Positions 1 through 64,000 of a stretch of DNA of 64,000 nt are shown here, piece by piece (the first letter of the stretch is position 1; each line of letters opens with the position of its first letter). The stretch is from an uncultured Cellvibrionaceae bacterium (GTDB lineage: Bacteria > Pseudomonadota > Gammaproteobacteria > Pseudomonadales > Cellvibrionaceae): contig CAZEWY010000001.1 in NCBI GenBank assembly GCA_964515945.1, positions 100-64,099 of the forward strand, read 5' to 3'. A model generated the notes under the pieces. It made no database searches, was not told the origin of the DNA, and was given only the letters and a program-made list of their open reading frames with translations. The position numbers and the translations under genes were made by a program.

Positions 1-424
1 CCAACCTTTGTATGGCATCCTTAAACGCCTCCGGCGGTTGCCCACCGACCAAGGCTTCCCTGTCATTGAACACGATTGTCGGCACAGCATTTACACCACG
101 GCTCATCCAGAACTGCTCACGTTGGCGAACCTCGTTTGTGTAGGCGCCGGTTTCAAGCACTTCGCGCGCTTCGTCGAGGTCCAGCCCTGCCTCGCCTGCC
201 ATTTCCACCAGTGTCTCATGGTCACTGGGGTCTCGTCCCTCACTTTGATACGCCGCGAGCAACCGCTCCTTCAACGCCTGCTGACGCCCTTGCAGACGCG
301 CCCAGTGCAATAGTCTGTGAGCGTCGAAGGTGTTATAGATGCGGCTCTGGTCAGTCATCCACCCCACCGCACACCATGGACAGGCCACATCTGAAATGAA
401 GTTTATCTTGAGGGATTTTGCCAT
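1..424 (-). CDS. DsbA-family (FrnE / 2-hydroxychromene-2-carboxylate isomerase-like) thiol oxidoreductase. The C-terminus runs off the window, and there may be an in-frame internal deletion.
   Basis: My own translation of the minus strand from ATG at 424 gives MAKSLKINFISDVACPWCAVGWMTDQSRIYNTFDAHRLLHWARLQGRQQALKERLL...GVNAVPTIVFND...GGQPPEAF. It has the CPWC active site and the C-terminal GVxxVP motif. It is absent from the ORF track because there is no stop inside the window. Confidence 0.75.
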   Translation of the reverse strand, partial: MAKSLKINFISDVACPWCAVGWMTDQSRIYNTFDAHRLLHWARLQGRQQALKERLLAAYQSEGRDPSDHETLVEMAGEAGLDLDEAREVLETGAYTNEVRQREQFWMSRGVNAVPTIVFNDREALVGGQPPEAFKDAIQRL

Positions 425-649
425 GACTCCTCCCGCTGCACAGGTTCAATTTGGTTTCGCCAGGTTTCTCAAATTTCGTGCCGTCGACCGTGGCAATAGG
501 TTGGCTGCACTTGTTCATTGATGGCGTCAATTTCACTTGGCTCGCCTTTCTACTGATATAGTCTCACATCTGCCCAATTGGTCTGTGACACTAATTCAGG
601 CGTTCTGGTCTAATGCGTTGCCAGCCGGATACGGGAGATATCACAGGGA

Positions 650-1255
650 ATGAACACATCATCAGTTACCAACCGTTTGAACTTTGCGGCACAGATCGTT
701 GTTGTCGCAGGTTTTGTTTCCGCCTTCTGGTATCGACACTGGCTAGCTGGCATCGCCTGCATCGGCATTCTGGTGCTGATGAATGTTCCTTTGCTTATCC
801 GCAAGGGCGTACCAATTCCTCTTTCCCCCAATACACGGGTATTGATGTCACTTCTACTCTTCGCGTGGCTGTTTTTGGGTGAGTTACGCGATTACTTTGG
901 CCAAATAGCCTGGTGGGACTTGTTTCTACACGGGTTTGCCGGAGCAGTCATCGCTCTCGTGGGTGTTCGTCTGGGCAACACAATGACAGCGAATGATAAA
1001 CCTCTTCGCCTTCGCTATGCCTTCGCCGGCGCATTCGGCTTTTCCCTTGCGATGGCCATCGGCTCACTTTGGGAAGTTCTGGAGTTTACTATCGACAAGC
1101 TGCTTGATCGAGAAATCCTCAAGCCCATGCTCGGCGATTCATCCGGACTGACCGACACCATATTTGATTTGATAGCCGATGCCACAGGTGCCCTTCTCGC
1201 CTGTATATATGGATTGTTCCGTTTTGCACAGAGCGGAAATAGTCATATTAGGTAA
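650..1255 (+). CDS. Integral membrane protein, family not confidently recognised (possibly YjdF/DUF2238-like)
   Basis: ORF track 201 aa. It has several hydrophobic helices (AAQIVVVAGFVSAFWY, IACIGILVLMNVPLL, LMSLLLFAWLFLG, FLHGFAGAVIALVGV, FGFSLAMAIGSLW, GALLACIYGLF). Confidence 0.6.
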   Translation: MNTSSVTNRLNFAAQIVVVAGFVSAFWYRHWLAGIACIGILVLMNVPLLIRKGVPIPLSPNTRVLMSLLLFAWLFLGELRDYFGQIAWWDLFLHGFAGAVIALVGVRLGNTMTANDKPLRLRYAFAGAFGFSLAMAIGSLWEVLEFTIDKLLDREILKPMLGDSSGLTDTIFDLIADATGALLACIYGLFRFAQSGNSHIR

Positions 1256-1370
1256 CGCTGATACCGATAACCGCCCAGTTTGATATCGATGCGACTGACG
1301 TTTTCGGATTTCCATTACATCGCATAGGTGTTCAGGCCTTCAATGAAAGGTATAGCTCTCCCATCTGCCC

Positions 1371-2138
1371 CTACCCAGGTAAAAAGGCCCGTCCCTTGTC
1401 CGACTCAATTTCCACGATGCAGTGCCTGTACAACCGGTGCAAATAGTCTTCGCACAGCATGTCACCGGTGGTACCGCAGACAATTTCACCATCGCCCAGT
1501 AGCAGAATCAGATGATCACAAAAGCGGGCGGCAAGGTTGATATCGTGCAGAGTCATCACCAGCAGGCCTTGGGTGTCGCGAACCTGCTGCGTAAACAGGT
1601 TCAGCAGGCTGATCTGAAAATGCAGGTCGAGGTGATTGGTGGGCTCGTCCAGTAGCATGGCCTGGGGCGACTGGGTGAGGATGCCGGCGAGCGCCAAGCG
1701 TTGGCGTTCGCCACCGGATAGGGTATCGACCTGACGGTCGGCCATGCCATCCAGCGCAACGGCTTGCAGGGCGGCTTTTGCCAGGGCGACATCCTCATCG
1801 GTTTCCATTCGCCAGGCGGGCGTGTATGGGTGGCGGCCGATCAGGGTGGTTTCCAGTACTGTAGCGGGAAAGGCATCGTGGTTGTCCTGTATCAGCACAC
1901 CCACTGTTTGTGCGAATTTGTGCCTGGGCCAGTCGCTGGCAGGTTTATCCTGTAGCTTTACGATTCCCCCATCTGGCGAGCGGAGGTTGGCCAAGGTGTG
2001 CAGGAGTGTGGTTTTCCCCACGCCATTCTGACCCAGAATGCCCCAGCATTGGCCGGATTCAAATGACAGACTGAAGTTTTGGCAAACGCGCTTGCCGCCA
2101 ATGGCTATGGCGAGATCGGTGCAGGACAGCAGGCTCAT
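1371..2138 (-). CDS. btuD: ABC transporter ATP-binding protein, FecE/BtuD type (vitamin B12/iron-complex import)
   Basis: Walker A GQNGVGKTT, signature LSGGERQR, Walker B LLLDEPTNHLD. It has a 4-nt stop/start overlap with the upstream permease gene. The B12 assignment comes from context with the BtuF-like gene. Confidence 0.8.
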   Translation of the reverse strand: MSLLSCTDLAIAIGGKRVCQNFSLSFESGQCWGILGQNGVGKTTLLHTLANLRSPDGGIVKLQDKPASDWPRHKFAQTVGVLIQDNHDAFPATVLETTLIGRHPYTPAWRMETDEDVALAKAALQAVALDGMADRQVDTLSGGERQRLALAGILTQSPQAMLLDEPTNHLDLHFQISLLNLFTQQVRDTQGLLVMTLHDINLAARFCDHLILLLGDGEIVCGTTGDMLCEDYLHRLYRHCIVEIESDKGRAFLPG

Positions 2139-3112
2139 AAACTGCGCGCTCCCCGGTTGAGAATAAACAGGTAAAGCGGCACGCCGATCAATGCCGTCAC
2201 CACACCCACCGGTAGTTGCTGGGGTGCAATGATTGTGCGGGCCAGCGTGTCGGAAAGCATCAGCAGGCTGCCACCCAGCAGCACGGAACCTGGCAGCAGC
2301 AGGCGGTGGTCACCGGCGCCGAGCAGGCGCAGCATGTGGGGCACCACGAGGCCGACAAAGCCCACGGTGCCGGCCACGGTTACCGCGCTGGCCGTGAGCA
2401 GGGAGGCGAGAAAATAGAGGCTCAGCCGCAAGGGCTGTACAGGGACTCCCAAGGCGCGGGCCTGCAAATCACCTCTGGATAGAACATTGAGGTGACGTGC
2501 CACCGCCAGGCTGGCGATCACGCCCAGCAGCAACACCAGCAGGCTCCAGTGAGGCATACTGGTGTTCGCCAGATCGCCCATCAGCCAGAAGAGCATACTG
2601 TGCAATTGTTTGTCCGGGCTGGTGGCCAGCAAGAAGCTGATGATGGCACCCCAGCCGGCAGCGACCACCACGCCGGTCAACAACAAACGCAAGGTACTCC
2701 AGCCGCCGCGCCCATGGGCCAGGCCGAAGACCAGCAGCATGGACAATATGGCGCCCATGAATGCGCTTCCGGACATCCAGAAACCGCCGAGACCGGCGGT
2801 GATGGCCAGCAGTGCCGCCACGGCGGCACCGCCGGAAATTCCCAAAATGTACGGATCCGCCAGCGGGTTGCGCAACAATACCTGCATCAGTGCGCCCGCC
2901 AGCGCCAGCAGACCACCCACCACAAACGCCGCCGCCGCGCGGGGCAGGCGCAGCTCCCAGACGACACTGTGCTGAATGCTGTCTGCATCAAACCAAAGCG
3001 CTGTCACTACATCTGCCCACGACAATGGCAAGCTGCCGGTCGTCAGTGAGACCAACAAGGCTGCCAGACTGACACAGATCAGACCGGGGATGAGAATCAG
3101 GGGTTTTTGCAT
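2135..3112 (-). CDS. btuC: FecCD/BtuC-family ABC permease
   Basis: Multi-TM protein with LRLPR and GFVGLVVPHMLR motifs typical of FecCD permeases. I moved the start to ATG 3112 (MQKPLILIPG...) because the 5' extension of the track ORF only translates the heptamer repeat (THYSLLITHY). Confidence 0.8.
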   Translation of the reverse strand: MQKPLILIPGLICVSLAALLVSLTTGSLPLSWADVVTALWFDADSIQHSVVWELRLPRAAAAFVVGGLLALAGALMQVLLRNPLADPYILGISGGAAVAALLAITAGLGGFWMSGSAFMGAILSMLLVFGLAHGRGGWSTLRLLLTGVVVAAGWGAIISFLLATSPDKQLHSMLFWLMGDLANTSMPHWSLLVLLLGVIASLAVARHLNVLSRGDLQARALGVPVQPLRLSLYFLASLLTASAVTVAGTVGFVGLVVPHMLRLLGAGDHRLLLPGSVLLGGSLLMLSDTLARTIIAPQQLPVGVVTALIGVPLYLFILNRGARSL

Positions 3113-3118
3113 GTTTGG

Positions 3119-3153
3119 GTAATGAGTAATGAGTAATGAGTAATGAGTGAGTA
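3119..3153. repeat. Tandem heptamer array (GTAATGA)x4 plus one degenerate unit
   Basis: Read directly: gtaatga gtaatga gtaatga gtaatga gtgagta. It lies in the divergent btuC/btuF intergenic region, 6 nt upstream of the btuC ATG. Confidence 0.9.
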
Positions 3154-3221
3154 TGGAGCGGCAAGCGGGGCGCTGCAACCCGAGCATTTGGGTTAGTATA
3201 ATCGCCTCAAAGGGCAGACAT

Positions 3222-4121
3222 ATGAAGATGATGAAACAATCCTGTTACGCACTGCTGCTAGCCGCTTTGATCTCCACGTTGCAGGCGGTGGCCGCGCCCA
3301 TAGAGGTCATCGATGATGCCGGGCGAACGGTAGCACTCAACCAACCGGCCCAGCGCATTGTCAGCCTCGCGCCTCATATTACCGAAATGCTATTTTCCGC
3401 CGGTGCCGGCGACAGAATTGTGGGCACTGTGGCCTTCAGCGATTACCCGGAAGCGGCAAAGCAAATTCCCCAAATTGGCAGCTACCAACATCTGGATTTT
3501 GAGCGTATTACCGCATCGAGGCCGGATCTGATTGTCGGCTGGAAAAGCGGCAATCCTCTGGCGGCACTGGAACATCTGGAAAACCTGGGATTCACGCTTT
3601 TTTTAAGCGAGCCGCGAGTCATTGGGGATATCGCGGACAATATCGAGAAGCTGGCCCAACTGACAGCAACGGAAGCGGTCGCACGAAAAAGTATCCAGCC
3701 GTTTCGCGACGGGCTGCGAAAGCTGGCGGCGCGGTATGGCGACGCCGCGCCCGTCACAGTTTTTTATGAAATCTGGCATCAGCCCATGATGACGTTGAAT
3801 GGTGAACATATCGTGTCCAATGTCATCGGTCTTTGCGGTGGGCGCAACGTATTTGCAGCGTTATCCAATCTCGCCCCCCGTGTCGGTATTGAGGCGGTGC
3901 TGCGACAAAACCCGCAGGTTATTATTGCCAGCGGCAGTGGCAGCGAACGGCCCGAATGGCTGGATGACTGGAAGCAATGGCCGAGCCTGCGGGCCGTAAA
4001 AAATAACCATCTGTTTTCCATTCCACCGGATATTATCCAGCGCCACAGTTTGCGCATTTTGCAGGGCGCGGAACTCCTGTGCGATCAATTGGAGCAGGTG
4101 CGACGGGAATCTGGCTTATAG
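3222..4121 (+). CDS. btuF: Periplasmic cobalamin-binding protein (BtuF-like class III substrate-binding protein)
   Basis: Signal peptide MKMMKQSCYALLLAALISTLQAVAAP. It is colinear with BtuF-type proteins (IVSLAPHITEMLFSAGAGDRIVG, SDYPEAA, RPDLIVGW, VCGGRNVF). I chose ATG 3222 rather than the track start 3147. Confidence 0.8.
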   Translation: MKMMKQSCYALLLAALISTLQAVAAPIEVIDDAGRTVALNQPAQRIVSLAPHITEMLFSAGAGDRIVGTVAFSDYPEAAKQIPQIGSYQHLDFERITASRPDLIVGWKSGNPLAALEHLENLGFTLFLSEPRVIGDIADNIEKLAQLTATEAVARKSIQPFRDGLRKLAARYGDAAPVTVFYEIWHQPMMTLNGEHIVSNVIGLCGGRNVFAALSNLAPRVGIEAVLRQNPQVIIASGSGSERPEWLDDWKQWPSLRAVKNNHLFSIPPDIIQRHSLRILQGAELLCDQLEQVRRESGL

Positions 4122-4129
4122 CCTCGGCA

Positions 4130-5104
4130 CTACCGATTGTGGGGCTCATCCAGTTTGAGTTCCGGTCCCACCGGCACTATGCGGGTGGGGTTGATGGTGT
4201 CGTGGCTGTAGTAATAGTGATGCTTGATATGGTCCAGATGCACGGTTTCCGCCACGCCGGGCCACTGGTAGAGCTGACGCAGATAGTTGGACAGATTTGA
4301 AAAATCCGCGATGCGCTGGCGGTTGCATTTGAAGTGGCCGAAGTAAACCGCGTCGAAGCGTATCAGCGTGGTGAACAGTCGCCAATCGGCTTCGGTGATC
4401 TGATCTCCCGCCAGAAAGGCCCGACGATCCAGAATGGCCTCCACCTCATCCAGCGCGGCAAATAGATGTTTGTAGGCCTTTTCGTACTTGTCCTGACGGG
4501 TGGCGAAGCCTGATCGGTAAACGCCATTGTTGATATTGTTGTAGACCTTGTCGTTGATGGCGTTGATCTGGTCGCGCAAGGATTCCGGATAAAAATCGTG
4601 TGGACTTTTCGCCAGTCCGGCAAAACCGGAATTGAGGATACGGATGATGTCCGCGGATTCATTGTTGACGATGGTTTCCCGCTGTTTGTCCCAGAGCACC
4701 GGCACGGTTACCCGGCCGGAGTAATCCGCCTTGTTGCGGGTATAGAGCTGGTGGAGATAATCCAGGCCATAAAGAGGCTCGCCCTTTATACCGAAACTGC
4801 TGTCGGGCGTGAATTCCCAGCCGTTGCTGAGCATATGCGGGTGAACCGGCGTCACCCCAATCACATCCTGCAACCCCAACAAACTGCGGAATATCAGGGT
4901 CCGATGCGCCCAGGGGCAGGCATAGGAGACATAGAGGTGATAACGGCCGGGTTCGGCTTTGAAACCGCCCTCACCGGTGGGGCCGGCACTGCCGTCCGCC
5001 GTTATCCAGTTGCGGAACTGGGCATCCTCGCGCACGAATTCACCACCGGTTTTCTCGGTGTTGTACCATTGATCCTGCCATTCGCCTTTTACCAGTAAGC
5101 CCAT
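4130..5104 (-). CDS. yqjG: Xi-class glutathione S-transferase / glutathionyl-hydroquinone reductase (YqjG family)
   Basis: GRYHLYVSYACPWAHRT with the CPWA active site, 324 aa. The N-terminal MGLLVKGEWQDQWY is typical of the family. Confidence 0.85.
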   Translation of the reverse strand: MGLLVKGEWQDQWYNTEKTGGEFVREDAQFRNWITADGSAGPTGEGGFKAEPGRYHLYVSYACPWAHRTLIFRSLLGLQDVIGVTPVHPHMLSNGWEFTPDSSFGIKGEPLYGLDYLHQLYTRNKADYSGRVTVPVLWDKQRETIVNNESADIIRILNSGFAGLAKSPHDFYPESLRDQINAINDKVYNNINNGVYRSGFATRQDKYEKAYKHLFAALDEVEAILDRRAFLAGDQITEADWRLFTTLIRFDAVYFGHFKCNRQRIADFSNLSNYLRQLYQWPGVAETVHLDHIKHHYYYSHDTINPTRIVPVGPELKLDEPHNR

Positions 5105-5186
5105 GCCGGAATCTCCTTATGTAAACTTAATGAAACGAGGGGCTTTATTGTACAAGCCTTGCGCCTTAAACTGGTGTTTTGGCTGA

Positions 5187-6209
<1,023 letters not shown>

Positions 6210-6218
6210 GTAGAGCTG

Positions 6219-7493
6219 CTATTCCCGCGGTGCATCCTTACGAAGCAGGTTGTCATCCGCGTGGGTGCGGCTTTCAACATCGACCTGTTCCTTGATGTAG
6301 GTTTCCACCGAAACATCCGGCTCAACCTCTACACTGTCTGTTGGTATCGCCGGCTCACCGCCTTTGATCGCATTTTTCACCCGATGGATAGCCTCGCTTT
6401 TCACCTTGGCAAAGTTGGACCGGGCCTGGTCCATCCATCCCGCACAGTGCAGGCTGACACCTGCCGCCGTCAATTGGCGGACCAGCACTGAGGGCGGCGG
6501 CGTTTGGAGGAGCCCGGGCGTATTGCCGAGTGCATCGAGAATTAATTGTTGAGTGCGCCCGATGTCTTCCGACATGGTTATTTCGATATCGAAATTCAAT
6601 TGCCGGATCGGATTGCGGCTGTAATTGAGAATCACACTCTTGAACACCAGCGCATTGGGCAGCCGCAAATGGTTACCATCCAGCGTTATCAGCGACGTTG
6701 CCCTGGAAGTCAATGCTGCCACACGGCCCTCATGGCCCTCGATCACTACGTGGTCGTGGGGCGCAAACGGCTGCCGCAGACTGAGCAAAATACCGGCGAT
6801 ATAGTTTTCCACCAGGTCTTTAAAGGCAAAACCCAATGCGAGCCCGACAATACCCGCCGCGCCCAGCACCGCGCTCACCAGAGCCGTTGCGCCCAGTAGA
6901 TTGAGAGCGACGAGTATCCCTGCACCAAGCACCGCTACGCGTAGAGCCTGCCGCAGCAAATCCGCCAGAAAGGGATTGCGGAAATTCCGGTAGGGCCACT
7001 GCCAACTCCGGATCAGACGACCCAGCCAATCAGCCGCGAAGATAATGACTGCCGCTACCAACAGCAGCGGCAGAGTCATGACCAGACGCTTGAGACGCAT
7101 CAAGCCGTCCACCAGCACAGGCGCCAGGCGTCGGTCCAGGGCCGTGTCGATTTGCAGGCGGTTGTCCACGGCAACCACATTCTCGAGCTTTCCGGCAAGC
7201 TGAGCCGCCAGCGCCCGGTCGGGCTGGTCATCCACCAGCCCGGTCAGCGTCACCAGGCCCGCCGTCACCTCCACCTCAACCTTTCCCAGGGATTCCACCC
7301 GCGCAAGGCGCGCATTCAGTTTTTCTTCGATGAGCTGATCCTGGCGCGCCGTCTCCCGCACTTCCGCCGCAACGGATTCGTCCTGCTGAGCAAGCTCCTT
7401 GGCGGCGTCCGGCTTTTGGCTAGCGTCAGCCAGCGCGGGAAGCATCGCGAAGAGGACAATGATTGTAAAAACCCGTTGCTGGTGTTGCTTCAT
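6219..7493 (-). CDS. Mechanosensitive ion channel (MscS family) with N-terminal BON domain
   Basis: Signal-like MKQHQQRVFTIIVLFAMLPALADA, BON-like VTAGLVTLTGLVDDQPDRALAAQLAGKLENVVAVDNRL, TM helices, and the MscS beta domain VVIEGHEGRVAALTSRATSLITLDGNHLRLPN. I set the start to ATG 7493; the track start is 7550. Confidence 0.85.
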   Translation of the reverse strand: MKQHQQRVFTIIVLFAMLPALADASQKPDAAKELAQQDESVAAEVRETARQDQLIEEKLNARLARVESLGKVEVEVTAGLVTLTGLVDDQPDRALAAQLAGKLENVVAVDNRLQIDTALDRRLAPVLVDGLMRLKRLVMTLPLLLVAAVIIFAADWLGRLIRSWQWPYRNFRNPFLADLLRQALRVAVLGAGILVALNLLGATALVSAVLGAAGIVGLALGFAFKDLVENYIAGILLSLRQPFAPHDHVVIEGHEGRVAALTSRATSLITLDGNHLRLPNALVFKSVILNYSRNPIRQLNFDIEITMSEDIGRTQQLILDALGNTPGLLQTPPPSVLVRQLTAAGVSLHCAGWMDQARSNFAKVKSEAIHRVKNAIKGGEPAIPTDSVEVEPDVSVETYIKEQVDVESRTHADDNLLRKDAPRE

Positions 7494-7694
7494 AAAAGCC
7501 CTTGCCCGTTGTGCTGCCGGCACTAATTTCGAGATCAACCACTGCGTCATGCAATGTTTTAGCCGAAGTATCCACTGTGCCAGCGGCTAATAGGGAACCG
7601 GAACCGAGGTCCACCCCAGGGGTCCAAAATTACCAGCGGCGCGAACCTTCCACTACATTAGCCCGTACCATGGAACATCCATCGCGGAGGCGTC

Positions 7695-9041
7695 ATGTCA
7701 TTACCGGATAATCTCCATCCTGCTCCCGGCATTCGCCGGAAAAATATTTTCATACTCGGTCACGATGAAAAGCACCAGCAGGACGTGCTGGATATTAATG
7801 ACGCCTGTCATGTGCGCATTCACGGATTGCTGAGTTCCGAAGAGCTTATCAATCTCGATAGCTACGATATTGACCAAATGCTGGACAGAGCTCGGGCCAT
7901 TCTCGACAAATTTGACACGGTGGACGGCATCGTCTGTCACTGGGACTTTCCTGTTACCTCCATACACAGCATCCTCTGTGCCGAATACAGGTTGCCAGCT
8001 CCATCCCTGGCATCACTATTGAAATGCGATCACAAATACTGGAGTCGGTTGGAACAACAAAAGGCGGCACCTGAAAATACGCCGGATTTTTGCGCCGTTG
8101 ATCCATTCGACGATCAGGCACTGGATAAAGTCACTCTCGACTTTCCCTTCTGGATAAAGCCGGTAAAAGGCTACAGCTCCATGCTCGGCTTTCGGATCAA
8201 CAATGCCAAAGATTTTGAAAATGCCATGGCGGAAACCCGGCGCACCATCAAAACACTGGGCGATCCTTTCAACAACATTCTGCACCGGATCCAGTTGCCT
8301 GTGGAGCTGCAAAATATTGACGGCAATACCATGATTGCGGAGCAATATATCACCGGAATGGAGTTTGCACCGGAAGGTTATGTTCAGAAGGGCGAGTGCC
8401 ATGTGCATGGGCTGATTGACATGGTGATCGGTGAAAATGGCAAAAGTTTTGAACGTTATGAATATCCCAGTACGGCACCGGAATCGGTTCAGAACCGCGC
8501 CATTGAAGTCTGCGACAAGGTCATGAAGCAGATTGGTTTTGACAACGGCTGCTTCAATATCGAGTTTTTCTGGAACAGGGAAACCGATAAACTTTGGATA
8601 GTGGAGATCAATCCACGTATTTCGCAATCCCACTCCTACCTCTTCGAGAAAGTGAAGGGCATGTCCAATCATGAAGTCGCCATCAGCGTGGCTCTGGGGG
8701 AACAGCCGCACTTTGATCAGAGCATGGGCCCTTTCAAACGTGCCGCAAAGTTTCTTCACAGACGCTACGACAAACGCAACATGATTGCGACGCAGGTTCC
8801 CGAGCAGGCAGATATCGAAGCTTTCCAGAAAGAACAACCGGATACGCTTGTATACCCCCGGCTGCAACAGGGCATGCAATTGGCCGAAATGAAGGAACAG
8901 GATCCCTATAGCTATGTGATAGCGGATATTCTGATCGCCGCCCAGAGCCGGGACGAATTGGAGCAGAAGTACCGACAGGCATCGGCACGGTTGCCGTTTG
9001 ATTTTACGCCCTTGTCTAGCAACTATAAGTCTAGTAACTGA
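7695..9041 (+). CDS. ATP-grasp domain protein (carboxylate-amine ligase-like), substrate unknown
   Basis: 448 aa with ATP-grasp-like segments FPFWIKPVKGYSSMLGF, MIAEQYITGMEF and NIEFFWNRETDKLWIVEINPRISQSH. A GGAGG lies just upstream of the ATG. Confidence 0.8.
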   Translation: MSLPDNLHPAPGIRRKNIFILGHDEKHQQDVLDINDACHVRIHGLLSSEELINLDSYDIDQMLDRARAILDKFDTVDGIVCHWDFPVTSIHSILCAEYRLPAPSLASLLKCDHKYWSRLEQQKAAPENTPDFCAVDPFDDQALDKVTLDFPFWIKPVKGYSSMLGFRINNAKDFENAMAETRRTIKTLGDPFNNILHRIQLPVELQNIDGNTMIAEQYITGMEFAPEGYVQKGECHVHGLIDMVIGENGKSFERYEYPSTAPESVQNRAIEVCDKVMKQIGFDNGCFNIEFFWNRETDKLWIVEINPRISQSHSYLFEKVKGMSNHEVAISVALGEQPHFDQSMGPFKRAAKFLHRRYDKRNMIATQVPEQADIEAFQKEQPDTLVYPRLQQGMQLAEMKEQDPYSYVIADILIAAQSRDELEQKYRQASARLPFDFTPLSSNYKSSN

Positions 9042-9074
9042 GAGCCTAGCAGCTAAAAACCGAGCAATTAAAGG
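9015..9074. repeat. Degenerate 15-bp tandem repeat x4 spanning the ATP-grasp stop codon
   Basis: tctagcaactataag / tctagtaactgagag / cctagcagctaaaaa / ccgagcaattaaagg, read directly. Confidence 0.6.
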
Positions 9075-9104
9075 AATATATTCACGCAGAAGAGGAGTTT
9101 TTCC

Positions 9105-11153
9105 TTGAGTCAGCCACCGTTCAACATAGTGACCGATTGGCCTCAGCAAATCGAAATCATTGAAAATGAATGGATAAAGCTGCCCGATGGTGAACGGCTG
9201 GCCGCGAGACTCTGGCTGCCAAAAGGTGCCGTCAACAATCCGGTCCCCGCCATCATCGAATATATCCCCTACCGCAAACGCGACCTCACCCGGGAGCGCG
9301 ACACCATCAACTACCCATACCTCGCGGCGCACGGTTATGCCTGTGTCAGAGTCGACCTGCGCGGCAGCGGCGATTCAGACGGCATTCTGCGCGACCAGTA
9401 TCTGGAACAGGAACAGGCGGACGGCGTGGCGGCCATTCAGTGGATCGCGGACCAGCCCTGGTGCAACGGGAAAGTCGGCATGCTCGGCATTTCCTGGGGT
9501 GGATTCAACGCATTGCAGATTGCCGCCCGTCAACCACCCGCGCTCAAGGCAATTATCGCCGCCTGTGCGACTGATGACCTCTATGCCGACAACATGCATT
9601 ACATGGGCGGCTGTCTGCTGGCGGACAACCTTTCCGAATCCACCGTCATGTTCGCCTTCAACAGCTGCCCGCCGGATCCTGAGATCGCCGGTCCCCGCTG
9701 GCGCGATATGTGGCTGCAACGGATGGAGGAAAGTGGTATATGGCTCGATATCTGGCTGAGACATCAACGCCGCAACGATTTCTGGAAAGCCGGTTCCGTC
9801 TGCGAAAGTTACAGCCGCATTCAGTGCCCGGTCTTTGCCATCAGTGGCTGGGCCGACGGTTATACCAACGCGGTGTTCCGTTTGCTGGAGCATTTGCAGG
9901 TCCCGCGCAAGGGACTGGTGGGGCCCTGGGGCCACAAGTATCCCCATTTGGGTATACCAGGCCCTGCCATCGGTTTTCTGCAAGAAGTGCGACGCTGGTT
10001 TGACCACTGGCTCAAAGGCGTGGACACGGGCATCATGGACGAACCCATGCTGCGCTGCTGGATGCAGGGCAGCGTTCCGCCAACTCCGCTGCACACCAGC
10101 CGATCCGGATACTGGGTCGCAGAGCCTTTCTGGCCAGCCGCCAACGTGGAATGGCAGACCTGGCCGGTGGAGCGTAATCGACTGCTGGCTCCGGGCAGCG
10201 TTTCCGGCGAAAACGGCAGCGAAGCCATCGCCAGCCTGCAGTCACCCCTGGTGCTCGGCTATTTTGCCGGGAAATGGTGTTCCTATGCCGCAGCACCAGA
10301 CCTGCCCGACGACCAGCGACAGGAGGACGGCGGTGCGCTGATCTTCGACAGCCCCGAACTGAACGAACCGATCGAGATACTGGGTGCCGCTGTTGTTGAG
10401 GTTTGTTTCGCCGTGGACCAGCCGGTGGCACAGATCGCCGCCAGGCTCTCGGACATTCAGCCAGATGGCAGCGCGACCCGGGTCACCTTCGGACTACTCA
10501 ACCTCACTCATCGCAACTCCAACGAGACGCCTGAATATCTGGAGCCTGGGCACTGGTACACGGCGCGCGTGCAGCTCAATAACATCGCCCAGATTTTCCC
10601 GCGAGGTCACCGCATTCGACTGGCCCTGTCCACCTCATACTGGCCCCTGGCATGGCCCTCGCCGAAGCCAGTTAAACTGGAGCTGGATCTGCGCAAATGC
10701 CATTTACAGTTACCGGTTCGGGATCCCCAGCCGGAGGACTGCGGGCTAAGGCTCTTCGATCCACCGGAAGGCGCGCCGCCGTTGGAGACCACGCTGATCC
10801 AACCCGGAAAGCACAACTGGTATGTGCATCGGGACCTTGCTGAAAGTCTGTCTGAGCTCGAGGTGATAAACGACCGAGGCACGCAGCTGATTCACGAAAC
10901 GGAAGCGGAAATCGAGAGTGCCACCTTTGAATGGTATCGCTCCCGGGACAATGACTATGGATCCGTCAGCGGTGAGACACGAACCGTCCGGGGTTTTAAG
11001 CGTGGCGATTGGCGGACCCGCGTACTTACCCGCACACGCCTGACCTCCGACGAGACCAATTTCTATCTGCAAGCCGAGCTGGATGCCTATGAAAGTAATA
11101 AACGTATTTTCTCCAAAAACTGGGACAAGATTATCCCCAGGGATCACCTTTAG
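9105..11153 (+). CDS. CocE/NonD family hydrolase (peptidase S15, X-Pro dipeptidyl-peptidase-like)
   Basis: 682 aa with IEYIPYRKRD, the nucleophile elbow GISWGG and a long C-terminal beta-sandwich region. The TTG start is preceded by AGAGGAG. Confidence 0.85.
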   Translation: MSQPPFNIVTDWPQQIEIIENEWIKLPDGERLAARLWLPKGAVNNPVPAIIEYIPYRKRDLTRERDTINYPYLAAHGYACVRVDLRGSGDSDGILRDQYLEQEQADGVAAIQWIADQPWCNGKVGMLGISWGGFNALQIAARQPPALKAIIAACATDDLYADNMHYMGGCLLADNLSESTVMFAFNSCPPDPEIAGPRWRDMWLQRMEESGIWLDIWLRHQRRNDFWKAGSVCESYSRIQCPVFAISGWADGYTNAVFRLLEHLQVPRKGLVGPWGHKYPHLGIPGPAIGFLQEVRRWFDHWLKGVDTGIMDEPMLRCWMQGSVPPTPLHTSRSGYWVAEPFWPAANVEWQTWPVERNRLLAPGSVSGENGSEAIASLQSPLVLGYFAGKWCSYAAAPDLPDDQRQEDGGALIFDSPELNEPIEILGAAVVEVCFAVDQPVAQIAARLSDIQPDGSATRVTFGLLNLTHRNSNETPEYLEPGHWYTARVQLNNIAQIFPRGHRIRLALSTSYWPLAWPSPKPVKLELDLRKCHLQLPVRDPQPEDCGLRLFDPPEGAPPLETTLIQPGKHNWYVHRDLAESLSELEVINDRGTQLIHETEAEIESATFEWYRSRDNDYGSVSGETRTVRGFKRGDWRTRVLTRTRLTSDETNFYLQAELDAYESNKRIFSKNWDKIIPRDHL

Positions 11154-11274
11154 GCGGAACGGGTCTCTCCTATACCAGGCATCAATGGGTCGACTCTCAG
11201 TGAATTTCACCCTCGCAAAGACTGTCTTCGGCGGCTTCATGTGATAAGATTGCGTGAATCTAAAATAATCACAA

Positions 11275-12645
11275 ATGGGTAAAATAATGAGTATGCAAAA
11301 CCCCAGCAAAAGCAGCTATGTCATCCCTATGGCAATCATAGGCTCCTTGTTTTTTATCTTCGGCTTCGTCACCTGGCTGAACGGCTCCCTGATTCCATTC
11401 CTGAAAATTGCTCTCGAGCTCACACAATTTCAGGCCCTGTTCGTCACCTTCGCTTTTTATATTTCCTACACCGTTATGGCTCTGCCCGCAGCTGCGGTAC
11501 TACAGCGAACCGGCTACAGAAAGGGCATGATGATTGGATTGCTGTTGATCGCCGTCGGCGCATTGGTATTCATACCCGCCGCCTACACTCGCGTGTTCGC
11601 GCTCTTCCTTACTGGACTGTTCATCATGGGCACCGGCCTGACCATTCTGCAAACAGCATCAAACCCCTATGTGGTACGCCTGGGGCCGAATGAAACCGCC
11701 GCCGTACGCATCAGCATTATGGGCCTGCTGAACAAAGGAGCGGGCATCGCTGGGCCGGTGGTTTTTACTGCCCTTATTCTCAGCGGTATGCACGAATTTT
11801 CCGAAGAAAGTATGGCCGCATTGAGCCAGGTCGCACAGCAGGATAAATTGAACGAGCTCGCCAGCCGACTGGTGGCGCCCTATATCGGTATGGCTGTGAT
11901 CCTGGTGCTTTTGGCGGCGGCGGTGATGTTCTCCCCGCTGCCCGATATTCAGGAAGAAGAAAGCAAACTCGAAGAAGCACTTGAAGAAAGAAATGGCCAC
12001 TGGGGCATCCTCAAATATCCCCAGGCGGTACTCGGTGCCATTGCACTGTTTTTCTACGTCGGCGTGGAAGTAATCGCTGGCGATACCATCGGACTCTACG
12101 GCAAGCATGTTGGCGTCGATCACTTCGGCTCGCTTACCTCCTACACCATGGCCTTTATGGTTGTGGGCTATATACTCGGCATGATTACCATTCCCCGGCT
12201 GATCAACCAGAGTCAGGCCTTGCTGCTGTCCGCCGTCTTCGGCGCCTTATTCTGTATCGGCATTCTGGTCAGCTCCAATGAAAGCCACCTCATCTCCGAA
12301 ATCCTGTTTGGCTGGGTGGGCATAGCCACCGTACCCAACAGTGTCATGTTCCTGGCTCTGGCCGGCCTTGCAAACGCACTGGTATGGCCTGCCATATGGC
12401 CCCTGGCCCTGACCGACCTCGGCAAGCACACCCCCTCCGGCGCAGCCCTGTTAATTATGGGCATCTCCGGCGGAGCCCTGTTGCCCTTGCTGTACGGCTA
12501 CCTGTCGGACACTTCAGGCGATGCACAAACAGCTTATTGGATAATGATTCCGTGTTATCTGTTTATACTTTTTTATGCGGTTAAGGGGCATAAGGTGCGG
12601 GCTTGGAGTGGCGCTAGTCAAGCCAATGATTCCACGACGCCTTGA
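11275..12645 (+). CDS. Sugar MFS transporter (FucP/GluP glucose-galactose subfamily)
   Basis: 12-TM profile. The N-terminus IIGSLFFIFGFVTWLNGSLIPFLK is characteristic of this subfamily. The exact start (11275/11287/11293) is uncertain. Confidence 0.85.
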   Translation: MGKIMSMQNPSKSSYVIPMAIIGSLFFIFGFVTWLNGSLIPFLKIALELTQFQALFVTFAFYISYTVMALPAAAVLQRTGYRKGMMIGLLLIAVGALVFIPAAYTRVFALFLTGLFIMGTGLTILQTASNPYVVRLGPNETAAVRISIMGLLNKGAGIAGPVVFTALILSGMHEFSEESMAALSQVAQQDKLNELASRLVAPYIGMAVILVLLAAAVMFSPLPDIQEEESKLEEALEERNGHWGILKYPQAVLGAIALFFYVGVEVIAGDTIGLYGKHVGVDHFGSLTSYTMAFMVVGYILGMITIPRLINQSQALLLSAVFGALFCIGILVSSNESHLISEILFGWVGIATVPNSVMFLALAGLANALVWPAIWPLALTDLGKHTPSGAALLIMGISGGALLPLLYGYLSDTSGDAQTAYWIMIPCYLFILFYAVKGHKVRAWSGASQANDSTTP

Positions 12646-12657
12646 TGTCTACCGGAA

Positions 12658-12682
12658 GCGGAATATCTCAAAAATATTCCGC
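12658..12682. terminator. Hairpin between convergent genes (possible bidirectional terminator)
   Basis: gcggaatat-ctcaaaa-atattccgc, a 9-bp perfect stem. The flanking U-tracts are weak. Confidence 0.4.
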
Positions 12683-12746
12683 GTTACATCGACCCATCTC
12701 GATATACCAAAAATAACAATACCATGACGTGCCTGGCGAACAAATT

Positions 12747-13448
12747 TTAGTCGAAGCTATAAAACAAGTTGGCCGTGAGGCGGCCCGCACGAGGATCAGA
12801 GCTGATACTGATATCTGAAACAACATTAGCCGAATGTAGTAAACAGCCCTTGTATATAGCCAGGCGGTTGAAACGCGCGGGGACAAAACCAATTTTTGTG
12901 TAGTAATCATCGGACTCGGAAAAGTAGCGCTTTTCGAGCTTGCGACTGTTAAGCTCCTTGTAACAATGGTCGAGATAATCCTCGCTCTGTTCGGGCACAA
13001 TCGATTCATACCCGGTGCTATTGTGACGGTAAAAAGCGGTACCCCCGTGCTCTTCTCCACAAAGGTAAAGAAGCGCAGCAAAGTAATATTGTCTTGATGT
13101 ATCGAAATGAGGAATAAGCTGGTACGGCCCCAGTTCCGACTCAGGCACCGTCATCATACACAAGGAAGACTGACAGGAAATCCGGGAGGCGCTTGGTGGT
13201 ATATCGTATTTCGCTTCAATAATTTCCTTAATTTTAATAATCAACGGCTCAATACTGCCAACCGGCAGGTCCGCCCTTATACCTGGGTATCCTTTCCGCT
13301 GACGAAGCCAAGGGGCCGGTGGAAAATTTATGCTCGCCGCATACTCTACCAGTTTAACGGGATCCGTTAAGACGTCATCAATGATGATAACTTTATTCTT
13401 CTCATCACCCAGACAAGTCGTTTTCACGGCCAAATTTTCACTTATCAT
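12747..13448 (-). CDS. Hypothetical protein, cupin/2OG-oxygenase-like (DUF6445-type) as found in TonB-receptor/halogenase loci
   Basis: 233-aa ORF in the AT-richer block directly downstream of the halogenase-like gene. The family assignment is from memory of similar loci and is only moderately supported. Confidence 0.6.
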   Translation of the reverse strand: MISENLAVKTTCLGDEKNKVIIIDDVLTDPVKLVEYAASINFPPAPWLRQRKGYPGIRADLPVGSIEPLIIKIKEIIEAKYDIPPSASRISCQSSLCMMTVPESELGPYQLIPHFDTSRQYYFAALLYLCGEEHGGTAFYRHNSTGYESIVPEQSEDYLDHCYKELNSRKLEKRYFSESDDYYTKIGFVPARFNRLAIYKGCLLHSANVVSDISISSDPRAGRLTANLFYSFD

Positions 13449-13513
13449 AGAACACCTTCTACTGCAGTATCAGCTACGAGCACCCGTAGCAACAAAACCG
13501 CTCAATGGTCGAC

Positions 13514-15037
13514 TTACTGTTTGCTCATCGCTTTCTTCAATTCAGTTAGCCACTCCCGATGTGAGAGCAAGGCCTCACACATTTGTAGTGATTTAATCTT
13601 AACATTGTCGACTAACCGCTGCGATTGCGCCGCTGTCGAAGCGCCAACTGCATTTGCTTGGGTGGGGTATTTCATTCCGTAGAGAATGTACTGATAGTTT
13701 TCAGGTCCAAATATATCAAAACGGCTAAAAAAATCGAACTTCTGGGGTGGCTGTAGCCTCCACATTGCCAAACGCTCTTTCAGTACATCAGATATGGCTG
13801 CCTCTTCGGTGTTAACTTGCCAAAACTCAGAATCCCGTCTATCTGACGCAAAATAGTGAAGCTGAACAAAGTCGATCACACGTTCCCAAGTATAGCTTAC
13901 CAACGTATTGCAGTGCGCAGAAAGGCGTTCCATATCATGGGTGAATCGCGGGAACTTTCTAGCGAGCAACTGCGCGGAGAAGTCCGTAACCAATATCGAG
14001 GTTGCCTCAAGGGGCTCGACGAATCCTTGCGCCAAGCCCAGAGCAGCACAGTTACTCTGCCAGAATGACCCACGATATCCAATTTTCATTGGCACCTTCC
14101 TGACATCTTCACCTTGAAGATTCTTGCCTACATAGCGTGAAAATTTTTCAACCGCTTTGTCTTCACTCATAAATTGCGAAGAGTAGACAAAGCCAAAGCC
14201 TTTGCGACTGGTGAGCGGTATCTCCCAAACCCACCCACTCTGATGGGCCGTCGACAGCGTATAGGGAGATAATTCTTCATTATCGGATAGCGCCTGACGG
14301 TACACCAATACCGTATCCGTCATGATTTGCGCAGATTTATCCACAAAGGGAACTTTTAGAGTTTTGTCTATAAGTAACGAAGCGAAGCCCGAGCAATCAA
14401 CATAGAAGTCAAACGCCTGCTCTGTGCCGCTGTTGTACACCAGGCTCTTGATGCTTCCATCGTTATTTTTTTCAACACGATTGACGGTTTCAAAAATATG
14501 TTTAACGCCGAATCTATCACAGGCATTTTTTGCCAATAATTCGGAAAATTTGGCCGCATTAAAATGATAAGCGTAATCCACCACCCCTTGATAAGGGGGT
14601 GAACTTTTTTGTTTTGGAGATTTTTTTAATTCCGCGATATTGTAAGATTCAGCTAATTCAGCGAACTCCATCGAGCCCCTGTTGTTCAACCAGTAATTGG
14701 TAAGATCATAACCCGAAGGATACGGTGGGTCGAAGGGATGGTAATAGAAGTTATTGCTGCCGTGAGTCTTTGCATCGAGCCAATTAGCAAATTTGACACC
14801 CTGTTTGAAGGTTACGTCGCATGATGCGATCAACTCCAGTTCTGAAATGCCAAATTTTTGTAACGTCGCTCTAATGTGGGGAACAGTTCCCTCACCAACG
14901 CCCATAACGGGCACATCTTTTGATTCGACAAGCGTGATTTCAATTTCGGGGTCTCCATTCAGCTCCACTCCCAGGTGATTGGCTGCCATCCACCCCGCTG
15001 TCCCGCCACCCACAATCGCAACTCGTTTAATTTTCAT
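13514..15037 (-). CDS. Tryptophan-halogenase-family FAD-dependent protein
   Basis: FAD motif VAIVGGGTAGWMAA and the flavin-halogenase WxWxIP motif GWVWEIPL, 507 aa. Confidence 0.85.
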   Translation of the reverse strand: MKIKRVAIVGGGTAGWMAANHLGVELNGDPEIEITLVESKDVPVMGVGEGTVPHIRATLQKFGISELELIASCDVTFKQGVKFANWLDAKTHGSNNFYYHPFDPPYPSGYDLTNYWLNNRGSMEFAELAESYNIAELKKSPKQKSSPPYQGVVDYAYHFNAAKFSELLAKNACDRFGVKHIFETVNRVEKNNDGSIKSLVYNSGTEQAFDFYVDCSGFASLLIDKTLKVPFVDKSAQIMTDTVLVYRQALSDNEELSPYTLSTAHQSGWVWEIPLTSRKGFGFVYSSQFMSEDKAVEKFSRYVGKNLQGEDVRKVPMKIGYRGSFWQSNCAALGLAQGFVEPLEATSILVTDFSAQLLARKFPRFTHDMERLSAHCNTLVSYTWERVIDFVQLHYFASDRRDSEFWQVNTEEAAISDVLKERLAMWRLQPPQKFDFFSRFDIFGPENYQYILYGMKYPTQANAVGASTAAQSQRLVDNVKIKSLQMCEALLSHREWLTELKKAMSKQ

Positions 15038-15085
15038 ACCAAACCTCGCACAAGCACTCGAGTCATTGAACAGAATGAGGGGGCA

Positions 15086-15115
15086 TAAAAAAGCCCAGCA
15101 TAAGCTGGGCTTTTT
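15086..15115 (-). terminator. Rho-independent terminator after the TonB-dependent receptor gene
   Basis: On the minus strand: aaaaagcccagc-ttat-gctgggctttttt. Confidence 0.6.
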
Positions 15116-15129
15116 CCTCTACTCAGCCA

Positions 15130-17850
15130 TTAGTACCTGAAGTTTACGCCCAACAAAAAGCTTGTCTCACCTTCAAACGACCAAGCCGGATAGCCTTCAA
15201 GCAATGGAATTTTTATGCCATCAGCCGCAGCAGATACATCAGCCGCACCGTATTGGACATCGTCCTCAGCAAGCAAATTGGTCGCTTCAAAAGTGACAGC
15301 AATACTATCTGTCGCATTCCAACCTAGGCTCAAGTCCAGTGAGCCAAAGTCATCGTGCATGCGGTTACCATAGTAGAAGGCACCTTCACGGACCATGTAC
15401 TTAGAGCGCCAATTATAAGCCGCACGAGCCGAGAAAGTGTCATTTTCCCAGTAACCGACTAGGTTAGCACTGTTTTCTGAAGACCCCGTAAACAACGGAA
15501 TTCCGTCAGGATAAGTATAGGCCGGGACTTCAGCATCTACGTAAGTATAATTAGCTACGACACCAAAGCCATTGTCGAACGCATGATTCAACTGCAACTC
15601 AATACCGGTGAGTTTAGCATCGTCAGCGTTTAGTTTCGTATCGATAACCCAGTTGTCACCGCCGTTAACGGTACCACCGTTAGGATCAACCACACCAATC
15701 GCCTGACCGGGATCACTAATATCGCTAGCGACAAAGTCATCGATTGACTTACGGAAGAGCGTCGCCGAAACCAGATTGCCATTACCATAGTAGTACTCTA
15801 GGCTGATATCCGCTTGGGTAGACTTCATCGGCAACAAACCTTCAGAACCCAGCTTATAGACCTGGTTGTTGGTGCGGTCATCGTTATAACCAGCGTAAGT
15901 GACAATCATATCGTCATAGTTGGGACGACTAATGGCTTGAGCGGCGGCGAAGCGCAATACGAAATCTTCATTCAAGTCGTACGTTACGTTAAGACTAGGC
16001 AACACGTCATCGTAGTCGGCTTCATGGTCCGTCAAGCTGTAGCTGAACCCATTGTTAGCGGCAACATCGCCAGATTGAAGAGCCGTGCCATCCAACTCGT
16101 ATTGGCTGCGGGTAACATCAGTAGCAATATAACGCAGGCCAAAGTTACCTCTATAGCGCTCACCTTCAAACGTGAACATACCGTAAAGGGCATTGTTCTT
16201 TTCATTAAGCATTGAATAACCGGAGCGGTGTTCGACCCATGCATCCAGGCTATCTTTGGTGGCCGCGATCATAGCATCCAGGTCAGGTTCAGGTGCAGTC
16301 CAGCCGTCCGGACCCACTTCGTAGGTACCGTTGTACAGCGACGCAGTGTCTACAGTAACGACGGTAGAGAGGCCGGTATCGTCGTCAATAAAATCACCTT
16401 TATAGACAGAATTCTCTACATCATGATCGGTTGTGCGGATACCGGCTTTAAAGGTGGTAATAACGCCCAAGTCCAGCTCAAACTCAACATCCAGCTGAGC
16501 ATAGGTTTCTTCATCGCTATTTGGCCCCTTGCCGACGGCCCATGATTGCGGGCTCGTAGTTGCCTGCAAATCATCAAGAGTCATGCTCGGGTCGTTAGTG
16601 GTGTGGATCTTAATCTGCTTGCCTGTAGCGTCGACAGTACCTGCCCACAATGACATTGGACTACCGGTGCTCGGGTAATACTGGAAGTTGGTGGTCATGT
16701 CGGTGCCACCTTCAGCCTCAGTCATACCAATACTACCGCTGATAGTGACGTTGTCCCCGACGTATTCACCACTCAGATCATAGGTGTCGGAACTCATTGA
16801 AGCAACACGGCCCCATGATTGAACAAAAGTCTCGGAGTCCGGAGCACCACTGGCCCAACCTTCAGCCAGATCACCGCGGATCGCCTCATCGACTACCTGG
16901 ACAACACAAGCGCCGGCAGCATTGGTTTGATCACAGTGGAATGTGCTGGCCAAAGATGGGAAAATATACATATTAGTGCCGATGTTATCGGCATTAAGCT
17001 CCAGCGACAGCACGTGCAGGTTAAAATTCAAGGCGTCAGTCGGCGCAAACTGTACATTGGCATCCAGCGCAGTGCGCTCGCGCTCCTGAACAAAGGTCGA
17101 AGGCTCAACATCACCTGACCACTGGTAATCAGACTCGACACCACGGCGTACATAATCTGAATCTTCCCAGGCACCCGCCACCAAAACGCCAAAGGTTTCG
17201 GAGTCGTTTTTCCAACTATATAGGCCAGAAAGTTCAGGAGACAGTTCATCACTAATGGTACCGGTGCGAGCTTTGACACCAGCAAACGCGGTATTGGCAT
17301 CCAGTTCTAGCGGCTTACGGGTTTTCACAATTACCGTACCACCAATACCACCTTCGTTAAGGTCGGCTTGGGATGCTTTATATACTTCAATTCCGCCAAC
17401 CAACTGTGAAGGCAGCAACGAATAGTTAAAGCTGCGGTCAATTGACTTCTGATCATACCATCCGGTAGAGGCAACGTTTTGACCGTTCAACTGGGTCAAG
17501 GTCATCTGTGGTGCAGCACCACGAATAGAAACCGAGGCACCCTGACCAAAGTCACGGCCTACGGTCACACCAGGAATACGGCCGAGAGACTCACCTACAT
17601 CGCTGTCGGGAAATTTACCGACATCTTCCGCTGAAATAGCATCAACAATCGAAGTCGCATCGCGTTTGATAGCCACAGCCTGTTCGAGTGAACCACGTAT
17701 ACCAGTTACCAAAACCTCCTCGGTTTGAAGACTATTTTCTTGCGCATGAGCTACACCAGCCATACCCGCCAGCGCCAGTGTGCTTACTGAGCCGTAGAGT
17801 AGAGCTGTTTTATTGATTGCACGAATTGCATTTTTTAAATTCGCAGACAT
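15130..17850 (-). CDS. TonB-dependent outer-membrane receptor
   Basis: 906 aa with signal peptide ...LALAGMAGVAHAQ, a plug region (EEVLVTGIRGS, DATSIVDAISAEDVGKFPD), a long beta-barrel and the terminal LLGVNFRY. Confidence 0.9.
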   Translation of the reverse strand: MSANLKNAIRAINKTALLYGSVSTLALAGMAGVAHAQENSLQTEEVLVTGIRGSLEQAVAIKRDATSIVDAISAEDVGKFPDSDVGESLGRIPGVTVGRDFGQGASVSIRGAAPQMTLTQLNGQNVASTGWYDQKSIDRSFNYSLLPSQLVGGIEVYKASQADLNEGGIGGTVIVKTRKPLELDANTAFAGVKARTGTISDELSPELSGLYSWKNDSETFGVLVAGAWEDSDYVRRGVESDYQWSGDVEPSTFVQERERTALDANVQFAPTDALNFNLHVLSLELNADNIGTNMYIFPSLASTFHCDQTNAAGACVVQVVDEAIRGDLAEGWASGAPDSETFVQSWGRVASMSSDTYDLSGEYVGDNVTISGSIGMTEAEGGTDMTTNFQYYPSTGSPMSLWAGTVDATGKQIKIHTTNDPSMTLDDLQATTSPQSWAVGKGPNSDEETYAQLDVEFELDLGVITTFKAGIRTTDHDVENSVYKGDFIDDDTGLSTVVTVDTASLYNGTYEVGPDGWTAPEPDLDAMIAATKDSLDAWVEHRSGYSMLNEKNNALYGMFTFEGERYRGNFGLRYIATDVTRSQYELDGTALQSGDVAANNGFSYSLTDHEADYDDVLPSLNVTYDLNEDFVLRFAAAQAISRPNYDDMIVTYAGYNDDRTNNQVYKLGSEGLLPMKSTQADISLEYYYGNGNLVSATLFRKSIDDFVASDISDPGQAIGVVDPNGGTVNGGDNWVIDTKLNADDAKLTGIELQLNHAFDNGFGVVANYTYVDAEVPAYTYPDGIPLFTGSSENSANLVGYWENDTFSARAAYNWRSKYMVREGAFYYGNRMHDDFGSLDLSLGWNATDSIAVTFEATNLLAEDDVQYGAADVSAAADGIKIPLLEGYPAWSFEGETSFLLGVNFRY

Positions 17851-17992
17851 GTGTTTCCCCTATTATTCTGACGATTATTTTTACGGATCATTTGTTGGCC
17901 AATACCCCGCTTGGCCTCCCAACACAACGACGGCTATGGCCTCGAGGCCAACAAACCTGCCAATGAACCCAGTGTTGCTATGGTTGGGCATG

Positions 17993-18021
17993 ACATTAAC
18001 GCTGATTGACAGCGTTGTCAA
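17993..18021 (-). promoter_or_regulatory. Putative sigma70 promoter for the TonB receptor, overlapped by a TTGACA-N4-TGTCAA palindrome
   Basis: On the minus strand: TTGACA-17 nt-TAATGT. The -35 is one arm of the inverted repeat ttgacagcgttgtcaa (18006-18021), a possible operator. Confidence 0.45.
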
Positions 18022-18072
18022 CACTTTGGCGGAGAGGATTCTTAAACTTCTTAAAGGGCTCCGGCGGCGACT

Positions 18073-19143
18073 TTATTCCGGATACCAGTTGCCGTCAGGC
18101 TGGCGGCGGATAAACATCTGCGAATACCAGTAGAAACGCCCAGCCTCGCCGGAAGGCGCGGTGCAATTGTAGCGACTACGCCCTGCCGGCAAGGCTTTCG
18201 GCGCTTGGGCGACGGCGCGATTTTCCCGCACCTCGACCGGAATGGATCCTTGGCCAGAAGCAAAACAAGTGATTCTCCGGGCAATGTCTTTAGAGCGTAA
18301 AGTGAGCGCTAACTTCGGGCGTGACACTTGCGCCGGCAACTCCGGTTCGTGCAAGGCCGTACCCACCTTGTCGTGCACCCGGACGGATTTCACCGGCATA
18401 GGCAGGGTGTTCACTTTGATAGTGAAACCCTTCAGATCACTATAAATGCCCCCAAACGGAAAACGCGGCAGGGCTTGCCTGTCACTATCCAGTGACAGGG
18501 GGCCCGAATGTTGGCCGAACGCGAGGTATCCCTTTTCGTCCAGCAATTTTTTCAATGCGGCATTGTATTCACCATAGGGATAAGCCAGGAGTTTGTGATG
18601 CTGCTGCAGTTGCTGATGAATAGTCTCTTCCGCGCGGCTTATTTCACCCCAAACACGCTGCTCCCATTCGGATGCGCTTTCTCCTTGGGCGCGTTGAATC
18701 AGGTGTGAATGGCTGACGGTATGGTTCGCAAAGATGACGCCCTGGGCAGACATTTCCCCCATCTGTTCCCAACTCATGAAGTGCGGGTTTCCTGCATCGT
18801 GGGGCCGGGTATTGATGAAGACCGCGAAGGGAAAGCCGTAACCTGCCAGGCGTGGGTAGGCCTCCTTGTAAACAGACAGATAACCGTCATCGAAGGTGAT
18901 AACCGCGGTCTTGTCCGGCAGAGGCTTGCCATGGCGTATCAGCTCGGCAAGTTTATCGAGGCCAATGACATCAAAGTCATGGCGATCCAGATACTGTAAA
19001 TGCTTTTCAAAGACTTCCGGCGAGGTGCTGGTACTTGCGGGTGTGTCATCACTTATGTGGTGATATTGCAGCACCACCAGAGCATGGGCGGAAAAAGAAA
19101 TGCCCAGAAATGCACAGCATAGGAATCCGAGCATGTGCTTCAT
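18073..19143 (-). CDS. Polysaccharide deacetylase (CE4/NodB-homology) family protein, secreted
   Basis: Signal peptide MKHMLGFLCCAFLGISFSAHA and NodB motifs VITFDDGY and ANHTVSHSHL. The start overlaps the metR stop (ATGA). Confidence 0.8.
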   Translation of the reverse strand: MKHMLGFLCCAFLGISFSAHALVVLQYHHISDDTPASTSTSPEVFEKHLQYLDRHDFDVIGLDKLAELIRHGKPLPDKTAVITFDDGYLSVYKEAYPRLAGYGFPFAVFINTRPHDAGNPHFMSWEQMGEMSAQGVIFANHTVSHSHLIQRAQGESASEWEQRVWGEISRAEETIHQQLQQHHKLLAYPYGEYNAALKKLLDEKGYLAFGQHSGPLSLDSDRQALPRFPFGGIYSDLKGFTIKVNTLPMPVKSVRVHDKVGTALHEPELPAQVSRPKLALTLRSKDIARRITCFASGQGSIPVEVRENRAVAQAPKALPAGRSRYNCTAPSGEAGRFYWYSQMFIRRQPDGNWYPE

Positions 19144-20024
19144 GTGTCTGCCCTCCCCAAAGCTACGAAATCCCGCAGATATTCGATGGCTGCATCCAGC
19201 TGTCGGTACACCAGATAAAGAGTTTTATGTACGCCCGGCTCACCGAGACCAATGCCTTTAATAGCGTAGTCTTGCCGAAAGCGTTCCACCAGCCAGCCCG
19301 GCAATGTGCAGACGCCGCGATGCGCCGCGACCAGTTGCAGCATGATTTCCGTCGTCTCCATGGTTTGCTGGTGCCTGGGCTCTACACCGGCGGGGACCAG
19401 AAAGCGGGTGAATACATCCAACCGGTCCCTCGCCACCGGAAAGGTATAGAGTATTTCGGCCTGCAGGTCCCCGGCTTCGACCCATTCTTTACCAGCGAAG
19501 GCATGCCCATCCGCGACCACCAGTTGCAATTCGTAATCGAATACGCCCGTATTGATCAGACCCTCGTCCTGAATGGGATCACTGGTAATCAACATATCGA
19601 TTTGGTGGTTCCGCAAGGCCTCCAGCCCGTTGAAGCGGAAGCGTTGTATCACATCCAGGTCCACGTCCGGCCATCGCTTCAAAAAGGGTTCCACCACCGT
19701 TAGCAACCATTCGTAGCAGGGGTGGCACTCCATGCCAATGCGCAACTTGCCGCGTTTGCCGTCGCTGTATGCGCGCAGCGTCTCATCGGCCTGATCCAGC
19801 AGCGGCAGTACATGTTCGCTTAGCTGAAGCAAATAGAACCCTGCCTGAGTCAGCCGCAACTTGCGCCCATCACGCTGCCATATACGCAGATTGTAATCCT
19901 GCTCCAGCTTACGAATGGAGTGAGACAGAGCCGACTGTGTCAGACACATAACCTCGGCGGCGGCAGCCAGGCTTCCGTGCACGTGCAAGGCCTGCAACAG
20001 GCGTAGATGGATCGGCTCTATCAT
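19140..20024 (-). CDS. metR: LysR-family transcriptional activator MetR
   Basis: MIEPIHLRLLQALHVHGSLAAAAEVMCLTQSALSHSIRKLEQ... is colinear with MetR (RDRLDVFTRFLVPAGV, LQLVAAHRGVCTLPGWLV). It is divergent from metE. I set the start to ATG 20024. Confidence 0.85.
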   Translation of the reverse strand: MIEPIHLRLLQALHVHGSLAAAAEVMCLTQSALSHSIRKLEQDYNLRIWQRDGRKLRLTQAGFYLLQLSEHVLPLLDQADETLRAYSDGKRGKLRIGMECHPCYEWLLTVVEPFLKRWPDVDLDVIQRFRFNGLEALRNHQIDMLITSDPIQDEGLINTGVFDYELQLVVADGHAFAGKEWVEAGDLQAEILYTFPVARDRLDVFTRFLVPAGVEPRHQQTMETTEIMLQLVAAHRGVCTLPGWLVERFRQDYAIKGIGLGEPGVHKTLYLVYRQLDAAIEYLRDFVALGRADT

Positions 20025-20044
20025 GAATCGCACTCATGTATTAT

Positions 20045-20057
20045 TGAAAACTTATCA
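20045..20057. promoter_or_regulatory. Candidate MetR box in the metR-metE intergenic region
   Basis: TGAAAACTTATCA resembles the TGAA-N5-TTCA MetR consensus, with one mismatch. Confidence 0.3.
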
Positions 20058-20114
20058 TTTTTATTCATGTTTTAGCCAAAGTAAAGTGCGCACATCTGAC
20101 TGGAGACATTCATC

Positions 20115-22421
20115 ATGGCACTGATCCACAACCTTGGCTTTCCCCGCGTAGGCGCCCACCGGCAACTGAAGTTCGCCTGCGAAGACTACTGGCGCAACAC
20201 CCTGACCCTTGAAGAATTATTGAAAGTCGGCCACGACCTGCGCCGGGACCATCTTCAGCTGCAACAGCAGGCAACGCTGGATTGGGTGCCGGTAGGTGAT
20301 TTTTCCTTTTATGATCACGTCCTGGATACCAGTTTTTTGCTGGGCAATGTTCCCGGCCGTTTTGCTGACGGTAGTTGCAACAATTTGCTGGACGATTACT
20401 TTCGCGTCGCTCGCGGTCGGGCACCGTCGGGGGAGCCACGGCACGCCGCGGAAATGACCAAGTGGTTCGACACCAACTACCATTATCTGGTCCCGGAATT
20501 CGATTCTGACACCCATTTCAGCCTGCATGCCGATCTACTTCTGCACCAGATTGAGGAAGCACAGCATCAGCAAGCCGCGGTAAAGCCCGTCATCCTGGGC
20601 CCTCTGACTTACCTCTGGCTGGGCAAATGCAAAGACAGCACCGTCGACAAACTCGCACTGCTGGAAAGCCTTGTTCCGGTTTACCGGCAGTTGCTCAACG
20701 TTCTGGCGGACGCCGGCGCCACCTGGGTACAGATCGATGAGCCGATTCTCGCACTGGATCTGTCTGAGCCGTGGAGACGGGCCTTCGAAAGGACCTACCA
20801 CAAGTTACAGACAGCCTCCATCAAGCCCCTGCTAGCAACCTATTTTGGCCCACTGCTGGACAACCTCAGCCTCGCGCTGCGTCTGCCGGTGGCGGGCCTG
20901 CATATCGACGCCGTACGCGGGCGCGATCAGGTCGGTCGCGTGCTGGATGCACTTCCCGTGCACAAGGTGCTGTCGCTGGGGGTTATAGACGGCCGCAACA
21001 TTTGGAAATCGGATCTGAATGCACTGCTGGACTGGCTGGAGCCCATACAGGCACAACTACAGGACAGACTCTGGCTGGCGCCCTCCTGCTCGCTGTTGCA
21101 TGTGCCGGTGGACCTGGAACTGGAAACTGAGCTGGACCCCGAAATCCGCAATTGGCTCAGTTTCGCCAGGCAAAAGTTGCAGGAGCTACAGCTTCTGAAA
21201 ACTGCCCTCAACACCGGGCGCAAGTCGGTCGCGACCGCCCTGGCGGCGAATCGTGCGGCCATCATCAGTCGTCAGACATCACTGAAAGTGATCGACGCGG
21301 AGGTTCAGACTCGCCTTCAGCAGGTGAAGTCAGGTGATTTATCGCGGCGATCACCTTATGGGGTGCGCGCCAAATTGCAACGGGAGCACCTGAACCTCCC
21401 CCTGCTGCCAACCACCACCATTGGCTCCTTTCCGCAAACCGCCGCGATTCGTCGAGCACGCAAGGCTTATAAAGCCGGCGAAGTGTCCGAGGTCGATTAT
21501 CAACAGACCATACGCGACCAGATCCGTCTGGCGGTGGAAGAGCAGGAGCGTTGCGGGCTGGACGTATTGGTGCACGGTGAAGCGGAGCGCAACGACATGG
21601 TCGAATACTTCGGCGAGCAGCTGTCGGGTTATGCCTTTACGCAGTTTGGGTGGGTTCAGTCCTACGGCAGTCGCTGCGTCAAGCCGCCGATCATTTATGG
21701 CGATGTCAGCCGGCTCAAACCCATGACAGTGGCCTGGAGCCGCTTTGCCCAGTCACTGACTCGCAAGCCCATGAAAGGCATGCTCACCGGCCCGGTTACG
21801 CTCTTGCAGTGGGCTTTCGTGCGCGATGACCAGCCTCGCTCCGAGACTGCCCGGCAGATCGCACTGGCACTGCGCGACGAAGTGCGGGATCTGGAAGACG
21901 CCGGTATTACCCTGATTCAGGTGGACGAACCGGCCTTGCGGGAGGGCCTGCCCCTGCGTCATCGGGAATGGCCGGAGTATCTGCGCTGGGCCGTGGATGC
22001 CTTCCGGCTGAGTACCAGCGGCGTGGCGGACGCTACCCAAATTCATACCCATATGTGTTACGCGGAGTTCAATGACATTATCGCCGCCATTGCGGAACTG
22101 GATGCCGACGTGATTACCATCGAAACCTCACGCTCGGATATGGAGCTGCTGAATGCCTTTGCCGATTTCCGCTATCCCAACGAGATCGGCCCCGGCGTTT
22201 ACGACATCCACAGTCCCAACACGCCGAGCGCGCAACAGATAGAAAAGCTGATCACCAAAGCCAGCCAGGTTATTCCTCTCGAACGCCTGTGGATCAACCC
22301 CGACTGTGGCCTCAAAACCCGCAGTTGGGAGGAAGTGCGACCGGCACTGGAAAGTATGGTGACGGCGGCAAGAAATCTGCGGGCGCAAATTGCGGAAGAT
22401 GCCACCACGGCTGTGGTGTGA
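20115..22421 (+). CDS. metE: Cobalamin-independent methionine synthase
   Basis: 768 aa. The N-terminus is [21 protein letters not shown], and the Zn-site region is [13 protein letters not shown]...[11 protein letters not shown]. Confidence 0.95.
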
Positions 22422-22441
22422 CCGTCAAAGTAAAGAGGTTC

Positions 22442-22458
22442 GGTGGGCGGAGCCCACC
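22442..22458. other. GC hairpin (REP-like or terminator-like) between convergent metE and the SMP-30 gene
   Basis: ggtgggc-gga-gcccacc, with no U-tract. Confidence 0.3.
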
Positions 22459-22497
22459 CTACCCAATCACCGGAGATTGCTGACAAGCGAACTCAAA

Positions 22498-23367
22498 TCA
22501 AGCACCGAATCGGCGTTCGGGCAATCCCGGCACATCAACCCGCACCTGAAAAATAGCGCCCGAATGAGGGTAGTCTTTGAGTTCTTCTTCGGGGCGATTG
22601 CCCACGCTGGTAATGTACAGGGTCTTCAGATCTTCACCACCCAGAGCCACCATGGTCGGGCATTTGGCGGGCACGGCAATCTCCTCCACAATCTCTCCTC
22701 GTGGGTTCAGGCGCACCACACGTCCGCCTTCGTAGAGTGCGGTCCAGTAATAACCTTCGGCATCCACCGTGGCACCATCCGGTCGTCCATTGCCGTGTGG
22801 AAACTGGTGAAAGACGCGGCCGTTGCTCATGGCGCCGGTTTCCAGGTTATAGTCGTAGGCGTAGATAGCATGCTTGGGTGTATCGGAAAAATAAAAGGTT
22901 TTGCTGTCGGGGCTGAAAGCCACACCGTTGGAGGTCAGCAAGCCGTCTTTCAGTCTGGTCACTTGCAGATCCGTTCCCAGGGAATACAGATTGGCGCCAT
23001 CCCGGTCCTTGGGCGGATAAACCGTACCCGCGATAAAGCGGCCCTCGGCATCGCAACGGCCATCATTGAAGCGGTTGCTGGGCATATCCGCTTCGGGGTC
23101 GGCAATCGCGCGCCGTTGCGTATTCCACCCATCCAGGAAGAAGAAACCAGAGCGCATGCCCAACACAAAACCGCCCTGGGCACGCAAGCTGAAACAGCCT
23201 AGTTCCTCGTCAAACTGCAGAAAATCGTCCTTGCCAGTGGCGGGGTCGAATCTGTGCAATTGCCCGGCATTGATATCCGCCCAGTAAAGTAGTTGTGCCT
23301 GTTCATCCCAGCGCGGGCATTCACCCAGATTGGCCCTTATGGCCAACGCAACCTCGGCTGTTTTCAT
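22498..23367 (-). CDS. SMP-30/gluconolactonase/LRE-family protein
   Basis: 289 aa with LGECPRWDEQAQLLYWADI, NDGRCDAEGRF, NGVAFSPD and RPDGATVDAEGYYW beta-propeller motifs. Confidence 0.85.
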   Translation of the reverse strand: MKTAEVALAIRANLGECPRWDEQAQLLYWADINAGQLHRFDPATGKDDFLQFDEELGCFSLRAQGGFVLGMRSGFFFLDGWNTQRRAIADPEADMPSNRFNDGRCDAEGRFIAGTVYPPKDRDGANLYSLGTDLQVTRLKDGLLTSNGVAFSPDSKTFYFSDTPKHAIYAYDYNLETGAMSNGRVFHQFPHGNGRPDGATVDAEGYYWTALYEGGRVVRLNPRGEIVEEIAVPAKCPTMVALGGEDLKTLYITSVGNRPEEELKDYPHSGAIFQVRVDVPGLPERRFGA

Positions 23368-23455
23368 GAGTTCACCTTAATAGTTGATAGCCAATTTGGG
23401 CGTGCATATTGGCACAAGTCAGGGATTGCAACAAACGGGAGTCAAGTGCAGCGCG

Positions 23456-24043
23456 TTAGAGTTCCAGACGGGAGGAACCACCTTGATAGCGCAGGAATTG
23501 GGGCCGCAGGTAATCCATCTGATCCGCGCGAATGCGCTCACTGTTGATCAGCGCCAGATATTCGGCGGGGTTGGGCCTGTATGGCAGGGCGATCAACTCC
23601 ATATTGATGTCGGACAGCAGGGCATTGCCCTTGAACTGGTTGCACCTTTTACAGGCGGCAACGACGTTTTCCCAGCGATCCTTGCCACCGCGACTGCGGG
23701 GCCGGACATGATCCCGCGACAGATCACGAAAACAGAAATAATGTCCGCAGTACATGCACTGGCAGTTGTCCCTGTAGAAAAGCGCCTGGTTGCTCAAGGG
23801 CGGATTCATATTGACGGGGGCTACGCGACTGCCGCCACAGGCAATAATGGCCGGCAGTTCGATCAGAGTACGCTGACCGGTAAAACGGGAACGCCCTCCT
23901 TTGACTTGACGAACAATGCCGCCCAGTGTCCAGACAATCAGATCCCGCGCGTGGAGGCAGACCGCCTGCTTCCAGTGAAGCCACTCCATGGGCTGCCCCG
24001 CAATATTCAGCCGCAGAATCCGCGCTTCGCCGGCCGCGGTCAT
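23456..24043 (-). CDS. HNH endonuclease-domain protein (about 195 aa)
   Basis: HNH motif CQCMYCGH...DHVRPRSRGGKDRWENVVAACKRCNQFKGN. I set the start to ATG 24043 (MTAAGEARIL...) because the longer track ORF would read through a terminator hairpin. Confidence 0.8.
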   Translation of the reverse strand: MTAAGEARILRLNIAGQPMEWLHWKQAVCLHARDLIVWTLGGIVRQVKGGRSRFTGQRTLIELPAIIACGGSRVAPVNMNPPLSNQALFYRDNCQCMYCGHYFCFRDLSRDHVRPRSRGGKDRWENVVAACKRCNQFKGNALLSDINMELIALPYRPNPAEYLALINSERIRADQMDYLRPQFLRYQGGSSRLEL

Positions 24044-24096
24044 GAGAACTTTCTCGTATAACGTAAAATACTGGGCTCCACCCGGCCCCCATAACG

Positions 24097-24127
24097 AAAA
24101 ACCCCGCACTGGCAGGCCAGGCGGGGT
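24097..24127 (-). terminator. Intrinsic terminator or attenuator 54 nt upstream of the HNH start
   Basis: On the minus strand: aaaccccgc-ctggcctgccagt-gcggggttttt. Confidence 0.6.
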
Positions 24128-24192
24128 TTCAGAAGTCGGTAATCGGTGTATCTGCGAGGCTGATCGGTCCAATAGGCTGCGGGACTATCCGA

Positions 24193-24217
24193 CCTATGCA
24201 ACCTATGCGGCCTATGC
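24193..24217. repeat. 9-bp periodic direct repeat CCTATGC x3 (GCATAGG on the minus strand)
   Basis: ga CCTATGC aa CCTATGC gg CCTATGC ga, read directly. Confidence 0.8.
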
Positions 24218-24360
24218 GACAGTGGATGGCTACCGCGGAAATATTTTTCTCGAGCCAGATGTCTGATCAAATGCTTGAAGGCTATTCTCCTCTCTGCACA
24301 ATACCGTGGAAAACGGGTATCGATTACTGTGAGTCACACAATTCAATAGCACTTGTTTAA

Positions 24361-24389
24361 ATATTAACCTTCTATTCGCGGCTGTCAAG
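24361..24389 (-). promoter_or_regulatory. Near-consensus sigma70 promoter (minus strand)
   Basis: TTGACA (24389-24384), a 17-nt spacer, then TAATAT (24366-24361). Confidence 0.5.
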
Positions 24390-24393
24390 GCAG

Positions 24394-24428
24394 AAAAAAA
24401 CACCGCAACAGACTCCGCTGTTGCGGTG
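24394..24428 (-). terminator. Strong intrinsic terminator (minus strand)
   Basis: On the minus strand: caccgcaacag-cggagt-ctgttgcggtg followed by TTTTTTT. This is an 11-bp perfect stem. Confidence 0.7.
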
Positions 24429-24530
24429 ACTCACAGGTTACCTTGCCCCCAAAAGGAGCTCCTTCAGGTACTATTGCGGCACGGTCCTTCTCTTCCCTTG
24501 CCCATGTCCCTATGCTTGTCTTCCGTGACA
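24394..24530 (-). ncRNA. Candidate ~140-nt GGA-rich sRNA (Csr/Rsm-sponge-like?)
   Basis: It has six GGA motifs in about 140 nt, including the hairpin ugucACGGAAgaca, and ends at the strong terminator. A possible -10 TAGAAT sits at 24542-24537, but the -35 is poor and the 5' end is uncertain. Confidence 0.3.
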
Positions 24531-24713
24531 GTGAGCATTCTAGAGCAACGAGAAAATCCCACCAGTGGCAGATATCGGCAATATTTGTGAGACATTCGCC
24601 ATAAAATCCGCAGACATAACCCCACATAGCCCCCAACCATCACCAGAGTAGCCATTGCCAATTGACCGTCCCCCACGCGTCGGGTAGTGTTGCGGCTTTG
24701 ATGAGGAGCCCGC

Positions 24714-24986
24714 ATGGCCAGCACGAACAAACCTGTCGACTTTGAACAGGCACTCACCGAACTGGAAGCTTTGGTAGCCACCATGGAAAAGGGCGAATTG
24801 AGTCTGGAAGAGTCACTCAAAGCTTTTGAAACCGGCGTCAAGCTGACTCGGGAATGCCAGCAATCCTTGCGCGATGCCGAGCAGAAGGTACAGCTCCTGC
24901 TCAGTGAAAACGGCGAGTTGCGCGCCGAGCCCTTTAGTGACGGGACGAGCGGTGAGAAAAATGACGGGGACGACGACGATCAATGA
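24714..24986 (+). CDS. xseB: Exodeoxyribonuclease VII small subunit
   Basis: 90 aa with [43 protein letters not shown]. It has a 4-nt overlap with ispA. Confidence 0.9.
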
Positions 24987-25894
24987 CGCCAGCACTCACG
25001 TCCTTCCTTGAACACTACACTCGCCGCGTCAATCAGCAACTTGTTCAGAATTTACCGCCGGCCCCCGCGGGCGGCGAACACCTGCTCGCAGCCATGAACT
25101 ACAGCCTGCTCAATGGCGGCAAACGCATCAGGCCCATCCTGGCCTATGCCAGTGCCGAGGTGGTCGGCACCATTGGTCCATTGACCGACCGGGCCGCCTG
25201 CGCATTGGAATGCATCCATGCCTATAGCCTGATTCACGATGATTTGCCCGCCATGGATGATGATGACCTGCGCCGGGGCGAAGCCACCTGCCACATCGCA
25301 TTTGACGAGGCCACCGCCATACTCGCCGGTGACGCACTGCAAAGCCTGGCCTTCGAGATTCTCGCCAATGCGGCGCCCGACGCCGACTTAGGTCCCGGTC
25401 AAAGCGCCGACCTGATTCTGGCACTGGTACGCGAGCTCGGCCGAGCAGCCGGTGCCAGCGGCATGGTTGCCGGTCAGGCCATAGATCTGGCGGCAGTGAG
25501 CCGACAGCTCACGCTGGAGCAACTGGAGCACATGCATCGCCACAAGACCGGCGCCTTGATAGAGGCCAGCGTTGTCATGGGCGCACTCAGCGGCGGCCAG
25601 CCGACCACGCAGCAATTGGACGCCCTTCGGATGTATGCCCAGGCCATAGGTCTGGCATTCCAGGTTCAGGACGACATTCTGGATGTCACCGTGGAAACCG
25701 GGCTGCTGGGCAAGCGTCAGGGTGCGGACCGGGAGCGCAACAAACCCACCTATGTCGCCCTGCTCGGGCTCGATCACGCCCGCAGCAAGGCTCGCGAGTT
25801 GCACGACCAGGCGCTACAAGCCCTGGAGACTTTCGACGGCCGGGCCGACCACCTGCGCGACATGGCGTCCTTTATCGTTGAGCGCGGGGTTTAG
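24983..25894 (+). CDS. ispA: (2E,6E)-farnesyl diphosphate synthase
   Basis: FARM motif [17 protein letters not shown] and SARM motif FQVQDDILD, 303 aa. Confidence 0.9.
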
Positions 25895-26028
25895 GACGAC
25901 TGCGATAAGCATGTCGCCCGCCGTCATGGATTTGAAACCTTTCCAACCCAGGTCCATACCAATACAATTACCCCTGTGCCCTGTTCGACCTGGCGCACCG
26001 CCATCACCAAGAGACTCAATCGCGCAAG

Positions 26029-27984
26029 ATGTTTGATGAAATCCCCCAAAAGCGTCCGCACACCCCGCTGTTAGATACCATTAACAGCCCTGCGGACCTG
26101 CGCGAACTGGACGAAAAGCAATTGCCGGAAGTGGCATACCAGCTGCGCGAATACCTGCTCTACACGGTCGGCCAGACCGGCGGCCATTTTGGTGCGGGGC
26201 TTGGCGTGGTGGAATTGACCACCGCGCTTCACTATGTCTTCAACACGCCGGACGATCATCTCGTCTGGGATGTCGGCCACCAGACCTACCCTCACAAGAT
26301 ACTGACCGGCCGTCGGGAAGCCATGAGCGGAGTGCGCCAATTGGGCGGCATATCCGGCTTCCCGCGCCGCCAGGAAAGCCCCTATGACAGCTTCGGCGTC
26401 GGGCACTCGAGCACATCCATCAGCGCCGCCCTCGGCATGGCACTGGGCAGCGCCTTGACCGACGAGCAACGCAAAACGGTTGCCGTCATTGGCGATGGCG
26501 CCATGACCGCGGGCATGGCCTTCGAAGCCCTCAATCATGCCGCTCACACCGGCGCCGATATGCTGGTCGTACTCAACGACAACAATATGTCCATTTCCCG
26601 CAACGTGGGCGGGCTAGCCACATATTTCTACCGCATCTGGGCAAGCAAGCTCTACACAGCCATGCGCGAGGGCAGCAAGCGCGTGCTGATCAAGATCCCC
26701 CAAGCCTGGGAGCTGGCGCGCAAAACCGAAGAACACATGAAAGGCATGGTGTCGCCCGCCACTTTGTTCGAGGAGCTCGGCTTCTACTATGTCGGCCCTA
26801 TCGATGGTCACGATCTGCCGCGGCTGGTACATGACCTCCGTAACCTGAGCGAAATACCCGGACCGAAACTGCTGCATATCATCACCCGCAAGGGCAAGGG
26901 CTTTAAGCCGGCGGAAGAGGATCCGGTGGGTTACCACGCGCTCAACAAAATTGAACCCAAAAGCGCGCAAACTCCGAAAGGTAAAAATAACGCGCCAGCC
27001 CTGAAAGGTAAAAACAACGCGTTAGCCCAGAAACGTAAAAAGTATCAGGACATTTTTGGTGACTGGCTCTGCGCCACCGCTGCCACCGACGACCGTCTGG
27101 TCGGCATCACCCCCGCCATGTGCGAGGGCTCCGGAATGGTGGAGTTTGCCGAGCGGTTTCCGGAGCGTTTTCACGATGTCGCCATTGCCGAGCAACATGC
27201 GGTCACCGTGGCCGCCGGCTTAGCCTGCAAGGGCCTGAAACCGGTCGTCGCCATCTATTCGACCTTTCTGCAGCGCGCCTATGATCAGCTGATTCACGAC
27301 GTCGCCTTGCAGAATCTGGATGTTACCTTCGCCATAGACCGCGCCGGACTGGTGGGTGAGGATGGCCCCACCCACGCTGGCAGCTTCGATATTTCATTCC
27401 TGCGCTGCGTGCCGAACATGATCATTGCCGCTCCCAGCGACGAGAACGAATGCCATCAGTTGCTTAACAGTGCCTATGGCTATAAAGGTCCGGCGGCCGT
27501 GCGCTATCCACGCGGAACCGGTACCGGTCGCGGCGTCAATGCCGAAGATGAGCGACTGCCTATAGGCAAGGGACGAGAAGTCCGCGCCGGCCATCAGGTC
27601 TGCCTGTTGAACTTTGGCGTCCTCCTGCCCGAGGCTCTGGCGGTGGCGGAAACCCATGGTTGGACCGTCTGCGATATGCGCTGGGTCAAACCCCTCGACC
27701 AGGAACTGGTACTTGCTCAGGCGTCGCGACACCAGCTGATCGTGACTCTGGAAGAAAACGCCGTTGCCGGTGGTGCCGGCAGTGCCGTTTCCGAACTGCT
27801 CAACAGCAAGGCATTGGTCAAACCCGTGTTGCAACTGGGGCTGCCCGACGTGTATTTCGAACATGGACAGCGCAGCGATCTGCTGTCACAAGCGAGGCTG
27901 GACGCGACCCAGATCGCGGATCGCATTCTCGTGCACATGCACAAGCTCAATCTGAAAATGGACAAGATGGCAGCGAGCAGTTAG
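26029..27984 (+). CDS. dxs: 1-deoxy-D-xylulose-5-phosphate synthase
   Basis: 651 aa with [31 protein letters not shown] and the IAEQHAVT motif. It is longer than typical because of a lysine-rich linker insert. Confidence 0.95.
26974..27042 (+). repeat. In-frame 27-bp tandem duplication (about 2.5 units) inside dxs
   Basis: ccgaaaggtaaaaataacgcgccagcc / ctgaaaggtaaaaacaacgcgttagcc / cagaaacgtaaaaag, encoding [23 protein letters not shown]. Confidence 0.8.
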
Positions 27985-28478
27985 CTGCCTATGCCTTGGA
28001 TTGTACTGGATCCATTGTAAATAATTAAAACGACATCGGCTTTTTCTACAAGAGTTGGCAACCCCGGTCCTGGGCGTCCCATGTCGATCCGTCTATCCTC
28101 CCTGCCCCAACTATGCTGCCAGACTATACTGATAGCATGAATGATCCTCTTTGGGGCTATCCCATCGAAATGTACAGCTTTCGTAGGCATGCTTATTGCT
28201 ATTATCCCTGGCCCTGCTAAAAAGGGCATCGGCCAAGCCATAGCTTTAACCTTAATTCCTTGGCCCCGATTTTTGATTCAATTTCGGATAACAGCACTTG
28301 TATGCAATGCGTCATCCGCTCATAACATTCAACGTCAAAGTCGCAATCGGCTATCAGTGTCTCGATATGCCCTAAAACCCATACAACCCCTTTGAGTACA
28401 ACTCCAGTTTTCAACAGGTGAGGATCAAATCAGGGTGTTTTCAATGCGCTTCCCGGCACAAGCCAATATCCTGTGCCT

Positions 28479-30200
28479 ATGAGAAATGGTCTCGGCTGCT
28501 GTCTCACGCTATTCTGCCAGTTACTTGGCGGCGGCTGGCTGCTGTGCATTGATGCGCGTCCGGCCGTTGCCGCTGAAACGATTTCCCCGACGACGGCTGG
28601 TCAGCACTGTGTGAAGTTTCCATCCTCATGGAATGGGCAGCAATCCATCGAGCAGGAACGTCGACAACACGAGTTGTTCAGAAGTCATCAAGGCAAGGTC
28701 ATCGTGGATATCGATTTCAGAAATTTCAATGTCTTTGATGAAACCAATGACGATGAAAACAACCGGCTTTATCTTTTTCTCAATAAGCTCCACATTCATA
28801 CGCTCAAAGACGTCATCGCGTCACAGTTACTCTTCAATGTCGGCGACCAACTGAATCCAGATGTCATAGCCGAATCGGAGCGGCTTCTGCGGTCCCGCAG
28901 CTATCTCGCCCATGCCTATATTGCGCTCACCGAAATCTGCGGCAACACCGTCAAACTGCAGGTTCATACCCAGGATTCATGGACGACAGAACCGCGCATT
29001 TCCTTCGGGCATTCCGGTGGAGAAACAAGCTCGGGGTTTGCCTTGTCGGAAGGCAACTTTCTAGGCACTGGCAATTCCGTTACCGTCGGCTATAGCAAGG
29101 ACGCCGACAGATCCGGTGTCCTCTACAGTTTCAGCAGTCCACACTTTCTCAATACACGAATGGCCGCATCCATCGGCTATTCCAACAACAGCGATGGCGA
29201 AGACAGCATTATCAATATTAATTATCCCTTTTACTCGCTGCGAACGCCGCTTTCCTACGGGATCAAAAGCGAAAATATGACACAGCTGGAACCTATCCGA
29301 ATCAGGGGTGAAGAGATCAATGAGTACCGCCATAAAATCGAAGATCACCAGGTTTACTTCGGCAGGGCGGTCAGTATTAATGAAAACACTCACCGTTTAC
29401 TCTTCGGCATCACCAGTGAACGCGACAGTTTTGAAAGGACCAAGGAAACCTTGGGAGACCTACCGGAAGATACGGATATACTTTATCCCTGGCTGGAATA
29501 TCAGTTTATTGAAAATGAATTCGCGGTCTATCGCAATATCAATCAGATCCAGAGAACCGAAGACATTGCCATGGGCAAAAATCTCACGCTTCGCCTCGGC
29601 TATGGTGGTAACTCCTTCGATAACGGCGACGACATTTTCCGGTTTATCGGCAGCTATTCCGACATACTGGCCGTGAATGACCGCCATCTTCTGAAGTTTT
29701 CGGCCTACATCGACGGCAGGCGCCATTCAAAGCTGGAAAATACCGACAGCACTGTTACGGGTGGAGCGCTTTCCTACTATCTGCTGCAAAACCGAAACCA
29801 GCGCTGGTATGTCCGGCTCGCCTATGATCTGGGACGCGATCTGGAAGAGCATGAGAAATTGACCGTGGGAGGCAACCTGGGCGTGCGCGGCTACCCCCTG
29901 GATTTTCAGCGCGGCAACCGACGCTATCTCTTTACCGTGGAAAAACGCTATTTTGCAGATGTCCATCTCTTTAACCTGTTCCGCCTGGGCGGCGTGATTT
30001 TCTTTGATGCAGGCCGAGCTTGGGACAATGACAGTGAACAGCCTTCCCGACACCTGTCCAACGTCGGCTTGGGACTTCGTATCAGTTCCAGCAAGACGCG
30101 CATAGGGCATATGGTACACCTGGACCTTGCCTTTCCCACGGCGGACAAACAGGGCGCCGATAGTGTTCAGTGGCTAATCAAGGCGGAGCAGGTATTTTGA
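28479..30200 (+). CDS. Omp85-superfamily outer-membrane protein (surface antigen D15 / ShlB-FhaC-like barrel)
   Basis: Signal-like N-terminus MRNGLGCCLTLFCQLLGGGWLL...AVAA, the loop-6 motif GVRGYP, alternating beta-strand pattern and a C-terminal ...LIKAEQVF. I set the start to ATG 28479. Confidence 0.7.
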   Translation: MRNGLGCCLTLFCQLLGGGWLLCIDARPAVAAETISPTTAGQHCVKFPSSWNGQQSIEQERRQHELFRSHQGKVIVDIDFRNFNVFDETNDDENNRLYLFLNKLHIHTLKDVIASQLLFNVGDQLNPDVIAESERLLRSRSYLAHAYIALTEICGNTVKLQVHTQDSWTTEPRISFGHSGGETSSGFALSEGNFLGTGNSVTVGYSKDADRSGVLYSFSSPHFLNTRMAASIGYSNNSDGEDSIININYPFYSLRTPLSYGIKSENMTQLEPIRIRGEEINEYRHKIEDHQVYFGRAVSINENTHRLLFGITSERDSFERTKETLGDLPEDTDILYPWLEYQFIENEFAVYRNINQIQRTEDIAMGKNLTLRLGYGGNSFDNGDDIFRFIGSYSDILAVNDRHLLKFSAYIDGRRHSKLENTDSTVTGGALSYYLLQNRNQRWYVRLAYDLGRDLEEHEKLTVGGNLGVRGYPLDFQRGNRRYLFTVEKRYFADVHLFNLFRLGGVIFFDAGRAWDNDSEQPSRHLSNVGLGLRISSSKTRIGHMVHLDLAFPTADKQGADSVQWLIKAEQVF

Positions 30201-30209
30201 TAACTTCAA

Positions 30210-30365
30210 GGGAAAGGGGAAAGGAAAAAGGGAAAAGGGAAAAGGGAAAAGGGAAAAGGGAAAAGATTCGTGCCTCATCAAGGCTAGTGCATAAGTGTAT
30301 ATCGAACACTACCACTGATGCTATCGAACGCCTCGAGGCATCCACTTTTCCCTTTTCCCTTTTTA
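30210..30365. repeat. Composite intergenic element copy E1: (GGGAAAA)~8, an 80-bp core, then (TTTTCCC)~3
   Basis: Read directly. The left array is 30210-30265, the core starts GATTCGTGCC...TAGTGCATAAGTGTATATCG, and the right array is 30346-30365. Confidence 0.9.
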
Positions 30366-30442
30366 TCTCTCTCCACTCCAAACATGTTAAGCTCGCCGCT
30401 GTCACTCAACTATCCCCAGAACCCGCGAACAAGGAGCTTGTT

Positions 30443-30937
30443 ATGGCGAAGATCACTCTTAAAGGTAACCCTTTTGAAACCCTTGGCGATTTGCCGGCAA
30501 TCGGCAGCAAAGCGCCGGATTTTACGCTGGTAAAGCCGGACCTGTCGGAAGTCAGCCTGAAGAATTATGCCGGCCGGATTCTGATACTGAATATCTTCCC
30601 CTCCATAGACACCCCCACCTGCGCACTGTCGGTTCGGAAATTCAACGAGGAGGCTGCGCAGCAGGGGAATTTGACGGTACTCTGTGTGTCCGCGGATTTG
30701 CCTTTTGCCGCCGGTCGGTTCTGCGGCGCGGAAGGTATCGCCAACGTGGAAACCGGGTCCTCCTTCCGCTCGAGTTTTGCCAAGGACTATGGTGTGGGCA
30801 TCAAAAACGGTCCGCTGGCAGGGCTTCTGTCCCGTGCGGTCGTGGTTATTAATGAACAGGGCGAAGTCATCTATACGGAACAGGTACAGGAAACCGCCGA
30901 CGAACCGGATTACGACTCGGCACTGGCGGCGTTGTAA
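30443..30937 (+). CDS. tpx: Thiol peroxidase
   Basis: MAKITLKGNPFETLGDLPAIGSKAPDFTLV...IFPSIDTPTCALSVRKFNE. AAGGAG lies 6 nt upstream of ATG 30443. The upstream part of the track ORF only translates the repeat. Confidence 0.9.
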   Translation: MAKITLKGNPFETLGDLPAIGSKAPDFTLVKPDLSEVSLKNYAGRILILNIFPSIDTPTCALSVRKFNEEAAQQGNLTVLCVSADLPFAAGRFCGAEGIANVETGSSFRSSFAKDYGVGIKNGPLAGLLSRAVVVINEQGEVIYTEQVQETADEPDYDSALAAL

Positions 30938-30971
30938 CTATTTCGACAGAAACAGACCAGAAACAGGAATG

Positions 30972-31000
30972 AAAAAGCCGACCCAGTGTCGGCTTTTTTT
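30972..31000. terminator. Bidirectional intrinsic terminator between tpx and the esterase gene
   Basis: aaaaagccgac-ccagt-gtcggcttttttt. Confidence 0.75.
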
Positions 31001-31010
31001 GCGCCTAAAA

Positions 31011-32672
31011 TCAGTCCTTGATGATGCGCATTGATTCCAGCCATTCCAGTGCGCGCTCGGGCCAGGCAGAAGCCTGCTGATAGCCGGCCAGCAGGCCGAT
31101 GCCGTGGGGCGCGTTATTGTAAATCACCATTTCCACCGGCACCCCGGCTTCATGCACCGCCTGATAAAACGCGAGGCTGTTGTGCACCGGCACCGACTCA
31201 TCGTTGCCGCCGTGTATCAGGAATATCGGCGGCATGTCGGCGCGGGCCTGGGTTTCCAGGCTGTAGAATTCCAGCAGATCCTCACTCGGATTTTCACCCA
31301 GCAGCGCCGTGCGCGAGCCTTGGTGCGCATGGGGCGGATACATGGTGATGACCGGGTAAATCAGCAATCCGAAGTCCGGACGCGCACTGATTTTATTGAG
31401 ATGGCCGGGCATTATTTGCGCTGGCCAGTAGTCGAAGTGCGTCAGCAGCGAGGCGGCAACGTGGCCGCCCGCGGAAAAGCCAATCACGCCGATCTTGTTC
31501 GGGTGCAGGCGCCATTCCTTGGCGTGACTGCGCACCAGACGCAGTGCCTGCTGGGCGTCCAGCAAAGGTGCCGGCGCGCCGAATTCACGCATGCGGTATT
31601 TGACAATGAACGCGTGGATGCCATGACCATTCAACCAGTCGGCAACGGCCACTGCCTCCTTGTCTATGGCCAGTCGATGGTAGCCGCCGCCGGGGAAAAT
31701 CAACACACCCACGCCTTGGGCCGAGGCTGCGGGCGCCAGACGGGGAATAATTTCCGGCTCACGCACATTGTAGACCCGGTTGTCTTCCATGCGCTCCCGA
31801 CCCGGCAGCAGAGCCTCGACCGGTGGTGTTTGCGGCCATAATTTTATGGCCGGCATCGCTTCTGGCATTTCGGGTACCCCTTCGTAAAAATACCGGGCAA
31901 GTGGATGACCCTGTTCGCGCAGCTGTTGGACAAACATGCGCGCCACCCATAGAGCGCCCTTGGGCGACAGGTGGGTGTTGTCGATTTTCCCGTCCTTGTA
32001 CCCGGGATATTCACCGGGTTTGACATGCAAATACAAGCTGACCGATGACCCCGGCCCCATGTCCTGCAGTGATTGCCAGGTCAATGCCTGAAGATCCACC
32101 AGCGGGACATTCATGGCCTCGGCCACCTGGCGCATAGCATCCGGATAGTCGCCGTGGGTGGCAAGTAGTTTCCCCTGTGCATCAAAGTGGCGCCGGCAGA
32201 TGGAGGTCGCCAGAATGGGAATGGCACCTTTGGCGCGCGTCTCGGTCACATAGCGCCGCAGGTTCTCACTATAGGCGCCTCGCGGTGCGGTGTATCGGGT
32301 CGGATCCTGCTTTTTCTGATCATTGTGGCCAAACTGAATCAACAGGTAATCGCCCGGACGCAACTGGTCCAGCACCACCTGCCAGCGGCCCTCGTCGTAA
32401 AAACTTTTGCTGCTGCGACCGTTGACGGCATGGTTCTCCACCGTCAGTTGCGGTTTCGCCAGATCCGCCAGCGCCATACCCCAGCCGGTCTCGGGCGCCC
32501 GCTCCGGGATTTTGTTGGCCAGGGTCGAGTCGCCAATTAAAAAGATGCGCGCGCTACTGAGCGTAGCGTCGTCTGCTTCGCTTCCGGTTTTGTCCCTATC
32601 GGAGACCTGGGAGCAGCCGACGCATAAGATTGCCAGAACCAGGACGGGCAGTAGCTGTCTGACCAAATTCAT
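31011..32672 (-). CDS. Two-domain carbohydrate esterase lipoprotein: SGNH/GDSL hydrolase fused to an alpha/beta-hydrolase esterase
   Basis: Lipobox LAILCVGCSQ, SGNH block I FLIGDSTLANK, and a second domain with HGGG-like FPGGGY and nucleophile GFSAGGH. Confidence 0.8.
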   Translation of the reverse strand: MNLVRQLLPVLVLAILCVGCSQVSDRDKTGSEADDATLSSARIFLIGDSTLANKIPERAPETGWGMALADLAKPQLTVENHAVNGRSSKSFYDEGRWQVVLDQLRPGDYLLIQFGHNDQKKQDPTRYTAPRGAYSENLRRYVTETRAKGAIPILATSICRRHFDAQGKLLATHGDYPDAMRQVAEAMNVPLVDLQALTWQSLQDMGPGSSVSLYLHVKPGEYPGYKDGKIDNTHLSPKGALWVARMFVQQLREQGHPLARYFYEGVPEMPEAMPAIKLWPQTPPVEALLPGRERMEDNRVYNVREPEIIPRLAPAASAQGVGVLIFPGGGYHRLAIDKEAVAVADWLNGHGIHAFIVKYRMREFGAPAPLLDAQQALRLVRSHAKEWRLHPNKIGVIGFSAGGHVAASLLTHFDYWPAQIMPGHLNKISARPDFGLLIYPVITMYPPHAHQGSRTALLGENPSEDLLEFYSLETQARADMPPIFLIHGGNDESVPVHNSLAFYQAVHEAGVPVEMVIYNNAPHGIGLLAGYQQASAWPERALEWLESMRIIKD

Positions 32673-32869
32673 GCCGTTATATCCTCATATTTCGGTTTAT
32701 TTTCCGCAGATTAAACCATGGGAGGCCACACTTCCAGTCACCCACCCAGTTACTCGCCGGTTTAGTTACAGTCATTTTTACCATAATTGGTAAGACCATT
32801 AATCCCGTCCGGATTGCCAAATTCCACCAGAAGTGTTTAAATCACCTGCTCGGAAGGAGCTTAATCGGT

Positions 32870-34138
32870 ATGACCAAATATAACGCTTTCTATGGCCAAT
32901 CGGGTGGTGTCACGCCCGTTATCAATGCAACGGCCGCGGGAGTGATTGAGACAGCGCGCGAGCATCCCACTCGCATAGGCAAGGTCTACGCCGGTCTCGA
33001 CGGCATTGTGGGCGCGCTCCAGGAGAATCTGATTGATGTCAGTCTGGAAGAGGCGCAGAGCCTCGCCAGCCTGATTCATACACCTTCCGGTGCCTTTGGC
33101 TCCTGTCGCTACAAGCTGCAGGACCTCACCCGGCAGCGCGCCGAATACCAGCGTCTGCTGGATGTCTTCCAGGCCCATGACATTCGCTACTTTTTCTACA
33201 ACGGCGGCGGTGATTCCCAGGATACAACCTACAAGTTGTCGCAACTGGCCCGGGAGCTGGATTACCCGCTGACCTGCATCGGCATACCCAAAACCATCGA
33301 CAACGATCTGCCCCTGACCGACAACAGTCCGGGCTTCGGGTCGGTGGCGAAATATGTCGCCATTTCCACTCTCGAAGCCTCCTACGACGTTGAGTCCATG
33401 CATGGCAGTTCGACCAAGGTCTTTGTCATGGAGGTTATGGGGCGGCACACGGGCTGGATTGCCGCTGCCTCCTGTTTGGCTCGGGACGAGCGTGGGCTGG
33501 GGCCAGACCTCATACTGTTGCCGGAAGTCCAGTTTGATGCCGACAGCTTCCTCGACCGCATCAGTGAGACCGTGGCCAGCAAGGGCTTTTGCGTGGTAGT
33601 GGCCGCGGAAGGTATCAAGGGGGCCGATGGGAAATTTCTGTCGGAAGCCGGCGCCACTGATGCTTTTGGCCATGCCCAGCTTGGCGGCGTGGCGCCGCGT
33701 CTGGTCGATATGATCAAGCAGCGTCTGGATTTCAAATGCCATTGGGCTGTGTGCGATTACCTGCAACGCGCCGCCCGCCACGTCGCCTCGCAAACGGATG
33801 TGGATCAGGCTTATGCCGTAGGCGCGACCGCCGTCGATTACGCCATGCAAGGTCTCGATGCGGTCATGCCCGCCGTAGTCCGCGAGCAGGCCTCGCCCTA
33901 TCAGTGGACGCTGAAACCGGTGCCGCTGAGTGAAGTGGCCAATCGCGAAAAACCCCTGCCCCCCGAATTCATCAGTGAGGATGGTTTCGCCATCACCCCT
34001 GCCGGCCGCGATTATTTTGCACCGCTGATTCAGGGGGAGGCTTACCCGCCCTACAGGAACGGACTGCCGGACTATGGTCGGCTGAAGAAGAATCTGGTCA
34101 GGAAAAAGCTGGCCGATACCGTCAGCATTTCCTCCTGA
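32870..34138 (+). CDS. 6-phosphofructokinase, long (about 420 aa) type; ATP- versus PPi-dependence not decidable from sequence
   Basis: YGQSGGVTPVINATAAGV, FFYNGGGDSQDT, GIPKTIDNDL and MGRHTGWIA motifs. Confidence 0.85.
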   Translation: MTKYNAFYGQSGGVTPVINATAAGVIETAREHPTRIGKVYAGLDGIVGALQENLIDVSLEEAQSLASLIHTPSGAFGSCRYKLQDLTRQRAEYQRLLDVFQAHDIRYFFYNGGGDSQDTTYKLSQLARELDYPLTCIGIPKTIDNDLPLTDNSPGFGSVAKYVAISTLEASYDVESMHGSSTKVFVMEVMGRHTGWIAAASCLARDERGLGPDLILLPEVQFDADSFLDRISETVASKGFCVVVAAEGIKGADGKFLSEAGATDAFGHAQLGGVAPRLVDMIKQRLDFKCHWAVCDYLQRAARHVASQTDVDQAYAVGATAVDYAMQGLDAVMPAVVREQASPYQWTLKPVPLSEVANREKPLPPEFISEDGFAITPAGRDYFAPLIQGEAYPPYRNGLPDYGRLKKNLVRKKLADTVSISS

Positions 34139-34337
34139 CGATGCCTTTTCCTATTGATGGCAGCTCCTCCACGACATATTAGCGCCCGATATTCAGATGG
34201 TTGTACCTCTACCCATGTTTCACCCAATGTTTCCAATAAGTGTTCCACCGGTTCGGGTTCCCCACAGCCCGAACCAACCTTGACCTACCACTCAATAGAC
34301 GGACAAAAAGTCCGCGTCCAAACTCGCGAGGATACCC

Positions 34338-35387
34338 ATGACCCACATTGCCAGCCTACTTGGCGCTGAAGCCGAATCGCTGCTTGAGCACCGCTGCACC
34401 ACCATTCCCCGGAACATGATTACCAGCCCGGGGTCCGACTATATCGACCGCGCACTCTGCGCCACGGATCGCCCCTCGGCGGTGCTGCGCAATTACCAGT
34501 CCCTGCTCAGCGCCGGTCGGCTCGGGAACACCGGCTACATGTCCATTCTGCCGGTCGACCAAGGCATAGAACATTCCGCCGGCGCCACTTTCGCGCCCAA
34601 TCCGCTGTATTTCGACCCGAAGAATATTGTCGAACTGGCCATCGAGGGCGGCTGCAATGCCGTGGCTTCAACGTTGGGTGCGCTGGGCGCCGTTTCCCGC
34701 AACTATGCCCACAAGATTCCCTTCATCCTCAAGCTCAACCACAATGACGCCCTGGTGTACCCGTCCACCTACGACCAGACCCTGTTTGGCAAAGTGAAGC
34801 AGGCCTATGACATGGGCGCCATCGGCATAGGCGCCACCATTTATTTCGGTTCCGAACAGTCCCGACGCCAACTCCAGGAAATTTCCGAAGCCTTTCAGCA
34901 GGCCCACGAGTTGGGCATGGTCACTATCCTGTGGTGCTACCTGCGCAACAACGCTTTCAAAACCGACGAGGCGGATTTCCACACCTCCGCCGATCTGACC
35001 GGTCAGGCAAATTACCTGGGCGTCACCATTGAAGCCGATATCATCAAGCAGAAAATGGCGGAGACCAACGGCGGCTTCAACCGCATCAAGGTTGGCAAAA
35101 CCCACCCCAAGGTTTACAGCGAACTGACCACCGAGCACCCGATCGACCTGGTGCGCTACCAGGTAGCCAACTGTTACATGGGGCGCATCGGCCTGATCAA
35201 CTCCGGCGGCGCATCGGGCGACAACGATTTTTCCGAAGTGGTGCGCACCGCTGTTATCAACAAGCGCGCCGGCGGCATGGGGCTTATTTCAGGGCGCAAG
35301 GCATTTCAGCGCCCCTTCGACGAAGGCGTGAAGATTCTGCATGCTATTCAGGATGTGTATCTGGATAAAAGCATCACCATTGCCTGA
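34338..35387 (+). CDS. fbaB: Class I fructose-bisphosphate aldolase (FbaB/DhnA type)
   Basis: 349 aa with [20 protein letters not shown] and IIKQKMAE. The length and order match the FbaB family. Confidence 0.85.
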
Positions 35388-35393
35388 ACCCGC

Positions 35394-35454
35394 CCCCGGT
35401 CTTCCCATGTCCCTGTGGTGAGCTTTCGAGCAGTGAAGACCGGGGCCATTTTTC
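35394..35454 (+). terminator. Possible terminator after fbaB (11-bp stem, large loop)
   Basis: ccccggtcttc...(32 nt)...gaagaccgggg followed by ccattttt. Confidence 0.45.
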
Positions 35455-35524
35455 AACCGCAACACTTTTCATCCCGGGCAAAGCAGGCTATGGTTAAGGG
35501 TTTGTACAAGGTCCGAAATCTGCC

Positions 35525-35842
35525 ATGAAACCCTTGAAGACCAAAGCCCAGATTCGTGCCGAAATTGAGCAGCAGGTGAATGAATTCGTCCAGCAGGGCG
35601 GCGCCGTGCATGATATTCCTTCCGGCATCAGCGGCTACACCACCAACCAGAACCCCTTTGCCCATATGGTGATGTCCGGGCCACCGCAGCAACGCACGCC
35701 CCTGGTGGAAATCATCAAGCAGATAGACGCGCGGAAATCCCCCCGCCAGAACCCACTCAAAACCACCAAGCGCCGCCCGCGCCGCAAGTTGATCACGGAC
35801 GATTTTGGCGAACCCGTGCGCTGGGTCTGGGTGGAGGAGTGA
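35525..35842 (+). CDS. Small conserved-looking hypothetical protein with a highly basic C-terminal segment
   Basis: 105 aa: MKPLKTKAQIRAEIEQQVNEFVQQGGAVHDIPSG...KTTKRRPRRKLITDDFGEPVRWVWVEE. I am not sure of the family; it is faintly reminiscent of SutA-type RNAP-binding proteins. Confidence 0.55.
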   Translation: MKPLKTKAQIRAEIEQQVNEFVQQGGAVHDIPSGISGYTTNQNPFAHMVMSGPPQQRTPLVEIIKQIDARKSPRQNPLKTTKRRPRRKLITDDFGEPVRWVWVEE

Positions 35843-35850
35843 AGAGCCAA

Positions 35851-36015
35851 GGAAGGGAAAAGGGAAAAGAATATGGGGCCCCAAATAATCCGGTACTGCG
35901 ATCAGTGATAGTCCCCGGATGTTGTGGCACTACACTTGCGGAGGCGTGGATCTTTTCCCTTTTCCCTTTTCCCTTTTCCCTTTTCCCTTTTCCCTTTTCC
36001 CTTTTCCCTTTTCCC
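35851..36015. repeat. Composite intergenic element copy E2 (core inverted relative to E1/E3): (GGGAAAA)~2.5, core, then (TTTTCCC)9
   Basis: Read directly. Nine perfect TTTTCCC units span 35953-36015. The core is about 75% identical by eye to the reverse complement of the E3 core. Confidence 0.9.
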
Positions 36016-36017
36016 TT

Positions 36018-36194
36018 CTACACAACCCCCTGAAATTTGGCAAAGAGGTAGGCCACCACGGTGAGCAGGCCGAGGACGAGAAACACAATAGCCAGCAGGA
36101 GCAGGGGCCGGAAGGGCTTGCGCTCCACGTCATTGATATTGGAGGAGAGATAGCGGTCGACTCTTGCCTGATCTTCGGGGGAAAGTCTGGGCAT
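36018..36194 (-). CDS. 58-aa single-TM membrane protein (DUF3094-like), missed by the ORF track length cut-off
   Basis: My own translation is MPRLSPEDQARVDRYLSSNINDVERKPFRPLLLLAIVFLVLGLLTVVAYLFAKFQGVV*. The ATG is at 36194 and the stop is at 36020-36018. Confidence 0.6.
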   Translation of the reverse strand: MPRLSPEDQARVDRYLSSNINDVERKPFRPLLLLAIVFLVLGLLTVVAYLFAKFQGVV

Positions 36195-36233
36195 GTTTAT
36201 AACTCTCGCTAGTGAATATGAATTGCTGTTTCT

Positions 36234-36261
36234 GCTTACCGCTTACTGCTCCCAGCTTACC
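36234..36261. repeat. Degenerate heptamer array (GCTTACC)x4
   Basis: gcttacc gcttact gctccca gcttacc, between the 58-aa gene start and the ndh stop. Confidence 0.6.
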
Positions 36262-36272
36262 ATCCCCACTCC

Positions 36273-37565
36273 TCAGTGCAGTTTCAACCGCGGTCGCAGC
36301 CAGCGGTTGAGGCGACCGGCAAACATAAGCGCGCCGGTTTTTATCAGGCCGTGCACGGCCACCTGGTGCATCCGATAGAGGGAAATATAGACGGTCCGCG
36401 CGATGCGCCCTTCGATAAACAGGTCACCGCCGCGCAGATTGCCCATCAGGTTGCCCAGTGTCGAGTAGCGGGCCAGGGAAATCAAGGAGCCGTGGTCCCG
36501 GTATTCATAGGTTTTCAGGGGCTTTTCCTTCAGTATCGCAAGAAGGTTTTTATAACAGCAGTCGGCCATCTGGTGCGCTGATTGCGCCCGTGGCGGTACC
36601 CGCTTGCCGTCGGGCATGGTGAACTCGGCGCAATCGCCTATGGCAAAGATGGCGGGGTCGCGGGTCGTCTGCAGGAACTCATTCACGACAAGCTGGTTGA
36701 TGCGGTTACTCTCCAGCCCGGCGATATCCTTCATGAAGTTGGCCACCTTGACACCCGCCGCCCAGACAACCAGATCCGCCACGATGGTTTCGCCATACCG
36801 GGTGTGCAAAGCGCCACGGGTCGCTTCCGTGACTGGCGTATCCACCCGCACGTCAACACCCAAACGGCGCAGTTCATGGGTGGCCGACGCGGATATGCGT
36901 TCAGGCAATGCCGGCAGGATTCGCGGGCCCGCCTCCAGCAGGGTAATTTTCAATTGGCTGTTGTCGAGGGCATCAAAGCCGTAGCTGTGCACCTCGTCCA
37001 CGGCGTGATGAATTTCAGCTGACAGTTCCACCCCCGTGGCACCACCACCGACAATGGCGATGCGGATATCGCGATCCGATTCCGGCAGGCGCTGGATGCG
37101 CAAAAACTGATTGAAGAGTTTCTGACGGAAATAATGCGCCTGCTCGGGGCTGTCGAGAAAAATGCAGTGATCCTGTACGCCGGGCGTGCCGAAATCATTG
37201 GAGGTAGAGCCCAGTGCAAGAATCAGCAGATCATAATCAATGCGGGTAGTCGGCAGGACCTGCTCGCCCTCCTCATCCACCAGGGGCGCCAGAACCACCT
37301 GACGGGCTTCACGATCTATGCTGCTCATGGTGCCGACGCGGAAAGCGAAGCCATGCGCACGGGCATGGGCGCGATAACTGACCGCATCCACACCCTCGTC
37401 CATGGTACCCACGGCAATTTCGTGCAGCAGGGGTTTCCACAGATGCGTCGTATCGCGGTCGATCAGGGTAATATGGGCCTTGCCCTTCTTCCCTAGCTTG
37501 TCGCCGAGCTTTGTTACCAGTTCCAGACCACCGGCACCGCCGCCGACCACAACAATACGCGTCAC
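36273..37565 (-). CDS. ndh: Type II NADH:quinone oxidoreductase
   Basis: 430 aa with two dinucleotide folds, [13 protein letters not shown] and [12 protein letters not shown]. Confidence 0.9.
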
Positions 37566-37704
37566 ATATGACTCCTAGAGGTAATTAGCGCAAGCGGAAA
37601 ACTATACACCAGAAGAGGTCAGTAAAGAAATAATGCGCGCCAGAATCCGGCCTTCAATCGAGCCTATAGCCAAGCTATAGATCAGTGAAGCACCTATGGT
37701 CAGC

Positions 37705-38502
37705 TTATATCAGCAGCCAATAAATCACACCGGCGAGAAATACGCGATAAATGACATAGGGCCACATGCCCACACGGTTGAGCCATTTCAGGAAGAAATG
37801 AATGGCGGTCAGTGCCATCACGAAAGAGCTTAGTCCGCCAACCAGGAATGCCACCCAATCCACATGGGCGTCGCTGACGGCAACCTCCAACAGTTTGGCG
37901 GACGCGGCCAGTGCCGTGATGGGGATCGCCAGCAGGAATGAAAACCGCGATGCGGATTCCCGGCTCAGACCGAGAAACAGGCCCGCCGTGATGGTTGCGC
38001 CTGATCGGGACGTACCCGGAACCAGCGAGAGCATCTGAGCCAGACCGACCAGCAGGGCATCTTTCCAGGTGAGCGATTCCAGGGAACGCTTCGGGTTGGG
38101 CAGCCAGTCCGCCCAGCCCAGCAATAGACCGAAAACCAGAGTTGTCATGAAAATGATACCGACCGAGCGCAGTTGGTTCTCGATCAAGTCCAGTAGCAAC
38201 AACCCAGCCAGGGCAGCGGGCAGGGTGCCGATCACCAGAAAAAACGCCATCCGGCCCTGGCCGACAAAGCGTCGGCTCTTCACAGAAATCAATCCATCCC
38301 GTGTCAGCCCGAACACATCGCGACGAAAGTAAAGCACAACGGCCAGGAGCGTTCCCACATGTACCGCCAGATCAAACGCCACCCCTTGGTCGGGCCAACC
38401 GACAATCACGGGAAAAAGAATCAAATGGGCTGAACTGGAGATCGGAAGAAATTCCGTCAGTCCCTGGATGAGGCCCAACATGAGTGCGTGTAGAAAATCC
38501 AT
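37705..38502 (-). CDS. uppP: Undecaprenyl-diphosphate phosphatase
   Basis: MDFLHALMLGLIQGLTEFLPISSSAHL and PGTSRSGATI motifs. I set the start to ATG 38502. Confidence 0.9.
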   Translation of the reverse strand: MDFLHALMLGLIQGLTEFLPISSSAHLILFPVIVGWPDQGVAFDLAVHVGTLLAVVLYFRRDVFGLTRDGLISVKSRRFVGQGRMAFFLVIGTLPAALAGLLLLDLIENQLRSVGIIFMTTLVFGLLLGWADWLPNPKRSLESLTWKDALLVGLAQMLSLVPGTSRSGATITAGLFLGLSRESASRFSFLLAIPITALAASAKLLEVAVSDAHVDWVAFLVGGLSSFVMALTAIHFFLKWLNRVGMWPYVIYRVFLAGVIYWLLI

Positions 38503-38585
38503 CAATAGTGCTCCAGGCGGAAAATCAAGAGGCCGCACAATACCCGATCAAGTGAGCATGCTCAAGCGGGGCGGTGAGTGGGATG

Positions 38586-38655
38586 CTCTGCTTTCTGCTC
38601 TCTGCTCTCTGCTCCCTGCTTTCTGCTCACCGTTCACCAATCACCAATCACCATT
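38586..38655. repeat. Two abutting in-phase heptamer arrays: (YYCTGCT)x6 then (CACCRWT)x4
   Basis: ctctgct ttctgct ctctgct ctctgct ccctgct ttctgct caccgtt caccaat caccaat caccatt. The array ends 1 nt from the acyl-CoA dehydrogenase stop. Confidence 0.9.
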
Positions 38656-38656
38656 C

Positions 38657-40438
38657 CTAAAAACAGTCATCAGGCATGGCCATGAGGGGAGCGCTGCCGG
38701 CCTTGATTTTCGCGGTCAATGCCAGGGTTTGCGGCAGCAGGCGGGCAAAATAAAAGCGCGCGGTGCAGCGTTTGGCTTCGCGGAAATCCGCGGTCACATC
38801 GGAGGTTTCCGCAGCCGCGACCATGCGCAACCACATATAGCCATAGGCGACGTAACCCATCAGATGCAGATAATCGACAGCGGCGGCGCCCGCGGCACAG
38901 GGGTCTGTCGCGCCAGCCGCTACCAGATCTTCCGTCACCTCCCGCAGGTTCTGCAAGGCTGCGCGCAAGGGTGGAGCAAATTCCGCAACGGCTTGGATTT
39001 CCGTATTTATGGTCAGAAATTGCTCGATGTCTTCCACCATAAGGTCCAGGAGCTTTCCATCAGCCGCGAGCGTTTTGCGCCCTATCAGGTCCATGGCCTG
39101 GATGCCATTGGTGCCCTCGTAAATCTGCGTAATGCGGATATCCCGCACCCGCTGCTCCTGGCCCCACTCGCGCACATAACCGTGGCCACCCAGCACCTGC
39201 TGACCCAAAACGGCGGTATCAAAGGCCATATCCGTCAGAAAGGCCTTGGCCACGGGTGTCAGCAGGGCCACGATTTTCTCGGCTCGGGCTCGCGCTTCGG
39301 AGTCTTCGGAAAATTTGGCGATGTCGAGCCACTGGGCCACATAGATATAAAAGGCGCGACCGCCCTGGTTGAGGGCGCGCATGGTCAGCAACATGCGCCG
39401 AACGTCCGGATGCACCAGCAGGGAATCCGCCTCCTGCCCGGGAGATTCAGCCCCCTTCGGACCACGGCCCTGCAAGCGCTCACGGGCGTAGGCGGCGGCA
39501 GTCTGGTAGCTCGCCTCCGCCGCCGCTACACCCTGCAACCCCACACCCAGGCGCTCGTAGTTCATCATGGTGAACATGGCGGCCAGACCCTGATGCGGCT
39601 CACCTACCAGCCAGCCGGTAGCGCCGTCGTAGTTCATGACGCAGGTTGGCGAGCCTTTGATACCCATTTTCTTTTCGATCGAACCACAATGCACGGCATT
39701 GCGTTCACCCAGACTGCCGTCTTCATTGACCAGGAATTTCGGCACCAGAAACAGAGAAATACCACGGGATCCCGCCGGCGCATCGGGCAACTTGGCCAAC
39801 ACCAGGTGGATGATGTTTTCGGCCAGATCATGCTCGCCCCAGGTAATGAAGATCTTGGTGCCGCTCAGTTGATAGCTGCCGTCGGCGTTGGGTGTAGCCC
39901 GCGTGCGAATCAGACCCAAATCCGTGCCGCAATGGGGCTCGGTCAGATCCATTGCGCCGGCCCACTCTCCCGTGAGCATTCTCGGCAGGTAACGCTGTTT
40001 AAGCTCGTCATTCGCGTGGGAATTGATGGCGACACAGGCGCCCGCCGTCAGCATGGGGGCCAGACCAAACGACAGGCTTGCCCCCTGCAGCATTTCCTCC
40101 ACCACGGCCACCAGGGACTTGGGCATCCCCGTGCCGCCGTATTCCGGATTACCACCCAGGCCACACCAGCCGCCCTCGCACCAGGTTTGGTAGGCGTCCC
40201 TGAAGCCCGGCGGTGCCGTCACTTCGCCATTGTCAAAAGCGCAGCCAGCTTCATCCGCGGGACGATTCAACGGCGCCAGAACTTCCTGGCAGATTCTGGC
40301 CGCCTCCTCCAAAACGGCATCGGCCGTTGCCATGTCCGTCTCCTCCAAGCCACCCAGGGATTGCCATAGAGGTTCCAATGCAAATACGTCTTTGATGAGA
40401 AAACGCATATCGTCCAAAGGAGCGCGATAGTCGGCCAT
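38657..40438 (-). CDS. Long-type acyl-CoA dehydrogenase (with C-terminal extension domain)
   Basis: 593 aa with the N-terminus MADYRAPLDDMRFLIKDVF, GAMDLTEPHCGTDLG and RITQIYEGTNGIQAMDL. Confidence 0.85.
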   Translation of the reverse strand: MADYRAPLDDMRFLIKDVFALEPLWQSLGGLEETDMATADAVLEEAARICQEVLAPLNRPADEAGCAFDNGEVTAPPGFRDAYQTWCEGGWCGLGGNPEYGGTGMPKSLVAVVEEMLQGASLSFGLAPMLTAGACVAINSHANDELKQRYLPRMLTGEWAGAMDLTEPHCGTDLGLIRTRATPNADGSYQLSGTKIFITWGEHDLAENIIHLVLAKLPDAPAGSRGISLFLVPKFLVNEDGSLGERNAVHCGSIEKKMGIKGSPTCVMNYDGATGWLVGEPHQGLAAMFTMMNYERLGVGLQGVAAAEASYQTAAAYARERLQGRGPKGAESPGQEADSLLVHPDVRRMLLTMRALNQGGRAFYIYVAQWLDIAKFSEDSEARARAEKIVALLTPVAKAFLTDMAFDTAVLGQQVLGGHGYVREWGQEQRVRDIRITQIYEGTNGIQAMDLIGRKTLAADGKLLDLMVEDIEQFLTINTEIQAVAEFAPPLRAALQNLREVTEDLVAAGATDPCAAGAAAVDYLHLMGYVAYGYMWLRMVAAAETSDVTADFREAKRCTARFYFARLLPQTLALTAKIKAGSAPLMAMPDDCF

Positions 40439-40471
40439 GGTGTGTCCTCATTGCGGTTGCTTTCGATGATT

Positions 40472-40485
40472 AAAACACTTGTTTT
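40472..40485. promoter_or_regulatory. Palindrome AAAACA-CT-TGTTTT upstream of the acyl-CoA dehydrogenase gene (PsrA/FadR-like operator?)
   Basis: It fits the loose AAAC-N4-GTTT pattern of fatty-acid-responsive TetR operators. Speculative. Confidence 0.2.
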
Positions 40486-40610
40486 ATTTAATGAGAAGGG
40501 GCAAGACTCCCGCGCTAGACGTTGAAGCTCGGCAAGCCCTACAATAAGTTACTGATTTGTGTATATAGTAGATAGCCATCCAAAACGGAAACCTCGAAAT
40601 AGGAGTTACC

Positions 40611-41426
40611 ATGTCGAAAGCCGAAAAGCTGTTTGTTGTTGTAGACCCTTCGGACACGGTTCAAATTGCACTGGAACGGGCACTGATCATGGGTAAAAAG
40701 CATGAAGTGCCGCCCGAACTGTTTCTGTTCGTCGGCGTGGACGGCGAAGCCACCGACCTGCGCGCCGTAAATGACAACCTGTTTCGCAAGCAGGAATGGT
40801 TTATGGATAGCATCCGCAAACCCGTCGAAGACGCGGGCATAAGTTATGACCTTGAAGTCTCTTGGTCCCAGGAATGGCAAAAATCCATCCTGCAATCCGC
40901 CAAGCGCTGGAATGCGGAGCGCATCTATCTGCCGGTCCACGAGCGCACCAACAACTCACGCTTTACCTTCAGTGAAGCCAAGTGGGGCATATTGAAATCC
41001 GCCGATTGCCCGGTGGTGCTGATCCAGCCCGGCGCCAAGCCGGAGCGCAAGACCATTGTCGCCGCCGTCAACTTCCAGGCCCGCCTGGCGGAGCAGCAGA
41101 AGCTCAATGAAAGCATTCTCTACTGGGGCCACTTTGTGGCAGAAAAGTACGGCGCGGACTTCCATGTGGTCAACGCCTACCTGGATTCCATGCATTATCC
41201 CGATCGCGGCAAACTGGCCCGTGAAGCCAAGGTCAGCAGCGACAATACCCATGTGGAACAGGGCTACACCAGCGACGTGGTGGGCGAAGTCGCCAAGCGG
41301 CTGGATGCGGATCTGGTTGTCATGGGCACTCTGGGACAGACCGGCCAAGCCAACACGCGGCGAGGCAACACTGCCGAGCGGGTGATAGCCGCTTTGACTC
41401 AGGATGTGATGGTGATTAACCACTGA
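40611..41426 (+). CDS. Tandem-domain universal stress protein (UspE-like)
   Basis: 271 aa with two Usp halves. The second half carries GTLGQTGQANTRRGNTAERVIA (G-2x-G-9x-G(S/T)-like). Confidence 0.8.
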   Translation: MSKAEKLFVVVDPSDTVQIALERALIMGKKHEVPPELFLFVGVDGEATDLRAVNDNLFRKQEWFMDSIRKPVEDAGISYDLEVSWSQEWQKSILQSAKRWNAERIYLPVHERTNNSRFTFSEAKWGILKSADCPVVLIQPGAKPERKTIVAAVNFQARLAEQQKLNESILYWGHFVAEKYGADFHVVNAYLDSMHYPDRGKLAREAKVSSDNTHVEQGYTSDVVGEVAKRLDADLVVMGTLGQTGQANTRRGNTAERVIAALTQDVMVINH

Positions 41427-41445
41427 TTTGAGGGAATTATCTTCT

Positions 41446-41478
41446 CAAAAAGCCCGGACATAACTGTCCGGGCTTTTA
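41446..41478 (+). terminator. Intrinsic terminator after the usp gene
   Basis: aaaaagcccggaca-taac-tgtccgggctttta. Confidence 0.75.
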
Positions 41479-41554
41479 TAGAAAATCGCACTTCTATAAA
41501 CCATGACCAGAGATCTAAGCATCTGGTATCGGGGAGACATGAATCCGGCATTCA

Positions 41555-41697
41555 CTGTTGTGACACGCCGTGGGAAATCAGCAGGACAGCTGATTTACAC
41601 AGCGTAGCTGCCCGAAGGGCGAGCCACAGGGATGTGGCGAGTGAATACGTCCCTGTAGGCTCTGCACCAGCATCCATGCTGGTGACGGTCACAACAG
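41555..41697. repeat. REP/MITE-like multi-hairpin element R1 closed by 10-bp inverted repeats
   Basis: The termini are ctgttgtgac / gtcacaacag. Internal hairpins are aaatcagc/gctgattt, gagccacagggatgt/acgtccctgtaggctc and caccagcat/atgctggtg. Confidence 0.6.
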
Positions 41698-41783
41698 CAA
41701 ACACCGAATTCATGTCTTTGAAGTTTATGCAGTGAACTAACGCATGCACACATTGAAGGCCTGAACAAACTTAGGGCCGATTT

Positions 41784-41877
41784 GGGGTGGGAGCTTTCCA
41801 GGACCGTCGCCCGCAGGGATGCGGGCGCAGAGCCCCCAGGGATGGGTCCACGGCGTGTCCTGGAAAGCCCCCACCCC
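41784..41877. repeat. REP-like element R2: 21-bp inverted repeat arms around a core homologous (inverted) to the R1 core
   Basis: The arms are ggggtgggagctttccaggac / gtcctggaaagcccccacccc. The core gcagggatgcgggcgcagagcccccagggatgggtccac aligns with the reverse complement of R1 at 41621-41684. Confidence 0.6.
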
Positions 41878-41911
41878 GAAACGGACCGGCGAACGAAGCC
41901 GCTTCTAGGGA

Positions 41912-42601
41912 CTAAGGAGAGATCGAAAGCTTCGCCAAATCCAGATAGCCGGCCACCGCTTCTGGAGTTGGCTGTGGCAGGAAAGGCACTTCACCGAGGC
42001 AGGGTGCCGCCAGGGCGCCGCGCAGGGTTTCCAGATTGCCTGCCAGCGCCGGCATATCCGCTTCCACCTGACTGGCTACCCAACCGGCAATTTTGACGCC
42101 GTCGCGCATTATGGCTTCCTGGGTCAGGAACGCGTGATTGAGGCAGCCAAGCCGCACCCCCACCACCAGAATCACCGGAATATCCAGCGCCTGGGGCAGT
42201 CCCGCCAGCGTCTCCCGCTCATTGAGCGGCATGCGCCAGCCGCCCGCCCCCTCGATCAGACGGAGATCCGCCTTGTTCATCAATGTGCCGCGACAGAATC
42301 CGACCAGCCTGTCCAGACTGAGCCGACGGCCGAGGTCTGCCGCGGCCAGATGAGGCGCAATGGGTTCGGCCAGGGCGACCGGATTGACCTGCTCATAGTC
42401 CAGTTCCACCGTCATGGCCGCCTGCAACGCCAGTGCATCCTCATTGCGCAGCCCTTCCGGCGTTGCCTCGCAGCCTGCCGCCAGCGGCTTCATGGCCAGC
42501 GTGGTCAGTTGCTGTTGACGGGCCGCGTGCAGCAGCCCTGCCGTGACCAGGGTTTTGCCGACGCCGGTATCGGTGCCGGTTACAAAAAAGGTTCGGGACA
42601 T
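41912..42601 (-). CDS. bioD: Dethiobiotin synthase
   Basis: FFVTGTDTGVGKT P-loop, 229 aa, last gene of the bio operon. Confidence 0.9.
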   Translation of the reverse strand: MSRTFFVTGTDTGVGKTLVTAGLLHAARQQQLTTLAMKPLAAGCEATPEGLRNEDALALQAAMTVELDYEQVNPVALAEPIAPHLAAADLGRRLSLDRLVGFCRGTLMNKADLRLIEGAGGWRMPLNERETLAGLPQALDIPVILVVGVRLGCLNHAFLTQEAIMRDGVKIAGWVASQVEADMPALAGNLETLRGALAAPCLGEVPFLPQPTPEAVAGYLDLAKLSISP

Positions 42602-42624
42602 GATTTTGCTTACTCGTGTTCTGG

Positions 42625-44232
42625 TTAGCGCGGCTTGCGGGCCAGCAGGTAGTAAACCTGATAGGTCGCGGGCAATTTGCCGTCGGCACCGCGAAATTCC
42701 TCATAGGCCTGGGACAACTGGCGCAGGTAACCCGGCGCTGTCAGGCCATGGTTCTGGCTGCTGTTAACGTTGTGCGCTCCCAAAGCTTTCAATTCCCGCA
42801 ACAACTGATTGAGTTGCTCGTAGCGCGGCACTACTGGCTCCTCTGCGAATAACTCGACCTGCAAGCCGGCCTCAATCAGAGTCCGTTCCAGCTCCGCTGC
42901 GGAGGTAAAGTTATTGACATGGGTGTAGGCATCAACCGCTTCCCAGGCGCTGCGCAATTCGTGCAGGGTTTCCGGCCCCAGAGTGGATAGCAGCAGCCAG
43001 CCATCCGGCTTCAGGCAGTCGGAGACGGCGCTGAATAGTCGCGGTAAATCTTCGCTCCATTGCACCGTCAGACTGGAAACAACGCCGGAAAAACAATTGT
43101 CGCGAAACGGCAGCTGTTCGGCGTCGGCACAGACCCAATGGAGGTCGTGGTGTGGCATCAGTTTCTGTCGCGCCTTGTTGAGCATGCCCGGCGCTATATC
43201 CAGACCGGTGACCTCGGCACCCTTTCCTCGGAAATAGTCGCTGCAGAAACCTGTCCCGCAACCGATGTCGAGCAGCGCTTCGCCCCGGTTGATGAGTGGC
43301 GCCTGCTTCAGCAGACGTGCACCCACTTGAGTTTGCACATGGGCGACGCTGTCATAGGTGTCGGCGGCGCGGCTGAAGGAGCGCGCCATGCGCTGTTTGT
43401 CGATGGTTGAAGTGGGCGGCGGCGTTTCCAGGAAACGGCGCATGTGCCGCGCCACTTCCTCTGTGTGGCTAAGATGGGGGGCGTGACCGGATCCGGCAAT
43501 GGTGACGATACGACCGGATGAAACCTGCCCCAGGGCTTGCGCGGCGGGCGCCGGTACCAGCGCATCCTCCTCGCCAAACAGATGCAGCAAAGGCGCCGTC
43601 ACCTCACCCAGTTCCTGACGATGATCCATCTGGGCCAGCCAATCGAGAGCAGCCTGCCATTGGGCAAGCTGGCCAGGCGCCGGCGCCGCGCACTGCTCGC
43701 GCAGATCCCGAAGCAGCGTCTTGCGCTGGCTGTCGCCTTGGGCCTGCAAGCCACAGAAGCGCTTGAGGGTGGCGGTGGGATCCGAATCGAAGGCCTGGGC
43801 AAAATCCCTGAAAGTTGCGGGTGGCATGGCGTGGGGCCAGGCAGGGTCGGCGACAAAGCGGAGGTTGGTGGCCAGGGTAATGACACCGGCAATCCTGTGC
43901 GGCTGCCGCGCCGCCAGACGCAGTGCCAGATGGCCGCCCAGGGACCAGCCGATGAGAATACACCGGTCGGGCAAGAGTTCCGCCATGAGAGCCAGCGCGT
44001 CCTCAAGTTCCGGCAGTTGCCAATCCGCATTGGCGCCGAAGCCCGGCAGGTCCAGGTTATAGATATCCTGCCGCCGGACAAGATCGGGCAAGAGAGCTTG
44101 CCAGCATTGCCGACTGTGGCCCCAGCCATGCAGCAGCATCAGCGGCGGTCTGCCACAAGGTTCGGTTGCCGGCAGAAATTCCATGGCCATCTCTTTACAC
44201 GAAGATTGTGCAGACGCGGTTTGTCCCCCCAT
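42625..44232 (-). CDS. Fused BioH-like pimeloyl-ACP methyl ester esterase (N-terminal) and BioC malonyl-ACP O-methyltransferase (C-terminal)
   Basis: A single 535-aa ORF. The N-terminal half has LMLLHGWG, nucleophile GWSLGG and GHAPHL. The C-terminal half has KQRMARSFSRAADTYDSVAHVQ and the SAM motif LLDIGCGTG. The start overlaps the bioF stop (TGATG). Confidence 0.8.
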   Translation of the reverse strand: MGGQTASAQSSCKEMAMEFLPATEPCGRPPLMLLHGWGHSRQCWQALLPDLVRRQDIYNLDLPGFGANADWQLPELEDALALMAELLPDRCILIGWSLGGHLALRLAARQPHRIAGVITLATNLRFVADPAWPHAMPPATFRDFAQAFDSDPTATLKRFCGLQAQGDSQRKTLLRDLREQCAAPAPGQLAQWQAALDWLAQMDHRQELGEVTAPLLHLFGEEDALVPAPAAQALGQVSSGRIVTIAGSGHAPHLSHTEEVARHMRRFLETPPPTSTIDKQRMARSFSRAADTYDSVAHVQTQVGARLLKQAPLINRGEALLDIGCGTGFCSDYFRGKGAEVTGLDIAPGMLNKARQKLMPHHDLHWVCADAEQLPFRDNCFSGVVSSLTVQWSEDLPRLFSAVSDCLKPDGWLLLSTLGPETLHELRSAWEAVDAYTHVNNFTSAAELERTLIEAGLQVELFAEEPVVPRYEQLNQLLRELKALGAHNVNSSQNHGLTAPGYLRQLSQAYEEFRGADGKLPATYQVYYLLARKPR

Positions 44233-45500
44233 CAGGCATCACCGCCATTGGTAGTGAATTTATCCGCCGCCAGAGTCGCCGGTTCGCCAGCAACCTCGGC
44301 CAGGGCATTCAACAGCTCGGCCACCTGCTCCGCGCCGTGCTCGGCACTCAGGGTAACGCGCAAACGCGCAGTGCCGGCGGGCACCGTGGGCGGGCGTATG
44401 GCCGACACCCAGAAGCCCCGGTCTTCAAGCGCCTGGGAAACGGCCAAAGCTTTGGCCTGGCTACCGAGAATAATGGGTTGAATGGGGGAGATGGAATCCA
44501 TCAGTCTCAGGCCCATCTGCGCCGCACCCCGGCGAAATTGTTCTATCAGCCCCTGTAAATGCGCCCGCCGCCAGCCTTCCTCCTGCAGGAGTTTCAGGCT
44601 GGCGCGAGTGGCGGCGGCCACCGCCGGCGGCAGGGCCGTGGTGTAGATATAGCTGCGGGAAAACTGGATCAGGGTTTCAATGAGGGTTTCACTGCCGGCC
44701 ACGAAAGCGCCGAACGTGCCGAAGGCCTTGCCAAGCGTGCCCACCAATATCGGAAGCTGGTCCTGAGTCAGCGCGAAGTGCTCAGCGCAGCCGCCGCCGT
44801 TAGTACCCAGACAGCCGAAGCCGTGAGCGTCGTCCACCATCAACCAGGCTTTGTGGGTATCGGCCAATTGCGCCAGTGCCGGCAGCGGCGCGGTGTCACC
44901 ATCCATGCTGAAGACACCATCCACCACGATCAGCTTACGCTCTGCCTGCGAGTTTTCCAGGCGCGCCCGCAGGTGCTCCAGGTCGTTGTGTTGAAAACGC
45001 TGAAACCGGGCGCCACTCAGCAGCCCGGCGTCCAGCAGCGATGCATGATTGAGCTTGTCCTCGAAGATGGCGTCACGGCGGCCGATCAGAGCATTGACCG
45101 CACCCAGGTTGGCCATATAGCCAGTGGAAAACAGCAGCGCCCTCTCCCGCCCCGTGAAAGCCGCCAGTTCCTCTTCCAGGGCGTGGTGTTCGCTGGAGTG
45201 CCCGCTGACCAGATGCGAGGCTCCGCTGCCGACACCGTAGTGATCCACAGCGTGCCGGAACGCCTCTTTGACCTTCGGGTGATTCGCCAGCCCCAGATAG
45301 TCATTGCTGCAAAAACACAGCAGTGACTTGCCATCCACATGCAAATGCGTCTGCTGGGGGGACGCAACCATGCGGCGCCGGCGGTAGAGATCCGCAGCGC
45401 GTCTTTCATTCAGGGCTGTTTGCAGGGCTGTGTCTATATTCAAGACCGGGTCTCGCCGAGGGTGCGAAGTTGCTGGGAGGGACACCCGTGAAGGTGGCAT
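44232..45500 (-). CDS. bioF: 8-amino-7-oxononanoate synthase
   Basis: [13 protein letters not shown] and the PLP-lysine region [12 protein letters not shown]. The N-terminal start is uncertain (45500 or an internal TTG). Confidence 0.9.
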
Positions 45501-45540
45501 CCCGCTGGCCAGGGCCTGCTGTTAACAGGCCCCGCAAAAA

Positions 45541-46632
45541 TCAGGGCGCGGCGTTATAGAAGACGGCGTCCATCTGCTGCTCGACCAGTTTTTCGTTCAC
45601 CTTGTTCACCAGTGCCTCTGCCTGCTCTTCCTCCGTGTGCGCCTGCTCGTAGCGCTCGGGCTGAATGCCGAGACGCTTGAACAGTTGCATGTCCTTGTTG
45701 GTTTCCGGGTTGGCGGTAGTCAGCAGTTTTTCACCGTAGAAAATGGAATTGGCGCCGGCCAGAAACGTCATGGCCTGCATCTGGTCATTCATCTGCTCGC
45801 GGCCGGCGGACAGGCGCACGTGAGAGGCCGGCATCAGGATGCGGGCCACGGCAATGGTGCGGATAAAATCGAAGGGGTCCAGATCGGCCTGATCCGCCAG
45901 AGGCGTGCCCTCCACTTTCACCAGCATATTGATGGGCACGGATTCGGGGTGCTCGGGCATATTGGCGAGCTGCATCAGCAGGCCGGCGCGGTCGCTCTCC
46001 TCTTCACCCATGCCAACAATGCCGCCGCAGCAGACCTTCATGCCGGCGCCGCGCACATTGGCCAGCGTGTTGAGGCGATCCTGGTAGGTGCGGGTGGTGA
46101 TGATGTCACCGTAGAATTCCGGTGAGGTGTCCAGATTGTGGTTGTAGTAGTCCAGACCGGCCTCGGCCAGGTCCGTCGCCTGCTGCTCGTTGAGCATACC
46201 CAGCGTCATGCAGGTTTCCAGGCCGAGAGATTTCACGCCCTTCACCATCTCGGTGACATAGGCCATGTCCTTGGCCTTGGGCGAGCGCCAGGCGGCGCCC
46301 ATGCAGAAACGGGTGGCGCCGCCGGCCTTGGCGGCTTTGGCTTCCTCGATGACCTTCTCCACCGCCATCAGCTTTTCCCGCTCCAGGCCCGTATCGTAGC
46401 GGGCGCTTTGCGGGCAGTAGGCGCAGTCTTCGGGGCAGGCGCCGGTTTTGATGGAGCAGAGAGTGCTGACCTGCACGGTGTTGGGGTCGAAAAACTGGCG
46501 GTGAACCGTCTGCGCACGGAACATCAGGTCACTGAAAGGCAGTGCGAAAAGCTGGCTGATTTCATCCCGGGACCAATCGTGGCGTATCTGTGGCTGATTC
46601 GGCAGCTCGCCAACTGAAACCTTGTTGTTCAT
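45541..46632 (-). CDS. bioB: Biotin synthase
   Basis: Radical-SAM [11 protein letters not shown], then [12 protein letters not shown] and YNHNLDTS. I chose ATG 46632, with GGAG upstream. Confidence 0.95.
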
Positions 46633-46720
46633 AGAATCTCCGTCATCCAATACCCTGGGACCACCTGGACTTGTTCGGAGGTTCCCTTTGAGGGCACAAT
46701 CATAGGGTAAGGCGAGAAAC

Positions 46721-46751
46721 TGTCAACCAAAAAAGGACTTTAAGGTTTACT
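46721..46751. promoter_or_regulatory. bioO-like BirA operator
   Basis: TGTCAACC-N15-GGTTTACT resembles the E. coli bioO half sites TGTAAACC/GGTTTACA. It lies upstream of bioB. Confidence 0.5.
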
Positions 46752-46752
46752 G

Positions 46753-47487
46753 ATGCACAAAATGGACTTTTCAGCCGGTCTCCGGCTCGTCACCGAATCT
46801 CTCAGCACACCTCTCCACAAGCTGCTGCCCAATCACTGCTACCTCTGCGGCGATATCAGCCGGGAATTCCTCTGCCCCGGCTGCCGCGCCGATCTGCCCA
46901 CACACGACGAGGCCTGCCGTTGCTGCGCATTGCCGGTGGCGGATAATGGGGACCTGCTGCTATGCGGCGACTGCCTCAAATACCCCAAACCCTTCGACCG
47001 CACCCTGGCTGCGTTCACCTATGGCCATCCGCTCGACTTCCTGATCAACCGCTTCAAACACCATCGCCATTTCACCTGCGGCAACTACCTGAGCAAGCAT
47101 TTAGTGTCCGCAGTACAAGCGGCCTACGCCGGACAAAAGCTGCCGGACCTACTGCTGCCCATGCCCCTGCACTGGACCCGCCATTTCAAGCGCGGTTTCA
47201 ACCAGAGCCATGTCATCGCCAGCCAGCTTCACAAAAAGCTGGCAATTCCCCTGGCTCACCACTGCCGCCGCCTGAAACGCAACCCCCGCCAGCAGGGCCT
47301 GAAGCGCAAGGAGCGACTGCGCAACCTGACCGACGCCTTCGCCGTGGACGGCAGACTGGACGGGTATCACGTGGCACTGGTCGACGATGTCATGACTACC
47401 GGCGCCACAGTGACCGAAGTCAGCCACTGCCTGCGACAGGCCGGCGCGGCAAGGGTGGATGTGTGGGTATTGGCGAGGGTCCCGTAG
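46753..47487 (+). CDS. comF: ComF-family protein (amidophosphoribosyltransferase-like)
   Basis: N-terminal Cys pairs CYLCG...CPGC...CCALP...CGDC and the PRT motif VALVDDVMTTGATV. Confidence 0.8.
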   Translation: MHKMDFSAGLRLVTESLSTPLHKLLPNHCYLCGDISREFLCPGCRADLPTHDEACRCCALPVADNGDLLLCGDCLKYPKPFDRTLAAFTYGHPLDFLINRFKHHRHFTCGNYLSKHLVSAVQAAYAGQKLPDLLLPMPLHWTRHFKRGFNQSHVIASQLHKKLAIPLAHHCRRLKRNPRQQGLKRKERLRNLTDAFAVDGRLDGYHVALVDDVMTTGATVTEVSHCLRQAGAARVDVWVLARVP

Positions 47488-47499
47488 GAAAAAAACATA

Positions 47500-47653
47500 G
47501 GGAAAAGGGAAAAGGGAAAAGATTCGTGCCGCTGCTAGTGTAGTGCATAAATATATATCGGGGACTGTCACTGGTCGCGTTGCCGGACTGTTCAGGGCCT
47601 CATATTCTTTTCCTTTTCCCTTTTCCCTTTTCCCTTTTCCCTTTTCCCTTCCC
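47500..47653. repeat. Composite intergenic element copy E3: (GGGAAAA)3, an 86-bp core, then (TTTTCCC)~6.5
   Basis: Read directly. The core starts GATTCGTGCCGCTGCTAGTGTAGTGCATAAATATATATCGGGGACTGTCACTGG... Confidence 0.9.
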
Positions 47654-47701
47654 TAAGCCTGTTACAATCACCGCACTTATTTCCCGACGCCCGGAGCGAC
47701 T

Positions 47702-48757
47702 GTGGATCACGACAACGACGACTTGGGGAACCAGTTTCTGGATGACGCCGATACACCCGAGCCCAGCGCGGAGGAAACGCCCTATGCCGCTCTAAGTCCG
47801 GATGTTGTGCTGGATGCGGTGGAAAGTCTCGGTTTTGTGTCGGACGCGCGTATCTATCCGCTCAACAGTTATGAAAACCGCGTCTATCAGGTGGGGCTGG
47901 AGGACGAGCAGCCGCTGATTGCCAAGTTCTATCGGCCCCATCGCTGGAGCGATGGACAGATCCATGAAGAGCATCAGTTTTCGCAACATCTGGCGGAGCT
48001 GGATATTCCCGTTGTCCCCCCCATGGAAATTGATGGCCGCAGCCTGTTTCGCTACAGCGTGGCTGACACTGAATTCCGCTTCGCGCTCTATATCCGCAAG
48101 GGCGGCCAGGCGCCTGAGCTGGACAACGACGACAATCTCTATACTCTCGGCAAGCACATAGGCCGCATTCATAATCTGGGCAGGGAGACGCAGTTCACCC
48201 ACAGACCGGAACTCAATGTCGACACCTTCGGCATGGCTAGTCGCGATTTTTTGCTGGCCAACAATTTTATTCCGCCTTCGCTATTGGAATCCTACGGGAC
48301 ATTGAGTCAACACTTGCTGGAAAAATGTCAGGTGGCTTTTGAGCGTATCGACTATCAAAAAATTCGCCTGCACGGTGACTGCCACCCCGGCAATATTCTC
48401 TGGCGCGATGAAGCGCCGAATTTCGTCGATCTGGATGATTCCCGCAATGGCCCCGCCATCCAGGATTTATGGATGCTGCTCTCGGGCAACCGGGAACGCC
48501 AAACCCAGCAACTGGGCCATGTGCTGGACGGCTATGAAGAATTCTGCGATTTCAATCGTGCGGAATTGTCACTGATTGAAGGTCTGCGCAGCCTGCGCCT
48601 GATGCATTACGCGGCCTGGCTGGCCAAGCGCTGGCAGGACCCGGCCTTCCCCCAGGCATTCCCCTGGTTTAATACAGAACGCTATTGGGCGGAGCATATT
48701 CTGGAGCTGCGCGAACAAATGTCGGCCATGGATGAGCCACCGCTGAAAGCGCTGTAA
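47702..48757 (+). CDS. srkA: Stress-response Ser/Thr kinase (SrkA/YihE/RdoA family)
   Basis: NSYENRVYQV, LIAKFYRPHRWS and the catalytic RLHGDCHPGNILW...FVDLDD, 351 aa. The start is GTG. Confidence 0.8.
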   Translation: MDHDNDDLGNQFLDDADTPEPSAEETPYAALSPDVVLDAVESLGFVSDARIYPLNSYENRVYQVGLEDEQPLIAKFYRPHRWSDGQIHEEHQFSQHLAELDIPVVPPMEIDGRSLFRYSVADTEFRFALYIRKGGQAPELDNDDNLYTLGKHIGRIHNLGRETQFTHRPELNVDTFGMASRDFLLANNFIPPSLLESYGTLSQHLLEKCQVAFERIDYQKIRLHGDCHPGNILWRDEAPNFVDLDDSRNGPAIQDLWMLLSGNRERQTQQLGHVLDGYEEFCDFNRAELSLIEGLRSLRLMHYAAWLAKRWQDPAFPQAFPWFNTERYWAEHILELREQMSAMDEPPLKAL

Positions 48758-48759
48758 AA

Positions 48760-49089
48760 ATGAGCGGGAAGAAGGAAACTCTCTGGCAGCTCTACCTGGT
48801 ACGCTGCGGCGACGGCAGCCTCTACACCGGCATTGCCGCCGATCTGGAACGGCGTATTGCCGAGCACCAGAGCCAGGGTCCAAAGTGTGCGAAGTATCTG
48901 CGCGGCCGCGCACCACTGGAATTGGTTTTCAATATTGCCGTCGAAGACAGGGCTCAGGCAAGCCGTTGGGAATATCGGGTGAAGCAATTGAGCAAGGCGG
49001 ACAAAGAGGCCCTGGTAGCCGGCAAAAAATCCTTGAGCTTATTATTGGAGTCCACCAAAGTTCCTGAAAAACAAATGTCAGAATCATGA
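48760..49089 (+). CDS. GIY-YIG nuclease-family protein (YhbQ-like)
   Basis: WQLYLVRCGDGSLYTGIAADLERRIAEH...RWEYRVKQLSK, 109 aa. Confidence 0.8.
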   Translation: MSGKKETLWQLYLVRCGDGSLYTGIAADLERRIAEHQSQGPKCAKYLRGRAPLELVFNIAVEDRAQASRWEYRVKQLSKADKEALVAGKKSLSLLLESTKVPEKQMSES

Positions 49090-49499
49090 TCACCGTCAAT
49101 CACCAGATCGCCATCGATGAATCCGAAATTGATATTCAGGCCATACGCTCCCAGGGCGCCGGTGGCCAGAACGTCAACAAGGTTTCCTCAGCCGTGCATC
49201 TGCGCTTTGATATCAAGGCGTCGTCTCTCGCCGATGAATTCAAGGAGCGCCTGCTGAAGTTCAACGACCAGCGCATCACCATCGACGGCATTATCGTCAT
49301 CAAGGCTCAGGAACATCGCAGCCAGCTCAAAAACCGACAGGACGCCATCGGCCGCCTTTGCGATTTGATTCGCCAGGCCACCACCAAACCCAAAAAACGC
49401 CGCCCCACCCGCCCGACAAAAGCGTCAAAGGAGCGGCGGTTGAAGCAGAAAAACGTCAGAAGCGGACACAAACAGATGCGGGGGAAGGTGGATTTTTAG
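49086..49499 (+). CDS. arfB: Alternative ribosome-rescue factor ArfB (peptidyl-tRNA hydrolase)
   Basis: GGQ motif RSQGAGGQNVNKVSSAVHLRF and a basic C-terminal tail KPKKRRPTRPTKASKERRLKQK. Confidence 0.9.
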   Translation: MITVNHQIAIDESEIDIQAIRSQGAGGQNVNKVSSAVHLRFDIKASSLADEFKERLLKFNDQRITIDGIIVIKAQEHRSQLKNRQDAIGRLCDLIRQATTKPKKRRPTRPTKASKERRLKQKNVRSGHKQMRGKVDF

Positions 49500-49505
49500 G
49501 TGATA

Positions 49506-49708
49506 GGGAAAAGGGAAAAGGGAAAAGAAGTATACACTAAGTGACTTCGTAGCCTGGGTTAGCCGTAGGTTGGATAAGACGGGAGTTCCGCGACCGTCGC
49601 CATCCAACATGGGTTGAAAGCCCACTGAAAGCATGTTTCGGCGGAAGGCGTCCAGGCTTTTCTGCCCTACAAGGTTCGGCGGTATATTTTTCCCTTTTCC
49701 CTTTGCCC
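49506..49708. repeat. Composite intergenic element copy E4: (GGGAAAA)3, a divergent 160-bp core with REP-like hairpin, then (TTTTCCC)~3
   Basis: The arms are at 49506-49527 and 49688-49708. The core contains gttggat...atccaac and gacgg...ccgtc hairpins. Confidence 0.8.
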
Positions 49709-49743
49709 TTATATTTCTTACTTGCAGTTTGAAGCTTGCAGCT

Positions 49744-50496
49744 TCAACCTCCCCTCTGCCGCACCACTTCAAACAAGGCCACGCCGGTCGCCACCGACAC
49801 ATTGAGACTGCTGACGCTGCCGGCCATGGGAATTTTGACCAGATAATCGCAATGCTCCCGGGTGAGGCGGCGCATGCCGCTGCCTTCAGCGCCCATAATG
49901 AGCACCAGAGGGCCTTTCATGTCCGTCTGGTAAATTGTCTGTTCGGCTTCGCCGGCGGTACCGTACAGCCATAAACCTTCCGCTTGCAGTTTTTTAAGAG
50001 TGCGGGCGAGATTGGTGACAGCGATCAGCGGCACGGTTTCGGCGGCGCCGCAGGCGACTTTGCGTACGGTTTCGTTGAGACCGGCGGAGTTGTCCTTGGG
50101 GACTATGAGGGCGTGTACGCCCGCCGCGTCGGCGGTGCGCAGGCAAGCGCCGAGGTTATGAGGGTCGGTGACACCGTCCAGTACCAGTAACAGGGGCGCT
50201 TCGTTGAGGTTCGCGAGCAGATCGTAGAGGAAGGCTTCATCGTGAGCTTTGCTGGGTGTGGTTATGGCGATAATGCCCTGATGATTGCCCGAGCAAAGTT
50301 CATCCAGCCTTTTGCGGTCCAGCGCATCAACCGGCAGCGCGTGCTGCTCGGCGATATCCAGCAGGGACTGCAAGCGCTGATCGCCACGGCCACGCAGGAT
50401 ATAGAGCTTTTGTACGCGCTGGGGCGCGGTGCGCAACAGGGACTGCACGGCATGCAGTCCGTAAACCGTTTCCTGTTTACTGATAGGAGTGCTCAT
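49744..50496 (-). CDS. rlmB: 23S rRNA (guanosine2251-2'-O)-methyltransferase
   Basis: SpoU/TrmH motifs [30 protein letters not shown] and [15 protein letters not shown]. It is downstream of rnr, as in many Gammaproteobacteria. Confidence 0.9.
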
Positions 50497-50507
50497 AGAA
50501 TGGTGTA

Positions 50508-53159
50508 CTAACGGCCGAAGATTTTTTTGATGAAGCCAACAATTTTTCCTTCTGGCACCTTTGGTTGCGTTTGTTGTGGCGCGGTCTTTTTCGCCCGACG
50601 CTTGCCTGAGCCCGTCGCCCGAACCTTGTCCGCGGCGCGACCTGAGCCCTGTCCGCTCCGCTGCCCGCCTTGACCCTTGCCGCGCGCACTTCCAGAACCC
50701 GCCTTTTTGGCGGCGGCGCCACCCCGTGCCGGTCGCTTGCGCGAGCGGGTCTTTTTGGCGGGACCTGTGTCGGCGGAACCCGTAGCCTTGTCAGTCGGCT
50801 GTTCGGCTTTTCCGTCACCCGTGCCGGATGTCGCGGCGCGCTTGCGCGGTTGACGTTGGCGCTTTGGCTTGTCCTCCTGGGCAACAACGCCACGACCATC
50901 GGGTGCGGCCGAGGCACGCTTCTGCGACTTGCCTTCCCGAATCATTTCCAGATCGACCTTGCGCTCGTCCAGGTCGACCCGCACCACCTGCACCCGGATT
51001 TCATCACCCAAACGGAAGGTGCGTCGGGTGCGTTCGCCGACCAAACGGTGGTGGGCAGCATCGTAGTGATAATAATCCTGAGGCAGAGCGGTGATATGTA
51101 CCAGCCCTTCGACGTATACATCCTTTAATTCAACGAACAAACCGAAACCGACCACGGAGCTGACAATGCCATCGTAAACCTCACCGACTTTATCCCGCAG
51201 GTATTCGCATTTCAGCCAGCTGACCACATCCCGGGTGGCGTCGTCAGCGCGTCTTTCAGTCATGGAGCATTGCTCGCCGAGACCGATCATATCGCTCATT
51301 TCGTAGGGATAAATCAGGTTTTTCAGCAGCGGTTTCGCGTCGGGATGCCTCTGCACGGACCGGCTGTCGACATTCGAGCGAATGACGCTGCGAATGGCAC
51401 GGTGAACCAGCAAATCCGGATAGCGGCGGATGGGCGACGTAAAGTGTGCGTAAGCGTCATACGCCAGGCCGAAATGGCCCTTGTTTTCCGGCGAATAAAC
51501 CGCCTGGTTCATGCTGCGCAACATCACCGTCTGGATCAGGTGGGCATCGGGCCGGTCGGTGATGGACTGCAGCACTTCCTGATAATTCGCGGGGCTGATG
51601 TCACCGCTGTAATTCATGCTCAGGCCATTTTCACCGAGGAACTCGTGCAACATTTCCAGCTTTTCAGCCTTGGGCGGCTCATGAATGCGATAGAGGCAAG
51701 GCAGATTGTGCGCGTCGAGGAAATTGGCGGTACAAACGTTGGCGGCAAGCATGCACTCTTCGATCAGTTTGTGCGCGTCGTTGCGGGTCACCGGAATAAT
51801 GTCTTCAATCTTGCGGTTCCGATCGAAAATGATCCGTGTTTCCTGAGTCTCAAAATCAATGGCACCACGGGCTTCGCGGGCCTTCCGCAGGGCGCGATAA
51901 AGCTTGTGCAGTTCATCCAGGTGCGGCACAACATGGCTGAACGTCTGTCGCAGTTCACTGCTGTCGCTGCCCTGCTCGTCAATGATCTGGCCCACCTGAT
52001 TGTAGGTCAGCCGCGCCTTTGAATGCATGACGCCTTCGTAAAACTTGTACTCGCCAATACGGCCGCTGGTGCTGACGGTCATCTCGCAGACCATGCACAA
52101 ACGGTCCACCTTGGGGTTTAGCGAGCAGAGGCCATTGGACAGCACCTCCGGCAACATGGGCACCACATAGTCCGGAAAATATACGGAATTGCCTCGCACC
52201 TGCGCTTCCTGATCCAGTGCGCTGTTGACGGAGACGTAATGGGAGACATCGGCGATAGCGACCAACAGACGCCATCCATTGGAAATACGTTCGCAAAAGA
52301 CGGCGTCATCAAAATCCCGGGCGTCCTCGCCATCAATGGTCACCAGCGGCAGATTCCGCAGGTCGATGCGGTTGACCTTGTCCTCGTCACGAACCTGGTC
52401 GCTGATGGCCGCCGCTTGCTCCTGAACAGCCTGGGGCCATTCGTGGGGGATATCGTGGGAGCGAATGGCGACGTCGATTTCCATGCCCGGCGCCATATGA
52501 TCGCCCAGCACCTCGACAATGCGTCCTGCGGGCATGCTCCTGCGGTCCGGCTGCTGAATGATTTCCACCACCACAAACTGGCCGTGGTTGGCGCTGTGGG
52601 TCTGGTCCGGCGGAATCAGAATATCGTGGCCAATCCGCGGGTTGTCCGGCTTGACCACATGAACGCCACGCTCGATGGACAGCCGCCCGACCAACTGATC
52701 GGTGTTGTGGGAAAGGACCTCAACAATGGAGCCCTCGCGCTTGCCGCGAAAGGTGTCGGCTTCCAGACGCACCAGCACTTCATCGCGGTCAAAGACCTTG
52801 CGCATTTGGCGGTTGGTCAGGTAAATATCGGCGGAGCCGTCGGTGGGAATCACAAAGCCGAAGCCGTCTCTATGGCCCTGCACGCGACCGCGTACCAGGT
52901 CCATCTTGTCCACGCGACCATAGGCGCCACGACGGTTGCGCATCAGTTGGCCGTCGCGCTCCATGGCGATCAGACGGCGGCGCAGGGCTTCTATACTGTC
53001 TTCATCGTCGAGATTGAAGTGCTTGCAAAGCGCAGGATGCGACATGGGGCCGGAGGAGTCCTCCAGCACATCAAGGATGAGTTCCCGGCTAGCGACCGGG
53101 TTTTCATATTTTGCCGCCTCACGGGCGGCATAAGGGTCCTGGGGACCGGATTCTGCCAA
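50508..53159 (-). CDS. rnr: Ribonuclease R
   Basis: RNB and S1 domains, [22 protein letters not shown] at the N-terminus, and a Lys/Arg/Gly-rich tail. There is no ATG near the conserved N-terminus, so I propose TTG at 53159. The track start 53231 is also possible. Confidence 0.9.
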
Positions 53160-53332
53160 AATAAATGTCCATTTTTCAGTGAATGTCGTAAAACCCGCGG
53201 AATATAACAGATATGACGCCTTCAGGCCCACATTAAGGGTCCTCGGTAGACATTTAGTCCCCCAACCAGCATTGGTGTTCCCGGGGCCACCCGTGACACA
53301 AACCGACTCTCGACTTCAAGCGCATTCCACTA

Positions 53333-53361
53333 TTGACAAGGCATGGGCAGATCATTATATT
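53333..53361 (+). promoter_or_regulatory. Sigma70 promoter of tRNA-Leu
   Basis: TTGACA (53333-53338), a 17-nt spacer, then TATATT (53356-53361), with a GC-rich discriminator gcgcg. Confidence 0.6.
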
Positions 53362-53374
53362 GCGCGTCCACCCT

Positions 53375-53461
53375 GCCCAGGTGGTGAAATTGGTAGACAC
53401 GCTAGCTTCAGGTGCTAGTGGCCTTACGGTCGTGGAGGTTCAAGTCCTCTCCTGGGCACCA
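53375..53461 (+). tRNA. tRNA-Leu (anticodon CAG), class II with long variable arm, encoded CCA
   Basis: Folded by hand. The acceptor is gcccagg/cctgggc, the anticodon stem is ctagc/gctag with loop uuCAGgu, the T arm is ggagg-ttcaagt-cctct, and the 3' end is acca. Confidence 0.95.
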
Positions 53462-53474
53462 AATTCCCAGGAAG

Positions 53475-53500
53475 GTCGAGCTAAACAGCTCGGCTTTTTT
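53475..53500 (+). terminator. Terminator after tRNA-Leu
   Basis: gtcgagc-taaaca-gctcggc followed by tttttt, with one mismatch in the stem. Confidence 0.6.
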
Positions 53501-53652
53501 GTTTGTGTATCAAATCAGTGACCTCATCCGCATCGCTCTTTGGCATCCCATCGACTCTCGCACATCCATGCGCAACGTCCTAAATCATCAGATTCGAGAC
53601 CAGGAGCGCACCAGGTTCAGTTGAGAGTGTAATTTCTTCCTCTGCTGGTCAA

Positions 53653-54033
53653 TCAGCCATATTTTTTCAGTATTCTCGCCAGCGCCTCAGGGTCCTGTTG
53701 CTTTAAGCGGTCGAGGTCGCTTTCAATTCTGTCAGCTATGCCCTTTTTATATTTTTCCTTGATGTCAGCCACATCCGCCACCAGCTTTCTGAACTTTTCT
53801 ATCCCCTTTCCACTTTTGCCGTCTATTACCTCCTGTAAAGCATCGGACAACACACCCAACTGCTTGCCGAAGCTCGCGACCTCCGACACCACCTCGCTCT
53901 CTATTTTCTTGTCGCCGGCATAGTTAAGCTCAATGTTCGGAGAAAACCAGGTTGTTACCGGGCTAATACCTTCCACGTTTCCACTCAGTGGCAAATTCAT
54001 CAGGTTAAGCCAGGGATTTTTCCACATGTTCAT
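53653..54033 (-). CDS. Hypothetical 126-aa protein (conserved-looking, unknown function)
   Basis: MNMWKNPWLNLMNLPLSGNVEGISPVTTWFSPNIELNYAGDKKIESEVVSEVASFGKQLGVL... I chose ATG 54033 because of the GGAGG 6 nt upstream. The segment is AT-richer. Confidence 0.55.
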   Translation of the reverse strand: MNMWKNPWLNLMNLPLSGNVEGISPVTTWFSPNIELNYAGDKKIESEVVSEVASFGKQLGVLSDALQEVIDGKSGKGIEKFRKLVADVADIKEKYKKGIADRIESDLDRLKQQDPEALARILKKYG

Positions 54034-54165
54034 ATGTGACCTCCAAGTCATTACAGGGTATTGCTGCGAAATCATTTGTCGCTTGACGTCGTTTACATTA
54101 AGAAAGGTACTCACCCGGTAGGTTCCAGGGTATTAAGAGTGAATCGGGTCCGACGACACTGGGAG

Positions 54166-54951
54166 TTACCGCAACAGCTCCCGCAAACGGCGGGACGCCG
54201 AACGTCCCAATTCAAAGGGGGCGGATACGCGGTCCAGGCTGACGAGGGTTTTATCGCGGTCGATGGTGTTGGTTTCCTTTATTCTTCTTAGATTAAGCAG
54301 GCGGGAGCGGTCCAGGCGGGCGAAGGGGGGCGACGGCAGGCGGTCTTCCCAGTCGCCGATTGACTGGAGGACGAACATGGGCTCCTGCCCCGAAATGATG
54401 ACTCGTGTATAGGCACCTTCGGCGCGAATGGCCGCGATTTGTCTCACGGGTACCATGCGCAACAGGTCCCGGTCCCGCAGGGGTAGCAGATCCTCCATTT
54501 GCAAACGGCCATTCATCAGGGAATACCTGTTGGCGCCCCCGGCTGTGTCACCAGGCATGGACGCGGCGACCTGCCAATTGGCGGCGGGCGGTGCGGCTGC
54601 CAGTAGTCGTGACACTGTTTCCGCCAGGCGTTGGGGATGTACCGGTTTCAGGAGGTAGTCGAGGGCATTGGCTTCAAAGGCCTTTACGGCAAAATTGTCA
54701 TAGGCGGTGACGAACACGATGCGGGTGCGGGCGGACAGGTGTGGCAATAGATCGAAACCGGTATCGGGCGGCATTTGGACATCGAGGAAGAGGACGTCGG
54801 GGCACTCCTCGAGCAGTATTTCCCGGGCGCTGCTGACTCCGTCCGCCTCCGCCAGCACGTCGATTTGCGGATGAGCCCTCAGTAGTTCAGTAAGCCAGCG
54901 CCGCGCCGGTCGCTCATCGTCCACGATCAAGGCTCGCAACGTCGCACTCAT
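54166..54951 (-). CDS. LytR/AlgR-family response regulator (REC + LytTR)
   Basis: REC domain LIVDDERPARRWL...DVLFLDVQMP and a C-terminal LytTR domain. Confidence 0.85.
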   Translation of the reverse strand: MSATLRALIVDDERPARRWLTELLRAHPQIDVLAEADGVSSAREILLEECPDVLFLDVQMPPDTGFDLLPHLSARTRIVFVTAYDNFAVKAFEANALDYLLKPVHPQRLAETVSRLLAAAPPAANWQVAASMPGDTAGGANRYSLMNGRLQMEDLLPLRDRDLLRMVPVRQIAAIRAEGAYTRVIISGQEPMFVLQSIGDWEDRLPSPPFARLDRSRLLNLRRIKETNTIDRDKTLVSLDRVSAPFELGRSASRRLRELLR

Positions 54952-54953
54952 GG

Positions 54954-56087
54954 TTATAGCTCCACTCCCATCCGCGCGGTTGAGCCCTTCATCGGCAAAC
55001 GCACATTCGCGCTGACTTCATTGTCACCGTCAGTCAGCTCGAGACTTGCGTCTTCTCCATATATTAATTGCAGGCGTCGGCGCAGGTTCGCCAGCCCGGT
55101 TTTGGTCGAGGGATGGGTTTCCGGCGGAATCCACTTTCCGGAATTGATGACGCTAACAAACAGGCAGCCATTCTCCACAAGGGCATTGATGGTCAGACAC
55201 AAAGGTCGCGCCGAGGTGCGCTGGCCGTATTTGATGGCATTTTCGAGCAGCGGCTGAATCAGGGCGCTGGGAACCGGCGCCTTGAGCGCCGCATGTTCTG
55301 TATTGATCTGATATTCCAGGTTTTCCTCGAAGCGCGCCTGCTCCACCTGCAGATAGTTTTCCAGCGCCTTGAGTTCTGTTTCGAGCGGTTCCAGTTCGCT
55401 GTGCCGTTGCAGGGAAAAACGCAGGTAGTCGGATAAAGCCAGGGTCAGCACCCGCACCTTGTCCGGATTTTCCGATTCCGCGAGAATCGAACCCAGCGCA
55501 TTGAACAGGAAATGCGGGTTGACCTGGGCCCGCAGCGCCTTCAGTTCACTGGCCTGGGCGACCGCTTCAGCTTCCGCCAGTTCCAACTGTACACGCTGGG
55601 TGTCCAACCAGTAATTAATACCGAAGTAAAGCACGCTCCAGAACCAATAGATCACCCAGCGCATCAACAGACTCGCCTGTAAAAAAGTGCCCAGTTCCGA
55701 AAAATCGCGCAGGGCCGAGCTATTCATCCCTATGCCGAGCAGGTGACCATGGCCCAGTGTCAGGAGCACGTCCAGCGCTCCGACAAATCCGCAAATGAGG
55801 ACGGCGCTGATGCCGATAAGCCAGCTGGAATGCCATTTTTCCCGCATTCGCCGGTAAAGCAGGCGCAAGACGCAGGTAGCGGAAAAACCGAAGCCTGTGC
55901 GGAATAGGGTCAGCCAGAAGGCGTCTTCCCAGTCGATATAGGCAATGGCAGTGAACGTCATCGCCAGCAGGGCAACACTCAGCCAACCGGTGCATTGCAG
56001 CAGCCAGAAGAGGTATTTCCGATGTTCGCCTGATACCAGCTTGTCCAGGTTGATCATGTAGTTTCCCGTATCCCGACTCATGATCAT
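54954..56087 (-). CDS. LytS/YehU-type sensor histidine kinase
   Basis: Multi-TM N-terminus, then the His_kinase motif LRAQVNPHFLFNALGSI and the HATPase region. The start is uncertain (56087, 56081, 56057 or the track start 56195). Confidence 0.8.
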   Translation of the reverse strand: MIMSRDTGNYMINLDKLVSGEHRKYLFWLLQCTGWLSVALLAMTFTAIAYIDWEDAFWLTLFRTGFGFSATCVLRLLYRRMREKWHSSWLIGISAVLICGFVGALDVLLTLGHGHLLGIGMNSSALRDFSELGTFLQASLLMRWVIYWFWSVLYFGINYWLDTQRVQLELAEAEAVAQASELKALRAQVNPHFLFNALGSILAESENPDKVRVLTLALSDYLRFSLQRHSELEPLETELKALENYLQVEQARFEENLEYQINTEHAALKAPVPSALIQPLLENAIKYGQRTSARPLCLTINALVENGCLFVSVINSGKWIPPETHPSTKTGLANLRRRLQLIYGEDASLELTDGDNEVSANVRLPMKGSTARMGVEL

Positions 56088-56310
56088 ATTCGAAGAAGGC
56101 TCGGATTCAAAATGCGGGCATCGGACGCCGGTTCCAATGATGTGAATATCATTACCAGTTATTAAAGGCTGTTGGGCCTCCGCAAGGTAAACCACATTCG
56201 CACTGTGGAAAACCTGATTTAAGTGAAACGGGCAAAAAATTTAACGAAACCGGCAGGGCCGGCAGCGCGCTTGCGCGTCACAAAATCACGGAGTATGCTG
56301 CGCATCAATC

Positions 56311-56326
56311 AATTAACTGTTTAATT
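56311..56326. promoter_or_regulatory. Palindrome AATTAA-ctgt-TTAATT immediately upstream of the tetR gene (candidate operator)
   Basis: Read directly. It lies 7 nt upstream of the tetR ATG. Confidence 0.25.
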
Positions 56327-56332
56327 AATAAA

Positions 56333-56944
56333 ATGACAAAACGTCCCGGTCGCCCCGCTCGCCAGGAGTCCTCCAACGCCTCCGCAAACATCATCGAGGC
56401 TGCCTGCCTGCTTTTCAGCAGGCACGGCGTCCGGGGCACGAGCTACCGGCAGATTGCCGAAGCCGCCGGGGTTACGCCGGCCATGGTGCATTATTACTTT
56501 CCGCACAAGGAGGATCTCTACCTCGCGGTTCTGCAAACCACTTTCTCATCCCTGATGCAGACGCTCGGGAACACACGAAACCTGGAGGAGTGGGTGCACC
56601 GGTTCCACGACCATGTGCTGTCGCACCCCTGGTGCCCCCACCTGATGCTGCGGGAAGTCATGCCCCATGACGGCGAACTGCGTGATCTTTTCCTGACCCA
56701 CTGCGGCCCACAGGTATTCGGCTCGGTGAAAACCATGATCCGGCAAACATTCCGGGAAGCGGGCGTCTCCCGAAAGCTGAACGTCGACCGTCATGTGGTC
56801 CTGCTGGTGGGTATGCTGGTCTACCCCTTTCTCGGTCAGGACGTCGCCCAATCGCTGACCGGGAAAACCTTCGACAAGCGCATGATGAAGCGCTTTCGCG
56901 ACGATGCGCTGGCACTTTTTCGCGCACGGATCGCCGGACACTAA
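56333..56944 (+). CDS. TetR/AcrR-family transcriptional regulator
   Basis: HTH segment IIEAACLLFSRHGVRGTSYRQIAEAAGVTPAMVHYYFPHKEDLY. Confidence 0.85.
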   Translation: MTKRPGRPARQESSNASANIIEAACLLFSRHGVRGTSYRQIAEAAGVTPAMVHYYFPHKEDLYLAVLQTTFSSLMQTLGNTRNLEEWVHRFHDHVLSHPWCPHLMLREVMPHDGELRDLFLTHCGPQVFGSVKTMIRQTFREAGVSRKLNVDRHVVLLVGMLVYPFLGQDVAQSLTGKTFDKRMMKRFRDDALALFRARIAGH

Positions 56945-56965
56945 CCCATAGAACGGAGCAGACTC

Positions 56966-57946
56966 ATGGAGATAGAACCACAAGCCGGTCTACACAAAGC
57001 ATTGCGAGCCGGTCTGTCAATCATATTCATGATCGCGCTTGTCGCCTGCTCACCGGGGGAAACCAGCATCGCACTCGGCACCCTGGAGCGCGACCGCATT
57101 GTGCTGACAGCGACCGCCGCGGAAATCATCACAGCTCAGCCAATTGCCGAGGGCAGCCATGTCGAGCCCGGACAGTTGCTGGTGCAACTTGACGCCAGCC
57201 AACAGACATTGGCCGTACAGGCGCTGGAAGGGGAAGTCGCCGCTCGTGAAGCCGCGCTCGAATTGCTGCGCGAGGGCCCCCGTGCCGAGGAAATAACAGC
57301 GGCCGCAGCCCGCGTGGATACGGCACAGGCGGTGGCCCGGGAAAGCCAACTGCAACTGGCGCGCGTGCGCGAGTTGGCGGACAGGGGCGTGGCGCCGCAA
57401 TCGGAATACGACGCGGCGCAGGCCCTGGCTGACAGCAATGGGGCGCGCCTGCGCGATGCTGAAGCCCAGTTGAAATTGTTGCGTATTGGCACCCGCCCGG
57501 AAGACATCGCACAGGCCGAGGCACAGCTGCAAGCCGCCCGCGCCCGGCTGGCGCTGGAACAAAGTAAACTGGCGGATCTTTCCATACTTGCCACCCGCGG
57601 CGGCACCCTCGACAGCCTGCCGTTTTATGTGGGTGAACGGGTGCCCCTGGGGGCCTCGGTGGCGGTGATACTAAGTAACGATCCGCCCTACGCCCGCGTC
57701 TATATTCCGGAACCAGCTCGCGCCGGCATAGAGCTTGGCACCAAGCTGACAGTGCATGTGGATGGCAGCCCCGAAAGCTTTACCGGCCTGGTTCGCTGGA
57801 TTGCGCAGGAACCGGAGTTCACGCCCTACTATGCGCTCAGCAGCGGCGAACGCAGCCGGCTGGTCTATCTGGCGGAAGTGCAGCTTTCCGCCGAAGCCGG
57901 CGCCCTGCCAGCCGGCCTGCCGGTACAGGTGGAACTGCCGCAATGA
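56966..57946 (+). CDS. HlyD-family membrane-fusion/periplasmic adaptor protein (YbhG-like)
   Basis: N-terminal anchor, a long coiled-coil (AREAALELLREG...LQAARARLALEQSKL) and barrel-sandwich ends. Confidence 0.85.
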   Translation: MEIEPQAGLHKALRAGLSIIFMIALVACSPGETSIALGTLERDRIVLTATAAEIITAQPIAEGSHVEPGQLLVQLDASQQTLAVQALEGEVAAREAALELLREGPRAEEITAAAARVDTAQAVARESQLQLARVRELADRGVAPQSEYDAAQALADSNGARLRDAEAQLKLLRIGTRPEDIAQAEAQLQAARARLALEQSKLADLSILATRGGTLDSLPFYVGERVPLGASVAVILSNDPPYARVYIPEPARAGIELGTKLTVHVDGSPESFTGLVRWIAQEPEFTPYYALSSGERSRLVYLAEVQLSAEAGALPAGLPVQVELPQ

Positions 57947-58875
57947 AAGCCAATACGGAATATGCCATAGCCGCCGAAGGTCTTGTGCGCCGCTTTGGCC
58001 AGTTCACGGCAGTGGATGGGCTGGACCTGCATATTCCGCGCGGCTGTATCTATGGCTTTCTCGGCCCCAACGGCTCCGGCAAATCCACCACTATTCGCCT
58101 GCTCACCGGCCTGCTCACACCCGACAGTGGGCGCATCGACGTGCTGGGCCTCCAGCTGCCCAAGCAGGCGGAACCATTGCGCCGCCGCATTGGCTACATG
58201 ACGCAGAAATTCTCCCTGTTCGACGATCTCACTCTGCGGGAAAACCTGCTGTTCATGGCGCGCATCTATGGCCTGCCGCGCCGTCAGTCGCAAACCCGTA
58301 TTGCGGATTTGCTGGAGCACTACGAGCTGGAATCCCTGCAAAAACGCTTCGCCGGTACTCTGAGTGGCGGTCAAAAACAGCGGCTCGCCCTCGCCGCCGC
58401 GACCCTGCACGGGCCGGAACTGCTGTTTCTCGACGAACCCACCTCGGCGGTGGACCCGGAGAATCGCCGCGATTTTTGGGAAAAGCTGTTCGATCTCAGC
58501 GAAGCCGGCACCACCATTCTCGTCTCCACTCATTACATGGACGAAGCCGAGCGCTGCCACTATTTGGCCATTCTCGACCGCGGCCGCAAGCGGGCCGATG
58601 GAACGCCTCAGCAATTGATGCAGGACATGCACGCCACCGTGGTGGAAGTAAGCGGGCCGCGCCTGCGCCAGCTCAAGCAGCGTTTGCTCGGCCTGCCCCA
58701 CATCCGATCGGTGGCACAGCAGGGGGTACAACTGCGGGTTCTGGTGGATCGGCAGGTGGAGGACCCAAGACAGTGGGTGAGTGAGCAGGGAGGGCTCGAT
58801 AGCACCGAGTACACGCTCGCGCTGGTGCGCCCTTCCCTGGAAGACGTATTCGTCACCAGCACGGGAGCGCACTGA
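57943..58875 (+). CDS. ABC transporter ATP-binding protein (ABC-2/DrrA type)
   Basis: Walker A GPNGSGKST, signature LSGGQKQRL, Walker B LLFLDEPTSAVD. Confidence 0.9.
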   Translation: MKANTEYAIAAEGLVRRFGQFTAVDGLDLHIPRGCIYGFLGPNGSGKSTTIRLLTGLLTPDSGRIDVLGLQLPKQAEPLRRRIGYMTQKFSLFDDLTLRENLLFMARIYGLPRRQSQTRIADLLEHYELESLQKRFAGTLSGGQKQRLALAAATLHGPELLFLDEPTSAVDPENRRDFWEKLFDLSEAGTTILVSTHYMDEAERCHYLAILDRGRKRADGTPQQLMQDMHATVVEVSGPRLRQLKQRLLGLPHIRSVAQQGVQLRVLVDRQVEDPRQWVSEQGGLDSTEYTLALVRPSLEDVFVTSTGAH

Positions 58876-58876
58876 G

Positions 58877-59980
58877 GTGCCCTGGCTTTCCCGCATCAGC
58901 GCCGTTATGTTCAAGGAGCTGCGACAGCTCGCACGCGACCGGCTTAATTTCGGTCTGGTGGTGATGATTCCGCTCATCCAGTTGCTGCTGTTCGGCTACG
59001 CCATCAACAACAACATCCGTGGTATTCCCGTGGGCATTGTCGACGACGCCAACTCCTTCGCCTCGCGCAGCATCATTGACGCAGTGCGGGCGACTCAGGT
59101 AGTGCAGCCGGTGGCCTGGTATCTGTCGGTGCAGGAAGCGGAACTGGGCATTACCGCGGGAGAGGTGCGGGCCGTGCTTTACCTGCCGGAAAATCTGGAA
59201 CAACGCCTGGCGCGGGGCGAGCAGGCGCTGGCACAGTGGATCGTCGATGGCTCCGACAATATCGTCTCTTCCGCCCTGCTCAATTTGCGCGACATGCCGC
59301 TGACGGAACTGCAACGCAAACCGGTGCGGCTAGCTGCGCCCCCCACTTTCGAAAGCGTGCTCTACTTCAACCCGGAGCGACGTACACCGGTGAATATCGT
59401 ACCGGGCCTGCTGGCGGTAATTCTCACCATGACCATGATTCTATTCACCGCCACGGCGATAGTCCGCGAGAAGGAACGCGGCAACATGGAACTGCTGATT
59501 ACCACGCCGGTGCGCAGCATCGAGCTGATGCTGGGCAAGATCATTCCTTACATCCTTATCGGTTTGCTGCAGACCCTCATCATTCTGTCGCTGGGTCATC
59601 TGGTGTTCGACGTGCCCATCAACGGGAGTCCGCTGCAGATTTTGTGGGCGACCCTGCTGTTCATTTCCGCCAGTCTGACTCTGGGATTGATTATTTCCAC
59701 CGTGGCGAAAACCCAGTTGCAGGCCATGCAGATGACGGTTTTTATCCTGCTGCCGTCCATTCTGCTGTCCGGTTTTCTGTTCCCCTATGAAGGCATGCCC
59801 CGCCCCGCCCAGTACCTTGCCGAAGTCTTGCCCGCCACTCATTTCGTGCGCATGATCCGCGCCATAGTGCTGCGTGATGCATTACTGGCCGACCTGAGCT
59901 ACGACGGTATTTTTCTCGCGTGTTTTACGGCAGCGGGAATGCTGGTGGCGACTTTGAAGTTCAGGAAATCGCTGGATTGA
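58877..59980 (+). CDS. ABC-2 type transporter permease (YbhS/YhhJ-like)
   Basis: I propose a GTG start 2 nt after the ATPase stop (VPWLSRISAVMFKELRQLARDR...). It has 6 TM helices and the ABC-2 signature region. Confidence 0.85.
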   Translation: MPWLSRISAVMFKELRQLARDRLNFGLVVMIPLIQLLLFGYAINNNIRGIPVGIVDDANSFASRSIIDAVRATQVVQPVAWYLSVQEAELGITAGEVRAVLYLPENLEQRLARGEQALAQWIVDGSDNIVSSALLNLRDMPLTELQRKPVRLAAPPTFESVLYFNPERRTPVNIVPGLLAVILTMTMILFTATAIVREKERGNMELLITTPVRSIELMLGKIIPYILIGLLQTLIILSLGHLVFDVPINGSPLQILWATLLFISASLTLGLIISTVAKTQLQAMQMTVFILLPSILLSGFLFPYEGMPRPAQYLAEVLPATHFVRMIRAIVLRDALLADLSYDGIFLACFTAAGMLVATLKFRKSLD

Positions 59981-60054
59981 ATCTGGCTGACGGGATTCCA
60001 CGCCCGGCACGGGTTTAATGCCGAGGCAGACACGAATCCGGGTTCGGAGACAAT

Positions 60055-61140
60055 TCAAGCAAGTTTAAAAAATGCGCTTTCCTTACGCTCGTCCGCAAGA
60101 ATATTCTGAAGTAAATATTCCGCATCCGCCGCAACGCCGCCAATCAACGCCGACGCCCGGTTGTGCTGCCAGGGCAGCCCAAGAAAATAGACTCCCCGGG
60201 CTTTGCAAACCCCGCGCATATGACTCGGCCGGCCCTGCTGGTCCAGCACATCGGGCACTTGCAACCACCCGTAGTCCGCGTCAAAACCTGTAGCCCAAAT
60301 GACGTTGTCGACTTTGAGTGATTCGCCATCGTCAAATATTACATAGTCCTTGCCGGCCATGATCGCGCGCGGATGAAGCGTCACCTTTCCCGAGTCGATG
60401 CAGGCCTTTAATCCCTTGCCGATTATCGGATCCCCGCGCTGACTGAGCCTTTTTCCTATTCGGGTATTTATGCTCGCCTTGTAAACGCCAAGCTTGTGAA
60501 ACCACCAGAAAATACTTTTCCCCAGAAATTCCCGTGGCAGGCATTTAATCGGCTGACTGGCGGAAACATGCACTTCGCAATGGCCCGCCAGCTCCTCCGC
60601 GATCTGTGCGCCTGAGTTACCGCAGCCGATGATCAATACCCTCCCCTCTCGCAGTTGCTTGCGGTTTTTGTATCGCGCCGTATGCACATGAAATACGTCA
60701 GGGGACAAGTGATCGGCAAAATCCGGAACTGAGGGGTTCTGAAAAGGGCCTGTGGCAACAATAACACGGGTAGCCGAGAAATTGCCCTGATTGGTTTCGA
60801 GAACAAATTCATCGGTGTTGCGTTTCAGGACTTTTACTTCGGTATCCAGCTGCACATTCAGTTGATGCTCGGCCGCATAGGCTTCAAGATCATCGGCTAT
60901 TTCGTTTCTATCGGCATAGCCATCCAAGTCGGAGCAACTGCCTGTGGTGTAGCCAGGAAGCCGGCTCATCCAGCGCGGCGTGAACAGCAGGAGCGAGTCA
61001 TACCGCTGCCGCCACACATCCCCAAGACGTTGTTCCTTCCCCAGAAGGACGTAGTCAATGCCGGCGGACTTCAGCTTGTAACCCATCGCCAGGCCGGACT
61101 GGCCCGCACCTATGATGATGACGTCGAAAGAAGACCGCAT
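60055..61140 (-). CDS. NAD(P)/FAD-dependent oxidoreductase, flavin-monooxygenase-like (COG2072/CzcO type)
   Basis: FAD fold DVIIIGAGQSGLAMG and a second fold VLIIGCGNSGAQIAEEL, plus ATGF. The start overlaps the upstream stop (TAATG). Confidence 0.8.
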   Translation of the reverse strand: MRSSFDVIIIGAGQSGLAMGYKLKSAGIDYVLLGKEQRLGDVWRQRYDSLLLFTPRWMSRLPGYTTGSCSDLDGYADRNEIADDLEAYAAEHQLNVQLDTEVKVLKRNTDEFVLETNQGNFSATRVIVATGPFQNPSVPDFADHLSPDVFHVHTARYKNRKQLREGRVLIIGCGNSGAQIAEELAGHCEVHVSASQPIKCLPREFLGKSIFWWFHKLGVYKASINTRIGKRLSQRGDPIIGKGLKACIDSGKVTLHPRAIMAGKDYVIFDDGESLKVDNVIWATGFDADYGWLQVPDVLDQQGRPSHMRGVCKARGVYFLGLPWQHNRASALIGGVAADAEYLLQNILADERKESAFFKLA

Positions 61141-63188
61141 TATTGTTCAACCCCATCCGGCATTTGCGCCGGGGATTTTCTGCCCTGTCGCATCGCCTTC
61201 TCAAGGTGCAGCTTCAACCTCACGATGCCGGCCAGGCGTATCAAAAAAGTTTTCCATACCGTATGTTTCGGTCGCAATAAGCCGGGAATGTCCACCCGCA
61301 CCTTGTGACGTACCGGACGGCCTGCCAATACATCCAGCACAGCCCAGGCGCTCAGCACGCCAAACAGGTTGGCCGTGGGGCCAAGTTGAGGAATGCTGTC
61401 CTGGGTGCCGTCAATCATCGCCCGTGTCACCGGCAGCATCTCAAGCGGTAAATCCAGCGGTGAAACCACCTTGGACAAAAAGCCAAGCGGGGAAACACTG
61501 TCCAGATCCGCACCTGTGAACTTGCCGTGAAGCGGCTGTAATTTCCCCGCGCCATAATCGTAGATTCTCAGCAATTGGGTGCCCGCTATGTCATAACCAC
61601 AGATCACGGTTTTCTGCTGCCGCCAGGCCTCTTCGTGCAGCATGATTTTTGCTTTGATCGCGCTTGGCTCAGTCACGTCCACGCCGTCAACGATCACCGC
61701 CGACGAGCCGACAAAATACTGAATGTTTTCCGGCACCAGACCCTGACGGAGAATATGCCCCTGCACCTGCGGGTTAATCTGCTGGATGCGTCGCAGAATA
61801 GCCTCGGCCTTGTGCACGCCGATATCCTGAAGGGTCGCATTTTGCCGATTGAGATTATTCAGCTCGAAGCTATCCGGCTCCGCGAGCAGGAAATTTTCGG
61901 CACCCATGCGCGCGAGCACTTCCAGGGAAGCGCCGCCAATGCTGCCGCAACCGGCCACACCGATATTGCGTCGCCGCAAAAGCTGCTGTTCCACGCCGTT
62001 AATAAACGGCCCGTTGCGTTTGATCAACTGGTGGTAGAAGGCATTGTTGTGTTCCAGAGTCTCTGCTGGCTCGATGATTTCCAGGTGTTCATTCATGGGC
62101 CTGCGCAGGCTTCTTCTCTTCCGCGCCCTGGTGGCATAGCCCAGGCGAAAGATATTGATTACGTGGAGGTCATCTTGCTCCCCGTTCTGCTGGAAAGAGA
62201 AAATGTCCCTTAATCGTTGCGGAAAGGTGTCTATGCGTCTTTGCCATTCTGGCGAAATCGACGGGTCATAACCCGCCAATCTCGCGTAGCTTAAATCCGC
62301 GATAGCGCTGTGAGGCTGAACCGCCAGCCCGTACCTGGCGGCGGCCAGCCATATACGCTGCAATGCCCGCCCCCCTTGCAGATAGCTGATGCGATTGCCG
62401 TCCTTGGCGCGCAGCATGCAAACCGCCGGAGCGCTGTTCACCAGCCAGGTCTCCTGCATGTAAGCCAGCAGGCGGTGGTACCCGAAAATGTTCAGCAGAC
62501 GTACCGCCCACCATTCCATCCCGAATCGCGCAAATCGCGCAAGCCACGGCGGTATGTTGAAATCTTCCAGAGGCAAACCATCCCGCTTGACGGCCGCCTC
62601 CTTGCGGGTGAACCGCAGATACTGAAATAGCTCCCGGTGAGTCGGGGCGTGGGAAAATTTGAAGCGGCCCGCTTCACCGGCCAAACGAGCCAGCTTGCGT
62701 ATTTGCTCCCGCCCCGTGACAAGGTGCAGTTCAAAGCCTGCCTGGGCGGCTATTTCTCGCAGGGCCTTTATCTGTTGCCGGGGTATGGGAGTTCTCTTGT
62801 ATCGCGAGCGGTTCATACCGCGCTCTTCCATATAGGCGTATAGCTCGCCATCTTCCGGACTTATGGACGAATCCGTCATGGATGCAAAATTGATCGATGC
62901 AACGACCGGAGCCCTGTCGCCGTCGGGAAGCCATGTCACATGACTGGAAAACCCTTCGACCGCAGCGGCCAATACAATATTCTCGATCGCCGCGCCCAAG
63001 GCGATGGCACCCTCCTTCTCCAGCGGGTCCAACTCGCGCATGATGCGGCAATTAGCGTCTGCGACCACATCCAGCGTGTAGCCGTGATAACAAAATTTCC
63101 AACCCTGAACATTGTGGGGTGAAGGAGCGAGCGCAGCTTTATGAATGATCCAATCCAGTTGCGTACGGGACAGCTTTTCAAAGTTCAT
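61140..63188 (-). CDS. Fusion protein: N-terminal tandem nitroreductase-like (Acg-type) region + C-terminal ThiF/MoeB/E1-like adenylyltransferase domain
   Basis: 682 aa. The N-terminus has KAALAPSPHNVQGWKF and about 370 aa of nitroreductase-like sequence. The C-terminus has the NAD/ATP fold NIGVAGCGSIGGASLEVLARMG, LLAEPDSFELNNLNRQ and IVDGVD. Confidence 0.75.
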   Translation of the reverse strand: MNFEKLSRTQLDWIIHKAALAPSPHNVQGWKFCYHGYTLDVVADANCRIMRELDPLEKEGAIALGAAIENIVLAAAVEGFSSHVTWLPDGDRAPVVASINFASMTDSSISPEDGELYAYMEERGMNRSRYKRTPIPRQQIKALREIAAQAGFELHLVTGREQIRKLARLAGEAGRFKFSHAPTHRELFQYLRFTRKEAAVKRDGLPLEDFNIPPWLARFARFGMEWWAVRLLNIFGYHRLLAYMQETWLVNSAPAVCMLRAKDGNRISYLQGGRALQRIWLAAARYGLAVQPHSAIADLSYARLAGYDPSISPEWQRRIDTFPQRLRDIFSFQQNGEQDDLHVINIFRLGYATRARKRRSLRRPMNEHLEIIEPAETLEHNNAFYHQLIKRNGPFINGVEQQLLRRRNIGVAGCGSIGGASLEVLARMGAENFLLAEPDSFELNNLNRQNATLQDIGVHKAEAILRRIQQINPQVQGHILRQGLVPENIQYFVGSSAVIVDGVDVTEPSAIKAKIMLHEEAWRQQKTVICGYDIAGTQLLRIYDYGAGKLQPLHGKFTGADLDSVSPLGFLSKVVSPLDLPLEMLPVTRAMIDGTQDSIPQLGPTANLFGVLSAWAVLDVLAGRPVRHKVRVDIPGLLRPKHTVWKTFLIRLAGIVRLKLHLEKAMRQGRKSPAQMPDGVEQ

Positions 63189-63583
63189 TATCCGACACCC
63201 GCTATATAGTCCTGATAAAAAGATTCGATAATCGACCGGTTCTCCGCGATAGCGGCTTCCCGGGATTGAATGCGGTCAAAGTCCAGCAAGGCGAATCGCT
63301 CAATACGTTTTCCGTCAAGGCGTTTGTTCACTTGCTCAAGTAAATCGCAGTAAAAGCTCCTGACATCAATTTGATTCAGCCCCTGATAAGTGGCCAGATT
63401 GTAGTTGGAATTCGGGCTGGTTCCCCGCAGTTTCTCAGTCAAAGCCGTTTTGTCGGGTGACAGCAGTACCGCATAATAGGGCTTATCCTCGCCCACCGCG
63501 ATGCAGGCGCAAACCAGCGGTTGTTCGCAAACCAGAGCTTCAACTCTCCCGATCCCACGGGAAAATTCTGTTATCGTTTTCAT
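63188..63583 (-). CDS. Small protein resembling the C-terminal subdomain of ANL (acyl/aryl-CoA ligase) adenylating enzymes
   Basis: 131 aa from ATG 63583. VEALVCEQPLVCACIAVGEDKPYYAVLLSP...NKRLDGKRIERFALLDFDRIQSREAAIAENRSIIESFYQDYI mimics the tail of long-chain acyl-CoA synthetases. The assignment is by pattern memory only. Confidence 0.5.
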   Translation of the reverse strand: MKTITEFSRGIGRVEALVCEQPLVCACIAVGEDKPYYAVLLSPDKTALTEKLRGTSPNSNYNLATYQGLNQIDVRSFYCDLLEQVNKRLDGKRIERFALLDFDRIQSREAAIAENRSIIESFYQDYIAGVG

Positions 63584-63593
63584 AAACCATCCC

Positions 63594-64000
63594 TTATAGC
63601 AAGTTCGCCACTCTCGGCCGCCACTCATCAATCGTGTCGCCCGTAATACGGGTGTCGATCACCATGTAAACCGGGTTGCACACGGATTGCACAATGCGGT
63701 GACAAACCACGCAGTCCGCCCTTAGCTGCTTGTAGATATCGGGGTAGGCTTCCTTCGTCAGTGGGACAAAACGCCGGCGCCGGTACAGGAGCGTGGCAGG
63801 GTTATGGCGGCTCACTTTCACCACCACACAGGGGCTTTTCTGCTCCAGGGAGGTATAAGCCACGAAATCGCTGATCTGCGTGAAGATGGCAAAAGAGCGG
63901 TATTCCTTTTTCACCACCAGCGATTTGACTTCGGAGAACCCGTGCCTGGGCAGTACGGCCACGCAGGCGGCTATTTCCCCGTCCACCAGGACTTTGTGGA
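63594..64000 (-). CDS. GNAT-family N-acetyltransferase-like protein, N-terminus outside the window
   Basis: The ORF is open to the window edge. It has ...VDGEIAACVAVLPRHGFSEVKSLVVKKEYR... and a Cys-containing tail DCVVCHRIVQSVCNP like ArgA-type small GNATs. Confidence 0.6.
   Translation of the reverse strand, partial: HKVLVDGEIAACVAVLPRHGFSEVKSLVVKKEYRSFAIFTQISDFVAYTSLEQKSPCVVVKVSRHNPATLLYRRRRFVPLTKEAYPDIYKQLRADCVVCHRIVQSVCNPVYMVIDTRITGDTIDEWRPRVANLL

Follow-up and report, generated by a model that had tools for sequence, protein, structure and literature searches.

Intergenic hairpin elements with (GGGAAAA)n and (TTTTCCC)m arms in a Cellvibrionaceae contig, a new example of bacterial seven-base repeat arrays

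STRR units of cyanobacteria are said to lengthen both strands of RNA helix P12 of RNase P RNA, a case that Vioque is credited with describing in 1997. Cyanobacterial STRR are short tandemly repeated repetitive heptamers (Mazel 1990). They have mostly been described as single arrays. Long SSRs built from heptanucleotides form a known class, according to the summary of Mrazek 2007 given in PMC4679880. G-rich heptamers were described by Rehm 2015 (PMC4692102), with the unit GGGAATC in Xanthomonas and GGGGAYT in Nostoc. Those arrays are intergenic, comprise 2 to >20 units with a preference for four, and are depleted between divergent genes; there are 70-75 convergent, opposite-strand array pairs per genome, and for GGGAATC in Xanthomonas the convergent pairs lie within 50 bp of stop codons (PMC4692102). 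The same study reported 83% retention between species, with length changes, and transcription of the majority of repeats.

The window analysed here, a stretch of 64,000 nt from a contig of an uncultured marine Cellvibrionaceae bacterium (Gammaproteobacteria), contains four intergenic hairpin elements of the form (GGGAAAA)n-core-(TTTTCCC)m, read directly from the sequence and designated E1 to E4 (Table 1). A first-pass annotation had already placed four copies at these coordinates, which our reading of the sequence bore out, and its estimates of left/right unit numbers (about 8/3, 2.5/9, 3/6.5 and 3/3) agree with the counts of Tandem Repeats Finder (8.4/2.7 for E1, 2.4/9.4 for E2, 3.3/6.4 for E3 and 3.3/3.3 for E4). 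The sequence GGGAAAAGGGAAAA, with at most one mismatch, matched the window 25 times compared to 0.01 matches expected from shuffles, and all 25 were confined to E1-E4. When the window was scanned for exact arrays of at least 3 units at periods of 4-12, seven arrays were found, all of period 7. The arrays run head to tail over 2.4-9.4 units and are exactly periodic, as heptanucleotide SSRs are, and ~35 exact heptamer units are present in the window.

Table 1. Positions of the arms, cores and embedded repeats of the four elements within the window.
Feature	Position	Strand	Description
E1 left arm	30209..30265	+	~8 GGGAAAA units; outermost 3 degenerate, inner 5.7 exact
E1 core	30266..30344	+	E1/E3 family; right end similar to L015 core (Cellvibrionaceae MAG)
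E1 right arm	30345..30365	+	2.7 TTTTCCC units, then TTTTTA
E2 left arm	35851..35869	+	2.4 units
E2 core	35870..35951	-	E1/E3 family, whole element inverted; 75% identity with E3 core
E2 right arm	35952..36017	+	9.4 exact TTTTCCC units; adjoins DUF3094 stop at 36018
E3 left arm	47499..47521	+	3.3 units
E3 core	47522..47606	+	E1/E3 family
E3 right arm	47607..47653	+	6.4 units; end 9 nt before conserved TACAAT (47663-47668) upstream of srkA
E4 left arm	49505..49527	+	3.3 units
E4 core	49528..49687	+	Separate family; homologous to L070 and L167 cores
REP-like GTAG-headed hairpin within E4 core	49565..49608	+	
E4 right arm	49688..49710	+	3.3 units, last is TTTGCCC
Remnant outer right arm of older (AGCTGCA)n/(TGCAGCT)n-type hairpin	49721..49748	+	Overlaps rlmB stop codon

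All four elements lie in non-coding DNA between genes supported by Pfam, with stops taken from the ORF list. They begin about 5-12 nt past the stops of omp85 (30200), sutA (35842), comF (47487) and arfB (49499), at distances of 8, 8, 11 and 5 nt for E1, E2, E3 and E4, respectively, in keeping with the first-pass description of copies directly after stop codons. Across the wider family, crude gene calls gave 22 convergent, 24 co-directional and 7 divergent contexts.

The arms of each element are terminal inverted repeats of 17-23 nt that are 95-100% complementary. In the predicted minimum-free-energy folds they form the closing stem, as had been proposed from the letters alone, with energies of -52.7, -61.5, -52.5 and -88.6 kcal/mol for E1 to E4. 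The first-pass annotation had seen neither terminal inverted repeats nor target-site duplications; the latter part stands, as no consistent duplication was found, while the former does not, the arms themselves being the inverted repeats. Convergent, opposite-strand pairs of the same unit make up 4/4 elements in the window. Across loci, adjacent pairs followed the order of left arm to right arm in 87 cases and the reverse order in 0, and wherever another heptamer unit had an inverted partner, the purine-rich arm was at the 5' end (13/13).

Cores were compared with each other in both orientations. Those of E1 and E3 were identical at 55/80 positions (z = 12.7; 15.3 in the comparison with an orthologous core), and the E2 core matched the E3 core as its reverse complement at 62/83 positions (z = 21.9; 24.6 in that comparison), very close to the 75% estimated by eye; in forward orientation the score was z = 2.1. 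No relation was detected between the E4 core and the cores of E1, E2 and E3 (z about 1 or lower), and the E4 core was instead homologous to that of L070 (z = 11.2). A core conserved beyond chance was therefore confirmed for E1, E2 and E3 but not for E4, which has a core of another family. The orientation of E2 had been interpreted as a core that flips while the arm polarity stays fixed. This is not a feature of the elements: read on its other strand, (GGGAAAA)n-core-(TTTTCCC)m becomes (GGGAAAA)m-rc(core)-(TTTTCCC)n, so that E2 is simply a complete element turned round.

The exact arm units contrast with the 69-75% identity between the window's homologous cores. Within any one genome, the aligned parts of cores were 74-96% identical (mostly 75-86%), and no genome sampled yielded two cores that were nearly identical over their full length. 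The E3 core and its positional orthologue in L167 scored only z = 0.4, although the flanking genes share 71-78% nucleotide identity. Paralogous cores are thus similar where the orthologous E3 and L167 cores are not, which suggests concerted evolution of cores.

A composite pattern search of a genome collection recovered further copies, which the first-pass annotation had required, at 79 loci in 31 assemblies spanning ~8 phyla; by our own estimate, ~0.001 matches would be expected in random sequence. Array-bearing genome loci contained 221 period-7 arrays per Mb, and other heptamer units were also present in genomes that carry GGGAAAA elements. Among more distant relatives (~62% amino-acid identity), 1.25 Mb of sequence contained no heptamer arrays, and a viral search of 2.9 million contigs gave no matches.

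Orthologous sites in relatives, a comparison that had been proposed along with the initial description, differed in both the presence or absence of elements and the length of their arms. The states encountered were the same arms around an unrelated core, arms of another heptamer, nested arms and an empty site. At the E2 site, L040 (sutA 73% identical in amino acids) kept GGGAAAA arms around an unrelated core. The E3 site had GGGAAAA arms in L167 and L163, (TGCAAGC)/(GCTTGCA) arms in L169 and (GAGTAAT)/(CCATCAC) arrays in L164, and was empty in L165, L166 and distant relatives; as the orthologous sites of L165 and L166 are empty, the comF end can do without the element. At the E4 site, L169 carries an intact (AGCTGCA)n/(TGCAGCT)n-type hairpin alone, L167 has AGCTGCA outer arms that enclose a decayed GGGAAAA-armed core with the REP hairpin, and the window retains just the outer right remnant. 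Nesting of elements was also observed in L073 and L005. Retention with a change of length was seen for E2 versus L040 and for E3 versus L167 and L163.

The elements resemble the Xanthomonas GGGAATC pairs in having a G3 heptamer, convergent pairs, a position close to stops and retention at orthologous sites with changed length. They differ in the unit, GGGAAAA, and in the host, Cellvibrionaceae plus ~30 other assemblies. Moreover, 8/8 arrays in the window belong to pairs, in contrast to the many single arrays of Xanthomonas, and the spacer, left unanalysed by Rehm 2015, is here made up of core families that appear to be exchanged between sites and carry nested repeats. With STRR and heptanucleotide SSRs they share a period of exactly 7, lineage specificity, intergenic location and several unit families per genome, but the unit sequences and host phylum differ from those of STRR. 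The geometry, heptamers that build a stem, is the same as in the P12 case credited to Vioque. E1-E4 may thus be the Cellvibrionaceae counterpart of the Xanthomonas convergent pairs and of cyanobacterial STRR. They add a new case to a class of seven-base repeat arrays already reported from bacteria and do not constitute an entirely novel type of element, and their initial designation as an unrecognised family was overstated, as convergent pairs of G-rich heptamers near stops had been described in Xanthomonas (PMC4692102).

Other known repeat classes matched less well. An Rfam search returned nothing at the gathering threshold, and at an E-value of 1 or less returned plant miRNA hairpin models alone, with scores of 21-30 bits where the thresholds were 64-99. 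Roles in mRNA 3'-end stability and termination have been proposed for REP, BIME and REPIN sequences. Like these (Bertels & Rainey 2011), E1-E4 are short palindromic repeats at 3' ends with inverted modules, a variable spacer, a hairpin and old, diverged copies. A REP module, however, is one imperfect palindrome, 20-35 nt long and headed by GTAG, that RAYT (Y1) transposases mobilise, and not a variable-number tandem array of 7 nt. The first-pass annotation had seen no resemblance to REP, ERIC, BIME or CRISPR; this held for the last three, but the E4 core carries a REP-like GTAG hairpin, and part of one composite therefore resembles REP. The hairpin is a passenger within the E4 core and not an arm; the same repeat is present without heptamer arms in L040, and also occurs in L167 and L163. 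REP/REPIN identity was rejected, as the arms are simple tandem heptamers and the GTAG hairpin is found in the E4 core alone. A CRISPR array was likewise rejected, as the units are 7 nt long, contiguous and in inverted pairs, as opposed to repeats of 23-50 nt with unique spacers.

The explanation that we prefer, with a probability of roughly one half, is that E1-E4 are non-autonomous palindromic repeats with arms kept uniform by slippage, cores that are exchanged, and the place and probable role of a terminator or 3'-end hairpin. The elements are non-coding, with arms and cores as separate modules. Slipped-strand mispairing within each array would expand, contract and homogenise the arms. These offer the same homologous sequence at either end, whichever way an element points, and through it gene conversion or re-insertion could carry cores from one armed site to another in either orientation. 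We infer the copying step from the comparison of paralogous with orthologous cores; the same pattern would also arise through repeated independent insertion into one short intergenic spacer, and gene conversion is one of two readings. Other small repeats, namely the REP hairpin and further armed elements, nest inside the elements. The period of 7 and the dominance of one unit per genome lie outside what the modular-repeat explanation accounts for.

A transcript from either strand would consist of a 5' purine arm, the core and a 3' U/C-rich arm, and would therefore fold into a long stem with several possible pairing registers. GGG:CCC would close the stem, with UUUU behind it wherever the 3' arm has a surplus unit, and each AAAAGGG/CCCUUUU unit would resemble the junction of A-tract, stem base and U-tract in a bidirectional intrinsic terminator. 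The elements share with such terminators the succession of A-tract, G/C stem base, loop, G/C stem base and U-tract, a place after stops and between convergent genes, and strands that read alike. From this position and anatomy, they probably replace terminators or protective 3'-end hairpins at the omp85, sutA/DUF3094, comF and arfB/rlmB ends. In line with this, the sole canonical terminator within 30-50 kb was at 30972-30998, away from all four elements. Several observations count against a terminator role. The stems contain cores of 80-160 nt in contrast to canonical loops of 3-8 nt, the U run is only 4 nt long and repeated, and a consensus terminator scan flagged no site in E1, E2, E3 or E4. 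In E1 the surplus units are on the 5' arm and both neighbouring genes run left to right, and the argument from a U-rich tail therefore fails for some copies. As GGGAATC, AGCTGCA and CCATCAC lack a U4 run, a repeated terminator junction cannot cover the whole class.

Bacterial MITEs include the Nezha, Chunjie and Correia elements. It is possible, though doubtful, that E1-E4 are classical MITEs, selfish elements in which the heptamer arrays are terminal inverted repeats that a transposase encoded elsewhere in the genome would bind at several sites. Cut-and-paste or copy-in spread would then take them into gene 3' ends or hairpin loops, with no role for the host. MITEs are 100-250 bp long, intergenic, multicopy and hairpin-forming, with terminal inverted repeats and variable presence among relatives, while the elements here are small (150-200 bp), have arms that are inverted repeats by construction and nest in other hairpins. 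One core family occupies three loci in the window plus L015, and the E3 and E4 sites are occupied in some similarly diverged relatives and not in others, clean empty sites included. Patterns such as GGCAACA-GGGAAAA-GGGAAAA-GGAATAG recur between copies in a Clostridiales MAG, indicating that arms and core were copied together.

Other observations speak against MITEs. TA flanks E3 and several MAG copies on both sides, as for an IS630/mariner target, but no constant direct repeat was found in the flanks of 28 copies (window, MAG and Exilibacterium); few of the 28 have TA on both sides, and as the arm ends are fuzzy this leaves room for a 2-nt duplication. Without near-identical copies in any sampled genome, there is no sign of recent transposition. 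No transposase domain was found among the 30 window proteins scanned, and 0 arm pairs enclosed an ORF in 596 kb of loci. Unit numbers that range from 2 to 17 and are asymmetric are unusual for transposase ends, which here are simple-sequence arrays, and arms persist at orthologous sites even though the cores are unrelated. Rehm 2015 likewise saw no link between Xanthomonas arrays and IS elements (PMC4692102).

We consider it unlikely that the arrays are a functionless mutational by-product, in which a hairpin or terminator stalls replication and slippage at its base creates 7-nt duplications. Template switching in the quasi-palindrome would copy units to the other arm, and as a longer hairpin stalls more, arrays would grow. 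Such a process would account for one architecture around unrelated hairpin cores in different genomes, for perfect innermost and degenerate outermost units, as in the E1 left arm, and for sister lineages that carry different heptamers at one site. It is also consistent with the short hairpin at the otherwise empty comF-srkA site of the distant relative L153, and with the proposal of Mrazek, as summarised in PMC4679880, that 7 nt corresponds to the contact length of the polymerase. However, local origin predicts different units at each locus, yet GGGAAAA fills 4/4 sites in the window and most MAG sites. Homologous cores at different loci require copying between loci, and the strict polarity, with the purine arm at the 5' end, is not expected from slippage alone.

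A G-quadruplex, or a switch between quadruplex and hairpin, is a quite improbable basis for the elements. Arms with at least 4 G3 tracts would fold as G4 in DNA or RNA, and competition with the hairpin would modulate transcription, termination or translation of neighbouring genes. The (G3A4)n arms conform to the G3N1-7 pattern, and the fit that the first-pass annotation had noted for the longer arm holds for E1, E2 and E3, each with one arm of at least 5 units, but not for E4 with 3 units per arm. Over 84 elements, the unit histogram peaks at 4 (51 arms, compared to 34 with 3 units and 19 with 5), and Rehm 2015 reported a similar preference together with in vitro G4 folding of GGGAATC (PMC4692102). 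Arms of 4 units show a weak excess over those of 3, with a rough binomial estimate of ~p = 0.08, and in 23/84 elements neither arm reaches 4 units. With a C-rich arm of perfect complementarity at a distance of 80-160 nt, the duplex is favoured, the AGCTGCA, GAGTAAT and CCATCAC arms at these orthologous sites lack G tracts, and Rehm 2015 could not tie the repeats to gene regulation (PMC4692102).

Least credible is a reading of the arrays as targets of a lineage-specific binding protein, either a CsrA-type GGA binder, Hfq or S1 on RNA or a nucleoid or regulatory protein that reads DNA units spaced 7 bp apart: GGGA is common to GGGAAAA, GGGAACA, GGGAAGA, GGGAAAC, GGGAATC, GGGGAYT and GGGACCG in unrelated phyla, each genome is dominated by one unit, and MacGregor 2015 suggested S1, Csp or CsrA binding for TAACTGA arrays, but the G-rich arm is sequestered in the predicted stem and units without GGGA are used at the same sites in relatives.

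The TACAAT motif that follows E3 is conserved in the window, L163, L164, L167 and L169.

Reading of the sequence bore out the architecture described in the first-pass annotation for the four elements E1 to E4: in each, GGGAAAA units are arrayed to the left and TTTTCCC units to the right of a core measuring 80-160 nt. The arms, as we call the terminal arrays, were perfect, the window having about 35 exact units, and in all four elements they were predicted to fold into the closing stem. A two-unit arm probe allowing at most one mismatch matched 25 times in the window, compared with 0.01 matches expected, and 25 of 25 matches fell within E1-E4. In the window, exact arrays of at least three units had a period of 7 exclusively, among periods 4 to 12. 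The contig provides a compact test case, packing four array pairs into 20 kb, each of them at a defined gene end. Chance or an assembly artefact was rejected, as an independent Logan contig reproduced E2 base for base up to the contig end inside the right arm. Logan short-read contigs from the same or sister strains terminated inside arms (L160 at its end, L163 at its start, and L161, L162 and L168). Arms thus break short-read assemblies, and the arrays will be under-counted in MAGs.

Positions of elements, repeats and related features in the window and in loci of other genomes (L numbers); arm units are from Tandem Repeats Finder and stop codons preceding E1-E4 belong to Pfam-supported genes
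Feature	Sequence	Position	Units or copies	Remarks
E1	window	30209-30365	8.4/2.7	starts 8 nt after omp85 stop codon
E2	window	35851-36017	2.4/9.4	starts 8 nt after sutA stop codon; convergent DUF3094 stop codon adjoins its end
E3	window	47499-47653	3.3/6.4	starts 11 nt after comF stop codon
E4	window	49505-49710	3.3/3.3	starts 5 nt after arfB stop codon; convergent rlmB stop codon 34 nt away
REP-like GTAG-headed hairpin, GTAGGTTGGATAAGACGG...CCGTCGCCATCCAAC	window	49565-49608		within E4 core
GTAG hairpin copy	L040	4320-4400		without heptamer arms
GTAG hairpin copy	L167	about 12088-12135
GTAG hairpin copy	L163	about 2075-2110
Remnant outer right arm, (AGCTGCA)n/(TGCAGCT)n family	window	49721-49748		overlaps rlmB stop codon
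Arrays at E3 site	L164	529-650	2 and 7	(GAGTAAT)2 ... (CCATCAC)7
Hairpin at E4 site	L169	11781-11870	4.5 and 2	(AGCTGCA)4.5 ... (GCTTGCG)2
Nested element at E4 site	L167	12025-12470
Partial element at E4 site	L163	1873-2171
Canonical terminator	window	30972-30998
MITE-like repeats	window	41535-41717, 41774-41887	2	between usp and bioD
Matches to MITE-like repeats	L003, L015	6007-6097, 3136-3246		MAG, non-orthologous loci
Longer copy of MITE-like repeats	L169	4065-4230		orthologous
Unpaired (GTAATGA) array	window	3119-3148	4.3	just upstream of minus-strand start codon
Adjacent unpaired (CTCTGCT) and (TCACCAA) arrays	window	38586-38653	about 6 and about 3	directly 3' of minus-strand acyl-CoA dehydrogenase stop codon
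27-nt tandem repeat	window	26964-27041	2.9	in frame in dxs (DXP synthase)
HNH endonuclease gene	window	23456-24172
9-nt tandem repeat	window	24185-24220	4	follows HNH gene

The cores of E1 and E3 were identical at 55 of 80 positions (z = 12.7), and those of E3 and E2rc, the reverse complement of E2, at 62 of 83 (z = 21.9); the E2 core in forward orientation gave z = 2.1. Judged by these alignments, the cores of E1, E3 and E2rc are homologous. It had been proposed that the core flips while the arms stay fixed. We do not retain this reading, as the arms are terminal inverted repeats and the whole element reverse-complements to the same arms; E2 is therefore a whole element inserted in the opposite orientation. 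E1 was mosaic-looking, its left and middle parts resembling E3 and its right end the locus L015. The E4 core (161 nt) was unrelated to the cores of E1-E3 and homologous to the core of L070, from a Cellvibrionaceae MAG (z = 11.2). Its GTAG-headed hairpin was conserved between the window and the Cellvibrionaceae MAG GCA_964419935 (hereafter the MAG) to a much higher degree than the surrounding core. No arm-free cores of E1 or E4 type were found in the window.

A reading of the core as a structured RNA was unsupported by RNAalifold, which for E1, E3, E2rc and L015 returned the arm stem plus three pairs with zero compensatory changes, although this alignment held only four sequences. Rfam gave nothing real for the elements at the gathering threshold or at an E-value of at most 1. 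A large BLAST cluster that would have joined cores across phyla was linked mainly via residual degenerate heptamers and was not accepted as evidence of sharing.

Comparison of orthologous sites was the most informative analysis. At the E2 site, the sutA-DUF3094 spacer, the MAG (L040; sutA 73% identical in amino acid sequence) carries GGGAAAA/TTTTCCC arms of 3 + 3 units in a tiny convergent spacer, enclosing a core unrelated to that of E2. At the E3 site, the comF-srkA spacer, the GGGAAAA arms of the MAG (L167) are decayed; the first 12 nt of its core, GATTCGTGCCGC, equal those of E3 and the remainder is unrelated (z = 0.4). The closest relative by srkA (L169, 85% nucleotide identity) has (TGCAAGC)/(GCTTGCA) arms instead, L164 has arrays of two further heptamers, and the L163 contig begins within the TTTTCCC arm. 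The site is empty in L165 and L166, where just 25-40 nt separate the comF stop codon from a conserved TACAAT, and is empty in more distant relatives too. This TACAAT is conserved 3' of the E3 site in five genomes.

The E4 site, the arfB-rlmB spacer, was similarly varied. L169 has solely an intact heptamer hairpin, and L164 and L165 are empty. In L167, outer arms of AGCTGCA type enclose a decayed GGGAAAA-armed core with the REP hairpin; armed elements therefore nest in each other, and nesting was seen in L073 and L005 as well. In L163 synteny is lost right at the E4-type element: the left arm and the beginning of its core remain, the right arm is absent and the next gene is a different one, with a SASA domain. 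The elements may be rearrangement points. At matching sites, relatives show arms of the same unit around a different core, arms of different heptamers, arms nested in arms, or an empty site.

By these comparisons, arms and cores are separate modules. Paralogous cores in the window were 69-75% identical, and cores inside any one genome were mostly 75-86% identical and never near-identical at full length, so no copying burst has occurred recently. Some process holds the arms uniform, and the simplest candidate is slippage inside the individual arrays. The three related cores of the window were far more alike than E3 and its positional orthologue, although both genomes have arms at the E2 and E3 sites. 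It is possible that cores are copied between armed sites, with homology supplied by the arms, which are the same at either end and in either orientation; the inverted E2 would then be explained as well. Alternatively, armed elements might re-insert repeatedly at the same gene ends, which would also account for the likeness of the cores. A more far-reaching proposal, which we regard as improbable, is that these are pan-bacterial, modular, non-coding cassette sites. Dedicated machinery would hold the arms, always with the purine-rich strand 5', free of errors; candidates are an arm-specific recombinase or transposase and a templated enzyme adding the 7-nt unit. Cores, among them REP hairpins and further armed elements, would move in either orientation from one armed site to another, as integron cassettes do between attachment sites. 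We rate the chance that such arm-maintaining machinery exists as small, but its existence would be of consequence.

As the elements lie at gene ends, we infer from position and anatomy a role as terminators or 3'-end hairpins, comparable to REP/BIME elements. RNA of either strand would read (GGGAAAA)n, core, (UUUUCCC)m. Read as AAAAGGG/CCCUUUU, every unit would be one copy of the A-tract/stem-base/U-tract junction that bidirectional intrinsic terminators have, and a surplus 3' unit would place UUUU directly after the GGG:CCC closure. The elements occupy the positions expected of terminators, the sole canonical terminator within 30-50 kb lies elsewhere (see table), and the conserved TACAAT after E3 is consistent with this role. 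However, as terminator loops the enclosed cores would be very long, other heptamer units lack U runs, and the empty sites show that the comF end can do without the element. A U-rich tail from surplus 3' units fits E3 and fails for E1, where the surplus units are on the wrong arm. The four elements and the matching sites of relatives supply defined constructs with which termination and RNA stability can be assayed, and a natural series in which arm slippage and core exchange can be measured.

We scanned one genome per species (185,579 species) for (GGGAAAA)2-N71-131-(TTTTCCC)2. The scan yielded 79 loci in 31 assemblies, compared with about 0.001 loci expected in random sequence by our own estimate. 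Two assemblies were Cellvibrionaceae, the MAG (19 loci) and Exilibacterium (10); the others were Clostridia, Gemmatimonadota, Planctomycetota, Armatimonadota, Acidobacteriota, Bacteroidota, Betaproteobacteria, Lysobacterales and four cyanobacteria. Arrays of other heptamer units also occurred in the genomes bearing these arrays. In the loci, each of the 87 adjacent array pairs ran purine arm, core, pyrimidine arm (reverse order, 0), and the purine-rich arm was 5' in 13/13 non-GGGAAAA heptamers with an inverted partner. Across the family, crude gene calls gave 22 convergent, 24 co-directional and 7 divergent contexts, and unit numbers showed a weak peak at four. The srkA protein of the window is 100% identical to an NCBI/Logan protein and, at about 65% identity, has relatives in Teredinibacter, Gilvimarinus and Marinagarivorans, which places the host in the Cellvibrionaceae. 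No heptamer arrays were found in 1.25 Mb from metagenome relatives identified via acyl-CoA dehydrogenase (61-66% identity), which serve as a negative control and not as close comparators.

Heptanucleotide arrays have been known in cyanobacteria, as STRR, since 1990, and further examples occur in Geobacter and Beggiatoa. According to the summary in PMC4679880, Mrazek (2007) found heptanucleotides to be the most over-represented long SSRs in many bacteria. The closest precedent of the window elements is the GGGAATC arrays of Xanthomonas, which in each genome form 70-75 inverted pairs in convergent orientation (Rehm et al. 2015, PMC4692102). Those arrays are depleted between divergent genes, 83% are kept between species with changing lengths, four units are preferred, G4 folding occurs in vitro, and no function is known (PMC4692102). 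The suggestion of an unrecognised family was therefore overstated: the elements are real and clearly non-random, yet the GGGAAAA elements in Cellvibrionaceae belong to a class already described, if unexplained, in the Xanthomonas GGGAATC arrays and STRR. Four features are, we think, new: arms and cores behaving as modules at orthologous sites, elements nested in one another, the strict polarity, and the recurrence of GGGAAAA in about eight phyla.

Membership of other known families was not supported. The elements failed the MITE tests that were run, with no consistent target-site duplication, no near-identical copies and no partner transposase seen; zero arm pairs 0.4-6 kb apart enclosed an ORF in the loci examined, and no transposase was found among 30 window proteins. 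Tests for REP/REPIN, canonical intrinsic terminators and CRISPR were likewise negative. A phage origin was rejected, with zero matches in 2.9 million viral contigs.

Several other repeats were observed. The two MITE-like repeats between usp and bioD have terminal inverted repeats of 30-31 nt. The two arrays at the comF-srkA site of L164 are complementary at 5/7 positions; in this single case the mismatches are A·C on plus-strand RNA and would be G·U wobbles on the minus strand. The unit of its left array is also that of the unpaired (GTAATGA) array of the window, whose position resembles that of TAACTGA arrays upstream of Beggiatoaceae start codons. The adjacent arrays beside the acyl-CoA dehydrogenase gene are absent at that site in L169. 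The HNH endonuclease gene and its 9-nt repeat lie near several short ORFs with low GC3.
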